From: Candidatus Latescibacterota bacterium
Lineage (GTDB): Bacteria; Latescibacterota; UBA2968; UBA8231
Direction: 5' to 3'
DNA length: 64,000 nt
Assembly (NCBI GenBank): GCA_965203175.1
Contig: OZ241867.1
Span: 5,280,001 to 5,344,000 of the forward strand
Made by a program: the position numbers and the translations under genes. The notes under the pieces were generated by a model. That model was not told where the DNA came from, did not search any database, and worked only from the letters and a program-made list of their open reading frames with translations. Numbering within the stretch: the first letter of the stretch is position 1; each line of letters starts with the position of its first letter. Shown piece by piece: positions 1 through 64,000 of this stretch.

Positions 1-1095
1 ATTGGCTCCCTGAAACCCACTCATCGCCACCTCGCCAGCCGCGTATAGGCCCTCAATATCCGTCTGACCGTGCACGCCAGTCCACACCCCACCGCAGCTA
101 TAGTGAGCCGCCGGCACCACCGGGATCGGCATCTCAGTCATGTCCACGCCCATTCCCAAACAATGCCGATAGATATTGGGGAATCGGCGGCGGGTCTGGT
201 CGGCATCTTGGCCGGTGACGTCCAAATAGACACACTCGGCACCGCTTTCCTGCATCTGCGCGACAATGGCCCGCGACACCACATCGCGCGTCTGCAATGG
301 GTCGGTAAACGCCTCGCCGCGCCCGTCGATTAGCACGGCACCAAACCCACGCAAAGCCTCGGTAATCAGGAACGAGGGCCGCCCCGGATCGTAGAGCATG
401 GTCGGGTGGAACTGCATAAACTCCATGTTGCTCACCCTAGCTCCGGCCCGCCAAGCCATGGCAACCCCATCGCCGGAGGCCACGCGCGGATTGGTCGTAT
501 GTAAAAAGACCTGCCCGCAACCACCCGTGGCCAGCAGCGTAACCGGCGCCACAGCGGCGATGGGATCGGCTCGCTGCGAGTCCAATACCCAAGCCCCGTG
601 ACAGCGCCGTTGCTCGTCCACCATTAAGTCTATCGCCAAATGGTGATCGTACAAGGTCACCTGCGGCAGCGCTTGCACAGCCGCAACCAAGGCGCGCGTC
701 ACCTCGCGGCCGGTCATATCGTCCGCATGCACCACCCGCGCATGGGCGTGTCCACCTTCGCGCCCCAATGCCAACACCCCGGGCCGCGCTTCGTTGAACT
801 GCGCGCCAATCGCCAACAGCTCGTCCACCACCTCTGGCCCTTCAGCTACCACCCCTTCGACAACCGCGCGGTCGCACAGGCCCGCGCCCGCCGCAACCGT
901 GTCCTGCGCGTGGCTCGCAACCGAGTCGGCTCCATCCATGGCCGCGGCAATCCCGCCCTGCGCGTATTGCGTGTTAGACTCGCGCCGCTCGCGCTTGGTC
1001 ACCACGGCCACGGACCCGTGCTGAGCGGCCTTGAGGGCAAAGAACAAACCGGCAATCCCGCTGCCGAGAACTAAATAATCCGCCTCGATTTTCAT
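1..1095 (-). CDS. nadB: L-aspartate oxidase (5' part; runs off window start)
   Basis: Manual translation of the minus strand from ATG at 1095 gives MKIEADYLVLGSGIAG (FAD-binding GxGxxG) and later PIPVVPAAHYSCGGV...GLYAAGEVA..G.QGAN. The ATG overlaps the upstream stop (ATGA). Confidence 0.9.
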   Translation of the reverse strand, partial: MKIEADYLVLGSGIAGLFFALKAAQHGSVAVVTKRERRESNTQYAQGGIAAAMDGADSVASHAQDTVAAGAGLCDRAVVEGVVAEGPEVVDELLAIGAQFNEARPGVLALGREGGHAHARVVHADDMTGREVTRALVAAVQALPQVTLYDHHLAIDLMVDEQRRCHGAWVLDSQRADPIAAVAPVTLLATGGCGQVFLHTTNPRVASGDGVAMAWRAGARVSNMEFMQFHPTMLYDPGRPSFLITEALRGFGAVLIDGRGEAFTDPLQTRDVVSRAIVAQMQESGAECVYLDVTGQDADQTRRRFPNIYRHCLGMGVDMTEMPIPVVPAAHYSCGGVWTGVHGQTDIEGLYAAGEVAMSGFQGAN

Positions 1096-3761
1096 TTGAT
1101 AAAGATCATTTTTTTGGCGTGGGCGATCGGCCCGATGCGCAACACGTAGTAATACATACCACTGGCCACGCGCTCGCCACGTTCGTCGCGGCCATCCCAA
1201 GAAGTGCTGTACAACCCTGGGGCTGCCAACCCCTCAACTAAGTGCCGCACTAAGCCGCCGGTCAAGGTGCGGACTTCCAACTCGACCATGGTCTGGCCGG
1301 CAACAATGGGGTCGTTGATCCCGATCTGATAGTCGATCTGCGTAGCCTTGTTAAACGGATTGGGATAATTCTGTCCCAGGGCAAAGTTCAGCGGTATGCG
1401 CGGGTCGAAGTTGAGGAAGGGCTGCCAGTTGACATCGCCGCTGATTCGGGCTGTAATCCAACTCTCGTCCTCATTCCCCCACCAATTGTTAATCGCCTGC
1501 AGTGATTGATCAGTTTGGTTGTCGATCAGTTGCTCACCCTCTTGAACGCCATTCAAGACCAGCCGCGCCGGTACCACGCTCCCCTCCACCCGCAGGGCCA
1601 ACGCATTGCGGAAGAATTGATTGCGCACAATGCGCGGGCGCGCGCTTCTAGACCAAAGACCAACTTCGTGATTGTACAGCGCGTTGTCCTCGATCTCGAC
1701 CTCCCGCGTCTCCACGCAGTAAATTCCAATCCCACCAGCAAACGAATTGCCCGCCACCTTGCCGCTGGCCCCCCGCCCCAAGACCAAGTTGGCTTCCTCG
1801 GGCGCGGACGAGCCGTTATTGTTGAAACGACTGTCGAGCAACGATAAATACCCACCTTCGCGCCAGAGGCCAGCGCGGCCATTGTCGTGCAGCTCGGCTT
1901 GGTTTATCCGCATCAAGCCCGAGCCGGCGATCCAAATGCCCACGCCACCCGATTCCTCGACCTGAACGCCATCAAAGATGATCTCCTCTTCGATGTTTTC
2001 TAAGCGAATGCCGTCCTCGCCAGCGTGGCGGATTGCCACATCTTCCAAGGTAATGGTGTGGTCGAGCTTTTTGGCCAATAGCCCATAGCGGGCATGGTCG
2101 ATATGGACGCTGCGCAAATATACCGAGGAGGTTGAGTGCAGTACGATGCCCTGCCAATCTCCGGGCTGCGGGTCGGCTGCCGCCGAGCGAAAGGCGGTTT
2201 GCCCATGCCCCGAAACACCGACGATGAGGTCGCCGTACACTATCAGCTCCACGCGCGCTGTATCCGCACCCGCAGCCAGCGCATCCGGCCCCACTAGCAC
2301 CTCCGCACCAGTGCGGACATCGAGATGCCCTCCAGGCAGAACGGTCACGTCGCCGACGATTTCAATGCGGTTCCTCCAAATTTCCATAGCGATAATCGGG
2401 CCGGCGCGACGGTGGTCTTGCAGCTTGAGGTCGGCCATCATCCGGTCACCCTCGCGGCGGATGCGGGTCACACTAACCCCAGTAGTGGACGCCGGATTGG
2501 ACGCAGCCCAGAAGTCGGTAAATTGCTCGCCGTCAAACACGTCGGTGGCGTCTCCGAGGTTGCCGCCAAAATCCGTGCGATAGCGGTCGTCGTGCGCCCA
2601 AAAGTCGAGGTTGTCGCGGCCGCTAAATGGGGCGGGCTTACGGCCTAAGGGGAAACCCGCATCCCTAAAAAGCCCATCGGCGCATACTAAGTCCACCTGT
2701 TTAATGGCTTCCATATTATTGCCGTTGCGATTGGGATTTATGCGCCAGATCAGCAAGCCTTCACCGGGCAGATTGCGCTCGTAGTAGCTGTGCTGGCGGC
2801 TGCGGAACTCCACGAGGAAAAAGTGTTCGGCAGGCGCGTGTGCGGGCAGCAAATATACATCGCCGCCGGCGTTGACATCGGCAAAGATTACGTCGTCTTG
2901 GTCCTCGCTCAGTGCTTTAAGCTGTTGGTTGTTTACCCCCAGCCAGCCGAGCTGCCCCAAGCTCCAAGCGCAAAAGGGGTTGGGGCCACTTATCTCGTCC
3001 CAGCCTCGGATGCCGTGCCCCATCAAGCCCCAATAGCCAATGCCGCCCGAGTCTTGGTCCGGCTCGGATCCGCGGTCGAGATCGTATAAGTCGGGCAGGC
3101 CCAGAAAGTGCCCAAACTCGTGGGCCATGATGCCCACGGCATCGGCGAAATTCTTGCCGCGCTGCACGGAGCCGCTTTTCGACTGGACCTGGATGAAGCC
3201 GCCGTGCAAAGCGCGGTCTTGGCTCACGAAGTCATAGCCCAACCCTAGCCGGGCAACACCTGTGGCATCTCCGACGATAAAGCCCGGCGGAGCCGAGGCC
3301 GAGACGATAAAAATATAATCCACGTATCCATCGTCATCGCCGGAGTTGGGCACTCCGTCGGGGCCGTCGTTGTCGTAGCGGCTAAAATCCACGTCGGCAT
3401 CAGCAGCCTCTATGATCTCGCGGGCAAAGCGGCCATAACCAGCCTCCATGTCCACGTACGAGTCGGCATTGCTGCGGGACGCATACCGGCGGGGCAGCAC
3501 CTCGCCGGTGAGTTCGAACTGACCGCGCGACATCTCGCGGTAGAAATGGGTCAGGCTACCCGGCTGCTCGGTGAAAATCTCCGCCGCAAAAGACGGGGGA
3601 TCGCGGCCCAAGCCGCCCTCATCGGCAAAGCGCGCAAAGATGGTCAGGGCGTGGATGTGCCCGGTTTGGGGGGCGATGTCTTGCAGGGGGGTCGCGCCGG
3701 CCTCGGCGGCGATGACCCAAGCGACGACGAGGGCGTTTTTGGCAGCGGATTTAATCATCAA
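1092..3761 (-). CDS. Secreted M6 (immune inhibitor A-like) metalloprotease with beta-helix region and C-terminal FlgD-Ig/T9SS-like domain
   Basis: Signal-like N-terminus, HEFGHFLGLPDLYD zincin motif, GYWGLMG Met-turn, parallel beta-helix repeats, C-terminal QNYPNPFN...WDGRDERGERVASGMYYY. Confidence 0.85.
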   Translation of the reverse strand: MMIKSAAKNALVVAWVIAAEAGATPLQDIAPQTGHIHALTIFARFADEGGLGRDPPSFAAEIFTEQPGSLTHFYREMSRGQFELTGEVLPRRYASRSNADSYVDMEAGYGRFAREIIEAADADVDFSRYDNDGPDGVPNSGDDDGYVDYIFIVSASAPPGFIVGDATGVARLGLGYDFVSQDRALHGGFIQVQSKSGSVQRGKNFADAVGIMAHEFGHFLGLPDLYDLDRGSEPDQDSGGIGYWGLMGHGIRGWDEISGPNPFCAWSLGQLGWLGVNNQQLKALSEDQDDVIFADVNAGGDVYLLPAHAPAEHFFLVEFRSRQHSYYERNLPGEGLLIWRINPNRNGNNMEAIKQVDLVCADGLFRDAGFPLGRKPAPFSGRDNLDFWAHDDRYRTDFGGNLGDATDVFDGEQFTDFWAASNPASTTGVSVTRIRREGDRMMADLKLQDHRRAGPIIAMEIWRNRIEIVGDVTVLPGGHLDVRTGAEVLVGPDALAAGADTARVELIVYGDLIVGVSGHGQTAFRSAAADPQPGDWQGIVLHSTSSVYLRSVHIDHARYGLLAKKLDHTITLEDVAIRHAGEDGIRLENIEEEIIFDGVQVEESGGVGIWIAGSGLMRINQAELHDNGRAGLWREGGYLSLLDSRFNNNGSSAPEEANLVLGRGASGKVAGNSFAGGIGIYCVETREVEIEDNALYNHEVGLWSRSARPRIVRNQFFRNALALRVEGSVVPARLVLNGVQEGEQLIDNQTDQSLQAINNWWGNEDESWITARISGDVNWQPFLNFDPRIPLNFALGQNYPNPFNKATQIDYQIGINDPIVAGQTMVELEVRTLTGGLVRHLVEGLAAPGLYSTSWDGRDERGERVASGMYYYVLRIGPIAHAKKMIFIK

Positions 3762-3953
3762 ATTCAGGAGGGAAGCCGGATCAAGTGGCCCGTTTCAACT
3801 TGGACTTGGCGCACTTGATGCCCTCTGTGGAAAGATCGTCTAAGAGAAGCGGTACGGGTGGCAGACCGTTCATGGCCGCAGAAGTTATTCCAAACGTTTG
3901 ATGGATTCGAACAGTGCTTTTATTGGGAGGCATATTTCAACTTATCTGCGCCG

Positions 3954-5507
3954 CTAATGCTTGTCAATATGACCTCGGGTCCAGTCAATCTGTACGCCCC
4001 CGTAGTGCCTCAGCCGCTGGTCGCGCTGGATGCGGTAGCGGCTGCTCAGCCGCCAGCCGCGATAGGCAGTCTCCACGAGCGCGTACCCGCGCCAGCCCGT
4101 GCCGTAGAGCGAACGAATGCTCACGGCCCCGGGCAGATCCGCTTCGTATTCGTAAATCCGCGTCCAATACGAGTCCGTGCGGAAACGGCTCACGTGCAAG
4201 GTGAGCCAGCGCGTCTTAACCCGCACGCTGCCCAACAGGCCCCACTCGGCGCGAGCAGCGCGGTGCCAGCGCACCAATTCACTGCGCCAGCGCCAAGCTC
4301 CCCGCTCAAAGTCCAAACGCCATTTGTGGCTGCGCTCTTGCACCAACCGCTCGTCCGCCCAGCGCGGCCGCAGCCGTCTTTGCCACTGCCCGCGCATAGC
4401 CCAGTGGCGGCCCCACCGCTGCCGTAACTCGCCCCCCCAAGTAGCATACGTGACCGGCACCGGTATGAAGTAGGAGCGCGCGGGCCGACGATACACATCC
4501 ACGTAGCCACGCCAGCCACGCCCACTGACCTCAGCGACGCCACCCCGTTCGTTTTGCATGGCCGAAGTCCCTGGAGCCGCGCCAAAGAAGCTGTGGAACC
4601 CCGGCGCGTAGTAGCGGCCCAGCGTCCTCAGCCGCAGACCCCCATGCCGCCCTCGCAGTTCCCCAACTATCCCCCAGTGCCCCATCCCATCGCCAGCCAT
4701 CTCCAACGCCGCTCGGCCCCGATCCCAATCCACGCGCACATCCACAGCCCCCATGCGCTGCTCGTCGCCGACAAAGCCCCAAGGCGTCCGCCCATTCCGG
4801 CGCAAGTCGATATAATGGGAAAAGTCCAAGGCCAGCAGGGTCGTGCCCCACTGCCAATGCTCACCCCGCCAGTGCAGCCGACCACCACCAGCCCGAATGC
4901 CCAGCAGGTCGCGGCCAGCCACCTCGGTCGCAGTCACGTGATAGCCGCTCTCGGGTAGCGACCGCACCTGCCCTTGCTCGTCCAAGCGCCCATCCCGGCG
5001 CGTCCAACCCCCGAGCAGCATTCCACTCCACACCCGCCCCTCATAGCGCCACGCCGCGCCGCGCAGGGCGTGGTTCTCTCCGCTAGAGCGATACCCCAAG
5101 CGCCGACTGTCGCCCGCCGGCATCCTCGGCGCAATACTCCCGCGCCGGTAGCGCCCAAACACCAAGCCCGCACCCGTACCGGCCCGCAGGTCGCCGACGA
5201 CCCATTCGGATCGCCGCCTCTGCACTGCGTAATAAAACGTCCTAAAATCGCTCCACCCGGACTCGCCTGGGTCGCGCTCGGCCAAGCCAAAAAACGCCTG
5301 TCCGCTGACCGGCGCGACCTCCACCCGCTGATACATCTGCCACCGTTCCCGAGCCGCTTCGGCCCCGCGCACCCGCCACCGCACAGCCGCCGCGTCTAGC
5401 CCTCCCAAATCGTCCAACCGCTGCTCCAAATAACCCGCGTCCTCCTCCCCCAAATCCCCCTCGGCCCACACCGGGCCGACCAATACCAACACCAACAGTC
5501 GCCACAT
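3954..5507 (-). CDS. Putative outer-membrane beta-barrel protein resembling the C-terminal part of the FCB-group ComEA/HhH-associated family
   Basis: Signal peptide, amphipathic Trp/Arg-rich strands, motifs VVGDLRAGTGAGLVFG and RIYEYEADLPG..SIRSLYGTGWRGY recalled from that family. Confidence 0.5.
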   Translation of the reverse strand: MWRLLVLVLVGPVWAEGDLGEEDAGYLEQRLDDLGGLDAAAVRWRVRGAEAARERWQMYQRVEVAPVSGQAFFGLAERDPGESGWSDFRTFYYAVQRRRSEWVVGDLRAGTGAGLVFGRYRRGSIAPRMPAGDSRRLGYRSSGENHALRGAAWRYEGRVWSGMLLGGWTRRDGRLDEQGQVRSLPESGYHVTATEVAGRDLLGIRAGGGRLHWRGEHWQWGTTLLALDFSHYIDLRRNGRTPWGFVGDEQRMGAVDVRVDWDRGRAALEMAGDGMGHWGIVGELRGRHGGLRLRTLGRYYAPGFHSFFGAAPGTSAMQNERGGVAEVSGRGWRGYVDVYRRPARSYFIPVPVTYATWGGELRQRWGRHWAMRGQWQRRLRPRWADERLVQERSHKWRLDFERGAWRWRSELVRWHRAARAEWGLLGSVRVKTRWLTLHVSRFRTDSYWTRIYEYEADLPGAVSIRSLYGTGWRGYALVETAYRGWRLSSRYRIQRDQRLRHYGGVQIDWTRGHIDKH

Positions 5508-5693
5508 AGTCTTTCCTCCTTTTTCTCGACTATTGCAACGACTGTGCCATGAGGCTCGGTCAGTGGCAGAAACAGTGGCTAGTGTATCCTTTGATTCCCT
5601 ATTCTGTTTCCTTTAGGTTACAGTCCCAAGCGGGCAGTCGCCGAGGCGGATTGGGCGGTTTGCAGTAACCACCGTCCCCCAAAGAGACCATAC

Positions 5694-6536
5694 GTGAGAA
5701 CCCTTAAATACACCATTCTGCTCGCCAATGCCCTGCTCATCGCCTGCGGCGACGATGACAATCCCATTGACGGCAGTAGAGATCATACTGGTAATACAGA
5801 GAGCCGTGGACGAGGACAACTCGCCGCGGCTCAAGAGCACGATGGCGGGGGCAATGCGATTGGGAATGCAGAGAGCCATTGGCGGGGGATCGAGATCCGT
5901 CCCGAAAGTAGATGTTCTCCCTATGATCGCAGCGACTATCGCTACCCACAGTCCGTCGAGCTTGTCATTATCAAAGAGCTCGGCGGCATATACAGCCCGT
6001 ACACGGGACGCTGTTTTTCTAGCCGGTGGGAGACGGACATCGAGCACATAGTCGCGCTTTCCGAAGCGCACGACAGTGGGCTATGCGAGCCTGTCCCCAA
6101 TATCATGCAGCTGCGTCAAACCTTTGCTTCCGATCCGCTCAACCTGACGCTTGCAAGCCCCGAATTAAACCGCGGCCGCAAGCGACACTACGATGGTGCC
6201 GAATGGATGCCGCCCATGAATAGATGCTGGTTTGCCCAGCGCATCGTCGAAGTGCGCAGCGAGTATGGCCTCACTATTGACCGCAGAGAAGCGGAAGCAC
6301 TGGAGCGCATACTTTCGACGTGCTCTTCTGTCGAGATGGAGTTTATTGATTGTGCAGCGGAGGTCTCGGAAGTTAGACTGGCAAGCTCAGATGCGCTTAG
6401 CGAGTATGACGACGACGGCAATGGGCGCATCACTTGCGCGGAGGCGCGACGGCATGGCATTGCTCCGGTGCCGCGCAACCATCCGGCCTATCCATTTATG
6501 AACGACGGGGATGGCGACGGCGTCGTATGCGAATGA
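5694..6536 (+). CDS. Lipoprotein HNH-type nuclease (DUF1524/GmrSD C-terminal-like) with excalibur-like Ca-binding tail
   Basis: Lipobox LLIAC; DIEHIVALSEAHDSG and DPLNLTLASPELNRGRK; C-terminal ITCAEAR...AYPFMNDGDGDGVVCE. Confidence 0.75.
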   Translation: MRTLKYTILLANALLIACGDDDNPIDGSRDHTGNTESRGRGQLAAAQEHDGGGNAIGNAESHWRGIEIRPESRCSPYDRSDYRYPQSVELVIIKELGGIYSPYTGRCFSSRWETDIEHIVALSEAHDSGLCEPVPNIMQLRQTFASDPLNLTLASPELNRGRKRHYDGAEWMPPMNRCWFAQRIVEVRSEYGLTIDRREAEALERILSTCSSVEMEFIDCAAEVSEVRLASSDALSEYDDDGNGRITCAEARRHGIAPVPRNHPAYPFMNDGDGDGVVCE

Positions 6537-6618
6537 ACCATCATCCGGCTCAAATCGTCGCTGGCCGTATTCTATCGGAGTCTGTACTGTTATTTTATCT
6601 GAGACTTGGAGGATCGCG

Positions 6619-6855
6619 ATGAAGGAAATAGGTATTTCCGAATTCAAGGCGAAGTGCATCGACGAATTGAAGAAGGTGCAACGGACGGGGGAACCGCTCC
6701 TCGTGACCTTGAACAAACGGCCCATAGCCACGGTCAACCCATACCGCGAAGAAAGCCGCTCAAACAGAGAGCTAGGCAAACTGCGCGGCCGGATGACTAT
6801 CCACGGCGACATCGTTCATACTGATTTCGGGGATGAGTGGGAGATGAATTCGTGA
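6619..6855 (+). CDS. Phd/YefM family antitoxin
   Basis: MKEIGISEFKAKC...GEPLLVTLNKRPIATV; GGAGG RBS before ATG 6619; overlaps the toxin start. Confidence 0.85.
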   Translation: MKEIGISEFKAKCIDELKKVQRTGEPLLVTLNKRPIATVNPYREESRSNRELGKLRGRMTIHGDIVHTDFGDEWEMNS

Positions 6856-7253
6856 GGATCCTACTCGATACGCATGTATGGATCTGGTCACAGGAATCGC
6901 CGGAACAACTCGGTCCAGACGCACGGAGTACCGTCGCCGACGAGGCCAATGCACTTCTCGTCTCAACTGCATCATCGCTGGAAATCGCACGCTTAGTGTG
7001 GGGAGGCCGGCTGACCCTAGCAGGCCGACTTGAGACTTGGATATCCGAATCGCTCGATGCACTGCTCGCCGAAACCGTTCCCCTCACTCACGAGATCGCC
7101 ATCGCGGCCTATAATCTACCCGGGGAATTTCACCGCGACCCTGCCGACCGAATGCTAGTCGCTACCGCCGTCGTGCACGACCTGACCTTTATGACCGCTG
7201 ACGAGCGCATCCTAGCTTATTCCCATCTACTCTCGCTCGACGCACGCAAATGA
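6852..7253 (+). CDS. VapC/PIN-domain toxin
   Basis: GTG start; ILLDTHVWIW, S..EI and HRDPADRMLVATA...TADERI PIN motifs. Confidence 0.9.
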   Translation: MRILLDTHVWIWSQESPEQLGPDARSTVADEANALLVSTASSLEIARLVWGGRLTLAGRLETWISESLDALLAETVPLTHEIAIAAYNLPGEFHRDPADRMLVATAVVHDLTFMTADERILAYSHLLSLDARK

Positions 7254-8863
7254 ACGAAAATCGGCGAGTTAAAGACGTTGCAGGGTACCTGAAGGAAGTC
7301 TCAAAGATAAAAGCTGAATGGACCAACTCTACTTTGGTATTTCGAGGTCAGGAAAACGAGGAGTGGCCTTTGGCGTCTTCAGCGGAGCGCCGTCTGAAGA
7401 AGAGTCTCCCAAGCCAAAACAGAATACCCGACCGATTATTCATTGAATACCACGAAGACCTGCTGAAGAAATGCAAGCAGAAGAACTACGACCAGCGCGA
7501 GCGGAAGCAATTAGACGACTTAGAGCTACTCGCTGATCTTCAGCATCACGGAGCTGCAACCTGCATAGACTTTACGCGCAATGCCCTCGTCGCTTTGTGG
7601 TTCGCCTGTGAAAAGTCAGAGAAGAATGGGAAGGTATTTGTCGTCAATAGAGCTGCTGAGAAGACCTTTTCGGAAATAGCGCACGAGATAAAAAAACCAA
7701 TAAGCTACATCCTCCAGTTCAAAGCCCGTGAGACCAATAATGATCAGGAGATCGGACGTCCGACACCGGAAACTTTAGCGGTATCCCCAAACAAATCAAC
7801 CTTCTGGCACTGGACACCGGCCCACCTGAACGAACGCATAACGGCGCAGCACTCTCTATTCCTCTTCGGCCTCCCTTCATCGGAAGACCTGAATTCGGAA
7901 GAGATACTCATCGAATCAGGAAATAAAAAACTGATACGAAGAGAGTTGGAAGAACTACACGACATCCATGAAGAATCTCTCTTCCCGGATTTCGTGGGCT
8001 TTGCCCATACTCAGCGTTATAATGCTCCCTACTCCACTCCTGATGCCAAGGAATATTTCCGCCGCGGAGTTGAGGCAGGTCAACGGGGGCAATATTCGGA
8101 AGCCATCGAAAAATTTACCAAGGCAATTCGACTAGACCCGGATGATCCCGAAAAGTATCATCTTCGTGGCCGTGCTTACCTTGACAGAGGCGATTATGAC
8201 CACGCGATCCAAGATTTGACCAATGCGATTTCACGAGATTTTAAGTTCGCCGACACATATTTCCTTCGCGGCCATGCTTACCTCAAAAAAAACAAACATG
8301 AAGACGCGATTAAAGACTTTGCCAACGCGATTCGACTTCAACCGGATGCCTTTAACTATATTATGCGCAGCTATGCCTACTACGGAAAGGGAAAGTACTG
8401 CCACGCCATCCAAGATGCTACAAAGGCGATTCAGCTTAAACCGGATTTCGCTGAAGCATATTATGCACGTGGCCTTGCTTATTTCAGCAAGGAAAAGTAT
8501 GACCTAACGATTATAAACACTACCGAAGCGATTCAACTTAAATCGGATTATGCCGAAGCCTATGGTATTCGTGGTCTTTCCTATAGAAGAAAAGACGAAT
8601 ATGAAAACGCCATCCACAATTTTACCAAGACGATTGAACTGAATCCCGAATGGGAAAACACCTATTACTTTCGAGGCGTTACCCTGTTAGCCTTGGAAAG
8701 ATGGCAGGAAGCCAAATTAGATCTGACCACCGCTAAGAATATGGGATTGAACATCGTCTCTTCCTTTCGACGGGAGTACAACAGCGTCGCCGACTTTGAG
8801 CAAGAAACCGGAATTACCTTGCCAGAAGACATAGCGGCAATGCTGACAGAAAGCGAAAATTGA
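7250..8863 (+). CDS. FRG-domain protein with C-terminal TPR repeats
   Basis: VFRGQ, LQHHGAATCIDFT.NALVALWFAC and NERITAQHSLF (FRG domain), followed by about 7 TPRs (e.g. YFRRG...AIEKFTKAIRLDP). Confidence 0.85.
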   Translation: MNENRRVKDVAGYLKEVSKIKAEWTNSTLVFRGQENEEWPLASSAERRLKKSLPSQNRIPDRLFIEYHEDLLKKCKQKNYDQRERKQLDDLELLADLQHHGAATCIDFTRNALVALWFACEKSEKNGKVFVVNRAAEKTFSEIAHEIKKPISYILQFKARETNNDQEIGRPTPETLAVSPNKSTFWHWTPAHLNERITAQHSLFLFGLPSSEDLNSEEILIESGNKKLIRRELEELHDIHEESLFPDFVGFAHTQRYNAPYSTPDAKEYFRRGVEAGQRGQYSEAIEKFTKAIRLDPDDPEKYHLRGRAYLDRGDYDHAIQDLTNAISRDFKFADTYFLRGHAYLKKNKHEDAIKDFANAIRLQPDAFNYIMRSYAYYGKGKYCHAIQDATKAIQLKPDFAEAYYARGLAYFSKEKYDLTIINTTEAIQLKSDYAEAYGIRGLSYRRKDEYENAIHNFTKTIELNPEWENTYYFRGVTLLALERWQEAKLDLTTAKNMGLNIVSSFRREYNSVADFEQETGITLPEDIAAMLTESEN

Positions 8864-8903
8864 CTCCGTACACCTCTAAGCCCACCCCATGAGGAGCACC
8901 CAC

Positions 8904-9722
8904 ATGAAACTCACCACCTGCAACGAGTACTTCGCCGACTGGCCCATCGAAGAGGTCTTCGACTACGCCGCCGACCTCGGCTACGAAGCCGTCGAAATCG
9001 CCCCCTTTACTCTCGCCGACAGCGTCGAAGACATCTCCGCGTCGCGCCGCGCCCAAATCCGCGTTGCCGCCGAACGCGCCGGCGTGGAAATCGCCGGTCT
9101 GCACTGGCTCTTGGCCAGTCCCGACGGGCTGTACATCACCCATCCCGACCCAGCCATCTACCAGCGCACCTGCGCGTACTTCAAGGAGCTAGTCCAATTC
9201 TGCGGCGACCTCGGTGGCCAAGTGATGATCATCGGCTCGCCCATGCAGCGCAACGTACAGGAGGGGTGGGATTACCAAGAGTGCTGGAACCGCATGCGCG
9301 GAGCGTTTGAAGGCAGCTTGGAATTGGCCGAGCAGCACGGCGTCTATCTCTGCATAGAGTCGCTGAGCAAGGAGCAGACGAACATCATCACCACCTGTGC
9401 AGAAGCGCGCAAAATGATCGCCGAAATTGACCACCCGCACTTCCAAACCATGGTCGATGTATGCTCCGGCTCGACCGAAGAAATTCCCGTCGCCCAGCTT
9501 TTGCGCGACTCCGGCGAGCACCTCTACCACGTCCACGTCAACGACGCCAACAAGCGCGGCCCCGGCTTTGGCAACACCGACTTCGCCAGCGTCATGCGGA
9601 CGCTCAAAGAGCTGGACTACCAGCGCTACGTCTCAGTAGAAGTGTTCGATTTTAACCCGGATCCGCGCACTATCGCCGCTGGCAGTTTGCACTACCTCAA
9701 GGGCCTTGCCGACGCCCTGTGA
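8904..9722 (+). CDS. Sugar phosphate isomerase/epimerase (D-psicose/tagatose 3-epimerase-like TIM barrel)
   Basis: GYEAVEIAPF, CIESL, HVHVND..RGPGFG and YVSVEVF motifs; GAGGAG RBS. Confidence 0.85.
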   Translation: MKLTTCNEYFADWPIEEVFDYAADLGYEAVEIAPFTLADSVEDISASRRAQIRVAAERAGVEIAGLHWLLASPDGLYITHPDPAIYQRTCAYFKELVQFCGDLGGQVMIIGSPMQRNVQEGWDYQECWNRMRGAFEGSLELAEQHGVYLCIESLSKEQTNIITTCAEARKMIAEIDHPHFQTMVDVCSGSTEEIPVAQLLRDSGEHLYHVHVNDANKRGPGFGNTDFASVMRTLKELDYQRYVSVEVFDFNPDPRTIAAGSLHYLKGLADAL

Positions 9723-9794
9723 CACAAACCCACCTCCCTTGACAGTAGCGCCCTTTTTGCGAACTTTCGGGCGCTCATAAAGAAAGGATTTCTC

Positions 9795-10163
9795 ATGCCT
9801 AACTACACCCTCAACCACGTCCACCACGAAGCCGTCGACGTCCACGCCGCGGTTGACTGGTACAAAAAGCTCTTCGGCGCCACCAACGATCCGCCCTTTG
9901 AGCGCGGCGGTGCGACTTGGGTTCCAGTTCATATCGGTGCCGTGCAAATCACCGTCACGGACCGCGAGTTTGCCCCCATGGAATTGGGGCGCTACCAAGG
10001 CTACGACCACATCGCCCTCGTCTCCGACGACTTCGATCAAACCCTCGCCGACATCGCCGAGCACGGCGTCGAGATCTGGATGGGGCCGGTGACGCTCGAC
10101 AACGGCAGCCGCATTGTATTCATCAACGGCCCAGACAACGTCAAGATCGAGTTGATGGAGTAG
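9795..10163 (+). CDS. VOC/glyoxalase family protein
   Basis: LNHVH...WYKKLFG, DHIAL, FINGPDNVKIELME. Confidence 0.85.
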   Translation: MPNYTLNHVHHEAVDVHAAVDWYKKLFGATNDPPFERGGATWVPVHIGAVQITVTDREFAPMELGRYQGYDHIALVSDDFDQTLADIAEHGVEIWMGPVTLDNGSRIVFINGPDNVKIELME

Positions 10164-10170
10164 CGCTAGG

Positions 10171-12048
10171 ATGGAAGTCCGCCCCTTCGGCTTGTGGCCC
10201 AGCCCCCTCTCGCCCGACGAGTTGGCCAGCTCCACGCGTCTCCGTGACCTAGCTTGGGATACCGACGGCCGCACTCTCGTCTGGCTGGAGGGACGCGGGC
10301 CAAAGGGCGTGCTCGTCTGCCAACAGCCGGGGGCCGCTCCACGCGATCTCAACGCGGCGCTCTCGGTGCGTGCCCAAGTCGGCTACGGCGGCGGCGACTT
10401 TGCCGTCGCTCGCGCCCACGCGTACTTCGCCGAGCACTGCGGCCGCCTCTATCGCCAGCCGCTAGCCGGCGGCCCAGCCCAGCCGATCACGCCTCAGTTT
10501 GGTCACGCCGCGTCTCCTGCGCCTGCGCCAACAGGGCGTCATCTCGTGTACGTCCACACGTACGAGGACCGCGACACATTAGCCATCGTCGATGTCGCCG
10601 GATGCTCTTGGCCGCAAATCCTCGCGGAAGGGGCCGACTTCTACATGCAGCCAGCCTGGCATCCCAGAGGCGACCGCTTGGCCTGGATCGAGTGGGATCA
10701 TCCGCAGATGCCTTGGGACGGCACCCGCCTAGTGCTAGGCCAGCTTGCGCGCAGCCGCCACGGGCTGCCCAGCCTGCGCACAACCGAGGTGCTCGCCGGC
10801 GACGCAGACACCGCCATTGCCCAGCCTTGCTTTTCACCCGACGGCCGCTATTTGGTCTATGCCTCGGACGAGCGCGGCTACAGCAACCTCTGGTGCCGCG
10901 ATCTCGCCAACGGGGACACGCGTTGCCTGTACGAGGACGCCAACGACGTCGCCACTCCCGCCTGGGCGCAGGGCATGCGGGCATTCTCATGGGCCGCCGA
11001 TAGCCACACTTTGTATTTCGTGCGCAGTGAAAACTCCCAGCGCTTAGCATACGCGCTCGACTTCGCCAGTGGAGCAGTCGCCAAGGTCGAGGCGCTGGCC
11101 GCCTACACCCACATCGAACAGCTCGCCGCGGCCCCGCGCGGCAAGGGCTTGGCCTGCATTGCCGCGGCCAGCGCGACCCCCGCCCGCATCGTCGCTGGCA
11201 CTGCCACCCAAGTAGCAGTCCGCGCCCGCTCCGCCAGCGAGTCGCTTGCCCCAGCCGATCTGTCTACGCCCGAGCCAGTTTCTTGGGCCAGCGAGGACGC
11301 CACGCAAGTCCACGGGCTGTACTATCCTCCGGCCAACCGCCGCTTTACCGGCCGCGGCCGGCCGCCGCTGATCGTGGCCGTCCACGGCGGCCCCACCGGT
11401 CAGATAGAGACCGGCTTTGAAGGCAGCCACCAATACTTTGCCACTCGCGGCTGGGCCGTCCTCGACGTGGATTACCGCGGCAGCACGGGCCACGGGCGCG
11501 CCTACATGACCGCCCTGCGCGCCCAGTGGGGCCTTCTCGACGTGACAGACGCCATCAGCGGTGCCCAGCACCTCGTCTCCAGCGGCCTCGCCGACCCAGA
11601 GTGCCTCGTCATCATGGGTGGTAGCGCCGGTGGCTACACGGTTTTGCGGGCGCTCACCACGCGGCCTGGCTTCTTCCGCGCTGGCATCTGCCTCTACGGC
11701 GTGGCCAACCTTTTCACCCTCGCCACAGACACCCACAAATTTGAATCCCGCTACCTCGATTCCATGATCGGCCCGCTGCCCGCAGCGGCTGCGGTCTATC
11801 GCAATCGCTCGCCGGTTTATGCCGCCGACCAGCTACGCGACCCGATCGCCATCTTTCAGGGAACCGACGACCAAGTTGTGCCTCCGGCCCAAGCCGAGGA
11901 GATCGTCGTCTCGTTGCGCCGCCGCAACATACCGCACGTCTATCATTTGTACGAAGGCGAGGGCCACGGCTGGCGCAAACCCGAGACCGTGCGGGCCTTC
12001 TACCAAGCCTGCGAGGATTTCCTCCGCCAACACGTCCTCTTTGCCTAA
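10171..12048 (+). CDS. S9 family peptidase (prolyl oligopeptidase/acylaminoacyl peptidase-like)
   Basis: N-terminal propeller, [20 protein letters not shown] nucleophile, QGTDD and EGEGHG. Confidence 0.9.
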
Positions 12049-12070
12049 AGCTCGCCCAAAGGAGCATTCC

Positions 12071-13501
12071 TTGCACTACGAAACCGTCATCGGCATGGAA
12101 GTCCACGTCGAGTTGCAAACCGCCTCCAAGATGTTCTGCGCCTGTGCGGCCGATCACTTTCAGGTGGTGGCCAACGCCCATATCTGCCCGGTGTGCACTG
12201 GCCAGCCCGGTGCTTTGCCCGTGATCAATGGCCGCGCTGTCGAGCTGACGGTTATGACCGGCATGGCTCTCCATTGCCAAATCAAGCCCAGCAGCGTTTT
12301 TGCGCGCAAAAACTACGTCTATCCCGACCTGCCCAAGGGCTACCAGATCTCGCAATACGAGCAGCCCCTGTGCGAGAGCGGCTGGATCGAGATCGACGGC
12401 GAGAGCGGCGCCAAGCAAATCGGCGTCGTCCGCGTCCACCTCGAAGAAGACACCGGCAAGCTCCAACACGCCGGCGGCTCCAGCCTGATCGACTACAACC
12501 GCGCCGGCGTGCCGCTGATGGAAATCGTCACGGATTCCTCGCTCCGCTCAGCCGACGAGAGCTATGCGTACCTGACCCAAATCCGCCAGATCGTCCGCTA
12601 CCTAGGCGCGTCCTCTGGCGACATGGAAAAAGGGGCCATGCGCTGCGAGGCCAACATCTCGATCCGGCCTGCGGGCAGCCGCGAATTGGGCACCAAAGTC
12701 GAGGTCAAAAATCTCAATTCCTTCCGCGCCGTGCGCAGCGCCATCGCCTATGAAGCCGAGCGCCAGCAACAGATCATCGAAGCCGGCGGCCACGTCCAGC
12801 AAGAGACCATGGGCTGGGACGAACGCGCCAATATCACCCGTCCGCAGCGCAGCAAAGAGACCTCGGACGACTACCGCTACTTCCCGGAGCCAGACCTGCT
12901 CGTCGCGGAGTTAGAAGACGAGTGGATCGCCCGAGTCCACTCCAGCTTGCCCGAGCTGCCCGCCGCCAAAGCCGAACGCTTTGCCGATGCCTACGGACTC
13001 AACCCACAGGAAGTCGCCGCCTTGGTCGAAGACCACGCCGTGGCCGCGTATTTCGAGGAAGCCGCACAGGTACAAGGCGCAGATCCCAAACAGGTTGGCA
13101 ACTGGATCACCGGGGAAATTTTCCGCCGCCTCAACGCCGAGGGCCGGTCGATTGAAGACATAGAAGTCCAGCCAGCCGCGCTCGTCGAGTTGCTCGCCTT
13201 AGTCAAAAAGGGCACGATCAACCAAAACGCGGCCCGCGAAGTCTTTGGCCAACTGTGGGAACAGGGCGGCTCGCCCGCCGAGATCGTCGCCGCACGCGGC
13301 CTCGGGCAAATCTCCGACAGCGGCGAACTCGACCAAGCAGTAGCCGAAGTGATCGCCGCGCACCCCGACGCCGTCGAAAAAATCAAAGGCGGCAACCACA
13401 ACACCGTGCAATTTCTGATGGGTCAAGTAATGCGGGCGACGCGGGGGAAGGCCAATCCGCAACTCGTGCAAGAATTGCTGCGCAAGCAGTTGGGGATATA
13501 A
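12071..13501 (+). CDS. gatB: Asp-tRNA(Asn)/Glu-tRNA(Gln) amidotransferase subunit B
   Basis: [48 protein letters not shown]; TTG start after AAAGGAG. Confidence 0.97.
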
Positions 13502-13546
13502 GACCCGGCTATCAGGGGGCGGCGAAACGAGAAGAAGAGTGTATAC

Positions 13547-13744
13547 GTGAATCTCGTGCGAAAACCTGTTGCCATCGTTGATCTTTTTTCTGGCCCTGGC
13601 GGTCTTAGTGAGGGCTTTTCTGCCTTCACTGATGATGCACAGCATCGCCCGTACTCGATCCGGGTTTCGATCGAAAAGGATCGATCAGCTCACGAAACTC
13701 TGCTTCTGAGGAACTTCCTGCACAAATTCAACTCCGGATTTCCA
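13547..13744 (+). pseudogene. N-terminal fragment of a C5 DNA-cytosine methyltransferase, in frame with the downstream Fic gene
   Basis: [15 protein letters not shown] (motif I) and [17 protein letters not shown] (motif II); no catalytic PCQ motif follows. Confidence 0.75.
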
Positions 13745-13777
13745 GCGCATGGTCCCCATACCGAGGGGAGTAGGAAT

Positions 13778-14833
13778 ATGAGTAACGGCTTTAGACCAGT
13801 CTTCACGACTACTCATCCGATCACCGGTGGGCTGACACACATCGAACGCGCTCGGGGATTCTTGGAAGCGGCTATGCTGTCGGAGCAGTGGGTGCGTGAG
13901 ATGGGCCAGCGCGCCTTGCTTCTGGAAGCGCACCACACCACTCACATTGAGGGAACACGCCTCACACTGGACCAAGCCCGGCGGCTGCTAGAGGGAAACC
14001 CTGTACCAGATGCCGACCCGGAAGATGCAAAGGAGTTGCTCAACTATCGGAAAGCATTCGACTTCGTATCCGAATATATTTCGAGCGGCGGTCCTATCAC
14101 GGAGGGGTTAATTCGAGAAATCCACAGATGTCTGGTCGAAGGTGTCCGCGGCGGTGCCGCAGGTCCCGGTGAGTATCGGAAGACCCAGAACTATGTGGTG
14201 AACTCCCTCACCGAAGAGATAATTTATAAGCCGCCGCCAGCTTACGATGTGCCGACCATGATGGCGGAATTAGTAGACTGGCTCCACCGGGAACAGGAGA
14301 TCCATCCCGTGCTGGTGAGCGGAATTGCGCAGTTCCAACTCGTGCATATCCATCCGTTCTTGGACGGCAATGGTCGCACCTCCCGTCTGCTTTCCACCCT
14401 GTGCCTCTATCGAGCCGGATATGACTTCAAACGCCTGTTCACGATCAGCGAATACTATGACCGGAACCGGACCGCCTTCTACCAAGCGATTCAAAGTGTC
14501 CGCGAAAGCGGCATGGACCTGACCGCCTGGCTGGAGTACTTCGTAGAAGGATTGGCCACTCAGCTTGCCGAGGTCAGGAGACGCGGAGAACGTGCCATCC
14601 GACGGGATGTCCTCATCAAGGAGCGAGGGCTGTCCGATCGTCAGGCCAAGGCGCTTAGCCACATTGTCGAGCACGGCAGTTTAACCATTCAGGACTTTGA
14701 GAACCTTTGTCCCGACGTCAACCGCCGGTCACTACAGAGAGACATTCGAGCCATGATTGAACAAGGGATCATGAAAGAAAAAGCAACGAGTCCTACGGAC
14801 CCCAATAAACGATACGTGTTCAATAATGAATAG
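13778..14833 (+). CDS. Fic family protein with C-terminal winged HTH
   Basis: [12 protein letters not shown] Fic motif; own RBS (GAGGGGAG) and ATG at 13778; C-terminal [10 protein letters not shown]. Confidence 0.9.
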
Positions 14834-14844
14834 CCTAGTTCGGA

Positions 14845-14877
14845 AGCTATGACAAGCTGTGACATGGAGCTATGACA
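14845..14877. repeat. Three near-tandem 10-bp direct repeats AGCT(A/G)TGACA
   Basis: Copies at 14845, 14855 and 14868. Confidence 0.7.
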
Positions 14878-14998
14878 AAATGAAACGCAACCGAGATCTG
14901 TCGTCGCCTGTGCCATGCCGAGGAGATCGACTGACCACAGGTTCCGATCTAGCCAAGATCACCAAAGGCGGCGAACGCCATAACTATCGAAGAGCGGT

Positions 14999-15241
14999 TC
15001 AATTGAAACGATTACCCTCCCAAGCTCCCAATTCCTCTTCTGGCAGCGGATCAAAGAAGCTCTCGTCGAGTTTTATCTGGCCCTTCATGGAGCCGAATTG
15101 CCGCTTGCCCTGCTTTCGGACACGCACCATCCGGGCCACCGGCGTACCGCTACGGGCGATGACGACTTCCTCCCCCGCCTCGACCTTTGCAAGCAAACGC
15201 GATAGGTTGGTCTTCGCTTCATGGACATTCACTTTTATCAT
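14999..15241 (-). CDS. Phd/YefM family antitoxin (orphan)
   Basis: MIKVNVHEAKTNLSRLLAKVEAGEEVVIARSGTPVARM...FFDPLPEEEL; AGGAG RBS. Confidence 0.88.
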   Translation of the reverse strand: MIKVNVHEAKTNLSRLLAKVEAGEEVVIARSGTPVARMVRVRKQGKRQFGSMKGQIKLDESFFDPLPEEELGAWEGNRFN

Positions 15242-15280
15242 CGCCAACTCCTTGAGAATAAAGTTAGCTAAGAATATAGT

Positions 15281-15306
15281 TTAGCAAGCCTTCAAAGCCT
15301 TGCTAA
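15281..15306. promoter_or_regulatory. Inverted repeat TTAGCAAG-N10-CTTGCTAA upstream of the orphan antitoxin (operator or terminator of the M6 gene)
   Basis: Perfect 8-bp arms seen in the sequence; function inferred. Confidence 0.4.
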
Positions 15307-15340
15307 CGGCGCACGTGCCCGCTTGGCAAACGCACGCCTC

Positions 15341-18300
15341 TCAACGCACCAACGCCAAGCGCCCCATCGCAACAAACGAATCCGCCACCAAGCGATAGAA
15401 GTAAATCCCCGAGGCCACCACGTGCCCATCTTGGTCGCGCCCATCCCAGACGAATCGATAGCGGCCAGCCACTAACGGCCCGTCCACAAGGTGGCGCACA
15501 GGCCGTCCTAACGCATCGTAGAGCACCAACGCGACCGACGCCGCCTGCGGCAGATCAAACGGCAGCGCGACCTCGGCGTTGAAGGGGTTGGGATAGGCCG
15601 GATGCAGTGCAAAGTCGGTCGGCAGAGCCACCGCCTTAGACACCCCTTCCTCCGTGAGAAACGGCACCCACGCCACCGCGCCTTCAATCTGCGCTGCAAT
15701 GGTTGCGCTGTCGGCTGTGCTCCAGTAGTTGCCTTGAGCGTTCAATTCCTCGGCGCTCAAATTCTCAATGGCCGTGGTGTTGTTGGCAAAGGTGTTGCCG
15801 CTAATCGCCGTCGGCATCCGCGGCCCTTCCACCCGGATGGCCACAGTATTGTCTGCAAAGCGGTTGCCGACGATGTGCGGTGCAGAGTCCACGGATTGAA
15901 TGGCCGGCGTCCCGCGCACAAACTCGCTGGTGCGAATCTCCAGCGACTCTACGCCGGTTAGCTCCAAACCCCGGCCCCCGACAAACGAGCCCATCTCAAT
16001 CGCCCCTCTCGTCCCCTGCCCCAAGCGCAGACCCGCGGCAACATGCGCCCTGAACGTCGAGTTCCATATCTCCACCAGCGATCCGGAGATTTCGGCACCA
16101 GCGCGCAAGTTGCGCTCGACCAGCACCTGCGCAAGGACCAAGCGCGCCGCGCTCCTAGCGCGCAGACCATCGCCTTGGTTGGCGACGAGGCGGCTGTTGT
16201 GCAATTCCACCTCCCCCAGCCACTCTTCCAAATCCATGCCGTGCCCGGTATTTTGCTCAATCTGCGACTCCCACATCTCAATGCGCTGGCCGCGGCCGCC
16301 GATGGCCCGCACTCCAGTCCGCGGGTCGTCCGGGTCAAGGCGGCCATTGTCGATTACGGCGACGCGGATGGCCTCTAAGGATGCGTTATTGAGCAGGATC
16401 CCCTCTTGGCCATTGCCCTCAATGGTGACGTTCCGCAGCGCGAGTTGCCCGCTGCCAGCGAGAAGTATGGCTGGTCCGGAGATAGTGGTAAATTCGCTCC
16501 GATCTACCTGTACTTGGCCGTTGAGTGCTAGCCGCAGGCCGTTGCCTCCGCTTTCGCGCACCGCAGAGTCGGCGATGTGCAAGCTCGTCTCCGCGTCGAT
16601 CTCGCCGATGAAGGCAAAAGCCGTGCGCGTTAGCTCGGCGTGCTGCACCTCGACTTGAGCTCCCGGCAGCACGCGAATGCCATACCACAAGCCGTCATTG
16701 TCCGGACCGGGCTCGGTAGTTAGCTCTGCCCGCTGTCCGGCCATCCCCTCAATCGTCAACGCGCCTTCCACGATCAACTCGGCGAAGTCCGGGGACACGC
16801 CGCGCCGGCTGAGATCAAAGCGGGGAAAAGACACGCTGCTCGGGCCGATGTGCAGTTCGGACCCGGCCGGCACCACCAAATCCGCGTACACGGCCTGCTC
16901 GTCCAGCCACTGCGTCCGCCCCGGAGGCAGGCGGAAGCCGACAATCCCGCGATGGGCGTGTTCAATGGCGATGGCCACTGGGTCAATTGCTTGGCCGTCG
17001 AGCAGGTAAATACCCGACCAATCCAAGGGGCCAGTGCGCGGCGCACCCGACGAGAAAGACACATCTTCCCCGATTTTGAGATCGCCATAGACGATCAACT
17101 CGCTGCGGTCTGGATCAAACCCCGTGCCCTGTGCATCGCCGCGGGCAAAGCGGATCTCCGCACCGGCGTCAATAGTCAGCGTTGCCCCCGGTGCCACGAC
17201 CACGTCCCCGTCCAAATCCACCCGGCCCGTCCACGTCGCGTCGCCGACAATGTGGCCGGGGCGTTGCTGCCGCACCACATCGACGACCATCGCGGTACCT
17301 TGCGGGCGGATATTGTCTATAGCCACGCCCAACGGCAAGTTCCGCGCAAAGCCCGTGTGGCCGCTGAAGGCCGGATTCGTGTCCCAAGCGAAGCGGCGGA
17401 AGCGCACGCCGTCAAAAGGGTCGGTCGCGTCGCCTTTGTTGCCGTTGTGCATCGAGGAGTACGCCTCGTCCCGCGCCCAAAAGTCGAGATGATCCCGTCC
17501 TTCCACTACATCGGGGTCGCCGTTGGGCGCAAAAAGCCCATCGGCGCAGACCAAATCGACCTGTTTGTGGCGTTCCTCGTCGTTGTCCGCCTGCTCGTCT
17601 ATGTGCCAGATGAGCAGGCCGTCTTGTGGGATATTGCGGTTGTAGTACGAGCCGTCGGCGCGCCGGTGCTCCAGCAGGAAGTACTCGTCTTGGGTTAGGG
17701 GAATTTTGTACGCCTTCCGGTCGCTGAAGATCTCCCCGATCTCTAGCCCTGAGACGCTCCCTGTCACTTCCACCACCTCGATCCAACCGAGGGTAGCTAG
17801 CGACCAAGCCGAAAAGGCGTTGGGGCCATCTTCTACGCCCCAACCAAGCGTCCCCCAACCCATGATCCCCCAATTGCCAATACCTGCGGAATCGTTCTCT
17901 GGGTCCAACTCGGCCACGGTCAACGCCGTCTGATCGAAGAGATCGGGCAACCCCAACACGTGCGCGAACTCGTGACACATCGTCGAAGCCGTGATGCTAA
18001 AGGTGTGGCCCCGCTGCGTGGTGCCGCCGAAACCTGTAAAGCGACTTCGCACCCGCACAAAGCCGCCATTGGCCGCTGAATCGCCGCTGATGTAATCGGC
18101 GTTTAATCCCAAGCTGGCGATGCCAGTGGCCGCGCCAACAAAAAAATCGCGGGGCGAGGTATGCAGGTTGATAAAGACGATATCGACGTACCCGTCGTCG
18201 TCGCCGGAGTTGGGCACCCCATCGGGGCCGTCGTTGTCAAAGAGACCGAAATCGACGTCTGCATCTGCCGCGGTGAGGACCTCCAAGTTGAAGCGCCCGA

Positions 18301-18652
18301 ATTGGCCCAGGCTTCCTGGGATCTCAGCCAGATAGGTCTCGGCATTGTCGCGAGAGCGATAGCGCCGCGGCAACACTTGGCCATCGACGTGGAGCCGTCC
18401 GGCCGACATCTCGCGGTAGAAGTGAGCAAAACTACCGGGCAACTCGTCGTCGAAAAGGTCATTCGCCCACGAAGGGGCCGAATCGCCGGCACTCTCGTCC
18501 GCAAACTGCGCGAAGATAACCAACGCACTCAGGTGCTCCGGCGTCTGCACAACCTGCTGCGCCGACGACTCCAACGCCGCGCAGGCGAACTCGGCCGCTA
18601 GGGCTTGGTATGGGAAGACGAGAAGGAGGAAAAGGAACAACTTACACGCCAT
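15341..18652 (-). CDS. Second secreted M6 metalloprotease with beta-helix and FlgD-Ig/T9SS-like C-terminal domain
   Basis: Start reassigned to MACKLFLFLLLVFPYQALA (signal peptide, AAAGGA RBS); HEFAHVLGLPDLFD; AYPNPFN...WDGRDQDGHVVASGIYFY. Confidence 0.85.
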   Translation of the reverse strand: MACKLFLFLLLVFPYQALAAEFACAALESSAQQVVQTPEHLSALVIFAQFADESAGDSAPSWANDLFDDELPGSFAHFYREMSAGRLHVDGQVLPRRYRSRDNAETYLAEIPGSLGQFGRFNLEVLTAADADVDFGLFDNDGPDGVPNSGDDDGYVDIVFINLHTSPRDFFVGAATGIASLGLNADYISGDSAANGGFVRVRSRFTGFGGTTQRGHTFSITASTMCHEFAHVLGLPDLFDQTALTVAELDPENDSAGIGNWGIMGWGTLGWGVEDGPNAFSAWSLATLGWIEVVEVTGSVSGLEIGEIFSDRKAYKIPLTQDEYFLLEHRRADGSYYNRNIPQDGLLIWHIDEQADNDEERHKQVDLVCADGLFAPNGDPDVVEGRDHLDFWARDEAYSSMHNGNKGDATDPFDGVRFRRFAWDTNPAFSGHTGFARNLPLGVAIDNIRPQGTAMVVDVVRQQRPGHIVGDATWTGRVDLDGDVVVAPGATLTIDAGAEIRFARGDAQGTGFDPDRSELIVYGDLKIGEDVSFSSGAPRTGPLDWSGIYLLDGQAIDPVAIAIEHAHRGIVGFRLPPGRTQWLDEQAVYADLVVPAGSELHIGPSSVSFPRFDLSRRGVSPDFAELIVEGALTIEGMAGQRAELTTEPGPDNDGLWYGIRVLPGAQVEVQHAELTRTAFAFIGEIDAETSLHIADSAVRESGGNGLRLALNGQVQVDRSEFTTISGPAILLAGSGQLALRNVTIEGNGQEGILLNNASLEAIRVAVIDNGRLDPDDPRTGVRAIGGRGQRIEMWESQIEQNTGHGMDLEEWLGEVELHNSRLVANQGDGLRARSAARLVLAQVLVERNLRAGAEISGSLVEIWNSTFRAHVAAGLRLGQGTRGAIEMGSFVGGRGLELTGVESLEIRTSEFVRGTPAIQSVDSAPHIVGNRFADNTVAIRVEGPRMPTAISGNTFANNTTAIENLSAEELNAQGNYWSTADSATIAAQIEGAVAWVPFLTEEGVSKAVALPTDFALHPAYPNPFNAEVALPFDLPQAASVALVLYDALGRPVRHLVDGPLVAGRYRFVWDGRDQDGHVVASGIYFYRLVADSFVAMGRLALVR

Positions 18653-18671
18653 TCCTTTAGAGCGGCATACT

Positions 18672-20099
18672 TCAAAACTTATCGAGCGGCATCTGCCGAC
18701 ACTCGCGGATGAAGAGTTCGGCTTCGCGGCCATAGGTGAGGAAAGGGTCGTCGAGGCTGAGGAACTTATCGTCGCCCACGCAAATGGAGTCCCAATCAAT
18801 TTGGTAGCGCGTCTTCTGATCGGTCAGCGCTCTCATCACGCGGGAGCGAGCGCAGGCGCGGGTATCGGCTGGGGGATGCGTGATGGCTTGGTTGATCTGC
18901 TCGTCGCTGACGACTCGCTTGACCATCCCGCGCTCGTACAAATCGAAATAGAGGCTCCGCGCCGCGTTGAGATTGTGGTATTCCAGATCCAAACTTTGGA
19001 TCCAAGTATCCTGCCAGTCCAACCCCTCTTCCCGCATGAAGTACTCCAACAGCCACTTCTTAGCCACCCAATCGACGCGATCGACCAAGCACCCAGGATC
19101 GTGTTCTAAGGCGTCGATGACAAAGCGCCACTCGTCCAACACCCAGTCGCCCTCTTCGTCCCGACCGCGCAGATAGCGCTCGGCCAAATCGAGATACGCG
19201 CGCTGTATCTCCGTCGCCGTGGTGTAGCGGCCGTCCTCTAGCTGCACTTCCCAGCGATAGGTCATGTCGCGCGAAATGTCGCGGATGGCCTGCACGGGAT
19301 CGAGGAGCTTGATATCGTCGCAGATCACGCGCTCTTGCTCTTCTAAAAGCTGCAACACCAAGGCCGTGGTCCCCACCTTCAGGGCCGTGGCGTACTCCAT
19401 CATGTTCGAGTCGCCCACCAACAGGTGCAGGCGGCGGTACAATCCCCAGTCGGCCAGCGGCTCGTCGCGCGTGTTGATGATTGCGCGACTGAACTGGATC
19501 CACTGGTAGATCTCGGTGACGATGTGGTCGGCCCGCTGCGAGAGTTGGAATTCAACGCCTTCGTCCTCGGCACTGCCGTACTCGAAAATATCCGTGTGGC
19601 AACCGACTCGGCCGGCACCGGCGAATATCTGGCGGGTGACGAAAAAGGGCAGCATGGTCGGCAGCAGCACTTGCGAAAACGGCACTTCCCGCCGCACGAG
19701 GTAGTTCTCGTGGCAACCAAAAGTAGCCCCTGTGTAGTGGTCGATATTGTTCTTGAAAAAGGCCGCGCTATCGGCCAAGCCAAGCTGATCTAGCGCGCGC
19801 TGCACCAACCGCTCGCCAGCTCGGTCGGCAGCCACCAAATCAAAAAGCCCGGTGCACTCCGGAGTGGCGTACTCGACGTGGCCCATGTCGATGTACACTC
19901 GACCGCCGTTGAAGAGAAAGCCGCCATTGCCGGGCGGCTCGTCGCGGCCCCGATAGTGCATATCGACAATGCCCAAGTGCTCGCGGTAGAACACACAGTC
20001 TTTGGCCTTTATCGACACAAAATCGGGACTCAAAAAGGGATCCGAAGCCGGCGGTAGACAACCGTATTCGGTTTCCAGTCCGTAGATGCGACCTTCCAT
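18672..20099 (-). CDS. pafA: Pup/UBact-protein ligase (PafA family)
   Basis: RIYGLETEYG, NGGRVYIDMGHVEYATPEC, GCHENY, INTRDEP, RRLHLLVGDSNM, DLEYH; lies downstream of prcA. Confidence 0.88.
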   Translation of the reverse strand: MEGRIYGLETEYGCLPPASDPFLSPDFVSIKAKDCVFYREHLGIVDMHYRGRDEPPGNGGFLFNGGRVYIDMGHVEYATPECTGLFDLVAADRAGERLVQRALDQLGLADSAAFFKNNIDHYTGATFGCHENYLVRREVPFSQVLLPTMLPFFVTRQIFAGAGRVGCHTDIFEYGSAEDEGVEFQLSQRADHIVTEIYQWIQFSRAIINTRDEPLADWGLYRRLHLLVGDSNMMEYATALKVGTTALVLQLLEEQERVICDDIKLLDPVQAIRDISRDMTYRWEVQLEDGRYTTATEIQRAYLDLAERYLRGRDEEGDWVLDEWRFVIDALEHDPGCLVDRVDWVAKKWLLEYFMREEGLDWQDTWIQSLDLEYHNLNAARSLYFDLYERGMVKRVVSDEQINQAITHPPADTRACARSRVMRALTDQKTRYQIDWDSICVGDDKFLSLDDPFLTYGREAELFIRECRQMPLDKF

Positions 20100-20100
20100 A

Positions 20101-20877
20101 CTAAGCCTCGACGTAGGAAGCGAGTGGCTCGGCTAGTTGTTCCGCAGTGAGCAGGCGGAACTTCGACTTGGCGGCGCGGTCGCGGTCGAGCACCGCAGCC
20201 TCGACTGTCAGCCCTTGCAAACCGCCCTTTAGAAAATCGCGCACAGCCTCCGAGCTAGGCACCTCTCCAGCTCCATCGCGGGCGTCGAGGGTCAACCGGC
20301 CCAATCCCCACACCTCCAACGCCGCGCTCAAGGCTTGGTCGAGAGGAAGCTCTGGACTAGTCTCTTGCAATTGTGCTGTCATGGCCTGTGCGCTCTCTGT
20401 GTTGCCGCTGATGGCCGCCACCCCACCACTTTGGGCAAAAGACCCATCGGCGTCAATAGTAAAAAAGGCGTCGCCGCCGCCATCCGGGTCTAGCTCGGCC
20501 ATCATCACGCGGGCGACAAAGGGCGAGCGAAACAGCTCGTCGAAGGCCGCCTTCATCAGCGGGCCGATGCCAAAGCTGACCAATCGCTGCAAGGTCACGT
20601 CGTTGGCTGATAGGTTGAACCCTTCGAGATGGGCGATATCGATGACGGCTTTGCGCAACTTCTCGATGTCAGCCGGGTGCCCCACGGCCGCAAAGGCGAT
20701 CTCGTCGTACACCTCAAAGAGCTTGCGCGGGCCTGGAGTAGCCGTCAGCAGCAGTACCCCGTCGGCGTACGCCGTACCCACCACCGGACTGCCGCTCGCG
20801 AGTTGGTCTTCCACATACTCGCGGCGGTTGTTGATGGCCTCGACCCAGCGATAAGGTTCTTCTAACATGCGCCTCAA
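20101..20877 (-). CDS. prcA: 20S proteasome alpha subunit
   Basis: EEPYRW.EA...RREY, KLFEVYDEIAFAAVG, EAAVLDR; operon context. Confidence 0.88.
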   Translation of the reverse strand: MRRMLEEPYRWVEAINNRREYVEDQLASGSPVVGTAYADGVLLLTATPGPRKLFEVYDEIAFAAVGHPADIEKLRKAVIDIAHLEGFNLSANDVTLQRLVSFGIGPLMKAAFDELFRSPFVARVMMAELDPDGGGDAFFTIDADGSFAQSGGVAAISGNTESAQAMTAQLQETSPELPLDQALSAALEVWGLGRLTLDARDGAGEVPSSEAVRDFLKGGLQGLTVEAAVLDRDRAAKSKFRLLTAEQLAEPLASYVEA

Positions 20878-21632
20878 GCCCTTTGGTAGAGCGCAGCCAA
20901 ATCCGCTTCGGGCACAGTGCTCAAACCCTCGGCCGTCACCTGCACGACCTGGGGAAAGATGTGCGCGGCCTCGCGGAAGCCGCCAGTAGCCGTGTCGTAT
21001 TCAGCGGCTGTCTCTAGCATCTTGAGCAGCAGCTCGACCGCCTGCTCTCCGGCCATCTCCCGCAGCGGCTGCGGCCCCCAGCGATTTTGGTAGTACAGCG
21101 CGCCGCGCACAATGTGTGCACCCGAACCGGTGGCGCAGAAATCCACGCACTCGAACTCGGCCCCCAAGAGGTCGTAAAAGAAAATTTTACCCTCCGCAGC
21201 CTCGTGGTCAAAGGCCGCGAAGATCGGCACCACCGCGCCAATCCCCTGCATGGCCAGCGGCAAGTTCTGGCGCAACAGCCGCGACAAAGTCCGCACCTTG
21301 CCGTCCAAACTCAGCCCTTGTAGCTGGCTGCGGCGATAGTACTGCACCGACATTTCCAGCATCCGCGCAATGTCCCACGCCACCGCCGGCGAACCGGCAA
21401 TGGCCATGACTGCTTCGTCGTCAATTATCAGCACTTTGTCGGCGCGGTCGTACACCACCGAGTTGCCCATGGTAGCGCGGCGGTCACCGGCCACCACCAC
21501 CCCGTCGGCGCAACGCACCGCTACAATCGTGGTGCCCTCGACCGGCTGCAAGGACGCTTCCGCAGCAGCGACCGGGGCGGCGGGCAAAAGCCCCCGCTCC
21601 TTGAGCAAGTCGAGGAAGTCGCAGCTTTCCAT
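20874..21632 (-). CDS. prcB: 20S proteasome beta subunit
   Basis: Propeptide then G|TTIVA, AGDRRATMG, ATGSG, D.ATGG. Confidence 0.93.
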   Translation of the reverse strand: MESCDFLDLLKERGLLPAAPVAAAEASLQPVEGTTIVAVRCADGVVVAGDRRATMGNSVVYDRADKVLIIDDEAVMAIAGSPAVAWDIARMLEMSVQYYRRSQLQGLSLDGKVRTLSRLLRQNLPLAMQGIGAVVPIFAAFDHEAAEGKIFFYDLLGAEFECVDFCATGSGAHIVRGALYYQNRWGPQPLREMAGEQAVELLLKMLETAAEYDTATGGFREAAHIFPQVVQVTAEGLSTVPEADLAALYQRA

Positions 21633-21638
21633 CGGCCG

Positions 21639-21830
21639 CTACTGTCCCGTGCGCTGGCGGTAGCGACGGGCCTGATTCGGATCTACGCGGCGCATCCGCT
21701 TGAGGATATCGTCCGTGCTGGGGCGCTCGACTCGCGGTCGGCGCGGGCCGGTATCTGGCCCGTCGTCGTTGTCGTCGATCGGCTTGGTCGGCCGGGGCGC
21801 GCGCTCCCGGTAGGAAATAAAATCGCTCAT
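21639..21830 (-). CDS. ubact: Ubiquitin-like protein UBact
   Basis: 63-aa disordered protein ending LKRMRRVDPNQARRYRQRTGQ (UBact R[ST]G[EQ] tail), located between dop and prcB. Confidence 0.9.
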   Translation of the reverse strand: MSDFISYRERAPRPTKPIDDNDDGPDTGPRRPRVERPSTDDILKRMRRVDPNQARRYRQRTGQ

Positions 21831-23371
21831 GGTGCCACCTCCGGTTTCGGTTTTCTACCCAGTCTGGCGAGCAAATCCTCGACGCTCGCAGCCGCGTCTA
21901 AGGCTTCGTTATAATAAGCCGCTGTCTCCCGGCTGACACAAGCCTTGAGGTCGATGACCTCACAGCGGCCGTCGAGTTCCAGCTCAATGCTATCCCAATT
22001 GAGCGAGCGCACCGCCGTGGCAAACTTCTGCAACATCTTGCCGCGAAAATAGGCCCGCGTGTCCCCGGGCGGCTCGACCAACGCCCGACACACCGCCTCC
22101 TCGGAGACGACGCGCTCTACTTGACCGGCGGCTTCAAGCGTCGGGTATAGCCCCTCAGCCGGGTCGATGTTGTGGTATTCGAGGTCTTGGCTTTGCAGCC
22201 AAGCGCGGTCCTCAGGCCGTTCCCAATCGAGTCTCTCGGACTCGGCAAACGCATCCAAAAGCCACTTTTTAGTCACCCAATCGAGGCGTCCAATTAGCTC
22301 TTGCGGATCGCGCGCGAGGGAGTCCAACACGTCGCGCCAAGCCGCGAGAACCCAATCTGTCTCCTCGTCGCGGCCCTGAAAAGCTCGCGTCGCTGCCGCC
22401 ATGATGGCCGTCTGGATTTCCAGCGCCGAACTCGACCCTCCCCCGGACAAGGGCACTGGCCACTCACGGGACTCGTCGCGGGAAATGGTCTTGAGCGCAC
22501 CGATGGGATCGGCCAATGCAAACGAAGGCAACGCACCAGCCTCTAGCAGGTCGAGTACCAAGGAAGCCGTGCCAACCTTGAGCGCGGTGGTGTATTCGCA
22601 CATGTTGGCGTCGCCGATGATCAGGTGCAGGCGGCGGTAGTGCGCTGGATCGGCGTGTGGCTCGTCGCGGGTGTTGACCAGCGGGCGGCGGTGCATGGTA
22701 TCGACGCTGGCGATGACCTCGAAAAAGTCCGCGCGCTGGCTTAGTTGGTAGGTGGCGGGCCGCGCCCGGGCGTCTTGTTCGACGCCGACTTTGCCGGCCC
22801 CGGCAAAAATTTGGCGCGTCACCACAAAGGGCAGCAGCCCGTTGATCACTTGTTGGAAGGGAATGTCGCGGCTGAGCAGGAAGTTCTCGTGGCAGCCGTA
22901 GCTGTGCCCCTCGAAGTCGGTGTTGTTTTTGTACAAACGCACTACGCCCCGACCGCGGTCTTCGGTGCGCTGGCGCGCGCACTGGAAGAGAATCCGCTCT
23001 CCGGCGCGATCAACAGCTACCAAATCGCGGAGACTATAGCATTCTGGGGTGGAAAATTCCGGGTGGGTGTGGTCGTTGTACAGGCGGGCACCATTGTGGA
23101 CGATCAGGTCGCTTTTCAAGTCCGCTAGCTGGATCGGGCGCTGGCGATCCTTCTGCAAGTGGACGGTCTCGTCCTTGTCGTTGAGGAGCTCGGTGACCTC
23201 AAAGCCGCGCATGTCGAGCCGCGGATTTTCGAGTGCGTAATTCCACAGAGCGACAAAATCTTGGCGCACATAGCAGCGGATCAATTCCATGGACTCTACC
23301 ACCACGTCCATGGACTCATCCTCATCAACCTGGATGCCGTACTCGGTTTCTAGCCCGCAGAGCCGCTGCAT
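21827..23371 (-). CDS. dop: Depupylase/deamidase Dop (PafA2 family)
   Basis: GLETEYG, NGARLYNDHTHPEFSTPEC (Dop-type), KNNTD..GHSYGCHEN, SQRADFFE, RRLHLIIGDAN. Confidence 0.88.
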   Translation of the reverse strand: MQRLCGLETEYGIQVDEDESMDVVVESMELIRCYVRQDFVALWNYALENPRLDMRGFEVTELLNDKDETVHLQKDRQRPIQLADLKSDLIVHNGARLYNDHTHPEFSTPECYSLRDLVAVDRAGERILFQCARQRTEDRGRGVVRLYKNNTDFEGHSYGCHENFLLSRDIPFQQVINGLLPFVVTRQIFAGAGKVGVEQDARARPATYQLSQRADFFEVIASVDTMHRRPLVNTRDEPHADPAHYRRLHLIIGDANMCEYTTALKVGTASLVLDLLEAGALPSFALADPIGALKTISRDESREWPVPLSGGGSSSALEIQTAIMAAATRAFQGRDEETDWVLAAWRDVLDSLARDPQELIGRLDWVTKKWLLDAFAESERLDWERPEDRAWLQSQDLEYHNIDPAEGLYPTLEAAGQVERVVSEEAVCRALVEPPGDTRAYFRGKMLQKFATAVRSLNWDSIELELDGRCEVIDLKACVSRETAAYYNEALDAAASVEDLLARLGRKPKPEVAP

Positions 23372-23379
23372 GAGCTGGG

Positions 23380-25074
23380 TCAGATCACTTGGCCGATGCG
23401 CTTTTCCGGTGTCTTTTCCGGCTGAGGTCTAACGGGTATCACCCTCACCACGTTCTCCGGCTCGTAGTCGAGCAGCTTGAGCCAGTCCTCGACGCTGTCC
23501 GAAGGTGGGAACACCTCGTTTTCGCGGTATTCAGCCCGCGTCGCCTGCCGCAAGTCCTCGGCGCGGATCCCGCCTTCGGGGTCGCCCTCGGCAATGGCGC
23601 GCTTGATCGCCATCTCCTTGGCCCGCGATACGACCGAGGCGATGATGGCTCCGGAAATCAGGTCGCCGCGATAGAGTACTTCTTGGCGGCCGCTGCGCAG
23701 CGACACCTCCAAGAAGCGGGCCTCTTCGCCTTTGGAAAACAACTCGTCGAGGCCCTCCTGTATCAGGGCCTCGCGCGCAGCCGCTTCGCCGCCGTACTGC
23801 TCTACCTCGGCGCGATCAATCGGCAGTTCGGGCTTGAGGTAAATCCCCAAAATGTCACCAGCCGCTTCGTAGTTGGGGCGCGCGACCTTGATTTTGCGGT
23901 CGATGCGGCCGGGCCGGAGCACGGCTGGGTCAATCAGATCGTGGCGGTTGGAGGCCAAAATCAGCACCACGTCCTGCAGCGACTCAATGCCGTCCATCTC
24001 AGTGCAAAACATCGGCACGACCGTGTTGGAGATGTTGTGGCTGCGCATCGAGCGCCGAGTGCCCAAGATCGACTCGGCTTCGTCGATAAAGACAAAGGGC
24101 AAATAGCCCTCCTTGCGCTTTTGGCGCGCCTGGGCAAAGACCTCGCGCACCATGCGCTCGGTCTCGCCGAGCCACATGTTGAGGATTTCCGGCCCCTTGA
24201 TGTGCATGAAGTACTCTTCCAACTCCAGGCCCTCGACCTCGCGCATGTGCTGCACCAAGTTGTACGCCGTGGCCTTGCCGATGAGAGTCTTGCCGCAGCC
24301 CGGGGGGCCGTAGAGCAGGAAGCCCTTGGGCGTCGAATACTCGAAGCGCTCGAAGAGCTGGGGGTGCAACGCAGGCAGTTCAATGGTGTCGCGGATGGCT
24401 TCGATCGCTTCGGCTTGGCCACCGATGCTCTCCCAAGGAGTTGGAGGAACGTCCTCGATGAAGTACTCCTTGCTCTCGGCGGATTGCAAAACTTCCAGCG
24501 CAACCTTGTAGGCCGGATCCATCCGCACCTCGTCGCCGATTTGCAAATCCACGTCGGCCAATTCCGCAGCGCGCTCGACGACCACCTCTTGGGTCCCGTG
24601 CGCTTGGGCAATCCGCAACCGCCCCTCTGGAAGCAGATCGCCGACCTTGGCCACCGGTCCAGAGGGGCTGTGCCCCAAATTGCCAACGACCGCATAGGCT
24701 TCGTTTACCAGCACCCGGCAGCCGACCTTGAGCTGGGACACATCGACGCGCGGGTCGATATTGGCATAGTACTCAGCACTGCCGACGAAGACCGTGGCAA
24801 TCCCCTCGCTCGGCAGGCCGAGGAAAATCCCGACGCGATTGGCCGGTGCCGTCACCTTCTCTAGGGCGGCTTCCATCTCCACAAGAGCCCGACGCGCCTC
24901 CTGAAAGGAAATCTCCCGCTCCATGAGCTGGCGCCGAAGGCGGTACAGCAGAGGCCGAGCTGGGTCGCGGTCTGGGGCTAGCGCGAGCAACTGATCGACC
25001 AAGCGCAATGGCTCAGCAACCTGCTCCTCTGGCTCTTGGTCCTTGTCGTATTCGTGCGATTCCCTGCGGTTCAT
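23380..25074 (-). CDS. arc: Proteasome-associated AAA ATPase (ARC/Mpa)
   Basis: N-terminal coiled coil and OB domains, GPPGCGKT Walker A, FIDE Walker B, DPAVLRPGRIDRKI. Confidence 0.92.
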   Translation of the reverse strand: MNRRESHEYDKDQEPEEQVAEPLRLVDQLLALAPDRDPARPLLYRLRRQLMEREISFQEARRALVEMEAALEKVTAPANRVGIFLGLPSEGIATVFVGSAEYYANIDPRVDVSQLKVGCRVLVNEAYAVVGNLGHSPSGPVAKVGDLLPEGRLRIAQAHGTQEVVVERAAELADVDLQIGDEVRMDPAYKVALEVLQSAESKEYFIEDVPPTPWESIGGQAEAIEAIRDTIELPALHPQLFERFEYSTPKGFLLYGPPGCGKTLIGKATAYNLVQHMREVEGLELEEYFMHIKGPEILNMWLGETERMVREVFAQARQKRKEGYLPFVFIDEAESILGTRRSMRSHNISNTVVPMFCTEMDGIESLQDVVLILASNRHDLIDPAVLRPGRIDRKIKVARPNYEAAGDILGIYLKPELPIDRAEVEQYGGEAAAREALIQEGLDELFSKGEEARFLEVSLRSGRQEVLYRGDLISGAIIASVVSRAKEMAIKRAIAEGDPEGGIRAEDLRQATRAEYRENEVFPPSDSVEDWLKLLDYEPENVVRVIPVRPQPEKTPEKRIGQVI

Positions 25075-25086
25075 GGCATCCTCCCA

Positions 25087-25800
25087 CTAGTAGATCACGT
25101 CGCCGAGACGCCTGTAGCGCACTCGACTGGGCAGGCGCCAGATAAAGCTGGCCACCACCGCGGGCAGCGAACTCAAGCCCCTGTAATAAGGTCCGCGGGT
25201 GTCGGGCTCCCACGACCAATAGATGTTCATGGCCTTGCCCTTGATCAACCGCTTGGGCACAGCGCGAAAGTAGCGGCTGTCCGAGCTGTTGTCGCGATTG
25301 TCACCCATCATAAAGAAATAGCCTTCGGGCACAATATACGGGCCAAAATTGTCGCGGGGATTGAGCTCCCTCGGATAGTATCTAGGGTCGGTGTACTTGG
25401 TCAGCGGCGGATCTTGCATTGGCTCGCCATCAACGTAGAGTACCTTGTTGATGATGTGGACGCGCTGCCCTCCGACGGCAACACAGCGCTTGATCAAGTC
25501 GCGCCCCTCGTCCTGCGGAGAGCGGAAAATCACGATGTCACCCGGCTGCGGTTCCTTGAGTGCAGGCAGACGGAAGAGGGAAATGCTCGTCAGAGGCACA
25601 TCGACTGGAACGCCGTAGATAAACTTGTTGGCCAACAGATAATCACCCACCAAAAGCGTATCTTCCATCGAACTGGAAGGGATGTAAAAGGCCTGCACCA
25701 CACCGGTGCGAATGACCAAAAACAAGCCTACGACGGTCAGTATAGAATACAGGTATTGGCCAAGTTCGGACTTTTGCTTGGCGTGCTTCATCCGCAGCAT
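25087..25800 (-). CDS. lepB: Signal peptidase I
   Basis: TM helix, IPSSSMEDTLLVGD, IKRC, GDNRDNSSDSR. Confidence 0.95.
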   Translation of the reverse strand: MLRMKHAKQKSELGQYLYSILTVVGLFLVIRTGVVQAFYIPSSSMEDTLLVGDYLLANKFIYGVPVDVPLTSISLFRLPALKEPQPGDIVIFRSPQDEGRDLIKRCVAVGGQRVHIINKVLYVDGEPMQDPPLTKYTDPRYYPRELNPRDNFGPYIVPEGYFFMMGDNRDNSSDSRYFRAVPKRLIKGKAMNIYWSWEPDTRGPYYRGLSSLPAVVASFIWRLPSRVRYRRLGDVIY

Positions 25801-25848
25801 CTCCTTAGACCTGAGTATAACAAACTACCCCCATAGTCGCCATTTGCG

Positions 25849-26844
25849 CTACCCTTTAGGGACCTCTACCACCTGTCCGGTTTCCCAGCTTTCGATAAGC
25901 GCCTCAATTACTAACTGGACTCGCAAGGCGTCCGCTCCTCTCGCATCCACCTGCGCAGGCGGGACTTGGTTTAGCAAATCGTCGATCCAAGCGTTGATGC
26001 GCGCCGGGAAGGTATCCGCAAAGCCGCCCATGCCTCCGAGGTGATCGTAGCTTTCCACCTCGCGTGAAAAGCGCGGGTAAAATGTCAGCTTCTCACAGGC
26101 TTCATTGATGATAACCCGTCCCTCCGAGCCGACCAGTTCCAAGGTCTCCAAGCCGTAGCTTCCCCCGGCGTCGTACGACCCGGTCAAATGACCGATGACG
26201 CCATTCTCGTACAGCAGATTCGCCTGCACGTTGGACCAGATCTGTCGCCCTTTTCCCTTCTTAAAAAAGGCGTGTACCCGATCCACTCCTCCGGCGAAAT
26301 AGCTCATCACGTCCAGCGAGTGCGGATGCAGGGCGCGGATGTGGAACCACGGACTCGATTCGTTGGGATTGTTGATCCACATCGTCATGTTGATTATCTG
26401 TAGTTCGCCGAGCCGCCCGTTGGTCAGCCACTCCTTGGCCTTGACGGCCGCGGGCGTGAAGCGATGATTCAGGTTGATCCCATAGGGCAACTGCTTTTCT
26501 TCGGCCAAAGCCACCATTTCCCGCGCCTTGGGAATTTCATTGGAAATCGGCTTCTCGCCTAGCACCGGAATGCCGGCCCGCAAAAGCGCCATCGTCGGCT
26601 CGTAGTGATCGCCCCCGTTCTCCACCCCGGCCGTGGTCACCGAGCAGGCGTCGAGCCGCTGGCCGCTGGCGATCATCTCCTCGACCGAGTAAAAGGCCTG
26701 CGCCTCATAGGACTCGGCCGCTTTGTCCGCTTGCTCTTTAACCATGTCGCACACGGCGACGACCTTTGCGTTCTCGTTTGCCGTGTAGCAGCGGGCGTGA
26801 TTGTTGCCAATTCCACCCATGCCGACAATCCCGATGTGAAGCAT
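25849..26844 (-). CDS. Gfo/Idh/MocA family oxidoreductase
   Basis: IGIVGMGGIG and VLGEKP motifs. Confidence 0.9.
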   Translation of the reverse strand: MLHIGIVGMGGIGNNHARCYTANENAKVVAVCDMVKEQADKAAESYEAQAFYSVEEMIASGQRLDACSVTTAGVENGGDHYEPTMALLRAGIPVLGEKPISNEIPKAREMVALAEEKQLPYGINLNHRFTPAAVKAKEWLTNGRLGELQIINMTMWINNPNESSPWFHIRALHPHSLDVMSYFAGGVDRVHAFFKKGKGRQIWSNVQANLLYENGVIGHLTGSYDAGGSYGLETLELVGSEGRVIINEACEKLTFYPRFSREVESYDHLGGMGGFADTFPARINAWIDDLLNQVPPAQVDARGADALRVQLVIEALIESWETGQVVEVPKG

Positions 26845-26871
26845 CGCAAACTCCTTTTTAATTGCGAGGTC

Positions 26872-27936
26872 TTAATTCCTAATTGACCTCGGCAGCTCCA
26901 CTCCCAACTCAGCCGCCAAGGCTCCTATCTCATCCCAAGCTTTCTCATCCACGTGTAGCCCATCGCGCCGCCGCGCCTGCAACCGCTGGTGCGCCCGCTC
27001 TCCGGGCAGCAACACCTCGGCCACCCCAGGAGCCGGCGGACACGACTTGACCCATTCGATAAATCCCGCAACCTCGGCGTAAAACTCGTCCAACGGCAGG
27101 AAGGCCGCGACATTGAGCACGGCGATGAACAGTGCGTTGCCCGTGCGCTCGGGTGCCTCTTGCGTCATCCCGGCCCCAGAAAGCGACCCAGCCAAAATAT
27201 CGACTAGCACGGAAAGCCCGTAGCCCTTGTGCCCGCTCTGCGGAAAACCAAGCGGCAAGATAGCACCAGCGGGCGGGCCATAGTACGCGTCCACTTTCGT
27301 CGTTGGACGGCCCTCTGCATCGATCAGCATCCCCGGCGGCGCATCCTCGCCCCTGTTGCGCAAAAGCCGCATATCCCCGCCGGAAATCATGCTCGTCGTC
27401 ATGTCTAGGATCACGGGCCAATCGCCGCCGGTGGGAATGCCGCAGCAGATTGGATTCGTCGGCAAGCGACGGCTGCGGCCGCCAAAGGGAGCCACCGCAC
27501 TGTCGCCGCCGTGGCCATTGGTTGCGATGAGGGCAATGCAGTTGGCGCGAGTAGCTATCTCGGCGAAACGCCCCAGCCGCGCCACGTGGTTGCAGTCGCG
27601 CACCCCGACGACCGCCACTGCCCCGTCGCCGAGCTTGTCCAGTGTCCAGCGCACAGCCTCGGTTGCCGTCACCGGCCCGTAGTTCCACTGGCCGCTCAAC
27701 CGCCCCCCACACTCGCTTTCGTCCAAGACTACCAACGCAGCCCCAGGCTCGACTTGGCCGTCGCGCACCATGTTCACGTATTGGGGCAGCCGCAACACGC
27801 TGTGGGTATCGTGCCCCATCAGCCCAGCTTCAACCAGGTGCTCAGCCACCAACGCCGCATCGTCCGGGGGAACGCCGACCTGCCGCAAGCAAGTCTGCGC
27901 CAGCCCATCGAGGTCTTCGGCCAGCAAGGTCGGCAC
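26872..27936 (-). CDS. Ldh_2 family oxidoreductase (malate/L-lactate/ureidoglycolate dehydrogenase-like)
   Basis: GHDTHS, NHVARLG, TNPI, LDMTTS, HKGYGL, LPGE. Confidence 0.88.
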   Translation of the reverse strand: MPTLLAEDLDGLAQTCLRQVGVPPDDAALVAEHLVEAGLMGHDTHSVLRLPQYVNMVRDGQVEPGAALVVLDESECGGRLSGQWNYGPVTATEAVRWTLDKLGDGAVAVVGVRDCNHVARLGRFAEIATRANCIALIATNGHGGDSAVAPFGGRSRRLPTNPICCGIPTGGDWPVILDMTTSMISGGDMRLLRNRGEDAPPGMLIDAEGRPTTKVDAYYGPPAGAILPLGFPQSGHKGYGLSVLVDILAGSLSGAGMTQEAPERTGNALFIAVLNVAAFLPLDEFYAEVAGFIEWVKSCPPAPGVAEVLLPGERAHQRLQARRRDGLHVDEKAWDEIGALAAELGVELPRSIRN

Positions 27937-29102
27937 TAGGGCCGCTCCTCGTCCCGAGTGTCCGCTACGACTAAAAGAGCGTTGACCACCGGCCGCTCGC
28001 CCGTGGGATCGGAGGGCCTGTTGATCACCTGTTCGCCTACGACCATCGTCGTCGAGCCACCACCATCGAGGTTTAACCCCTGATAGGCATTGGCCTTGGC
28101 GCGAGAAAATTCAGCCAAGCGCGTGCACATAAATTCGGCCAACTCCTGCAAGCTCATGCCAACGCTGTACCCTGGTTGCCGCCCATCGACCACAATCATA
28201 AAAAGCACCTGCTCGTCTTGGGAATATCCAATGGCCGTGCGTGGGTGTCGCTTGTCGGCAAAGCTACGGCTGAGCCGCTCCTCTTCTACTTCAATGGATA
28301 CTGCGCCATCGCGCAGGATGCGCGGCCCCCCACTGATGGCCTCCATCAACTTGGCACGGGCTGGCAACAGTCGGCAATACAGTTGCACTGTGTCGCCCAA
28401 GGCAATCTGCTCTGTCGCCTCGTATTCGGCGTCGGCGGCCAACAGCCATTGGTCGCGCTGGAGGGAGAGCGGCCAAGCCTCCCGCCGGACTTGTTGAACC
28501 CAGACGGAGATCGTGTCGTTGGCGATGGAGGTATTGCCCACCCCTTGCAACAGGAAGCCCGTGGCCGCTTGCAGCGAATCTCCCTGCACATGCGCGCGCT
28601 CGTTGAACACGGACAACTCCCCGAGCGCTGGCTCGCGATTAAAGCCCGCGACGTGTAGCTGCTCGCCTTCGGCCGTCAACAGACCCAATTCCATCTTGTA
28701 CACTGCGATCAAGGGCTGGCCCGCCTCGGTAATGGCAAAAGCCGAGCGCCGCTGTGGGATGCGGATGAGATTGCCGGACTCGATATATAACCCGGCTGGC
28801 TGGTTAGACTCGCCGGGAAATAAAAAGTCCCCGTTTATGGCCGCTAAAGCACCAGCGGCCAAGCTACTGGTCTTTTGCGCCTCTTCCTGCTTGGCCATGC
28901 GCACGCGGATGCCCGCCGCCCAAGAGCGCGGCAGATCCACTTCCACCATGTGTATCCGCCACGGACCTTCGGGCAAGTGGATCTCGCGGTACACCACCCC
29001 GGGTGCTAGCTCCTCGGTGTCTTCCCGAGCGCAGCTCCAACTCAAACACCACGCGAGAATCGCGAGGACGAGGCGTAGGGATGCCTTATGCGGTATAGCC
29101 AA
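27936..29102 (-). CDS. Phosphodiester glycosidase (NAGPA/DUF2233) family protein
   Basis: AAINGDF, RHPRTAIG, VVDGRQ, NLDGGGST. Confidence 0.88.
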   Translation of the reverse strand: MAIPHKASLRLVLAILAWCLSWSCAREDTEELAPGVVYREIHLPEGPWRIHMVEVDLPRSWAAGIRVRMAKQEEAQKTSSLAAGALAAINGDFLFPGESNQPAGLYIESGNLIRIPQRRSAFAITEAGQPLIAVYKMELGLLTAEGEQLHVAGFNREPALGELSVFNERAHVQGDSLQAATGFLLQGVGNTSIANDTISVWVQQVRREAWPLSLQRDQWLLAADAEYEATEQIALGDTVQLYCRLLPARAKLMEAISGGPRILRDGAVSIEVEEERLSRSFADKRHPRTAIGYSQDEQVLFMIVVDGRQPGYSVGMSLQELAEFMCTRLAEFSRAKANAYQGLNLDGGGSTTMVVGEQVINRPSDPTGERPVVNALLVVADTRDEERP

Positions 29103-29264
29103 AAGAAGTGTACCTCAGCGGCAAGGGGACGAAAGATGCATTATAGCACCCCTCGGTTGAAATCGTCCAAAAGTAGCCCTGCACTGCGACCGTGTCAATT
29201 TTTTCTAACGACTGGCCCGGCCGCAGACCAAGCCCTTTATTTTAAAAAAAGCGAAAGGACTCCG

Positions 29265-30272
29265 ATGAAAGCCATACTCGTAGGGTTGGGCGGCAGGGGC
29301 CGCTATTGGCTCGACCAATGCCGGAAGCAGCAGAACGTCGATGTAGTCGCCTGCGTCGAGCCGAGCGCGCAAAACCGCGAGCGCGCGGTCGCCCAATGCG
29401 CACTCGCCGAGCGTTCCATCTACCGAGATCTCGGCGAAGCCTGCGCAGCCGTGCAAGCCGACTTCGTCCTCGACGTGACGCCGCCAGCCATCCACGAAGA
29501 AATCGCCATGCAGACTTTTGCCGCGGGCCTACACCTGCTCGGAGAAAAACCCCTCAGCGACCAGTACGAGGCCGCCCGGCGCGTAGTGGAGGCCGGCACC
29601 CAAGCCGACGTCGCGCACATGATCACCCAGAACTACCGGTTCAACGGCCTGCCGCGCACGACTCGCCGCCTACTCACCGAGGATCTCATCGGCCCGGTCG
29701 GCCAGCTCGATGTCTCGCTTTACGTCAATTGGGCCGACTCGCCCGGCTCGCACTACGTCACCGAGCCGTACATGTTCCTCACCGACATGGGTATTCACCA
29801 CTTCGACATGATGCGCTACACGCTCGGCCAAGACCCCGTGAGCGCTCACGCCCTTACTTGGAACCTCCCCTGGGGCTGGCACCAAGGCGACGCCGCTCAG
29901 ATGATCCTCTTCCGCTTTGCCAACGGCACAGTCGCCACCCACCGCGGCATCGGCTGCACGGTCGGGCACGTGCCAGCCGGACACAATGGCGAGTGGCGCT
30001 ACGAGGGGCCGCGCGGTACCCTGACGTGGGAGGGCTTCGACCTGTACCACACTCACTCACACCGCGCCGATCCCAAAATTCGCCAGCAAATCCCCCTCGA
30101 CGACGATGGCGACCAAGACCAAAATCCCGTGCTGCGGGAATTCGTCGCCGCCATCGAAGAGGGCCGCACGCCCGAGTGCAATGCGGCCGACAACCTCAAG
30201 TCCATGGCCATGGTTTTTGCCGCAGTCAGAAGCGCGATGGAAGGCCGCGAAGTATCCATCGACGAGTTATAG
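29265..30272 (+). CDS. Gfo/Idh/MocA family oxidoreductase
   Basis: MKAILVGLGGRG, EKPL, QNYRF, DMGIHHFD; start after AAAGGA. Confidence 0.9.
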   Translation: MKAILVGLGGRGRYWLDQCRKQQNVDVVACVEPSAQNRERAVAQCALAERSIYRDLGEACAAVQADFVLDVTPPAIHEEIAMQTFAAGLHLLGEKPLSDQYEAARRVVEAGTQADVAHMITQNYRFNGLPRTTRRLLTEDLIGPVGQLDVSLYVNWADSPGSHYVTEPYMFLTDMGIHHFDMMRYTLGQDPVSAHALTWNLPWGWHQGDAAQMILFRFANGTVATHRGIGCTVGHVPAGHNGEWRYEGPRGTLTWEGFDLYHTHSHRADPKIRQQIPLDDDGDQDQNPVLREFVAAIEEGRTPECNAADNLKSMAMVFAAVRSAMEGREVSIDEL

Positions 30273-30326
30273 ACTGACTCTTTCTCTATTGCCACATCTT
30301 GCGACTAACCCCTCTTTAATAGACTT

Positions 30327-31706
30327 ATGACCCTGCATCTTTTTGATACCTATGCCCGCCAAGAGCGCCCCTTCACACCGCTCGCGCCTCCTCAAGTCCG
30401 CCTGTATGCCTGCGGCCCGACCGTGTACAACTACCAGCACATCGGCAACCTGCGCACCTATATCTTCGAAGACATCCTGCGGCGAGCCCTCGAATACAGC
30501 GGCTATGAGGTCCACCACGTCGTCAACATCACCGACGTGGGGCACCTAACCTCCGACGCGGACACCGGCGAGGACAAGATGGAAGCCGGCTCGCGGCGCA
30601 CCGGCCTGACAGCTTGGGAAATCGCCGAGCGCTACACCGCGGATTTCCAAGAGAAGCTCGAATGGCTCAACGTGCTCGCGCCTCACGTCTGGTGCCGGGC
30701 CACCGACCACATTCGCGAGCAGATCGCGGCCATCGCCGCCATTGAGGAAAAAGGCTACGCGTACCGCACGGACGACGGCCTGTACTTCGACACTTCGCGC
30801 CTGAGCGACTACGGCCACCTCGCCCGCCTCGACATCGAGGGCCTGCAAGGCGGTCAGCGCGTCGATCTTGGGCAGAAGCGCCGCGTCACGGACTTCGCGC
30901 TGTGGAAGTTCAGCCCAGAAAAGACGCAGCGACAGATGGAATGGGACAGCCCGTGGGGGCGCGGCTTTCCCGGCTGGCACATCGAATGCACGGCCATGGC
31001 GGCCAAGTACTTGGGGCCGTACTTTGACATCCACTGCGGCGGCGAGGATCACATTCCAGTCCACCACACCAACGAGATCGCCCAATCCCAAGCCTGCTAC
31101 GACACGCGGCTGGCCGAATTTTGGCTCCACGGCGCGTTTTTGCAACTCGACGGGGAGAAGATGTCCAAGTCAAGCGGCGATTTCCTGCGCCTCGAATCCC
31201 TCGTCGAAGAAGGGTACGACCCCCTCGCCTATCGCTTTTTCTGCCTCGGGGCGCGCTACCGGGCCAAGCTCTCCTTTAGCTGGGAGAGCCTCGCCGGCGC
31301 GGCCACGGCCCTCGACCGGCTGCGCGCCGCCGCCCACGCCTGGGGTGCGCCGTCTGAACCCGAAGACCGCTACGTGGCCGCGTTCAAAGAGCGCGTCGAG
31401 GACGACCTCAACATGCCGCGCGTCCTCGCCCTGTGCTGGGAACTCGTAGCCGATGATCTTTCCGACGCCGTCAAGAAGGCCACGCTCCTGCACTTCGATC
31501 AGGTCATGGGCTTGGGACTAGCCACGTGGACGCCGCAAGAGGAGGCCATACCCAACTCGATTCACGCGCTCGCCGCTCAGCGCCAACAGGCCCGTGACAC
31601 CAAGGACTGGTCCACGGCCGACGCCCTGCGCGACGAAATCGCCGCAGCCGGCTACGAAATCGAAGACACCCCCCAAGGCCCCAACATCCGCCCGCGCAAA
31701 ACCTAA
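30327..31706 (+). CDS. cysS: Cysteine--tRNA ligase
   Basis: CGPTVY..HIGN, GFPGWHIEC, KMSKS. Confidence 0.97.
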   Translation: MTLHLFDTYARQERPFTPLAPPQVRLYACGPTVYNYQHIGNLRTYIFEDILRRALEYSGYEVHHVVNITDVGHLTSDADTGEDKMEAGSRRTGLTAWEIAERYTADFQEKLEWLNVLAPHVWCRATDHIREQIAAIAAIEEKGYAYRTDDGLYFDTSRLSDYGHLARLDIEGLQGGQRVDLGQKRRVTDFALWKFSPEKTQRQMEWDSPWGRGFPGWHIECTAMAAKYLGPYFDIHCGGEDHIPVHHTNEIAQSQACYDTRLAEFWLHGAFLQLDGEKMSKSSGDFLRLESLVEEGYDPLAYRFFCLGARYRAKLSFSWESLAGAATALDRLRAAAHAWGAPSEPEDRYVAAFKERVEDDLNMPRVLALCWELVADDLSDAVKKATLLHFDQVMGLGLATWTPQEEAIPNSIHALAAQRQQARDTKDWSTADALRDEIAAAGYEIEDTPQGPNIRPRKT

Positions 31707-31720
31707 CCGAACGGACGCCC

Positions 31721-33208
31721 ATGTCCCGCATCCTCGTCGCCGAGTGCAAGCAAGAAATCTCCTCCTTCAACCCGGTCATCGGCACGTACGACAATTTCTC
31801 CGTCCGCCGCGGTCCTGAGTTGCTCACCTATCACCAAGGCCGCGAGACCGAGTTGTGCGGTGCCTTGCAGGTCTTCGCCGACAGCCACGTTGACGTCATC
31901 CCCACGTACGGGGCCGTTGCCCCCTCGGCCGGGCCTTTAGACCAACAGGACTTCGAGCGCCTTGCCGCCGATCTGCTCGACGCGGTCACGCCGCACCTAG
32001 CCGAAGCCGACGGCATGTACTTCTGCCTGCACGGGGCCATGGGTTGCACTGAAGAGTTGGACCCGGAGGGCTACTTGCTACAAGAGATTCACCGCAGCGC
32101 TGGCCCCGACTTCCCCATCGTGATCTCGCAAGACCTCCACGGCATCCTCACCCACCGCATGTTGGAACACTCGAACGGCCTCGCCATTTATCACACCTAC
32201 CCGCACGTCGATTTGGCCGACACCGGCCGCCGCGCCGCGTACTTGCTCCTCCAAGTCCTCGCCGGCGCGCAGCCCGTAGTGGCCCGCGTGCGAGTGCCCG
32301 CGCTCGTGCGCGGCAACGAACTCATCACCGCCTCCGGCGTGTACGGAGAGAGCATCCGCTACTGCCAAGCCCTAGAGGAGCAGCCCGACATTCTCGCCGC
32401 TGGCATGATGATCGGCAACCCGTTCACCGATGTGCCCGAGCTGTGCTCCCAAGCCATCGTCGTGGCCGATGCCGACCCCGACCTCGCCCGCGGCGAGGCC
32501 CTGCACCTCGCCGCTGACTTCTGGGAACGACGAGCACTCATGCAGCCCGACCTCGTATCCGTCGAAGACGCCGTCGCCCAAGCCGCCCAATACAGCGGTC
32601 CAGTGCTCTTCACCGACGCGGCCGATGCGCCCTCCTCGGGTGCAACCGGCGACAGCAACGTGCTGCTCCAAGCTCTGCACGCCAACGGCTACTCCGGTCA
32701 AGTGCTCGCGCCGCTAGTGGATGCACCCGCCGTGTACATGGCCCACGACGCCGGGCTCGGCGCGCGCATCCACGTGGTTTTGGGCGGCTCGCTCGACTCG
32801 CGCTTTGCCCCGCTCGACCTAGAAGTCGAAGTCACCCAACTCGGCGACGGCGAATATCTCTGCGAATCTTGGAACACGCCCCAGCACGCCGGGCCTACAG
32901 CCGTGCTGGAAAGCGACAGCCTCACCATCGTCTGCGTCAGCCGCTCGGTACCCTTTATCGATCGCTCAGTCTTTATCGCCCACGACATCAATCCCAAGGA
33001 CTACGACCTCATCGTCATCAAGTCGCCACACTGCCAGTGGCACTTTTTCGACGAATGGGCCGAGATAAACTTCAACACCGATGCCCCCGGCTCGACCAGC
33101 GCGAATTTGCCCACCCTCGGGCACAGCATCTGCCAGCGGCCCATGTACCCCCTCGAACTCGATGCCCCTTTTACCCCGGTCGCCGAAATGTTCGGCACAG
33201 GAGCCTAG
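31721..33208 (+). CDS. M81 (MlrC-like) metallopeptidase
   Basis: QEISSF, LHGAM, DLHG, TYPHVD, D.ADAPSSG..GD, IKS. Confidence 0.88.
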   Translation: MSRILVAECKQEISSFNPVIGTYDNFSVRRGPELLTYHQGRETELCGALQVFADSHVDVIPTYGAVAPSAGPLDQQDFERLAADLLDAVTPHLAEADGMYFCLHGAMGCTEELDPEGYLLQEIHRSAGPDFPIVISQDLHGILTHRMLEHSNGLAIYHTYPHVDLADTGRRAAYLLLQVLAGAQPVVARVRVPALVRGNELITASGVYGESIRYCQALEEQPDILAAGMMIGNPFTDVPELCSQAIVVADADPDLARGEALHLAADFWERRALMQPDLVSVEDAVAQAAQYSGPVLFTDAADAPSSGATGDSNVLLQALHANGYSGQVLAPLVDAPAVYMAHDAGLGARIHVVLGGSLDSRFAPLDLEVEVTQLGDGEYLCESWNTPQHAGPTAVLESDSLTIVCVSRSVPFIDRSVFIAHDINPKDYDLIVIKSPHCQWHFFDEWAEINFNTDAPGSTSANLPTLGHSICQRPMYPLELDAPFTPVAEMFGTGA

Positions 33209-33212
33209 CTTT

Positions 33213-33974
33213 ATGCCTGCCATCAAACAATCCGTCTGCTTCAATCCCTTCGCCGGCAGCGGCCTCAGCCCGCAGGAACTCGTCGCGGCCGCCGCCCGCA
33301 TCGGCTACCAATCCGTAGAAATGGCGGCCCAAGAACACTGGCCGCTCATCCAAGACCACGGCCTTGCCATTGCCATCGTCTCCGGCCACGCTTCCCTGCC
33401 CGACGGCCTCAACAAGCCCGAAAACCACGACCGCATCGAAGACGAACTCCTCGCCAACATTGACCTCGCCGTTGAATGCGGCATTCCCTCGCTGATTTGC
33501 TTTTCCGGCAACTGCGAGGGCCGCTCCTCAGAAGAGGGCCTCGCCAACTGCGTCGCCGGTCTGCGTCGCGTCACCGGTGCCGCCGAGGAAAAAGGCATTA
33601 CCCTCTGCATGGAATTGCTCAACTCGCGCGTCAACCACCCCGACTATCAGTGCGACCGCACTGCCTGGGGCGTGGCCCTGTGCCGGGCCGTCGACTCGCC
33701 CCGGTTCAAGCTGCTCTACGACATCTACCACATGCAGATCATGGAAGGTGATCTCATCCGCAACATCACCGACCACATCGACTGCATCGGCCACTTCCAC
33801 ACCGCCGGCAATCCTGGACGCCAAGACCTCGACGACCAGCAGGAGATTTACTACCCGCCGATCATGCAGGCCATCGCCGCGACCTCCTACGATGCCTACG
33901 TCGGCCACGAGTACCGGCCCAAGGGCGATCCCGTTGATTCGCTCGAACACGCCTTCTCCGTCTGCGATGCCTGA
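33213..33974 (+). CDS. Hydroxypyruvate isomerase-like TIM-barrel protein
   Basis: MELLNSRVNHPDY, LLYDIYHMQIMEGD, HFHTAGNPGR, GHEY. Confidence 0.85.
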   Translation: MPAIKQSVCFNPFAGSGLSPQELVAAAARIGYQSVEMAAQEHWPLIQDHGLAIAIVSGHASLPDGLNKPENHDRIEDELLANIDLAVECGIPSLICFSGNCEGRSSEEGLANCVAGLRRVTGAAEEKGITLCMELLNSRVNHPDYQCDRTAWGVALCRAVDSPRFKLLYDIYHMQIMEGDLIRNITDHIDCIGHFHTAGNPGRQDLDDQQEIYYPPIMQAIAATSYDAYVGHEYRPKGDPVDSLEHAFSVCDA

Positions 33975-34776
33975 GATAACAGTCGCGCCCACCGGCGGCG
34001 CGCTCGGTGCTGAGATCAAAGGCGGCGACCTGTCCGCACCGCTGGCACCCGCCCAAGTCGCGCAGGTGCGCCAAGCACTACTCGACCACGGCGTGGTCTT
34101 CTTTCGCCAGCAGCAACTCAGCGATGAGGACCAGGTGCGCTTCACCGCGTACTTTGGCAAACCCGTGCCGCACGTGCGCAAGCAGCGCCCACGGCGGGTC
34201 AAGGAGATTTTCCTCATCTCCAATGTCAAGGAAAACGGCGAGCCAATCGGCGAACTAGGCGATGAACTGATCCCCTTCCACTCGGATCTTTCCTACCTCC
34301 AGCGTCCTGGTACCCTGTCAGTACTCTACGCAGTGGAGATTCCTTCGCAGGGTGGCCAGACCCAGTGGTGCAATTGCACGGCCGCCTACGAAGCGCTCGA
34401 CGACGCTTGGAAAATCCGCCTCAAGGGAGTGCGCGCCGTGCATCGCCACTACGTCGAAGCGCAAAACCCTCCCGAGCACATCGCCCACCCCATCGTCCGC
34501 ACCCATCCCGAAACGGGGTGTCGCTCGCTCTACGTAGGGCCGCACCTGACCAAATACGTCGTCGGCCTCAACCGCCAAGACAGCGACGCCCTGCTCGGCG
34601 AACTGTACGCCCATCTCGAACAGCCGCGCTTTGTCTGGACCCATGAATGGCAAGTCGGCGATCTCGTCCTCTTCGACAACCGCCCGACCATGCACCGCCG
34701 CCTCGCCTTCCCCCCAGACCAGCGCCGCCTGATGAAACGCACTCAAGTTTTCAACGACGAAATACCTGTGGAGTGA
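33967..34776 (+). CDS. TauD/TfdA family Fe(II)/2-oxoglutarate dioxygenase
   Basis: LGAEI, FHSD, HPIVRTHPETG, WQVGDLVLFDNRPTMH. Confidence 0.9.
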   Translation: MPEITVAPTGGALGAEIKGGDLSAPLAPAQVAQVRQALLDHGVVFFRQQQLSDEDQVRFTAYFGKPVPHVRKQRPRRVKEIFLISNVKENGEPIGELGDELIPFHSDLSYLQRPGTLSVLYAVEIPSQGGQTQWCNCTAAYEALDDAWKIRLKGVRAVHRHYVEAQNPPEHIAHPIVRTHPETGCRSLYVGPHLTKYVVGLNRQDSDALLGELYAHLEQPRFVWTHEWQVGDLVLFDNRPTMHRRLAFPPDQRRLMKRTQVFNDEIPVE

Positions 34777-34870
34777 ACACTCTAATTGTATTCGATTAGA
34801 GTGTTGTTTTATCCCCATTGCAACATTGCCAGAATCGTAAAGAAACCAGCACTATCGGCTTGTCCAATGA

Positions 34871-34904
34871 TGCCATATGGCCTATCTTATATGGCAATAT
34901 TGCC
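34871..34904. promoter_or_regulatory. Nested palindromes (TGCCATAT...ATATGGCA; GCCATATGGC; GGCAATATTGCC), likely Xre-RES operator
   Basis: Seen directly upstream of the antitoxin start; function inferred from TA autoregulation. Confidence 0.5.
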
Positions 34905-34940
34905 TTAATTCCTTCACGGGAAGGAGGACGATCTCCTACC

Positions 34941-35456
34941 ATGCCTTCGTCGTCTAAGAAAAAAAATAAACCCATAGGCACCTATGTTTGGGCCTCCGAA
35001 GGCGCGAAGCCCTTGGCTACTTCGACCATCAGCGCGGATGCTCCCAACGGCCCTTCTTATGGGGCCTCTGCGGGTCTGTCGTTCAAAGATACCGGAACCC
35101 TGATCCGCCAGCTCAAGCGCGGGCTGCCGATGACCGCTTTTGACGACCTTCAAGGTGCCATGGCCGTACCAGCCAAGACCTTGGCCAGCGCGGCTAATAT
35201 CGCGGTTCGGACACTCAATCGCCGCCGCAAAGAAGGCCGCCTCCAAACCGATGAATCCGAGCGTTTATTCCGCATTGCCGCACTGTACGACCGGGCGATT
35301 GAAGTCTTGGGCGACCAAGAGCGGGCGAGAGCGTGGTTCAAAGAGCCTGTGAAGGCCCTCGGCATGAAGACGCCATTGCAATACGCCGACACTGAGCCAG
35401 GTGCCCGCGAGGTCGAAAACCTCCTTGGTCGCCTTGAGTACGGTGTATTTTCGTGA
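34941..35456 (+). CDS. Xre/MbcA/ParS-type antitoxin (DUF2384)
   Basis: RTLNRRRKEGRL..DESERL.R, W...P..ALG..TPL...DTEPGAREVE.LLGRLEYG. Confidence 0.9.
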   Translation: MPSSSKKKNKPIGTYVWASEGAKPLATSTISADAPNGPSYGASAGLSFKDTGTLIRQLKRGLPMTAFDDLQGAMAVPAKTLASAANIAVRTLNRRRKEGRLQTDESERLFRIAALYDRAIEVLGDQERARAWFKEPVKALGMKTPLQYADTEPGAREVENLLGRLEYGVFS

Positions 35457-35923
35457 TCATCCGGGCTTGGCGCATCGTCCAGATGCGCTTTGCGGGTCGG
35501 GCTTTTGAAGGAGAAGGAGCGCGTCTTTTTGGGGGACGCTGGAATCTCCGGGGCACCCCCATCATCTATACGGCGGAATCGCTGTCGTTGGCCATGCTTG
35601 AAATCCTCGTCAACCTCGACTCCGCCGCAACCCTCGACCGGTATCTGAGTATTCCAGTCGAATTTGACGACAGCCTGTGCAAGGTCCTGGCATTGGACGC
35701 CTTGCCCGATAATTGGGCGTCCGATCCGGTGCCGCCAAACGTCCAAGAGATGGGGTCTAGGTGGGCCGCCGCTCGTGAATCCGCAGTGCTCGTCGTTCCC
35801 AGTGCCGTCGTTCCGCAGGAACACAATTTCCTCTTAAATCCACAGCATCCCGACTTCGCGCAAATACGCATCGGTCGCTCTACCACATTCGACTTCGACC
35901 CGAGGCTAATTAGGGGACTTTAA
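35453..35923 (+). CDS. RES-domain toxin (NAD+ phosphorylase family)
   Basis: WRI, GGRWN, Y.AESLSLA.LE, VPSAVVP.E.N.LLNP.H. Confidence 0.92.
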   Translation: MIIRAWRIVQMRFAGRAFEGEGARLFGGRWNLRGTPIIYTAESLSLAMLEILVNLDSAATLDRYLSIPVEFDDSLCKVLALDALPDNWASDPVPPNVQEMGSRWAAARESAVLVVPSAVVPQEHNFLLNPQHPDFAQIRIGRSTTFDFDPRLIRGL

Positions 35924-35973
35924 GGTCAATGCGGTTTAGTTTGCGAATTTCAAACGGAGACAATACCATAATC

Positions 35974-35996
35974 CCTCGGCAGATCGTCTGTCGAGG
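35974..35996 (+). terminator. Hairpin downstream of the RES toxin (possible terminator)
   Basis: CCTCGGCAGA-TCG-TCTGTCGAGG stem with one G-U pair; weak U tract. Confidence 0.35.
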
Positions 35997-36041
35997 ACTG
36001 TTCCCTGCTTCAGTTTTCTCTTGCGATCTTAAATAAAAACC

Positions 36042-37016
36042 ATGTTCAAAGCACTCATCTTACATGAGCACTCTGCTCTCATCGAAGAACTCGACGAAAG
36101 CCGCCTGCCCGCTGGCGACGTAGAAATCGCCGTCGCGTATTCCTCGCTCAACTACAAAGACGGGATGATCCTCAACGGCTTGGGCGGCTTGGTCAAAACC
36201 TATCCCCACGTCCCCGGCCTTGACCTTGCCGGCACCGTCGTCCACAGCCAGAGCGACCAGTTCCAACCCGGCGATCAAGTTATATGCACTGGCTGGCGCG
36301 TCGGCGAAATCCACTGGGGCGGATACGCGCAAAAGGCGCGGCTCAAGGCCGACTGGCTCGTGCCCCTACCCGCCGGCCTCACGCTGCGCTCCGCCATGGG
36401 CTTGGGTGCTGCGGGCCTGACTGCGGCCATTTCCTTAGAAGCCCTCGAAGCCCACGGCCTCACACCCGACAAAGGCGAAGTCCTCGTCACTGGCGCGGCC
36501 GGCGGCGTCGGTTCCCTCTCCGTTTTACTATTCGCCGCGCTCGGCTACCAAGTCGCCGCCTCTACCGGCCGCCCCGAACTCGAACCCTATCTAAAAGACC
36601 TCGGTGCCCAGACCATCATCCCACGCCAAGATTTAGCCGAGCCATCCAACAAACCCTTGGAAAGTGCGCGCTGGGCCGCCTGCATCGACTCGGTCGGCGG
36701 CACCACCTTGGCCCGCGTCTTAGCCCAGATGAACTACGGGGGTTCCATCGCCGCGGTGGGCTTAGCCGGCGGTGCCCAATTCACAACCACCGTCATCCCC
36801 TTCTTGCTGCGCAGCGTCAACATCCTCGGCATTGACTCCGTGTTCTACCCAGCCGAGCGCCGCGCTGCCGCTTGGTCGCGCCTAGCCACTGAACTGCCCT
36901 TGGAAAAACTAGATCTCATCTGCACTGAGATCGGTTTAGCCGACGTCCCCCGCCTCGGCAAGGACATTTTAGCGGGCAAAGTCCAAGGCCGCGTCATCGT
37001 CAATCCCAACCAGTAA
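36042..37016 (+). CDS. acuI: Acryloyl-CoA reductase-like MDR oxidoreductase (AcuI/YhdH)
   Basis: YSSLNYKD, GE.HWGGYAQKAR, VLVTGAAGGVGS, PFLLRSV.ILGIDSV. Confidence 0.8.
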   Translation: MFKALILHEHSALIEELDESRLPAGDVEIAVAYSSLNYKDGMILNGLGGLVKTYPHVPGLDLAGTVVHSQSDQFQPGDQVICTGWRVGEIHWGGYAQKARLKADWLVPLPAGLTLRSAMGLGAAGLTAAISLEALEAHGLTPDKGEVLVTGAAGGVGSLSVLLFAALGYQVAASTGRPELEPYLKDLGAQTIIPRQDLAEPSNKPLESARWAACIDSVGGTTLARVLAQMNYGGSIAAVGLAGGAQFTTTVIPFLLRSVNILGIDSVFYPAERRAAAWSRLATELPLEKLDLICTEIGLADVPRLGKDILAGKVQGRVIVNPNQ

Positions 37017-37029
37017 GGAAAAACACACT

Positions 37030-38010
37030 ATGCGCCGCCTAACGCTTCTACTCCTCAGCCTCGCCGCCACCCTAGCTGGAGCCGATTCCAACATGCCCGG
37101 TACTGACCGCATCACCTACTTCGGCTACGAAGACTGCATCCTCCTCGAAAACGCCCACACCCGCGTCGTCCTCACCTCATCGGCCGGCCGCGTTCTCGAA
37201 TACTCGCGCAAAGGCCCCAACGCCATCTACCTCGACCCCGCGCAAGAAGGAGCGACCTTTGAGGACGGCGATCCTCGCTTCGGCCCTACCGGTGGTCGCC
37301 TCGACATCGGCCCAGAAATGATCATCCCCGCTCATCCAGACCTCTGGCTCGGGCAGTGGGAAAGCCAAATCACCGGCCCGCACTCGGCGCGCCTGACCAG
37401 CAAAGAGGACGAGCCCACCGGCGTCCAGCTCATCCGCGACTTCCAACTCGCCGAGGACTCCACCCACTTAAGCGTCACCCAGACCATCAAAAACGTCTCC
37501 GACAGCGCAAAACACTGGGGCCACTGGAGCCGCACCTTCGGCACGGGCGGCGGCATCGTAATCATTCCCCTGACGCCGAGCCGCTTCCCGGATTCCTATG
37601 TCATGTACGGCCCCGGCCCGGTCATCAACTATCGCCCCGAAGACCCCAACATCCGCATCCGCGACAACTTCCTCGAAGTCCTCTCCACGCCGCTCAGAGC
37701 CAAGCTCGGCATGGACTCGCAAGCCGGATGGTTCGCCTATCTCGACCGCAACGACCTGCTGTGGGTCAAGCGCTATCCAGTGTACCCCGACCGGCCCTAC
37801 GGCGAATTGGCTGGGCTGACTATCTCGATATGGTATTACGAGGATCTGATGTGCGAGTTGGAGCCTATTGGCCCGCGCGAGGATATACCGCCCGGCGGCG
37901 AGGCGTCCTTCACCGAGGACTGGTGGCTCCTGCCCTATACTTACCCCCAAGACGGCAGCGACCTCGACCTCGAAGCCATCAGCGCACTGGTGGAGCGAGA
38001 GGCGCGGTGA
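37030..38010 (+). CDS. Secreted hypothetical protein (galactose-mutarotase-like beta-sandwich, DUF4380-like)
   Basis: Signal peptide; GRVLEY, GGRLDIGPE, ELEPIGP, F.EDWWL. Confidence 0.55.
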   Translation: MRRLTLLLLSLAATLAGADSNMPGTDRITYFGYEDCILLENAHTRVVLTSSAGRVLEYSRKGPNAIYLDPAQEGATFEDGDPRFGPTGGRLDIGPEMIIPAHPDLWLGQWESQITGPHSARLTSKEDEPTGVQLIRDFQLAEDSTHLSVTQTIKNVSDSAKHWGHWSRTFGTGGGIVIIPLTPSRFPDSYVMYGPGPVINYRPEDPNIRIRDNFLEVLSTPLRAKLGMDSQAGWFAYLDRNDLLWVKRYPVYPDRPYGELAGLTISIWYYEDLMCELEPIGPREDIPPGGEASFTEDWWLLPYTYPQDGSDLDLEAISALVEREAR

Positions 38011-38019
38011 GTGTAAAAC

Positions 38020-39231
38020 TTAAGCCGCCAGAATCTTCTCGTACACCGCCATCCGCTCGCCTTCGCGCTCTGCTGGATCGGCTAGCTTGAGCCAGACCGC
38101 CTGATCCTTCTTGCCCGCGGCGACATTCTGTACGGCCCCCGCTTCCTCGGGCTTGAGTCCGCTCCAAATCACCTCGCCGTCCTGTAAAAAGACGTACTTG
38201 TCGGCGTGGGCGTCCAAAATTCGCTCTTGGTTGTCGCGATAAAAAAGCGCCTGCTCGCTGGCCGTCTGCCGCAGCCGCGCGATCTGCTCTGGAGGATCGG
38301 CTTCCGCCGAGTCAAATTCAGCTACCGGCGGCGTCAAACCCTCCATGGCGAAGTCGATTTCGTCCAAGTCCACCGTCCCAAAGCCGTGCTCGGCGGCCAC
38401 TGCCACCGGGCTACGATCGCGGCGGAAGGGCGGCGTCGGCCAATCGAGCCGGGGGTCAGTGCCCATTAAGTGCGAGCCACAGGCGTCAGTGGCAATGATG
38501 TGGTCACCGGCGACCAAGCAGTCGGCGATCCGTCCCTCGCCGCCCCACTCCATGCGCGCCTGACCAGTCAGCCCGTCGATAATGTTGAGGCTGGGCTGGG
38601 CAATCAGCCCGAGGTCGGGCAGGACATACGAGAGGCGGATGACGTGGTGAAAGTACGTGCGCAAGCGGCCGTGCGGCGGGATCGGCGGCAAGCCAAAGAG
38701 GTTTTTCAGGCACAGAGTAATGCCCATAAAACCGTGGTTTTTCATCTTGGCCAGGGAGACAAAGGCATCGGCCTCGCCCAAGGCCGCGGAAAGCTGGTAC
38801 TCGGAAAACATGATCCCGCCGCCGGGCACTTTGTAGCGCTCAAAGGGCGGGTCGCCAGCCTCGACGTATTCGACGCCGAATTCCTCCAAGATCGGCCTAG
38901 CGTTGAAATCGTCTCCCGGACGCTCACCCGGCGGCGCGGCACTGGTGTCGAGCGCGAAAATCTCCGCGTCGCTGCGCTCCCGCAACAGCCGCAGCACCGC
39001 CCGCATCACGTCGTCATCTACCAATTCCTGCCGCCGCCCGCCGATCCGGCGGATACTATTGGTGCGCATCTGCATGTTAATCTTGATGCCGATCCGCCGC
39101 GCCTTTTCGATCTTGGCCCACGACCGGCTCAACGGTGCGGTGATTTCCACCAGCCGGTCGTAGATCTCATCCAGCGACGCTTGGTGGCTACAGTGGGTCG
39201 CGCGGACAGTGTAATCTTTCTGATTGCTCAT
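38020..39231 (-). CDS. DUF362 domain-containing protein
   Basis: IKIN, SLAKMKNH...ITLCLKNLFG, IIDG, ATDA; GGAGGAG RBS before ATG 39231. Confidence 0.8.
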   Translation of the reverse strand: MSNQKDYTVRATHCSHQASLDEIYDRLVEITAPLSRSWAKIEKARRIGIKINMQMRTNSIRRIGGRRQELVDDDVMRAVLRLLRERSDAEIFALDTSAAPPGERPGDDFNARPILEEFGVEYVEAGDPPFERYKVPGGGIMFSEYQLSAALGEADAFVSLAKMKNHGFMGITLCLKNLFGLPPIPPHGRLRTYFHHVIRLSYVLPDLGLIAQPSLNIIDGLTGQARMEWGGEGRIADCLVAGDHIIATDACGSHLMGTDPRLDWPTPPFRRDRSPVAVAAEHGFGTVDLDEIDFAMEGLTPPVAEFDSAEADPPEQIARLRQTASEQALFYRDNQERILDAHADKYVFLQDGEVIWSGLKPEEAGAVQNVAAGKKDQAVWLKLADPAEREGERMAVYEKILAA

Positions 39232-39283
39232 AGCTCCTCCCGATTGTGAATGGACTTGGACAAATTGCACATCACGCCGTCAG

Positions 39284-39312
39284 TTGACAAGAATTAGCGG
39301 CGCTCATTATGT
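39284..39312 (+). promoter_or_regulatory. Candidate sigma70 promoter for the beta-propeller cluster
   Basis: Perfect TTGACA at 39284 followed by an imperfect -10 region (CATTAT/TTATGT). Confidence 0.35.
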
Positions 39313-39357
39313 ACCTAAGACGTTTAACCTACACTCCCGCTCTACCAAGGACTAGCC

Positions 39358-41520
39358 GTGCCCAACCTCCGCCTGCAACTTCCCTACGCCCTTCTCGGCC
39401 TCCTCCTCGCCGCTTCCAGCGCCTACTCAGCCGACTGGCCCTCCTGGCGCGGCCCCACGCAAAACGGCGTCTCCGAGGAGACCGGCCTCGTCGCATCCTG
39501 GTCGCCCATCTGGCACGCCGAATTTACTGGCCGCTCGACTCCCATCGTTCTCAATGGCCGAGTCTTTGTCATCGGCCGTCGCGGTGAAGGCATCGAACAC
39601 GAGGGCGTTGTCGCCGCCTTTGACGCCCAAGACGGCACCCTGATCTGGGAACACGCCTACAACATCTTCCACACCACCATCCCCTTCAACCGCGTCGGCT
39701 GGGCCAGCCTCGCTGGCGACCCAGAGACCGGCTACATCTATGCCCATACCGTCAGTGGACTATTCCTCTGCTTCGACCGCGACGGCAAGGTCGTCTGGTC
39801 CCGCTCGCTGACCGAGGAATTCGGGCGCATCTCCGGCTACGGCGGCCGCGTCCACACGCCCGTCGTCGATGAAGACCTCGTCATCATCAGCTATCTCAGC
39901 TCCAATTGGGGCAGCCACACGCCGGGCCGCCACCGCTACTTCGCCTTTGACAAGCGCAGCGGCGAACTCCTCTGGATTGCCACCCCCGGAGGCCGGCCAC
40001 TCGACACCACGTACTCCGTGCCTGTCGTCGCCACCATCAACGGCGTCCGCCTGCTCATCGGCGGCAATGCCGACGGCTCCATCTATGCCATGAAAATTCG
40101 CACCGGCGAGAGCGTATGGGGCTTCAAGCTCAGTCGGCGCGGCATCAACTCTTCGGTCGTCGTCGCTGGCGACAAAGTGTACGCAGCCCACGGCGAGGAA
40201 AACCTCGACAACACCGCCCTCGGCCGCGTCGTCTGCATCGACGCCACCGGCCAAGGCGACGTTACAAACACGCACGAGGTCTGGCGCTACGACAGCGTGT
40301 TCGCCGGCTACACCAGCCCGGTCTTCTACAACGGCCGCTTGTACATCACCGACAACTCGGCCAACATTCACGCGCTCGACGCCGAGACGGGCCAAGTCCA
40401 CTGGATTCACAACATCGGCACCGTCGGCAAGGGATCGCCCGTGCTGGCCGATGGCCGGCTCTACGCGCCCGAGGTCAACGGCCGCTTTGTCATCGTCGCC
40501 CCCGGCCCCGACGCCGCCGAGACGCTCGACCTCGCCGAGATTGCAATGCCCGACGGACGCCCAGCCGAACTATTCGGCTCGCCAGCCGTAGCATACGGTC
40601 GCATCTACCTTTCCACCGAAGCAGGCGTTTACTGCCTCGGCGACCCAGCGGCGCAGTTCAAGGTCGCCACGACCGCAGCTAACTATCCACGCGAGCAAGC
40701 TGCCCCAGACGCAACACCGGCGCACCTGCAAATCATCCCCGCCGAAGTAGTAGCCCAGCCCGGAGCCAGCGTATCGTTCCGCTCCCGAGCCTTCGACGCA
40801 CACGGTCGCCTAATCGGCCCGATCGATGCCGAATGGTCGCTCTCCGGTCCAGTCGGCCAACTCGACGGCAATACGCTTGTCCTCGCGGACGCACCCAGCG
40901 GCGGCAAAATCGTCGCCAACGCTGGCGAATTGACCGCCGAGGCGCGCATCGCCGTGTTACCCCCGCCGACCTACAGCGAAGACTTCGAGGGTTTCGCCAC
41001 CGACGCCTCACCAGCTTGGATCGGTACAGGCACCAAATTCAAGGTGCGCGAAATGGAAGGCAACAAGGTACTCGTCAAGCCGCCCGCCGCTCGTGGCCTG
41101 CACCGCGCCAACACCTACATCGGCGCGCCCGACATGACCGGCTACACCATCCAAGCCGACCTGTTCGGCACCAAAAAGCGCCGCGCCGTCCCCGACATGG
41201 GCCTGATCGCAAATCGCTACACCCTCGACCTGATGGGCTACCATCAACAGTTGCAGATCCGCACTTGGGCCGCCGAACTGCGGATGGCCAAAACCGTGCC
41301 CTTCGCCTGGGAAACCGGCGTCTGGTACACCATGAAGATGCAGGTGGAAATCGAGGGCGATACAGCCCACATCCGCGGCAAGATCTGGCCCCGCGACGAG
41401 CCAGAGCCAGCTAGGTGGAGCATCCAAGCGGTCGATCCCCTGCCCAACCGCAGCGGCAGCCCCGGACTCTACGGCTATTCTCCCGCTGAAATCTACTACG
41501 ACAACCTGAAAGTTTGGTAA
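39358..41520 (+). CDS. Secreted PQQ-like beta-propeller protein with C-terminal Ig and lectin-like beta-sandwich domains
   Basis: Signal peptide, ADWPSWRGP..NG, repeated A.D..TG...W motifs. Confidence 0.8.
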   Translation: MPNLRLQLPYALLGLLLAASSAYSADWPSWRGPTQNGVSEETGLVASWSPIWHAEFTGRSTPIVLNGRVFVIGRRGEGIEHEGVVAAFDAQDGTLIWEHAYNIFHTTIPFNRVGWASLAGDPETGYIYAHTVSGLFLCFDRDGKVVWSRSLTEEFGRISGYGGRVHTPVVDEDLVIISYLSSNWGSHTPGRHRYFAFDKRSGELLWIATPGGRPLDTTYSVPVVATINGVRLLIGGNADGSIYAMKIRTGESVWGFKLSRRGINSSVVVAGDKVYAAHGEENLDNTALGRVVCIDATGQGDVTNTHEVWRYDSVFAGYTSPVFYNGRLYITDNSANIHALDAETGQVHWIHNIGTVGKGSPVLADGRLYAPEVNGRFVIVAPGPDAAETLDLAEIAMPDGRPAELFGSPAVAYGRIYLSTEAGVYCLGDPAAQFKVATTAANYPREQAAPDATPAHLQIIPAEVVAQPGASVSFRSRAFDAHGRLIGPIDAEWSLSGPVGQLDGNTLVLADAPSGGKIVANAGELTAEARIAVLPPPTYSEDFEGFATDASPAWIGTGTKFKVREMEGNKVLVKPPAARGLHRANTYIGAPDMTGYTIQADLFGTKKRRAVPDMGLIANRYTLDLMGYHQQLQIRTWAAELRMAKTVPFAWETGVWYTMKMQVEIEGDTAHIRGKIWPRDEPEPARWSIQAVDPLPNRSGSPGLYGYSPAEIYYDNLKVW

Positions 41521-42941
41521 TGACTATCGCTATTTGCTACCTCATCCTCGCCCTAACCGCTTCCGCCAGTGCCCAAACCGCCATGTGGGGCGGCTCGCCG
41601 GGGCGCAACCAAGTCTCGGACGAGAAAAACCTGCCCACCACTTGGGACGTCGAGACCGGCACAAACGTCAAGTGGCGCGCCACGCTCGGCTCGCAGACCT
41701 ACGCCGGCCCCCTAATCGCCGGCGACAAAATTTTCGTCGGCACCAACAACCAAGCCGAGCGCGATCCCAACCACAAGGGCGACCGCGGCGTGGTGATGGC
41801 CTTCTCTTTAGAGGACGGCACCTTCCTCTGGCAAATCGCCCATCCCAAGCTGCCGGCCGGCCGCGTCAACGACTGGCCGCAGCAGGGCGTCTGCTCCACC
41901 CCTTATGTCGAAGGCGACCGCCTCTACTACGTCTCCAACCGCGCCGAAGTCGTATGTCTCGACACCGAGGGCTTCCGCGACGGCGAGAACGACGGCCCCA
42001 TCGCCGACGAAGCCGCCACCGCGCCCACCAACGCGGATCTGATCTGGAAATTCGACATGATCGCCGAGCTGGACGTCTTCCCCCACAACCTCGCCACCAG
42101 CTCGCCCATAGGCGTGGACGGTCGCCTCTTCGCCCTGACCAGCAACGGCGTGGACGAGGGCCATATCCACATCCCGGCCCCCTTTGCCCCCAGCTTCATC
42201 GCCCTCGACCTGCAGACCGGCGAGCTGATCTGGGATAGCGACCTGCCCGGCGACCAGATTCTGCACGGCCAGTGGGCCAATCCTGCCTACGGCGAAGCAG
42301 GCGGCCGCAAGCAGGTAATCTTCCCCGGCGGCGACGGCTGGGTCTATGCCCTCGCACCCGACACCGGCGAACTGATCTGGAAATTCGACTGCAACCCCAA
42401 GGATTCGGTGTGGGAATTGGGCGGCCGCGGCACCCGCAACAACCTCGTCTCCACGCCCGTCTTCCACGACGGCGTGGTCTATCTCGGCGTCGGCCAAGAC
42501 CCCGAGCACGGCGAGGGCGAGGGCCACCTGTGGGCCATTGACGCCAGCGGCACCGGCGACATCACCGAGACGGGCGCAATCTGGCACTTCGGTGACAAAA
42601 ACTACAACCGCACCATCTCCACCGTCGCCATTGCCGACGGCCTGCTCTACGCCGCCGACCTGAGCGGCTTCGTCTATTGCCTCGACGCCAAGACCGGCAC
42701 CCACCACTGGACTCACGACACGTTCGCCGCGATCTGGGGCTCACCCTTTGTCGCCGACGGCAAGGTCTATATCGGCGACGAGGACGGCGACGTCGATGTG
42801 CTCAAGGCCAGCAAAACGCTCGAATTGCTCCACGAGACCAATCTGGGCAGCGCCGTGTACACCACTCCAGTCGCCCGCGACGGCGTCCTGTACATCGCCT
42901 CGCGCAACACCCTCTTCGCCATCGCGGAAGAAAACGAATGA
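41520..42941 (+). CDS. Secreted PQQ-like beta-propeller protein
   Basis: MWGGSPGRN, WDVETGTNVKW, repeated D..TGELIW; coupled to the upstream stop. Confidence 0.8.
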   Translation: MTIAICYLILALTASASAQTAMWGGSPGRNQVSDEKNLPTTWDVETGTNVKWRATLGSQTYAGPLIAGDKIFVGTNNQAERDPNHKGDRGVVMAFSLEDGTFLWQIAHPKLPAGRVNDWPQQGVCSTPYVEGDRLYYVSNRAEVVCLDTEGFRDGENDGPIADEAATAPTNADLIWKFDMIAELDVFPHNLATSSPIGVDGRLFALTSNGVDEGHIHIPAPFAPSFIALDLQTGELIWDSDLPGDQILHGQWANPAYGEAGGRKQVIFPGGDGWVYALAPDTGELIWKFDCNPKDSVWELGGRGTRNNLVSTPVFHDGVVYLGVGQDPEHGEGEGHLWAIDASGTGDITETGAIWHFGDKNYNRTISTVAIADGLLYAADLSGFVYCLDAKTGTHHWTHDTFAAIWGSPFVADGKVYIGDEDGDVDVLKASKTLELLHETNLGSAVYTTPVARDGVLYIASRNTLFAIAEENE

Positions 42942-44014
42942 GCGTCTCACTAGACAAAATCGCCGCAGCCCGCGACGACCTCGACGCTCACGTCCGCGCC
43001 ATCGTCGAGTGGCACTTCAGCCCTGAGACCGGCTGCCCGTTTTGGCTCTCCTACGCGCAACAACTCGACTTCGATCCGCGCGAGCAAATCCACTCCTATG
43101 ACGACTTGGCCCTGCTCGGCCACTTTGAGGACGAGTGGCTGCGCGGCGGCCCGGTGCGCCAGTGGGTGCCCAAAGCCTACGCCGACGAGCCGATCTACGT
43201 CTTCGAGACTGGCGGCTCGACCGGCTTGCCCAAATACCGCATCAACATCCGCGACTTCCACACCGACTACGCGCTCTACAGCGAGAGCTTGTCTGAGGAG
43301 GATTTTCCCAAGGGAGCCGACTGGCTGATGCTGGGACCTTCGGGGCCGCGCCGCCTGCGCCTCGCCATCGAGTACCTCGCCCAGCTACGCGGCGGCTTGT
43401 GCTTTATGGTGGATCTCGACCCGCGCTGGGTCAACGAACTCATCCGCGCCGCCAAGATGCGCGAGTTGGAAGACTACAAAGCCCACGTCATCGAGCAGGC
43501 GCTCAAGATCCTCAAGGCCCACGACAACGTGCAGTGTGTCTTCACCACCCCCCGCCTCCTCGAAGCCCTCTGCGAAAAAGTCTCCCTGCCCAAGCTCGGC
43601 ATTAAGGGCATCTTCTGCGGCGGCACGGAAATGAACGCCCAGTTCCACCGCTTCGCCCGCGAGGAGTTGGTGCCCGGCCTCGCCTTTGTCCCCACCTACG
43701 GCAACACCCTGATGGGCCTAGCCTGCCCCAAGCCCTTTGACCCGACCGACGAATACGCCATCACCTACTACCCGCCGCAGCCACGCGCCGTCATCGAGCT
43801 GGTTGATCCCAAAGACCCCTCGCGCAAGGTCGGCTACGGTGAGACCGGCCAAGTCATGCTCACCACCCTGACCAAGGAATTTTTCATGCCTCGCTTCCTC
43901 GAACGCGATGAGGCCGAACGCGCTGAACCTATTGAGGTGTATCCTTGGGACGGGGTTAAAGATTTGCGCTTGCTGACGGAGTTGCAGGAGTCTGTGGTGG
44001 TGGGAGTGTACTGA
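42938..44014 (+). CDS. EhpF/GriC/LuxE-like acyl-adenylating (ANL-related) enzyme
   Basis: WHFSPETGCPFW, FETGGSTGLPK P-loop, GGT, PTYGNTLMG, FLERD; ATGA overlap with the upstream gene. Confidence 0.75.
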   Translation: MSVSLDKIAAARDDLDAHVRAIVEWHFSPETGCPFWLSYAQQLDFDPREQIHSYDDLALLGHFEDEWLRGGPVRQWVPKAYADEPIYVFETGGSTGLPKYRINIRDFHTDYALYSESLSEEDFPKGADWLMLGPSGPRRLRLAIEYLAQLRGGLCFMVDLDPRWVNELIRAAKMRELEDYKAHVIEQALKILKAHDNVQCVFTTPRLLEALCEKVSLPKLGIKGIFCGGTEMNAQFHRFAREELVPGLAFVPTYGNTLMGLACPKPFDPTDEYAITYYPPQPRAVIELVDPKDPSRKVGYGETGQVMLTTLTKEFFMPRFLERDEAERAEPIEVYPWDGVKDLRLLTELQESVVVGVY

Positions 44015-44191
44015 GTGTGAGTTCTATGCTTGGGTAGTGCATCAATTTGAGGAAGCCCTGATACTCGTCAATATTAAGGCTTCCGTCTGCACCTTTCCTA
44101 AATTTCAAACATGCCACTACCTATACTCGAAGAAATTCTTTAGCGACCAAAATTGTTTCGTTCCTATTGGAAACTCTACGCCGACCCCGCA

Positions 44192-44992
44192 TCAGAATCT
44201 AAATGGAGGACTGGGTTCTGCCCACCAGTAATAGATGTATATAGCTACCATGGCCACCAATACGATTTGTACCAAAATAAACACTTTCGACGAAAACGAC
44301 CTAGTCTTCTGTAATTCTTCCCATGAGGCAATCATTGAGACCATTATGACAAAAAAGAAGAAAAAAAGGAATGCTACTTGCCCTAGCGCCCCTATCTCTA
44401 TCACCTCTTTCCTATCCTCCAGTTCCCGAACATCGCCCTGCTGTTCGACTGTCCCAGAGGCGGTAATCGATGTCTGGTCGTCTCCAAAGTAGATCAGCTG
44501 CAGCATGGCTCCATCGCCCTGTTCAAGAATCGTCCAGTCTACGCCGAGTTGCCCCTCACCAATCTTCGACTTATCGAGCCGAAGACCAACTACCCCACGA
44601 GTCACCTTTTGGATGTCCGCCTCGATGATAGGATTAAGCGGTCCCGTCTTGACGACGAAGGGACTGAGTAGGTTTTTTCCTCGGATAGACTCTTCCCCGT
44701 CGTTCCAGATGATGATCTGAGCTGCAGTTACGTCTTTTTTGACGACTTCGCCGTCTAACTCAATATGTAGCCTCGAACTCTGATTCGCTCGGACAACCGC
44801 AGCCCTTGCTGAATCAACACAATAGATAAGGTCCGGACTCGTTCTGCTTGCTAGATAAAAAGAGACTGACAGAATTATTCCGATCACTCCTGAAATGCTA
44901 CCGACAATCGCAACTATAGGCTTGCTGAAGAATCGTTTTACGCTGTTTGTTGATTCCGGAGGCTTACTCTCTGTCTCATGGGAATCACTCAT
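44192..44992 (-). CDS. Hypothetical membrane protein (about 3 TM helices)
   Basis: One N-terminal and two C-terminal hydrophobic segments; AGGAG RBS; lower GC. Confidence 0.65.
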   Translation of the reverse strand: MSDSHETESKPPESTNSVKRFFSKPIVAIVGSISGVIGIILSVSFYLASRTSPDLIYCVDSARAAVVRANQSSRLHIELDGEVVKKDVTAAQIIIWNDGEESIRGKNLLSPFVVKTGPLNPIIEADIQKVTRGVVGLRLDKSKIGEGQLGVDWTILEQGDGAMLQLIYFGDDQTSITASGTVEQQGDVRELEDRKEVIEIGALGQVAFLFFFFFVIMVSMIASWEELQKTRSFSSKVFILVQIVLVAMVAIYIYYWWAEPSPPFRF

Positions 44993-45165
44993 CGTCAACT
45001 CCTTTGAAAACCATCAGGTGCGACCGTGCTGTTTGATCCGACTCCTGAGGGCCGTTATGTCAAGCAGCTCACTACAATTCTCTGACATACCACATTGATG
45101 AGTCCTTCTGAAAAGTAGCAGATAATCAAATCACCTATGAGATCACATCAACTAACTGAGATATA

Positions 45166-45690
45166 TTAGACTGTATCTTTTTCTACCATACGAAGAGCCG
45201 CCGTGACCACGACAGTCGCGTCCTCCTCTATAACGCTGTAGAATGATTTATGCTCAGTAACTGCCCGTAATGCGACACTTTCTTTCTGCCCCGGCCTACG
45301 AAAGTGGCTGTAGATATTTCGGGTTCTGCGCAGGTTATCTAGTTGCTGGTACTCGCTGGTAACAATCATACCACGAGTATGTGCTTCTTTCAGTAGCTTC
45401 GAGACACCTGCACGTTTAAGGTCGTCACGGCCTCTTGCATAAAACAACGCCGCAAGAGTTCGTTCAATATATGCGAGGCCCAAGATAGTTGTCGCCAAGA
45501 ACTGACCGTAAACAAAACAATATCTCATCTCTTCAAAAAGGCTCTTGGCCAGCAAGCCGCCGGGAAATGTCCAATACACCGCTTCCGGCGAATTATCGAT
45601 CAGCCAATTGAGCCGCGAAAGCCTACCTTCCCGGCATTGAGTATCTTCAGTATCTAGCCAGTCTGAGGCGGTTGAGGCTTTCTCGAACAA
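45166..45690 (-). CDS. HEPN-like (DUF4145-type) protein
   Basis: Helical protein with E...L motif and RNIYSH (Rx4H); AGGAGGT RBS before TTG. Confidence 0.6.
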   Translation of the reverse strand: MFEKASTASDWLDTEDTQCREGRLSRLNWLIDNSPEAVYWTFPGGLLAKSLFEEMRYCFVYGQFLATTILGLAYIERTLAALFYARGRDDLKRAGVSKLLKEAHTRGMIVTSEYQQLDNLRRTRNIYSHFRRPGQKESVALRAVTEHKSFYSVIEEDATVVVTAALRMVEKDTV

Positions 45691-45789
45691 TTCGTTACCT
45701 CCTTCTATTTCGAAATATCTTCGGCCATCAGTTTAGCTTTATGAACCTTATGCCGTAGATATCACTCGCTGCGACTGAGGCGAAGCTCT

Positions 45790-45886
45790 CGGCGAGAACC
45801 CAGCCGAGCACATAGTCCTTTTCTACAACCTAGAGCAGCAAGCCAAGGGTACCCGCCACATCGAGAATTGCGCGGCGGTCGATCAT
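45790..45886 (-). pseudogene. AbiEii nucleotidyltransferase toxin remnant
   Basis: MIDRRAILDVAGTLGLLL*VVEKDYVLGWVLA, with TAG at 45830-45832 and loss of similarity after about 32 codons; ATG overlaps the AbiEi stop. Confidence 0.8.
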
Positions 45887-46689
45887 GCGGACGCTGCCTT
45901 GGCCCAGCTCTCAGGCATAAGAAGGTGCCATCGGGATATGAGGCGGCGGCATGAAAGCCCCGGGTCAAGTTTGGCGTTTCCTTGAGTCAGACGCGCACGG
46001 CACGCCTCAATAAGGGTGGTAGTGCCGGGTCCTCGTTCTGCCAGAAAGCCCAAGCGCTTGAACACGGCACCGTTACCAAGCTGGTCTGCATAGGCAATCA
46101 GCTTGTCATCATCCCTGTCCTTGCGGTCGAAATAGGTTGCAAGACAGTCGGCAACATGCTGGATGCCGGCTCCGAGGTCTGGATCGTCGAGCATGTCGAT
46201 GACGGTGCGGTGAACGTCCGATATGGCGATCTGGGTTCTTCCACGCCAGACGGTCTTCGTCCCGAAGATCATACCCTGCTGGACATGCTTTAGAGTGAAG
46301 TGTGCGCTATGGCGTTGCTGGCTTTTCGCACGCACGGCCCGCGCTGTCATCACAACAATATCGCGGAAGATCTGCTCCGTCAGGTCCCAGTGTTCGGCGG
46401 CAGTCCGGCCTCCGATGTAAGCAGGCTTAAAGAGCGCAGGCACCAGCATCCAAGGATCATCGAGAACCTGCTCGCTGGCAAGGGAGTCAAGGCCAACTGG
46501 TGCGTAGGCACCCGGACCGACGCGCCGCAGCCAGCCCTGCCCGCTCCAACGGGAAAGCAGCTTGGCGGCGTCAGAACGGCTAACGCCGAGGACATCTTCA
46601 GCATCGGCGATATGAATGATGTCGCCGGATGCCCGAATAACGTCGGACAGTCTGCGGCGTCCCTTAGGTATAGCGATCTCTGAACTCAT
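45883..46689 (-). CDS. Type IV TA AbiEi-family antitoxin/transcriptional regulator
   Basis: wHTH with GWLRRVGPGAY, YIGGRTAAEHWDLTEQ, RTVIDMLD.P, KRLGFL. Confidence 0.85.
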   Translation of the reverse strand: MSSEIAIPKGRRRLSDVIRASGDIIHIADAEDVLGVSRSDAAKLLSRWSGQGWLRRVGPGAYAPVGLDSLASEQVLDDPWMLVPALFKPAYIGGRTAAEHWDLTEQIFRDIVVMTARAVRAKSQQRHSAHFTLKHVQQGMIFGTKTVWRGRTQIAISDVHRTVIDMLDDPDLGAGIQHVADCLATYFDRKDRDDDKLIAYADQLGNGAVFKRLGFLAERGPGTTTLIEACRARLTQGNAKLDPGLSCRRLISRWHLLMPESWAKAASA

Positions 46690-46713
46690 GGCAATGTAAT
46701 GTATAGTGAAACT

Positions 46714-46744
46714 GCAAAAAATCGCGTTTTATGTGAATTTTTGC
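46714..46744. promoter_or_regulatory. Imperfect inverted repeat upstream of abiEi (putative operator)
   Basis: GCAAAAAATCGC-N7-GTGAATTTTTGC (2 mismatches). Confidence 0.4.
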
Positions 46745-46833
46745 CTGTATAATACATATATAAGAAGGGGCGAACTCTCGCAAGGAGGCCATCAAGCGTA
46801 CATCTCATCTACCAAAGGCGGGCAAATCACAAA

Positions 46834-47259
46834 CTCTTCGACAGCGAGGAAATCAGCCCGGCCCATTGACTTTTCCATGATTTCCATATCAGATTGACCT
46901 CTAGCATAGGAAAGGAGTAGGTAAAGGTGGCCAGAGTTCAGTTAGTGATCCCGGATGAAGACCGTGACCGCTTCGTCCGTCAGGCGCAGAGCGAAGGCAT
47001 GACCTTGAGCGAATGGCTCAGGGTTGTCGCCCACCGACGGCTCGAAGAACAGCAGCGATCCTGCCCCTTCGAATCCCCAGCCGACCTTGAAGAGTTCTTC
47101 CGCGCCTGCGACGCATTGGAAGGCCCCGAACGGGAACCAGATTGGCAGGAGCACCTGACCGTCATCGACAAATCGCGAAAACGGTTGAGCAACTCTTGAG
47201 ACCAACGAAATCGCGGTAGGCACGTTTCTTAACCACGCCTACCGATCTCTTCGACAGCG
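46834..47259. repeat. 13-bp direct repeat CTCTTCGACAGCG flanking the small antitoxin-like gene
   Basis: Copies at 46834-46846 and 47247-47259. Confidence 0.7.
46927..47199 (+). CDS. Ribbon-helix-helix (VapB/CopG-like) antitoxin, orphan
   Basis: ARVQLVIPDEDRDRFVRQAQSEGMTLSEWLR; AAGGAG RBS. Confidence 0.65.
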   Translation: MARVQLVIPDEDRDRFVRQAQSEGMTLSEWLRVVAHRRLEEQQRSCPFESPADLEEFFRACDALEGPEREPDWQEHLTVIDKSRKRLSNS

Positions 47260-47260
47260 G

Positions 47261-47887
47261 CTATTTCAATGTAATTTGAGGATCGTCCTCATACGCCGAA
47301 TCTATTTGCACCAGACGCTCTAAAATCAGACAGAACAACCCGAACAGAGACTTTAGTAACGCAGTCTCTTTGATAACACCGGCGCATTCAAAGTGCAACT
47401 CATCAACACCTTCGGGAAAATCAGTGCCAAATAAGCCTTCATCGTCTTTAATCCGGAGATGGATATCTGGCAATCTTTGGCACAACTCCCGTATCCTAGC
47501 ATCAGCGAATAGCAACTTTACTTTCTCTGGGCTATTGCCTTTGATTAAAAATTGTTCATCAAAAAACGGATCTCCTATTTCTATATCCTGCATGCCGAAG
47601 AATTTGCCAATTGAACTGAAGAACCCTTCGTGTGAAATATTGAAATAGAGACCATCCTTGTTTATAAACGGTGCGCGCATCCGGGTGTATATCGTTGCAG
47701 TCGTCGTTGATCCGGTAGATACTGTAACCGTACAAGTATCAAGTACAATTTGCCACTCACCGTGTTTATACACGACGACATTATCGTCCCAAAAACCTCC
47801 CTCAATGAATTCACCGCCTATATCTGCAGCAATCTGTGTCCAGATTTCATCCTTGGACGGACCAAAAAAAGATCTGCGTTTACTCAT
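47261..47887 (-). CDS. DUF3137-like hypothetical protein
   Basis: FGPSKDEIW.Q, YTRMRAPF.N.DG, GMQDIEIG...FD..F.IKGN. Confidence 0.65.
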   Translation of the reverse strand: MSKRRSFFGPSKDEIWTQIAADIGGEFIEGGFWDDNVVVYKHGEWQIVLDTCTVTVSTGSTTTATIYTRMRAPFINKDGLYFNISHEGFFSSIGKFFGMQDIEIGDPFFDEQFLIKGNSPEKVKLLFADARIRELCQRLPDIHLRIKDDEGLFGTDFPEGVDELHFECAGVIKETALLKSLFGLFCLILERLVQIDSAYEDDPQITLK

Positions 47888-50018
47888 TTTTTCCTCCATG
47901 CTGAAGTTGAAAACCAAAGCGCGCATGTCGTCCAGCGGCTGGATAGAAGTAGCTATGTCCACTTCCCGATGCGTCGGGATACCCCGTTGTACTATAGGAT
48001 TGATCAAAGATATTGAATACGTCAAGCGTAGCGGCAATTAGTCCCACCCGATATTTGAGCCGAACATCCACAGTGCTATAATTGGGCAGCGTAATCGCAT
48101 TCGCGTCATCCAGAAAAATGCGGTTCGCAGATTTAACAATGATGCTCCCACCCAAGCCGGACTTATGTGCAGCGTTGACGCCGCCGTAGATCACATCGCG
48201 TGGGATAGCTTTCAGGAATTTGCCGGCATACTCGCCAATTTGCGATTTAGCGGATTGGTGAGTGTAATTGAGAAACAAACTCAGGTTCGACTTCACCGTA
48301 AGCCTGAGACCCGTTTCAATCCCTCGATGGCGGCTTTTGCCGATATTCACGTACTTGAGCTGCTGAAGGTCAAAATCCAACTCATTCTTCATGTCCATGG
48401 TATATGCCGCAAGGGAAAGTTCGCCATACAGGATGTTCGGAGACAGCACCGCGCGATGATAACCTCCCACCTCAATAGATGTCCCAAACTGCGGATTTAG
48501 GTCCCCACTTGAAAGTAAGACTTTGAACGGAGGATTTTGCGGAATCTCAAAGATAATTGAACGCTGATCATAGAGCTGATCCAGTGTTGGTGCTTTGAAC
48601 GATCGCGCAACGTTGGCGTACAGGTTGCCGACGTGCCGCTCTGTTTTTACATAACGAAAATTCGCCCCCGCCTTTGGACTTAACTCCGCGTGGGTCGTTG
48701 ATTGTTCCTCCCCTTCACTCGGCGCTTTAGGGATGAACTGATCGCGAATCATATCGGCGCGCACCCCCAAGACGACGCGCAGCGTCTGCATCGGCGTAAG
48801 TTCGTATTGCAGAAACCCAGCAGCCGAGCGCCGAGTGCTAGCGCCCTTTTCCTCCAATGCACCGCGCTCAACGGCACTCATCTCACTATAGTCAGCCAAT
48901 CCACCGAGAAGGAACTGATAATACTCAGACGAGAGCGAATGCACGCCTGCGTCAATGCCAAGACTGAGACGATCTTTGCCAAGAAATCCTAGTTGGTCGA
49001 GCGTCAGTTGCAGCGAACTCGTGAGGCGCGAGGCCGTAAGTAAACGATTCTTGGTATCGGCAAATTCGGGGCTGAGTTGCAATGTCCTGACCGCATCGGA
49101 ATCACGGATCTCGCCGGAAACCGCGCTGGAGAATTTAGCCCTATCGCGAAGATTATAATCACCCGTTATCGCCGCCCGATGCGTTCGGTCGGTGGTATGG
49201 TCAAACTTATAAAACGGTGTCGATTGGGAGCGGTCGTCATCTAACTCAGCGCCAGTCAACGGGCCGGGTTCATCAAATTGCTGGAAGTGATGCGTTGTTG
49301 AAACCGCAAGTGAACCGTTGGGTTTTTGCAGTAGAGTGAAAGAACCCCCAAGGTTTTCTGCCGCGCGGTCCGCATGTTCTCGGAACCCAGCGTACCGCTC
49401 CCCCGATCCGAATGCCACATACTCTCGCCCATGCCAAAGACCACTCGTTCGCGCCTGTGCGCCAAGTGACCCAAAGTTGCCCCCCGTTGCTGAAATCTGC
49501 GTTAGAGGTGCATGCTCGCCAGCGGTAACCACATTGACAACGCCACCAATCGCAGCATCGCCGTACAGCGAAGACGCGCCCCCGCGCAGAAATTCAATCG
49601 AGCTAATACTCGCAAGCGGAATGGCACTCCAATTCATCAACCCTTTCTCAAGCTCATTGATCGGCCTCCCATCGATCAGAACCAGCAGATACTCTGCTTC
49701 GCCGCCACCGTAAAAACCGCGCAGCGTTGCCAACGGATCGCGCCCCAGCCCATCGCGGTGCAAAAACGAAATTCCTGGCAAAGTCTCCAGCGCATCCGCG
49801 AGGTTTTTCAGTGGCAGGAACTCCATCTCAGCGCTAGTACGCACCGACACAGCAGCAGTAGATTCAAAAAGCGAGTTTTCCAGCCGCTCCGCAGTGACAA
49901 TAGTTTCTTCAAGTTGATAAATCCTGTCAGAATCATCCTGCGCAACCGCACGGTCTAGGAATTGATTCGCGATACCGATGGCAACCAAGACGACTAAACT
50001 GAGACGCAGATTAAACAT
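47880..50018 (-). CDS. TonB-dependent receptor
   Basis: ETIVTAER TonB box, plug with LRGF..LVLIDG and RGGASSLYG.AAIGGVVN, barrel with FKAPTL.QLY and N.FD..Y. Confidence 0.9.
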   Translation of the reverse strand: MFNLRLSLVVLVAIGIANQFLDRAVAQDDSDRIYQLEETIVTAERLENSLFESTAAVSVRTSAEMEFLPLKNLADALETLPGISFLHRDGLGRDPLATLRGFYGGGEAEYLLVLIDGRPINELEKGLMNWSAIPLASISSIEFLRGGASSLYGDAAIGGVVNVVTAGEHAPLTQISATGGNFGSLGAQARTSGLWHGREYVAFGSGERYAGFREHADRAAENLGGSFTLLQKPNGSLAVSTTHHFQQFDEPGPLTGAELDDDRSQSTPFYKFDHTTDRTHRAAITGDYNLRDRAKFSSAVSGEIRDSDAVRTLQLSPEFADTKNRLLTASRLTSSLQLTLDQLGFLGKDRLSLGIDAGVHSLSSEYYQFLLGGLADYSEMSAVERGALEEKGASTRRSAAGFLQYELTPMQTLRVVLGVRADMIRDQFIPKAPSEGEEQSTTHAELSPKAGANFRYVKTERHVGNLYANVARSFKAPTLDQLYDQRSIIFEIPQNPPFKVLLSSGDLNPQFGTSIEVGGYHRAVLSPNILYGELSLAAYTMDMKNELDFDLQQLKYVNIGKSRHRGIETGLRLTVKSNLSLFLNYTHQSAKSQIGEYAGKFLKAIPRDVIYGGVNAAHKSGLGGSIIVKSANRIFLDDANAITLPNYSTVDVRLKYRVGLIAATLDVFNIFDQSYSTTGYPDASGSGHSYFYPAAGRHARFGFQLQHGGKNE

Positions 50019-50114
50019 AAATCAATCAAGCCCCCGAGTTTTGTTCTGCGATTACAGATTTATAGATTATAGATTGCAAGTGATTACTCCAACTCTAACC
50101 CAAAATCCAAACTC

Positions 50115-51509
50115 ATGCACCTACCACTCCTCCGCGCCGGCCAGCCCTACACCAGCCTCGACCGCCTCTCCGTCGCCCACATCGCCACCGGACAACCGCT
50201 GACCCAAGTCAGCCAAGCCAATCGAGGCCTAATCGCCCGCGACTTAGCCGCTCAAGAGCGCAACCGCCAAGCACTGCAAGCCCTCACCGTCGCCGAATTA
50301 GTCGCCATCTGCCAACAGGCCGCCGACCTCTTCTTACGCGCCGAACTACCTCTAGGCGACGACGGCCAAACCCCGGACGACTACGTCGCGCAAGTCTCGG
50401 CCACCACCGGCCTGCCGCAGTCGCTGGCCCGCGCCAACATGGACAAAATCCACCGCGTCGGCGTCGAAATGCCCGCTGTACTCAGCGGCCTAACCCGAGG
50501 CCTGGACCTAACCGTCCTCGACGACGGCCCAAGTCCGCTCCACTTCGCGTCCCACGCCCAAGCCCTCGGCTGCATCCTGCCGAGCAACTCCCCCGGCGTC
50601 CACGCGCTGTGGCTACCGGCCATTCCGCTCAAAATTCCGCTAGTGCTCAAACCGGGCCGCGAAGAACCGTGGACGCCCTACCGCATCGCCCAATCCCTAA
50701 TCGCGGCCGGCTGTCCACCTCAAGCCTTGAGCTACTACCCAACCGACCACGGCGGCAGCACCGAAATCCTGCTCCGCTGCAATCGCTCGCTGCTATTCGG
50801 CGGCGGTCCCACCGTCGCCCCCTGGCGTGACGACCCCCGCGTCCAACTACACGGACCAGGGCGCAGCAAAATCATCATCGGCGCAGACAAAATCGACCAA
50901 TGGGAACACTACCTCGACCTCATGGTCGCCTCAATCGCTTCCAACGGGGGCCGCTCCTGCCTCAATGCTTCCGGTATTTGGGTCCCCGCCCACGGTCGCG
51001 CAATCGCCGCCGCCCTAGGCGAACGCCTGAGCCAAATCCAAGCCCGACCTCTCAACGATCCCCAAGCCCAGATCGCCGCCTTCTCCAACCCCGCAGTGGC
51101 GCACCAGTTCTCATCTCTAATCGACACCCAACTCGGCGACGCAATAGACACGGCCAGAGGCCAAGGTGAACGCGTTGCCGATATCGGCGGCTGCACCTTC
51201 CTCAACCCAACCTTGATCCACGCCCCCGACTGGCAACACCCTCTGGCCAATACCGAATATCTCTTTCCGTTCGCCTCGGTAGTCGAAGTCCCGCAAGAAG
51301 AAGTCGTCACGCGCATCGGCCCGACACTGGTAGCTACCGCCCTCACCGAAGACGAGCATCTAACGCGCCAACTGCTCGCCGCGCCCCACATCGAACGCCT
51401 CAACCTCGGCCCGATCCCCACCCACGAAATCGCCTGGGACCAGCCGCACGAGGGCAACCTCTTCGATTTCCTCTACCAGCAGCGCGCCTTGCAGCGCAGA
51501 GCCGGATGA
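50115..51509 (+). CDS. Aldehyde dehydrogenase-fold reductase (EhpG/GriD/LuxC-like)
   Basis: LPSNSPGVH, LKPGREEPWT, HGPGRSK, GGRSCLNAS (catalytic Cys), EYLFPF. Confidence 0.8.
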   Translation: MHLPLLRAGQPYTSLDRLSVAHIATGQPLTQVSQANRGLIARDLAAQERNRQALQALTVAELVAICQQAADLFLRAELPLGDDGQTPDDYVAQVSATTGLPQSLARANMDKIHRVGVEMPAVLSGLTRGLDLTVLDDGPSPLHFASHAQALGCILPSNSPGVHALWLPAIPLKIPLVLKPGREEPWTPYRIAQSLIAAGCPPQALSYYPTDHGGSTEILLRCNRSLLFGGGPTVAPWRDDPRVQLHGPGRSKIIIGADKIDQWEHYLDLMVASIASNGGRSCLNASGIWVPAHGRAIAAALGERLSQIQARPLNDPQAQIAAFSNPAVAHQFSSLIDTQLGDAIDTARGQGERVADIGGCTFLNPTLIHAPDWQHPLANTEYLFPFASVVEVPQEEVVTRIGPTLVATALTEDEHLTRQLLAAPHIERLNLGPIPTHEIAWDQPHEGNLFDFLYQQRALQRRAG

Positions 51510-52633
51510 CCCCCTTCGACTTTGATCCGTCCATCCGCGTAGTCTTTGGTGCTGGAACCCTCGGCCAGCTAGGCGATCTCGCCAGCGCATTGGCCGGCCC
51601 CGGCACCTTACTCGTAACCGACCCCGGCCTCGTCCAAGCTGGCCTAGCCGAACGAGCCCAGCACGCGCTACAAAACGCTGGCCTAGCGACGACCACTTTT
51701 TCCGCCGTAGGAGAAAACCCCACGACCGAACACGTAGCCGCTGGCGTCCACCACGCTCGCGCTCACGGCCCCATTGACCTAATCGTCGCCTTGGGCGGCG
51801 GCAGCACCATGGACTGCGCCAAAGGCATCAACTTCCTGCTCACCAACAGCGGCCAAATGCAGGACTACCAAGGCTACGGCAAAGCCACCCAGCCCATGCT
51901 TCCCTCCATTGGCATCCCCACCACAGCCGGAACGGGCAGCGAAGCCCAATCCTACGCCCTGATTTCCTGCGCCGACACAGGTATCAAAATGGCCTGCGGC
52001 GACCGCAAAGCGCGCTTCCACATCGCCATCCTCGACCCAAACGTGCTGACCAGCGTCCCCCAGCGAGTCCGCGCCGACGCCGGTATCGACGCCCTCGCCC
52101 ACGCCGTCGAAAGCTACGTCTCCACCCGTCGCACGCCGCTCTCACAAATGTTCGCCCGCCAAGCCTGGCAGTTGCTAGCACCCCACTACGAGGCAGCCAT
52201 CTCCGATCCCCAAAACGCCGCCGACGCCATGCTCTTAGGTGCCCACCTAGCCGGCACTGCCATCGAAAACTCCATGCTCGGCGGCGCCCACGCCACCGCC
52301 AACCCCCTCACCGCCCGCTACCCACTCTCTCACGGCCGAGCCGTGGCCCTGATGCTGCCGCACGTGATTCGCTTAAATGGTCAAGTGGTGGACGATTTAT
52401 ACGGCGAACTTTGCGCAGATATCCAACTCAACGGCAGCACCCTCGCGCTCGCCGCCCATCTCGAAGAATTGTGCTCTATGGCGGGACTACCGCGCCGACT
52501 CGCCGATTGTCAGGTTGCCGCAAGCGATCTACCTTCTATGGCCCAAGAAGCGGCTGATCAATGGACCGGCACCTTCAACCCGCTTCCCTTACAAGAAGCG
52601 GACTTTCTGCGGCTTTATAAGACGGCGTTCTGA
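51506..52633 (+). CDS. Iron-containing alcohol dehydrogenase
   Basis: LGGGSTMDCAK, PTTAGTGSE, DALAHAVE, H...NPL...HG. Confidence 0.92.
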   Translation: MTPFDFDPSIRVVFGAGTLGQLGDLASALAGPGTLLVTDPGLVQAGLAERAQHALQNAGLATTTFSAVGENPTTEHVAAGVHHARAHGPIDLIVALGGGSTMDCAKGINFLLTNSGQMQDYQGYGKATQPMLPSIGIPTTAGTGSEAQSYALISCADTGIKMACGDRKARFHIAILDPNVLTSVPQRVRADAGIDALAHAVESYVSTRRTPLSQMFARQAWQLLAPHYEAAISDPQNAADAMLLGAHLAGTAIENSMLGGAHATANPLTARYPLSHGRAVALMLPHVIRLNGQVVDDLYGELCADIQLNGSTLALAAHLEELCSMAGLPRRLADCQVAASDLPSMAQEAADQWTGTFNPLPLQEADFLRLYKTAF

Positions 52634-52688
52634 TGGGGGAGAGGAATGTGAGACGACCGCACCAAGACGCAACGGTCGCAATATGAAG

Positions 52689-53174
52689 CTATTCTCCGAC
52701 TAGAGCCAAGGCCTTGTCCACAACTGGGTCGGATAAATACATGCCCAACTGCCTGAGTCGGTCAACTACGGGCCGTGCCAATGGAATCACCCCGAGTCTT
52801 TTTGCAACCAAAACAAGACCTAGCGTGCCGCGAAAGGGAATGCCCAGAGCAGTTGCGCAACGGCGTGCCGCCAAGTCGTCAATGATGATTTCTGTGCCTT
52901 GGCGGGTATAACCCCAAGTCAGGACAGACGATTCGCCTGGACCTAAATCCCACGCCTGGATCCGTTCATCAATGGGCGGTGTAGGGACAACGTCCATCCA
53001 GGCTGCTTTTTCCATGGCCTGGACCGTTGGATCTTCAGGACCGCGTTTTTGGATCTCGGAGGCAACAGCGGCAGGTATGATTATTTCGTCACCCGCGATT
53101 TTCAGTAGATCAAGTAAGTCTCCACGGGCCAAGAAAATGAGCGGTGAAGCATTGACGGCTGGTTTTTCAGCCAC
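52689..53174 (-). CDS. DUF3368 PIN-like protein
   Basis: NASPLI.L, LGPGES, IDDLAARR.A..LG....GTLG. Confidence 0.85.
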   Translation of the reverse strand: MAEKPAVNASPLIFLARGDLLDLLKIAGDEIIIPAAVASEIQKRGPEDPTVQAMEKAAWMDVVPTPPIDERIQAWDLGPGESSVLTWGYTRQGTEIIIDDLAARRCATALGIPFRGTLGLVLVAKRLGVIPLARPVVDRLRQLGMYLSDPVVDKALALVGE

Positions 53175-53418
53175 GATCTATTTCGCGTTTCAATGCGTCG
53201 ATATCCACTGCAAAGACATCCACTTGCTCACGGGTTAAAGCCATGAGGAAGTCGGTGCGATCCAAACCGGCTATATGGGCGGCCTTTTCTTGCGAGATCA
53301 TTCCTCTTTCATACCAGTGGATAGCCCCAGCTAGGCGCAGTTCAGCGACGAACTCCTCTGGCGAGCGACGCAAAGCGGAAAACACTTCATCCGGCAATTC
53401 TAAGGTGACTTTAGTCAT
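53167..53418 (-). CDS. UPF0175 family antitoxin-like protein
   Basis: AIHWYERGMISQEKAAHIAGLDR..F; overlaps the DUF3368 gene. Confidence 0.85.
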   Translation of the reverse strand: MTKVTLELPDEVFSALRRSPEEFVAELRLAGAIHWYERGMISQEKAAHIAGLDRTDFLMALTREQVDVFAVDIDALKREIDRG

Positions 53419-53607
53419 AACCAATAATCCTGCTTTATTATCTCGAACACTTGTCTACAGATGGGAACAAGCCTTTTCTGACAAGATAGCCGTTTTCCTA
53501 GATTCGACCAAATACAGACGTTTTAACAACATAGCGCGCCACAGTGATGGTCTGCGCATAGGTCTGATCTAGTTAAATAGCCAAGTATTAGTATGAAGTT
53601 TCGTCAT

Positions 53608-56600
53608 TTAGTTAGCACTGTCAGAAGCTAGGCTCTTACGCTCAGCCTGCAGTATGAGCATGCGCACCATGGCAAGTTCAGCGATACGCTCGCTTTGTTG
53701 ACCAGCGAGTGCATATAGTGGCTCGTTGACGGCGTGTCCTGCCCTTGCCGCTTCAAATTCACTTACAACCTTATTCCAAGTCTGGTCGAGGTAATCCTGC
53801 GCCCACTCGAAATACTCCGAGCCGGTACGCTCAGCCGACTCGGCAACAATTTCACTATTGTGCTTAAAGGATTCAATTGACTTCGAGAATACGTCGCGTT
53901 CCTCCGAATGCGGATCTTCCAAATCGCGACATGCCATTATTGCTGACAGTTGAACGCAAGCGGTGAAGGCTTCATCAAAGCTCTTGGCGATTTCCGATGA
54001 GAGGAAGGGAAGGTTGATATGCTCCCGCCATTCTTTTACAAAATCTTGGTCAGCAAGCGGCATATACGACGAAGGAAGAATCGCTAAAGACGCTAGAACT
54101 CGACCCTTTAAGACCGGGACAACTCTGAAACGCCAGTCGTCCCGAAAATGCTGTTGTCCGATATCAATGCTATCTTCTAGATAGTGCGCATCTGTCTCAA
54201 AGTCCGTGATCTCCACAAGGACGGCGACCTCCCTTGCAGGCCAGTAGACGCTATCACTCTCATCAACGGGACGAGACCAACACCTGGCCCTACACCCTCG
54301 CGAAATGAGCACGCGTTCTACGTCGCGCAGTCTCGCGTGGAAGCGCTGTTTAGCAAAATTGCGGCAATGCCGAGCGGATGCGTGGATCGCCTTTCCCAGT
54401 TTGCCTTTCCGCGCGGCCTTCACTATTCTCTGAATTGATGCCTGTCTGTCATCATGCGCCATTTCGTGAAGGATGGAAGCAACGTCGTCCAAACGCTTGG
54501 CCAAGGCAGCGAGTTCACGTAGGGGCGGCTTTGATATTGTCCGCCATATAGCAGACTGCCCATGCTTCTGTGCCTGCGCCGCCAAGCTCCCAGCAAAAGT
54601 AGCTGCCCCTTTAGCTCCCTTTTCCCCAGGAATTTTGCTCAATCTTCTTACAAGATTGCCGAGTACCCCGGTCAGCAGTACGCCAAGAGTGTCGTCGGCA
54701 CCACTTTGCGCAGGCATCGTCATTGTAGATGATGGTTTCTCAGGTGTGGCATAGGCAAGCGCATTTACTGTATCGACAATCCCATTGATTTCAGCCGCCA
54801 ACGTATCTGCATTTGAAATTCTTTTTGCTCTTATCCATTTCTCGGTTAACGAACGAAACACCTTCTCAGTACGCTTTATCAACTCCGCCATCTGCCACGT
54901 ATAGTCGGTCAGGCTGTAGGAAGCTGATCTAGCGAGAAAGATCTGGCGGAAAGCCACATTCCAGGCGACGCGAGTTTTTGCGGGGATGTTTTGCCTCGGC
55001 ATATTTTTGGACCAAGGTGCGAAATCACCGACCATTATGAGTTGACCTTGGGGATTCACCACGTCAGATGCCGCCGCATCCGATGTCGGTGATATCGCAA
55101 TCAAGGTCTCGCAGATATTGCAGATAGTCTCATGTGGGTCCGATTGGTCCCGTTCCGCTACGTGAAACCAGTTCGAACGGACTGTGCGACCATGAGTACC
55201 ATCCGAGTCAACGACTGGAGGTGTAACCCACGGTGTTTGGGATCGAAACCAGTCAAACAGAACCTGCTCACCTCCCAAGGCATCCACTAGATTTTCAGCC
55301 ACATCGGGGCCGATCAGGTAAGCCGTGGACAGCACGGCCGCAACCTGACGGATATCCTGTTCACCGCTGCCAACGAAGCCAGGCACCAGCGTTATTCGTA
55401 CGGGTTCACCCCCGCATATCGGTGCTAGGCAAGAGAGAAATTTATTGGCCTGCTGGAAACTATCGATAGGAGGCACCGTGCTTCCCTCTGGAAGCTGCTC
55501 CAAGCAGGCAAGCCTCAGGTCGAACCTCGGCAAGGCACGGAAATCGAGAACGGCGTTTCGAAGGCTTTGCAACTGCTCAAACTCGGGCAGCTCTGGGACA
55601 TCGATATCTGGGTCGATAAACATCGAAGCCAGTGACCACTGGGCGCGCTGCAAACCGTGCTGCTCAAGAATCTTCATGAACGAGGCAACACCACGTTCTA
55701 GTGTAGCAAGTCCCAATCCGGTTAAAACTGACGCCCATATATCGATGCAGTGGTTGGAACCGAGCGTTTCCGCGAGATTGCGCAAAGCTGTCGTCTCGTC
55801 TTCATCCCTCGCCTCCGCTAGGATTGATTGAACGATCCTTGGGAGCGTCTCGCCCGTTGCAGCCGGAAGGCTGCACCATAGTGAATCTGTGGTCAGAAAC
55901 ACTGTCTCATCATGCGATGCTTTGCTGAGTGCTTCCGAGCGCAGCATGTGCAACCCACCGAGCACACCTGGACGGCTTTCTCTCACAAGATGTTCGTCGA
56001 TCAGTCTTTGCAGCGCACTACTGGCATAATCTGGTTCTAGGCCGAGTAATTCGAATAGCTTGCTCGCCTGAACCTCTCCTCCACGGGCACAGAGCACGGC
56101 GGTGCTTCTGATTATTGCCAGCTCATCGTGCCGATCTTCCTGCTGCCGTTGTCGAACCTGTTCGCAGATAACGGCAGCAAGCCGCTTGCCTTGCGTTAGT
56201 AGGTGAACATATTCGAGCATCAAGCCTTCGGATTGTTCGAACGGTTCTCGCCAGTGTTCCCAGCCTGTCTGGTTTTCGGCATACAGCTTCTGCCAGACAT
56301 TCTCGGCCAGCTTTTCATCGAGGCGTACGGCTATAAATTCCGTGTCTGACTGATTGGCAATGAGGGGCCTATCCTCCTGGCGCACGGAGCCGAGAAAATA
56401 GACAAAGGGCAATCCCCTCAATTCTTGGACGAGTACGTCCCACAAATCGCTGTTTGTCGAACCGACTTCATCGAATACCAAACCGATTCGGGATGTTTCG
56501 GTTGGGCGGCGTGCCCGTACAAACCGAATGATGGCATCAGCATCGGCTACAGCGGCCCGTGCTGTAATCTGGTACCATCTGAGTTCACCGGCGAGCAGAC

Positions 56601-57468
56601 TTGCCGATAGCCACATCAGTGCGGATTTTCCGGCACCCGACGGGCCAGATACGAGCACGTGCCTTCGCCGCTTGAGTGTGTGGACAAGCTTACTTGTATC
56701 GTCAGGGCGGTCCAGCACAAGTCCGGCAGTAACGTGCCCCGGCTTGACTTTCACACCTTGATAAAAACCCGATTCGCTGACTGGGGTAGTGAAATCAACC
56801 GGCTCCAAACTGCCGGAAGCAACGGCGCTTTCTATCGCAGAAGGGTCTCCCGCTTCCAGACTTTCAAAGATGCGGCGCTCGACCTCGGTTGTAGATATCC
56901 TCCGCCTTTCCTCAAAGGGTAAGGATGCGTTCGCCTGTGAAGCATCGGCGACTAATCTGTACAGATCATTCGCAATGCCTCTGGCGATGACCTCCGCTGT
57001 ATCCAGTTGTGCCAAAATTAGGCTGACGCTTTCTTCGTCCGGCTCTGTGCACACGAATACGTTCTGGGATCCGTCATCAAAAAGCTGACCGATGCCAACC
57101 ACATTGGTGTCGGCCCGTGGCTGCTCAAGAACAACGGCAACCCGGGTGTCCTTTTCTCGTTTGACTGCTGCGGCCTTGTTCTCTGCATCTGCTAGGATTT
57201 TCTGAACTTCTGTATCGCTAAACGCGCCGTCCTTACGGGATTTAATCTGGAGCCAGATATCTCCGCCAGTGAGCTCTATGACGCAATCCTCAAGTCCTTC
57301 GGGCACAACAGAACCGGAGGGTGCAAGCCCGGCCCACTGACGCAGAAGAATCAGGGTCGAAAGCAAGTGCTGATAATGGAAGCCGCGCGCAGCCCAAGCC
57401 CCTGAACGCGACTGCCTCCAAGCTTCAATGGTACTATTGTGTTCGGCTTCGTTCATCAAAGGTGTCAC
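53608..57468 (-). CDS. Cap4/DUF4297-like PD-(D/E)xK nuclease fused to STAND-like P-loop NTPase and long C-terminal region (putative antiphage protein)
   Basis: GAWAARGFHYQ...EGLED...QIKS; GPSGAGKS Walker A; LVFDE Walker B; downstream wHTH-like segment. Confidence 0.7.
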   Translation of the reverse strand: MTPLMNEAEHNSTIEAWRQSRSGAWAARGFHYQHLLSTLILLRQWAGLAPSGSVVPEGLEDCVIELTGGDIWLQIKSRKDGAFSDTEVQKILADAENKAAAVKREKDTRVAVVLEQPRADTNVVGIGQLFDDGSQNVFVCTEPDEESVSLILAQLDTAEVIARGIANDLYRLVADASQANASLPFEERRRISTTEVERRIFESLEAGDPSAIESAVASGSLEPVDFTTPVSESGFYQGVKVKPGHVTAGLVLDRPDDTSKLVHTLKRRRHVLVSGPSGAGKSALMWLSASLLAGELRWYQITARAAVADADAIIRFVRARRPTETSRIGLVFDEVGSTNSDLWDVLVQELRGLPFVYFLGSVRQEDRPLIANQSDTEFIAVRLDEKLAENVWQKLYAENQTGWEHWREPFEQSEGLMLEYVHLLTQGKRLAAVICEQVRQRQQEDRHDELAIIRSTAVLCARGGEVQASKLFELLGLEPDYASSALQRLIDEHLVRESRPGVLGGLHMLRSEALSKASHDETVFLTTDSLWCSLPAATGETLPRIVQSILAEARDEDETTALRNLAETLGSNHCIDIWASVLTGLGLATLERGVASFMKILEQHGLQRAQWSLASMFIDPDIDVPELPEFEQLQSLRNAVLDFRALPRFDLRLACLEQLPEGSTVPPIDSFQQANKFLSCLAPICGGEPVRITLVPGFVGSGEQDIRQVAAVLSTAYLIGPDVAENLVDALGGEQVLFDWFRSQTPWVTPPVVDSDGTHGRTVRSNWFHVAERDQSDPHETICNICETLIAISPTSDAAASDVVNPQGQLIMVGDFAPWSKNMPRQNIPAKTRVAWNVAFRQIFLARSASYSLTDYTWQMAELIKRTEKVFRSLTEKWIRAKRISNADTLAAEINGIVDTVNALAYATPEKPSSTMTMPAQSGADDTLGVLLTGVLGNLVRRLSKIPGEKGAKGAATFAGSLAAQAQKHGQSAIWRTISKPPLRELAALAKRLDDVASILHEMAHDDRQASIQRIVKAARKGKLGKAIHASARHCRNFAKQRFHARLRDVERVLISRGCRARCWSRPVDESDSVYWPAREVAVLVEITDFETDAHYLEDSIDIGQQHFRDDWRFRVVPVLKGRVLASLAILPSSYMPLADQDFVKEWREHINLPFLSSEIAKSFDEAFTACVQLSAIMACRDLEDPHSEERDVFSKSIESFKHNSEIVAESAERTGSEYFEWAQDYLDQTWNKVVSEFEAARAGHAVNEPLYALAGQQSERIAELAMVRMLILQAERKSLASDSAN

Positions 57469-57598
57469 ATCTCAATACTACTGGTTTGCTAGTAAGACAG
57501 AACCTGCAAATCTCGTTAATCGTTACGGCGGTGCCCTGACCGTGAAGATGAGACCTCAGCGGTTCCTTGGAGTACAGTCGAAATCGAGCTCTCGGTTT

Positions 57599-58405
57599 CT
57601 ATACCGCATCCAACGTCGGCGCATTGTCCTGACAGTAGACCGGTCGGAAGAGTGTCTGTCGTTTAAACGGCATCTCTTCAAGGTGCTGCGGATGTGGTTC
57701 CCACTGATGCCACTTGTTGCCAACGGTATTGTAGCAGTTGAAAATGGCGATCCGATCGACAGTTTCGTCAGTCCACTTGGCACCAGTATGCGTAATCGCC
57801 TCCGTGAAAATAAGCACGGAGCCTGCGGGACAGGTGTAATCCTCCCATAACGGGGAGTTGCGATCCTCCGTTGACTTGGGAGCGGGAAACGCCCCTTTAT
57901 GGCTGCCGGTAAGGAACATGGTTCCACCGCAACCTTTTTGCACCGGATTGAGTTCCCAGACCACGCGCGTCAACCCACTGTGTGCCTTGTCGTAGTGCAG
58001 ATGATAGGTATGCGAGTTGCCGGGGAAGTTGAGCATCCCACGTCCGCCGTGTGGTCGGAAAGCGTCGTGTCCATTCGCACGAATGGTTAGAAACGTGCTT
58101 TCCAGCCGAAATCCATAACAGTTTTCGTTGGCGTAGGCCGAGGCCAAAAATTCATTCATGAATCCGCAGACAACTGGATGATCGGTTAGACTCTCCAAGG
58201 GACCGCCGATGGAATAGCGATGGTGTTCGGGAATGGATCTTGGTTCCTGTTTGAGTTGGTAGCAGAACGCGCGCATCTCTTGAATCTCTGATTCGCTGAG
58301 TACGCCAGGGATCAGCGCCCACCCGCGAGTATCAAAGAGATAGCGTTGTTCTTCCGTCAGTGGAATCGACGGTAGATTATCAGCATTCGTCGTAGGATTC
58401 GGCAT
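57599..58405 (-). CDS. Phytanoyl-CoA dioxygenase (PhyH)-like Fe/2OG enzyme
   Basis: EQRYLFDTRGW, PHGG, GGTMFLTGSHK, AGSVLIFTEAITH, R; start reassigned to MPNPTT after GGGAGG. Confidence 0.8.
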   Translation of the reverse strand: MPNPTTNADNLPSIPLTEEQRYLFDTRGWALIPGVLSESEIQEMRAFCYQLKQEPRSIPEHHRYSIGGPLESLTDHPVVCGFMNEFLASAYANENCYGFRLESTFLTIRANGHDAFRPHGGRGMLNFPGNSHTYHLHYDKAHSGLTRVVWELNPVQKGCGGTMFLTGSHKGAFPAPKSTEDRNSPLWEDYTCPAGSVLIFTEAITHTGAKWTDETVDRIAIFNCYNTVGNKWHQWEPHPQHLEEMPFKRQTLFRPVYCQDNAPTLDAV

Positions 58406-58451
58406 AATTCCCTCCCTCTTTCGGGTGTCTATCAGATCGTGAGAAGTCCCA

Positions 58452-60281
58452 TTACCGATACTGCTTCGCCTGAGTATTGAACATCTGCGCGTACCTGCCG
58501 TCCTCGGCCAAGAGTTGCTCGTGACTCCCCTGCTCGACAAGCTCTCCCTGCTGCAGAACGAGAATGTGATCGGCCATGCGCACGGTGGAGAAGCGGTGAG
58601 AGATAAAGATAGCCGTGCGGTCCGACGTGAGCTCGGCGAAGCGCGAGAAAACATCGCGTTCAGCAAACGCATCGAGAGCGGCTGTAGGCTCGTCCAAAAT
58701 GAGCACCTCCGCCTCTTTCATAAACGCACGACTCAGCGCAATCTTCTGCCACTCGCCACCAGACAGATCAACCCCCTCGTCGAATTCCTTTCCCAAGATT
58801 GTGTCGTATCCCTTCGGCAGACCCTTGATGAGGTCCGAGGCACCACCCTCGTATGACGCGCGTTCGATCCGATCATCATCGTCCAACAGATCCACTTGAC
58901 CAAAGCCGACGTTCTCCTTGGCAGAGAGATCGTAGCGAACAAAATCCTGGAAAATCACCCCGATTTGGCGGCGCAGGCCTGCCAGATCGTATTCCCGAAG
59001 ATCTCGTCCATCCAAGTAAATACCACCTTCTGTGGGGTCGTAGAACCGCGCTAGTAGCTTGACGAGGGTCGTCTTGCCAGCTCCGTTTTCCCCAACAACG
59101 GCTACCGACTCGCGCACCCCGATAGTAAAAGAGACGTTCTTTAATACATCCTTGTCGGAGCCTGGATAGCGGAAAGAAACATTTCTGAACTCAATGCTCT
59201 GAGTTAGGCGATCTGGAACTGGTGCAGGCGACGCGGGAGGCGGCGTTAGCGCCCCTTCAACCGAGCGGGGGTCGAGGTCGAGAAACCGGAAGAGAATCCC
59301 GGCGAAGATCGTATGCTCGTAGAACAGCCCAAGATTCCTGAACAGACTGGAGAACCCAGACCGTCCCTGCTCGGCAGCCTGGAATGCAAGCGCCACGGTG
59401 CCCACGCTGATATGGCCACCCACGGCTCGTACAACGGCGTAAGCCCAGATGGAGGCTGTCCCTATCATCGTAATCAATCCTAGAAGAAAACCGAATCGTT
59501 CCTCGGCAAATCGGAGGCGCAATGTTTCCTTGCTGAATAACTCCCAGAAATTCCTGAATCGTCTCAACAATTCCTCGTGCAGTGCGAAGATGCGGATCTC
59601 CTTGACCGCCTCACGAGAGGCGAGTATACGCGACAGGTATTCTGCCATACGCCGATTACTAGCCCTTGCTCCGAACAATGAGAAACGCCTTCCGGCGTAA
59701 TGACCGCCAACGATCACCTGCGGTGCCGCAGTGACGAGCAGTATTATTGGCGCTGCCCAGTGCACTGAGAGCAGTACTGCCAACATGGCTATAAGTCCGG
59801 TCAATGAGGAGACGATTAGCAGGGACAAGATAGCGAGATTATGGGAGCGGTAGATTTCACTCCTGGCCTTCTCCATCTCATCAAAAAAGACCGAGTTCTC
59901 GAAGAAGGCGATGTCGAGCTGAGCCGCCTTCCTTAAGATCAAATACTGGCTGTGGTTGCCGGCAAGGAACCCGACTTTTTCCTGCAGCCCAGTCGCTGCC
60001 GCGCTACATATAGAACCCAGAATCCAAACGCCGAAAACACCAGCAACCGGTATTAGCAACCCGATCCAGTCCACTGCGGCTCCACCCCCATCACTCACGG
60101 CGCTGACTACGTTGTCGATGACAATCTTGGTGATCCAGACCTGTGCAGCCGGAACCACAGCACCGAGTATACTCACCCCGATAGCTAGGATAGCGTGCGC
60201 CCCGGCCGCATCCCAAACTAGGCGGACGCACCGAGGGTAATATTCGATTATCTGGGCTATGGGCCGTAGAATCGCGAGCAC
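58452..60281 (-). CDS. ABC exporter, fused permease/ATP-binding protein
   Basis: 6-TM domain, GENGAGKT, LSGGEWQK, ILDEPT, ISHR. Confidence 0.92.
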   Translation of the reverse strand: MLAILRPIAQIIEYYPRCVRLVWDAAGAHAILAIGVSILGAVVPAAQVWITKIVIDNVVSAVSDGGGAAVDWIGLLIPVAGVFGVWILGSICSAAATGLQEKVGFLAGNHSQYLILRKAAQLDIAFFENSVFFDEMEKARSEIYRSHNLAILSLLIVSSLTGLIAMLAVLLSVHWAAPIILLVTAAPQVIVGGHYAGRRFSLFGARASNRRMAEYLSRILASREAVKEIRIFALHEELLRRFRNFWELFSKETLRLRFAEERFGFLLGLITMIGTASIWAYAVVRAVGGHISVGTVALAFQAAEQGRSGFSSLFRNLGLFYEHTIFAGILFRFLDLDPRSVEGALTPPPASPAPVPDRLTQSIEFRNVSFRYPGSDKDVLKNVSFTIGVRESVAVVGENGAGKTTLVKLLARFYDPTEGGIYLDGRDLREYDLAGLRRQIGVIFQDFVRYDLSAKENVGFGQVDLLDDDDRIERASYEGGASDLIKGLPKGYDTILGKEFDEGVDLSGGEWQKIALSRAFMKEAEVLILDEPTAALDAFAERDVFSRFAELTSDRTAIFISHRFSTVRMADHILVLQQGELVEQGSHEQLLAEDGRYAQMFNTQAKQYR

Positions 60282-60425
60282 TGAGCCTCCCCTATCCGAC
60301 GTCGTAGTCTGACTTCTATATACACATACTTACTACACACTCGGTCAAGGCTGGCGTCTGCCACCAAATTAGCAAAATTTTGCCCTCTTCTTTACTTTCG
60401 TTCATAATCCCTCAACCAACATAAT

Positions 60426-61514
60426 ATGCCACTCTACTTCTTAACCTTACTCCTAGTCACCACCGCCGCCGCTGACACCTGGAACACCTTCCGCGGCAAT
60501 CCCCAACTCACCGGCGTCGCCACCTCCGACCTCGCCCCACCCCTAACGCTACTGTGGGCCTACTCCACCCAAGACGCCATCGAATCCACCGCCGCCATCC
60601 ACGAAGGTACGGTGTACGTCGGCTCACTCGACGGCCAGCTCTATGCACTTGACTTGCACACCGGCGCGCTAGCGTGGCAGTACCAAGCCGACGGCGAAAT
60701 CAAGTCCTCCCCCACCATCGCCGACAGCACCGTGTACTTCGGCGACGAAGCCGGCACCTTCCACGCCGTCGCCATCCAAAGCGGTCAGCGCCGCTGGACT
60801 TTCGCCGCCGACGCTGGCATCATCTCCTCAGCCAACCATGCCGACGACCGTCTCTACTTTGGCAGCTACGACCAGCACCTGTACTGCCTCGATGCAACCG
60901 CCGGGACCCTGATTTGGAAAATCGCCACAGAGGGATATATTCACAGTACGCCGGCGCTGTATAAAAACCGAGTCGCCGTAGCCGGTTGCGACGGATACTT
61001 GCGGCTTTTGAATGTCACCGACGGCACACACCACCAGCGGCTTGAGCTAGGCGGGTACGTGGCTTCTAGCGCCGCCATCCAAGCGGGACGCGCGTACCTA
61101 GGCACCTTTGGCAACGAAGTACTCGGCATCGATTTAGACACAGGAGCAATCCGCTGGCGCTACGCCCACGCGGTGCGGAAATTCCCGTTTTACTCGTCGC
61201 CAGCCGTTGCCGACCAAGCAGTCGTCATCGGCGGCCGGGACAAACTCGTACACGCCCTCGACCCGCAAACTGGCCAATCCTTGTGGACCTTTGCCGCAGG
61301 AGCGCGGGTGGATTCATCGCCGGTCATCGCCGGTGATTATATTTACGTAGGTGCCCGTGCGCTCATCGCCCTCGCCCTCGCATCGGGCGCGGAAGTCTGG
61401 CGCTTTGAAACGGGCGCAGCCATCGCCGCTTCACCGGCCATCGCCGCTGGCCGACTCGTCATTGGAGCCACCGACGGCGTGCTGTATTGTTTTGGGAAAG
61501 AAATCAAACCATGA
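60426..61514 (+). CDS. Secreted PQQ-like (BamB-like) beta-propeller protein
   Basis: Signal peptide, W.TFRGNPQLTG, about 8 repeats of SSP....VY.GS.DG.LYALD..TG...W. Confidence 0.85.
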   Translation: MPLYFLTLLLVTTAAADTWNTFRGNPQLTGVATSDLAPPLTLLWAYSTQDAIESTAAIHEGTVYVGSLDGQLYALDLHTGALAWQYQADGEIKSSPTIADSTVYFGDEAGTFHAVAIQSGQRRWTFAADAGIISSANHADDRLYFGSYDQHLYCLDATAGTLIWKIATEGYIHSTPALYKNRVAVAGCDGYLRLLNVTDGTHHQRLELGGYVASSAAIQAGRAYLGTFGNEVLGIDLDTGAIRWRYAHAVRKFPFYSSPAVADQAVVIGGRDKLVHALDPQTGQSLWTFAAGARVDSSPVIAGDYIYVGARALIALALASGAEVWRFETGAAIAASPAIAAGRLVIGATDGVLYCFGKEIKP

Positions 61515-62848
61515 GTTCACTCGGCAGCGACCCAGCAACCACCCGCGCCGACCGCACTGAAACCGAGGTCGGCAGCGTCTTTGTCTCCAACTACCCGGCC
61601 TATTCATTTTGGAGTGAGGAGGACGTGCCACAGGCACATCGCGCACTCGCCGACTCGCCACATCCCGACACCAAACTCGGCCTCTACCTCCACATCCCCT
61701 TCTGCCGCAAGCGCTGCAAGTTCTGCTACTTCCGCGTTTACACGGACAAAAACAGCCAGCAGATTCAGACCTACTTAGACGCCCTCGCCCGCGAGGTGGA
61801 ACACTACGCCCAACAGCCAGCGATCAAAGACCGGCCACTGCACTTTATCTACTTCGGCGGCGGCACTCCTTCTTACATCAGTTCGCGCCACCTGCGCTCC
61901 TTAGTCCAGCGCCTCAAAGACGCCATGTCCTGGGACCACGCCGACGAAATCGCCTTTGAGTGCGAGCCGGGCACCCTGACTCAAGCCAAATTGGAAGCCA
62001 TCCGCGCCATCGGCGTCACCCGCCTCAGCCTGGGAATAGAAAACCTCGACGACGAGATTCTGCGCCACAACGGCCGCGCCCACGTCAGCAAGGAAATCTA
62101 CCAAGTCATGCCTTGGATCCACGCGCTCGCCTTCGATCAGGTCAACGTCGATCTGATCGCCGGCATGGTCGGCGAGACGTGGCCGAGCTGGCGTCAGACT
62201 GTGCAAAAAACCATCGAGTTCGACCCCGATAGCGTCACCGTCTATCAGATGGAGCTACCCTACAACACGGTCTATTCCAAGGATCTGCTCGCTGGCGACG
62301 GCGAGCCGCTATCCTTAGCCGACTGGAAGACCAAGCGCGCCTGGCACGCCTATGCCTTCGAGCAATTATCCGCTGCCGGATACGTGCGTTCGAGCGCCTA
62401 CACCATGAAAAAAACGCCCGACGCCCGCTTCGTGTACCGCGACGCCGTGTGGACCGGCCAAGACATGATCGGCACCGGCGTCGCCTCCTTCTCGCACCTG
62501 AGCGGCGTCCACTACCAGAATGCGCCGCAGTGGGACGAGTACCTCGCCGCCATCGACTGCGGCAACCTCCCCATCCACCGCGCCTTCGCCACCAACCGCG
62601 AAGAACAACTCACCCGCGAGGTGATCCTCCAGCTCAAATTAGGCGCGCTGGACACCGCGTATTTCCGCGCCAAATTCGGAGTCGATATCGTCGCCCACTT
62701 CGCCACTGCACTCAGCGGCCTGCGCGACGAAGGCATGCTCCAATTCGACACCAACGCGATTGAACTGACCGATGAGGGCCTCATGCGCGTCGATCAGCTC
62801 CTGCCCGACTTTTACCAAACCCAATACCGCAACGCACGCTATACCTAA
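61511..62848 (+). CDS. HemN-like (class C) radical SAM enzyme
   Basis: YLHIPFCRKRCKFCYF (CxxxCxxC), YFGGGTPS, RLSLG, DLIAG, C-terminal LTDEG. Confidence 0.85.
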   Translation: MSSLGSDPATTRADRTETEVGSVFVSNYPAYSFWSEEDVPQAHRALADSPHPDTKLGLYLHIPFCRKRCKFCYFRVYTDKNSQQIQTYLDALAREVEHYAQQPAIKDRPLHFIYFGGGTPSYISSRHLRSLVQRLKDAMSWDHADEIAFECEPGTLTQAKLEAIRAIGVTRLSLGIENLDDEILRHNGRAHVSKEIYQVMPWIHALAFDQVNVDLIAGMVGETWPSWRQTVQKTIEFDPDSVTVYQMELPYNTVYSKDLLAGDGEPLSLADWKTKRAWHAYAFEQLSAAGYVRSSAYTMKKTPDARFVYRDAVWTGQDMIGTGVASFSHLSGVHYQNAPQWDEYLAAIDCGNLPIHRAFATNREEQLTREVILQLKLGALDTAYFRAKFGVDIVAHFATALSGLRDEGMLQFDTNAIELTDEGLMRVDQLLPDFYQTQYRNARYT

Positions 62849-62861
62849 GTAGGAGGTACCA

Positions 62862-64000
62862 TTGAAAAGCGCGATCTCACTTCTATTGTTCCTGACCGCC
62901 ACCGCACAAGCGGCCGACTGGCCCCAGTGGCTTGGCCCCCAGCGCAACGGCATCTCCAGCGAAACCGGCCTCTTCACCGCCGAGCAACCTTTTGCAGAAG
63001 CATGGCGCGTCCCGCTCGGCAATGGCTTCTCCGGCATCTCCGTCGCCGACGGGAGGGTCTTCACCATGTTCGCCCGAGGCGACGACGAGTTCGCCATCTG
63101 CCTCGATGCCGAAACCGGCAATGAGATCTGGCGTCACCGCACCGGTCCTTACTACAAGGAAACCCAAGGCGGCGACGGCCCGCGCTCGACGCCCACCGTC
63201 GATGGTGAGACCGTCTATGTACTCGGTGCCACCGGCAAGCTCTTTGCACTCGCAGCCGCGAGTGGCACGCCGATCTGGGAAAAGGACTTGGTCGCCGAGT
63301 TCAGCAGCCAAGTGCCGAGGTGGGGGTTTAGCACCTCCCCATTAGTCGAAGGCGACCTGCTCCTAGTCGAAGCCGGCGGCCACGACGGCAACTTCGTCGT
63401 CGATATGGCCATCGACCGCACAACCCCGGTCACCGCCGTAGCCCTCGACAAAGCTACCGGCGCAACCGTTTGGACCGCCCTCAACGAAAAGATGAGCTAT
63501 TCATCGCCCATCGCCTTCACTGCGGCCGGCACCCGCCAACTCGCCTATTTCACGGCTTATTCGCTTACCGGCCTAGCGCCGGAAGACGGTCGCGTTTACT
63601 GGCGCTACCCTTGGAAAACCCGCTACGACGTCAGCGCGGCGACGCCCGTTTTCATCGCGCCCGACCGAATTTTTATTTCCACCGTCAACAGCAACGGCGG
63701 CACGGTCTTGCAAATCAAGGGCAACGGCGACAGCCTCGCCGTCGAGCAGATTTGGCAAAACAAAAAGATGGAAAACGAGTTCGGCACCTCGGTCCTCTAC
63801 GAGAACCATCTCTACGGCTTTGGCGGCTCAATCCTCAAGTGCCTCGACGCCGCGACCGGCGAAGAAAAGTGGAAGACCCGAGGCTACGCCAAGGGCACCC
63901 TGCTCATCGCCGATGGCCATCTCATCATCTTGGGCGAACAAGGCAATCTCGGCATAGCCGAAGCCACGCCCGAAGGCTTTGTCGAAAAGGCTAGCTACCC
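62862..64000 (+). CDS. Secreted PQQ-like beta-propeller protein (runs off window end)
   Basis: Manual translation from TTG 62862 after AGGAGG gives MKSAISLLLFLTATAQAADWPQWLGPQRNGIS...GPRSTPTVDG. Confidence 0.85.
   Translation, partial: MKSAISLLLFLTATAQAADWPQWLGPQRNGISSETGLFTAEQPFAEAWRVPLGNGFSGISVADGRVFTMFARGDDEFAICLDAETGNEIWRHRTGPYYKETQGGDGPRSTPTVDGETVYVLGATGKLFALAAASGTPIWEKDLVAEFSSQVPRWGFSTSPLVEGDLLLVEAGGHDGNFVVDMAIDRTTPVTAVALDKATGATVWTALNEKMSYSSPIAFTAAGTRQLAYFTAYSLTGLAPEDGRVYWRYPWKTRYDVSAATPVFIAPDRIFISTVNSNGGTVLQIKGNGDSLAVEQIWQNKKMENEFGTSVLYENHLYGFGGSILKCLDAATGEEKWKTRGYAKGTLLIADGHLIILGEQGNLGIAEATPEGFVEKASY

Follow-up and report, generated by a model that had tools for sequence, protein, structure and literature searches.

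What does an operon do in which genes for a candidate carboxylate reductase alternate with genes for exported propellers and a HemN-like radical SAM enzyme? The question is raised by a locus of a Candidatus Latescibacterota bacterium, contained in a window of 64,000 nucleotides (contig OZ241867.1, positions 5,280,001 to 5,344,000), where a sequence-only reading had described eight co-oriented genes with overlapping start and stop codons, interrupted by two islands.

The operon and its islands

We located all eight open reading frames on the + strand, and Pfam and NCBIfam gave the same families as had been named from the sequence. P1 (39358-41520) is an exported 720-aa propeller (Pfam PQQ_2, 3e-42); P2 (41514/41520-42941), an exported propeller of 475 aa (PQQ_2, 8.7e-27), likely starts at the ATG at 41520, which overlaps the stop codon of P1. 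These are followed by an EhpF-like adenylating enzyme of 358 aa (42938-44014, matching PDB 3l2k/3hgu), a 464-aa ALDH-fold protein, the putative EhpG/GriD-like reductase subunit (50115-51509; Pfam Aldedh, 1.1e-13), and a 375-aa Fe-ADH (51506-52633; Pfam Fe-ADH, 1.3e-44, and ADH_Fe_C). Next come P6 (60426-61514), an exported minimal 8-bladed propeller of 362 aa assigned to Pfam Beta-prop_ACSF4, and the HemN-like radical SAM enzyme (61487/61511-62848; Radical_SAM and HemN_C), whose likely start, the ATG at 61511, gives 445 aa. The exported PQQ_2 propeller P8 begins at 62862 and runs off the window at 64000 to about 64109 (415 aa in full). The junctions, read from the sequence, are a TAATG overlap for P1/P2 and ATGA for P2/EhpF, ALDH/Fe-ADH and P6/radical SAM; a 13-nt spacer containing AGGAGG separates the radical SAM gene from P8. 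Each cluster gene is single copy in this genome, and the GC content of the operon is 0.59-0.64 versus 0.48-0.54 for the islands.

The series of eight thus stands as described, except that it does not end at the window edge: nine more co-oriented genes extend the operon by ~11.4 kb. They encode three propellers, a siderophore-type TonB receptor (over the TIGR01783 cut-off, 259.4 versus 223.5), a PaaK-like ligase (PaaK family at 271 bits, with FlxY and BagE/FevW models also matching), a flavin halogenase (PDB 8zop, 4e-67) that retains the WxWxIP motif, an SSF symporter with its small DUF3311 partner, and a GT4 glycosyltransferase. The region is the front half of one conserved operon of 17 genes and ~22.5 kb once the islands are removed. 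The sequence-only reading had omitted this downstream half, as well as the composite make-up of the islands.

The two islands (44015-50114 and 52634-60425), of low GC content and with all their notable genes on the - strand, are insertions into the operon, because two loci with 84-85% EhpF identity (L017 and L018) join EhpF to ALDH across 16 bp without an island, and this gap is at most 300 bp in 21 of 67 loci; the junction is interrupted in 46 of the 67. Each island combines a part common to close relatives with a variable stretch of defence or toxin-antitoxin genes. The variable part of island 1 (44015-47879, - strand, GC 0.48-0.51), which has only patchy nucleotide matches in the close relatives L011-L016, includes an AbiEi antitoxin gene (45883-46689, - strand; PADLOC AbiEi, 4.3e-126); - strand frames without a family lie at 44192-44998, 45166-45690 and 47261-48037. 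Beside it is a TonB-dependent receptor gene (47880-50018, - strand; 712 aa, Pfam Plug and TonB_dep_Rec) with 92-93% nucleotide identity in L011-L013. At 24% identity over 312 residues, its product is unrelated to the operon's own receptor. The variable part of island 2 (52634-57598, - strand) holds a PDC-S70 pair, formed by a DUF3368 gene (52689-53174) and that of an 85-aa partner (53167-53424; PADLOC, 1.1e-56 and 1.6e-09, respectively), and a STAND NTPase gene (53608-57468) with weak nSTAND matches, all on the - strand. In contigs from DNA runs, position 52638 is joined to 53131 and position 52642 to 58453; therefore, forms without the variable genes of island 2 exist. Its remaining - strand genes, the part common to close relatives, encode a PhyH-family dioxygenase (57599-58672; Pfam PhyH, 1.4e-06; 89-92% nucleotide identity in L012 and L013), the start of which is uncertain because the frame overlaps the end of the ABC gene, and a 609-aa half-transporter that resembles the ABC exporter MsbA (58452-60281; ABC_membrane and ABC_tran) that is conserved in L012 and L013 and scores 305 bits against the NCBIfam MsbA cut-off of 602. 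In the window's genus, the operon is opened at two junctions.

Conservation across phyla

At least 588 genome stretches encode relatives, and the EhpF-like family has at least 8000 candidate members. Conservation was counted over 80 fetched loci, many of which end at the flank limit, with EhpF-like identities of 60-98%. The order P1-P2-EhpF-ALDH is kept in 58 of the 80, under five phylum labels and in unlabelled MAGs, and all seven core genes occur in order in 25, under four phylum labels and in unlabelled MAGs (24 of the 25 are among the 64 loci that extend 9 kb or more downstream). The shared order is found in MAGs labelled Latescibacterota, Poribacteria, Acidobacteriota and Gemmatimonadota, and partially in Calditrichota. 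EhpF and ALDH genes occur together in 67 of the 80 loci, a P1 match covering at least half of the query in 74 and P2 in 73; where the P1-P2-EhpF core is present, P2 identity is 61-97%, with the sole exception of L082 (41%). The gene order, the conservation of which across phyla had been raised as a possibility, is conserved beyond chance. We consider it nearly certain that this is a real, single-copy operon with a gene order kept across several phyla.

Around this core, the TonB receptor, the PaaK-like ligase and the halogenase are optional modules. Poribacteria loci lack the receptor and have PaaK directly after the radical SAM gene, PaaK is missing from Thermoanaerobaculia loci, and neither PaaK nor the halogenase is present in two soil MAGs. 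Blastocatellia loci keep EhpF-ALDH and miss P1, P2 and P6; there and in related Acidobacteriota (L085-L088), the set is reduced to EhpF-ALDH-GT4.

A predicted carboxylate reductase pair

The product of 42938-44014 matches PDB EhpF (3l2k/3hgu) over its full length (residues 9-358, E 1.4e-43), in agreement with its earlier naming as an EhpF relative, and corresponds to the ANL-superfamily core without the C-terminal subdomain. Across 28 sequences, mean column identity is 80% and the TGGSTGxPK motif (ANL P-loop) is nearly all invariant. In the aligned ALDH-fold proteins, C282 and N158 never vary, and by the numbering of the ALDH Glu, the position of this general base is taken by H246. Retention of Cys and Asn with loss of the hydrolytic Glu is as expected for a two-protein carboxylate reductase. 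Moreover, the two proteins are predicted to bind each other: their modelled complex has an ipSAE of 0.78, versus 0.00 for the best of three controls, and passes a score mark attained by 116 of 157 solved complexes and by 2 of 215 mismatched pairs, counts that apply only roughly since custom alignments were used. At least 72% of the contacts agree between runs, the pLDDT of the partner is at least 90, and the predicted interface (EhpF 233-244 with ALDH 14-16 and 34-45) consists mostly of invariant residues. The score expresses the confidence of a model and nothing more, and a solved LuxC-LuxE-type complex, if there is one, may explain part of this result through likeness.

It had been proposed that the pair and the Fe-ADH together take an acid to an alcohol. 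The reductase pairing is supported by the predicted complex, the Cys and Asn residues and the co-occurrence in 67 of 80 loci, and the scheme also by an Fe-ADH gene that follows in 42 of the 80; the absence of the Fe-ADH from L017 and L018 is a point against it. The Fe-ADH also falls under every NCBIfam equivalog cut-off (best ErcA, 260 versus 550), and small polar aldehydes are the substrates of its nearest named families, a poor fit with an aromatic acid. On balance, reductase-plus-ADH chemistry leading from a carboxylic acid to an alcohol seems to us rather probable.

EhpF and EhpG belong to the D-alanylgriseoluteic acid phenazine pathway of Pantoea agglomerans, and GriC and GriD to the grixazone pathway of Streptomyces griseus. 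In LuxE/LuxC, an acyl-adenylate-forming subunit passes the acyl group to a Cys of an ALDH-fold reductase; the same logic of an adenylating subunit and a Cys-bearing ALDH-fold reductase would apply here. Unlike in the lux system, the LuxD transferase and luciferase are missing, and LuxE (PF04443) and LuxC (PF05893) had no match at E up to 0.01 in the window's frames. Likewise, a Pfam scan of 47 frames of the window found no PKS, NRPS, phenazine-core or lux families, as the sequence-only reading had stated. The short ANL protein (358 aa) beside a 464-aa ALDH-fold protein resembles the arrangement of ehpF and ehpG, which are adjacent and described as 1062 and 1371 bp long (PMC11278526). GriC is described as forming an acyl-AMP that GriD reduces to the aldehyde (PMC10179220). 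Unlike both systems, the operon is not accompanied by a core pathway for phenazine or 3,4-AHBA; compared with EhpF and GriC, its family is far more conserved (60-98% over the 80 loci) and far more widespread (at least 8000 candidates), and shares its operon with exported propellers, a radical SAM enzyme and importers.

Propellers, possible tailoring and proposed fate of the product

P1 has a signal peptide, and its 8-bladed PQQ_2/BamB-like propeller is accompanied by an Ig-like domain and, at the C-terminus, a jelly roll; its AlphaFold model (pLDDT 90) best matches BamB and tetrathionate hydrolase in the PDB. P6 exceeds the Pfam Beta-prop_ACSF4 cut-off (232.8 bits versus 133), and the best natural PDB matches of its model (pLDDT 94.8) are YxaL (TM 0.86), tetrathionate hydrolase and BamB (TM 0.75-0.81). 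P8 is the first of four tandem paralogues, P8-P11, with pairwise identities of 49-78%. The distinct propeller families of the operon are 22-29% identical to one another, and between phyla the propellers share 46-72% identity, a high value for exported proteins. The models are minimal, with 8 blades of ~40 residues, and are nearest to designed propellers, YxaL and BamB; fold and Pfam family are those of the cofactor-less 8-bladed PQQ_2 propellers BamB and YxaL. Nothing in these models connects the propellers with a small molecule, although the sequence-only reading had inferred that they bind or use the product. Unlike BamB, the operon's propellers have plain signal peptides with no lipobox in their N-termini and stay under the BamB equivalog cut-off (best 151.8 versus 285.2). 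They further differ from BamB and YxaL in that each operon has four distinct paralogous families, of which one carries Ig-like and jelly-roll domains.

The radical SAM enzyme matches HemN (PDB 1olt, 4.1e-38) and NocN (5.5e-27) and scores under the NCBIfam cut-offs of HemN, HutW, HemW and STM4012. Our reading of the whole, to which we give about an even chance, is one conserved operon that processes a small molecule. The EhpF-like protein would adenylate a carboxylic acid, the acyl group would pass to Cys282 of the bound ALDH-fold partner and be reduced with NAD(P)H to the aldehyde, and the Fe-ADH would convert the aldehyde to the alcohol. The acid may be taken up from outside by the siderophore-type TonB receptor and SSF/DUF3311, where present. 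The radical SAM enzyme may tailor the molecule, most likely by a class-C-type C-methylation or a related radical step, with possible further tailoring by the optional PaaK-like ligase and flavin halogenase pair and by the GT4 glycosyltransferase. Three to four ancient, non-catalytic-looking BamB/YxaL-like propellers would handle it in the periplasm. We hold this wider uptake-and-tailoring picture only tentatively, and a shared gene order is not in itself proof that one molecule is the target of every gene product. We lean towards an aromatic (phenolic) acid because of EhpF/GriC, the PaaK/FlxY/BagE-like ligases, the phenol/pyrrole-type halogenases and the Fiu-like receptor. Since PaaK and the halogenase are optional, a halogenated product cannot be the general outcome.

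The strongest alternative, though unlikely, is uptake and salvage, in which an imported host- or community-derived carboxylate would be detoxified or assimilated through PaaK-like activation, reduction to the alcohol and, in Poribacteria, desulfation, with the propellers capturing or pre-processing the compound. An outer- and inner-membrane importer pair lies inside the operon, and carboxylates are the usual cargo of SSF symporters that have small partner subunits. In 16 Poribacteria loci, the ALDH gene is followed by a co-oriented gene for a cytoplasmic sulfatase with a CAPSR motif; this in-operon sulfatase looks catabolic rather than biosynthetic, against a biosynthesis reading. One of the best structural matches, tetrathionate hydrolase, is a periplasmic propeller enzyme that works without a cofactor. 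However, biosynthesis rather than breakdown is the typical setting of GT4 glycosyltransferases, flavin halogenases and HemN-like radical SAM enzymes, ring-cleavage, beta-oxidation or other catabolic genes were not seen among the conserved neighbours, and Poribacteria loci lack the receptor.

Less likely still, a fatty or alkyl-aryl acid would be reduced to an alcohol and glycosylated by GT4 into an envelope glycolipid, extracted from the inner membrane by a MacB-like ABC/FtsX pair and delivered to the outer membrane by the propellers, BamB-like scaffolds being envelope-assembly parts. The minimal EhpF-ALDH-GT4 set of L085-L088 fits such a route, and in L086 the region ~3 kb past GT4 encodes an ABC ATPase at 54% identity together with an FtsX permease that matches over its full length (40% over 1226 columns). 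In the window's genome, a MacB-like ABC ATPase and a giant double-FtsX permease lie 3.7 kb downstream of GT4; however, an opposite-strand LysR gene and an adenylosuccinate-synthetase-like gene intervene, and no HlyD/DevB-type membrane-fusion gene was seen beside the pair. The heterocyst DevCA, which resembles MacB, is described as exporting glycolipids (PMC6161253), and the proposed sequence of acyl, alcohol, glycoside and FtsX-type ABC extraction parallels the DevBCA-HgdD pathway, the products of which are glycosylated long-chain alcohols. That pathway differs in its PKS-bound reductase, as opposed to the two-protein reductase here, and in its DevB-type adaptor; the linkage of the ABC/FtsX pair to our core is loose, and the 10-kb flank contained the permease in just 1 of the 80 loci. 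An acyl carrier protein or fatty-acid gene is also missing, and the TonB receptor and SSF importer would be left without a role.

We regard as improbable the boldest form of the sequence-only reading, in which the periplasmic propellers receive a small cofactor that the cytoplasmic enzymes have made or remodelled and that has then been exported. A parallel would be haem d1, whose cytoplasmic maturation involves a radical SAM enzyme and which the periplasmic propellers NirF and NirN handle. The fixation of three to four ancient propeller families in the operon, translationally coupled to cytoplasmic enzymes, their identity across phyla and the tetrapyrrole-related ancestry of the HemN-like enzyme would suit a cofactor. 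Against it, no cofactor-binding extras were seen in the minimal propeller models on comparison with the PDB, NCBIfam PQQ-dehydrogenase models all scored far under their cut-offs, no dedicated exporter is conserved with the core, and Blastocatellia loci keep EhpF-ALDH without P1, P2 and P6.

Co-inheritance returns us to the preferred reading of one operon. Among 168 genomes of the window's phylum, the EhpF-like gene is found in 98 and the radical SAM orthologue in 97: 96 have both, 2 EhpF only, 1 radical SAM only and 69 neither, and the three discordant genomes are 81-86% complete. These counts include kin and are not independent; family and genus tallies match them. It is strongly supported that the two genes are gained and lost together. 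Unrelated modules (reductase pair, propellers, importers) merely travelling together are very improbable in view of this near-perfect co-occurrence, the start/stop overlaps between exported and cytoplasmic genes and an order kept under four to five phylum labels, although modules come and go between lineages, insertions are tolerated at two or more junctions, and in 4 of 24 same-genus genomes with EhpF and radical SAM genes on one contig the two are at least 0.49 Mb apart, both halves being kept after this megabase-scale splitting.

The operon does not map to an already characterised pathway in the sources covered: the nearest record in print is a preprint by Loureiro et al. that lists similar clusters as orphans (bioRxiv 10.64898/2026.08.03.742642). 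Its sponge-microbiome 'Halo_AMP' pseudoclass, of 20 connected components, pairs an FADH2-dependent halogenase with an AMP-binding enzyme; PQQ-like domains are reported as frequent, together with TonB transporters, toxin-antitoxin, radical SAM and glycosyltransferase genes, the best MIBiG matches are BagE-like PaaK ligases and Bmp2-like halogenases, and Latescibacterota, Poribacteria and Acidobacteriota account for 9%, 8% and 16% of families (bioRxiv 10.64898/2026.08.03.742642). In the text covered, the preprint links no product to these clusters and gives no account of the EhpF/ALDH/Fe-ADH core, of a conserved gene order or of occurrence beyond sponges. Our operon has a halogenase and an AMP-binding enzyme as well, downstream of the window, although these defining genes are optional modules here. 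Halo_AMP clusters probably include this operon type.

Organization of the operon within and beyond the window

Eight open reading frames lie on the + strand between positions 39358 and 64000, and their family assignments were borne out by Pfam and NCBIfam. They encode, in order, the propeller proteins P1 (720 aa) and P2 (475 aa), an EhpF-like protein (42938-44014, 358 aa), an ALDH-fold protein (50115-51509, 464 aa), an Fe-ADH (375 aa), the propeller P6 (362 aa), a HemN-like radical SAM protein (453 or 445 aa), and the propeller P8, which occupies 62862-64000 and continues past the window edge. All four of these propellers carry plain signal peptides at their N-termini. The P1/P2 junction reads TAATG, ATGA overlaps are found at the P2/EhpF, ALDH/Fe-ADH, and P6/radical SAM junctions, and the 13-nt gap between the radical SAM gene and P8 contains AGGAGG. 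The sequence-only reading had proposed a co-oriented gene series with overlapping start and stop codons, split by two islands, and the ORFs, families, junctions, and GC content all bear this out.

The operon runs on without strand change into the DNA downstream of the window (L008), where the + strand carries the remainder of P8, three further propellers (P9 to P11), a TonB-dependent receptor scoring above the siderophore-receptor cut-off, a PaaK-family ligase that also matches the FlxY and BagE/FevW models, a flavin-dependent halogenase adjoining this ligase, a small DUF3311 protein, an SSF symporter, and a GT4 glycosyltransferase. An ABC ATPase and a 1162-aa double-FtsX permease are found ∼3.7 kb further downstream. 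All cluster genes are single copy in the host genome, which is a single contig of 6.58 Mb on which the window spans G000:C1:5280001-5344000. Judged by the EhpF-like gene, the closest relatives among the matches listed (96-98% identity) are MAGs that carry the label Candidatus Latescibacterota or, in some cases, Gemmatimonadetes. No Rfam match reached the gathering score, either for the window or for seven loci, and thus no riboswitch or RNA clue emerged, and counts of promoter-like and terminator-like sites in 43900-61000 were uninformative (13 versus 9.7 expected and 23 versus 16.4 expected, respectively).

Several neighbors of the operon are recorded here in their own right. Between the GT4 gene and the ABC/FtsX pair, a short (360 aa) adenylosuccinate-synthetase-like gene (L008:15052-16134) lies beside a divergent LysR regulator; it scores below the PurA cut-offs and reaches 126 bits against 300 for the PurZ model. 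A few kilobases past the ABC/FtsX pair, the CbiZ and CobD/CbiB cobinamide salvage genes (L089:6335-8613 in DNA further downstream, i.e. G000:C1:5365334-5367612 of the host contig, - strand) are accompanied by a further PhyH gene. Within the window, a Pup-proteasome set in this Latescibacterota genome (18672-25074, - strand) comprises two Pup-ligase family genes of the PafA/Dop type, proteasome alpha and beta subunits, and an ARC/Mpa-type AAA ATPase. Probable secreted surface proteases are two large paralogues of 889 and 1152 aa (1092-3761 and 15341-18799, - strand), which combine an M6 peptidase domain with a beta-helix/NosD region and, at the C-terminus, a FlgD_ig domain. An Xre/ParS-type antitoxin and a RES-domain toxin form a pair at 34818-35923, just downstream of a TauD-family dioxygenase (33577-34776).

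The reductase pair and its partners

Homology assigns the product of 42938-44014 as an EhpF/GriC-type adenylating subunit, an ANL protein without the C-terminal subdomain. A phmmer search of the PDB retrieved 3l2k_A and 3hgu_A (E value of 1.4e-43), with residues 9-358 of the query aligned to 14-366 of the chain, and the C-terminus coincides with the end of EhpF. The Pfam AMP-binding match covers only profile positions 255-373, AMP-binding_C and PP-binding are absent from the protein, and the ESM Atlas returned unnamed AMP-binding clusters only. The ANL phosphate-binding loop is present as TGGSTGxPK at residues 91-99, read against what we take to be the consensus, T/S-G-G-S/T-T-G-x-P-K; G92, G93, T95, G96, P98, and K99 are invariant in 28 EhpF-like sequences, and T91 and S94 are conserved in 90% or more of them.

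The ALDH-fold protein matches Pfam Aldedh with 51.1 bits (cut-off 23). C282 and N158, which we read by motif as the ALDH catalytic Cys and oxyanion Asn, are invariant in 28 ALDH-like sequences. Equally invariant in this set is H246, within an H-G-P-G-x-S-K motif, at a position that presumably corresponds to the water-activating general-base Glu of the ALDH E-L-G-G-K-S motif; a His in place of this Glu is as expected of an enzyme that reduces its thioester rather than hydrolysing it. The PDB search with this protein retrieved generic ALDHs only, the best being KauB (2.1e-09), and no solved EhpG or GriD structure. Based on fold, catalytic residues, and predicted pairing, we assign the 50115-51509 product as a putative EhpG/GriD-type reductase subunit.

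The two proteins are predicted to bind each other. Three runs gave ipSAE values of 0.78, 0.78, and 0.79, versus 0.00 for the best of three controls. These values express model confidence, to which a solved LuxC-LuxE-type complex, if one exists, could contribute by likeness. The 0.78 level was reached by 116 of 157 solved complexes and by 2 of 215 mismatched pairs, counts that apply only roughly because the predictions here were run on our own alignments. At least 72% of the contacts agree between runs and the partner pLDDT is at least 90. The predicted interface involves residues 233-244 of the EhpF-like protein, right after an FCGGTEM motif, and the N-terminal S14 and A35-N36-x-G38 of the ALDH-like protein, and its residues are largely invariant in both alignments. 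GriC forms an acyl-AMP that GriD reduces to the aldehyde (PMC10179220), and ehpF and ehpG lie next to each other, with sizes that match the genes here (PMC11278526). The pair differs from LuxE/LuxC in that neither Pfam LuxE (PF04443) nor LuxC (PF05893) matches it at E values up to 0.01, and from type I carboxylic acid reductases, which combine A, PCP, and R domains in one chain, in that Pfam found no PP-binding or NAD_binding_4 domain in 22 ORFs of the cluster region. An EhpF-ALDH fusion, considered because of 833-835-aa open frames over the EhpF match in four genomes, was rejected after inspection of one of them (L091, genome G167). There, one open frame extends upstream of the EhpF-like gene across P2, and an 862-aa ORF containing ALDH crosses the EhpF region out of frame; since the ALDH start lies past the EhpF stop, the two are not fused.

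Among the accompanying enzymes, the Fe-ADH scores beneath all named equivalogs, and its closest families use small polar aldehydes. The radical SAM protein finds HemN (1olt, 4.1e-38) and the methyltransferase NocN (5.5e-27) in the PDB, carries CxxxCxxC (CRKRCKFCYF) and GGGTP motifs, and matches HemN_C with 37.8 bits. Its scores against the NCBIfam cut-offs are 207.5/324.95 for HemN, 199.4/380 for STM4012, 194.9/400 for HutW, 156.2/321.4 for HemZ, and 151.2/205.4 for HemW, and these shortfalls place it in a HemN-like subfamily apart from the named families. The fourth Cys of HemN (CxxxCxxCxC), which is required in HemN proper, is absent and aligns with a Phe. The halogenase gene downstream of the window is assigned by homology as FADH2-dependent, its PDB matches including 8zop (4e-67), the Mpy16-type 5buk (9.1e-58), PltA, CndH, CmlS, and Bmp2; its GGGPAG (GxGxxG), WFWYIPL (WxWxIP), and the Lys of FPRKH align with a solved halogenase, and we assume for them the roles of these elements in flavin-dependent halogenases. 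The operon's receptor, also outside the window, has Pfam Plug and barrel domains and exceeds the TIGR01783 cut-off (259.4 versus 223.5 bits), with Fiu as the best equivalog (157.7 bits), matches by which we class it as a TonB-dependent siderophore-type receptor.

The propellers depart from the characterized families that they resemble. Their best score against PQQ-dependent dehydrogenases is 77 bits versus 480 (TIGR03075/TIGR03074), and the P6 model (pLDDT of 94.8) is a bare 362-aa eight-bladed propeller, in contrast to the large one with PQQ/Ca site insertions of these enzymes. Nearest to the P6 model are the designed Cake8, YxaL (TM 0.86), tetrathionate hydrolase, and BamB. The best score against BamB is 151.8 bits versus a TIGR03300 cut-off of 285.2, and BamB is a lipoprotein, whereas the operon propellers have no Cys lipobox after their signal peptides. 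The P1 model (pLDDT of 90) shows an Ig-like domain and a jelly roll beyond the propeller. The tandem genes P8 to P11 (window 62862-64000 and L008:863-5803) are 49-78% identical to one another and hence reflect local amplification, most other lineages having one or two P8-type copies. P1, P2, P6, and the P8 type share only 22-29% identity over long alignments, which marks them by sequence as old, separate families.

Conservation, co-inheritance, and insertion sites

The protein collection contains at least 8000 relatives of the EhpF-like protein, the best 120 of which are 354-376 aa long and 74-96% identical. The family is unusually conserved, mostly with 67-79% identity between phylum labels among the matches listed. 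From at least 588 confirmed genome stretches with such relatives, the best 80, each with 10-kb flanks, were compared as loci, with phyla as labelled by the submitters. EhpF is followed by ALDH, adjacently or in order, in 67 of these 80 loci, the order P1>P2>EhpF>ALDH is kept in 58, and the complete seven-gene core is ordered in 25, of which 24 belong to the 64 loci that extend 9 kb or more downstream. The gene-neighborhood check proposed with the sequence-only reading thus came out in its favor, as the seven-gene order occurs under four phylum labels, Latescibacterota (9/18 loci), Poribacteria (7/34), Acidobacteriota (4/10), and Gemmatimonad (1/4), as well as in unlabelled MAGs (4/9); among the 80 loci with their 10-kb flanks, it was absent from the four Calditrichota loci and the one Planctomycetota locus. 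The genes further from EhpF were counted in at least 11 (receptor), 12 (PaaK), 8 (halogenase), 5 (SSF), and 6 (GT4) of the 80 loci, lower bounds because the full operon exceeds the flank length. Modules vary between lineages: Thermoanaerobaculia are without the PaaK-like gene, two soil MAGs without PaaK and halogenase, and two loci (L017 and L018) without Fe-ADH, and Blastocatellia and related Acidobacteriota loci are reduced to EhpF-ALDH-GT4. The eight genes first recognized in the window therefore lie close to the conserved core, and when the ORFs of the 80 loci were all clustered de novo, no additional gene conserved across phyla emerged. A quick tree of 76 EhpF-like proteins, with SH-aLRT as the only branch support, groups them largely by phylum label, with 8 label changes against a minimum possible of 5 and a mean of 30.4 in shuffles.

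Across 168 genomes of the window's phylum, which as kin are not independent, the EhpF-like gene is present in 98 and the radical SAM orthologue in 97: 96 have both, two have EhpF alone (G101 and G147), one has the radical SAM gene alone (G095), and 69 have neither. The three discordant genomes are 81-86% complete. The tally by family is concordant (f1, f2, f3, and f4 with the genes, ten families without), and so is that by genus. In the window's genus, 24 genomes have both genes on one contig; their starts are 3.6-21.5 kb apart in 20 of these, the window being among the largest with 18.6 kb, and a spacing of 3.6-5 kb corresponds to the lack of islands. In the other four (G142, G141, G131, and G138), the genes lie 0.49-3.1 Mb apart. 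The operon is thus physically split in some close relatives that retain both halves, so that the link is functional and does not rely on co-transcription alone.

The genes of the two islands in the window (44015-50114 and 52634-60425) lie on the - strand, at a GC content of 0.48-0.54 versus 0.59-0.64 for the operon. No flanking direct or inverted repeats beyond chance size and no transposase, integrase, or recombinase family were found for the islands. Each is composite, with a shared part that is 89-93% identical in nucleotides to close relatives and a variable part. The shared part of island 1 is a TonB receptor adjoining ALDH, common to three other loci (L011-L013), and that of island 2 is a PhyH gene with an MsbA-like ABC exporter adjoining P6, common to two of them (L012 and L013). 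The variable parts encode AbiEi (4.3e-126), a PDC-S70 pair, and a 1286-aa STAND NTPase. The idea that the island receptor is a paralogue of the operon receptor was dropped, as the two share 24% identity over 312 residues. Between the island receptor and ALDH, an AT-rich spacer (50019-50114) contains a short repeated 'tatagatta tagatt' motif, a candidate divergent promoter or operator. A second AT-rich spacer spans 60282-60425.

In two DNA runs, contigs connect 52638 with 53131, and one contig connects 52642 with 58453; since these joins skip variable genes of island 2, populations without those genes exist. In DNA run X5, contig depth is ∼100-fold lower over 44232-45563 and 53556-57551, which is only a hint, and of the contig data the joins alone serve as evidence here. 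Logan contigs of metatranscriptome run X1, 90-97% alike and thus from relatives, cover EhpF, the island receptor, ALDH, Fe-ADH, the PhyH/ABC overlap, and the radical SAM gene. None cover the defence parts, a lack that is no proof, and contigs of an RNA library do not show transcription.

Beyond this genome (L011-L087), 46 of 67 loci have an EhpF|ALDH junction wider than 300 bp, whereas operons of the L038, L080, or L083 type are uninterrupted. The usual occupant in Poribacteria (27 loci) is a co-oriented cytoplasmic propeller-like protein of 233 aa with a weak Vgb_lyase match; in other lineages, this place is taken by a BsoBI-type restriction-modification pair, GmrSD, a type I specificity subunit, AAA_14/DUF4143 ATPases, AbiEi, HepT, or IrrE-like genes. 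The junction is a recurrent landing site inside a conserved operon, with defence cargo that differs by phylum. Poribacteria also have, in 16 loci, a co-oriented cytoplasmic sulfatase with a CAPSR motif after ALDH; examples from their loci (L019-L069) are the propeller-like gene L058:7357-8058 and the sulfatase L053:15068-16567. A 64%-identical copy of the 233-aa protein is encoded elsewhere in the host genome, at G000:C1:822504-823196.

Interpretation and significance

The cluster is real, widely conserved, and largely unstudied. Searches of the literature on EhpF/EhpG, GriC/GriD, halogenases of Poribacteria and Latescibacteria, and D-alanylgriseoluteic acid returned no description of the operon apart from one preprint that touches on it. 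In its accessible part, Loureiro et al. (2026, 10.64898/2026.08.03.742642) define Halo_AMP as sponge-microbiome clusters combining a halogenase and an AMP-binding enzyme, with frequent PQQ-like domains, TonB transporters, and toxin-antitoxin, radical SAM, and glycosyltransferase genes; their origins include Latescibacterota, Poribacteria, and Acidobacteriota, and none of these clusters, which fall into 20 components, is linked there to a product. The operon of the window genes carries the defining enzyme pair, with halogenase and PaaK-like ligase side by side at L008:7932-10462. Our analysis adds a predicted heteromer, shows that reductase and radical SAM genes are co-inherited almost perfectly, separates core from optional modules, and describes the composite islands together with the defence-gene slot that recurs within the operon.

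The best-supported reading is that the operon processes a small molecule around a two-protein carboxylate reductase and an alcohol dehydrogenase. A compound would be taken up by the TonB receptor and SSF symporter, its carboxylic acid would be converted to the alcohol by the reductase pair and the dehydrogenase, tailoring would be provided by the radical SAM enzyme, the optional ligase/halogenase pair, and GT4, and the propellers would act in the periplasm. Four components belong to families that lean toward an aromatic acid as substrate, a suggestion to be taken with caution in view of the Fe-ADH relatives and the sulfatase.

Other readings start from different modules. The receptor and symporter could serve catabolic uptake; the receptor is missing from Poribacteria loci and from some of Latescibacterota. 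Alternatively, GT4 and the ABC/FtsX pair could make and export an alcohol-glycoside lipid through a MacB-like pump, by analogy with the DevBCA precedent (PMC6161253); no membrane-fusion protein was found beside the ABC/FtsX pair. The product could also be a cofactor made for the propellers; no cofactor or active-site clue was seen in the P1 and P6 models. That the modules merely travel together sits poorly with the functional link indicated by the split operons.

Beyond small-molecule processing around the carboxylate reductase, we also entertain, as a rather unlikely reading, a new envelope system in at least four phyla. An acid would undergo reduction, radical modification, and, in most lineages, glycosylation in the cytoplasm, after which a fixed set of three to four ancient eight-bladed propellers in the periplasm would be loaded with the product or insert it, and the internal junctions would be recurrent landing sites for defence genes in unrelated phyla. 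If true, this would amount to a new periplasmic cofactor or to a new outer-membrane lipid that a dedicated BamB-like scaffold delivers.

To our knowledge, only a few antibiotic and pigment pathways have so far been found to use two-protein carboxylate reductases; here, such chemistry would form the core of a widespread operon with exported propellers. A separate and testable peculiarity of genome architecture is that defence genes have repeatedly been inserted at one internal junction. The operon is carried by phyla that abound in sponges, sediments, and soils and have hardly been cultured. Identifying the substrate could explain why PQQ-like propellers crowd in such clusters, could yield a compact, carrier-free carboxylate reductase for biocatalysis, and would give a function to thousands of 'hypothetical' genes.
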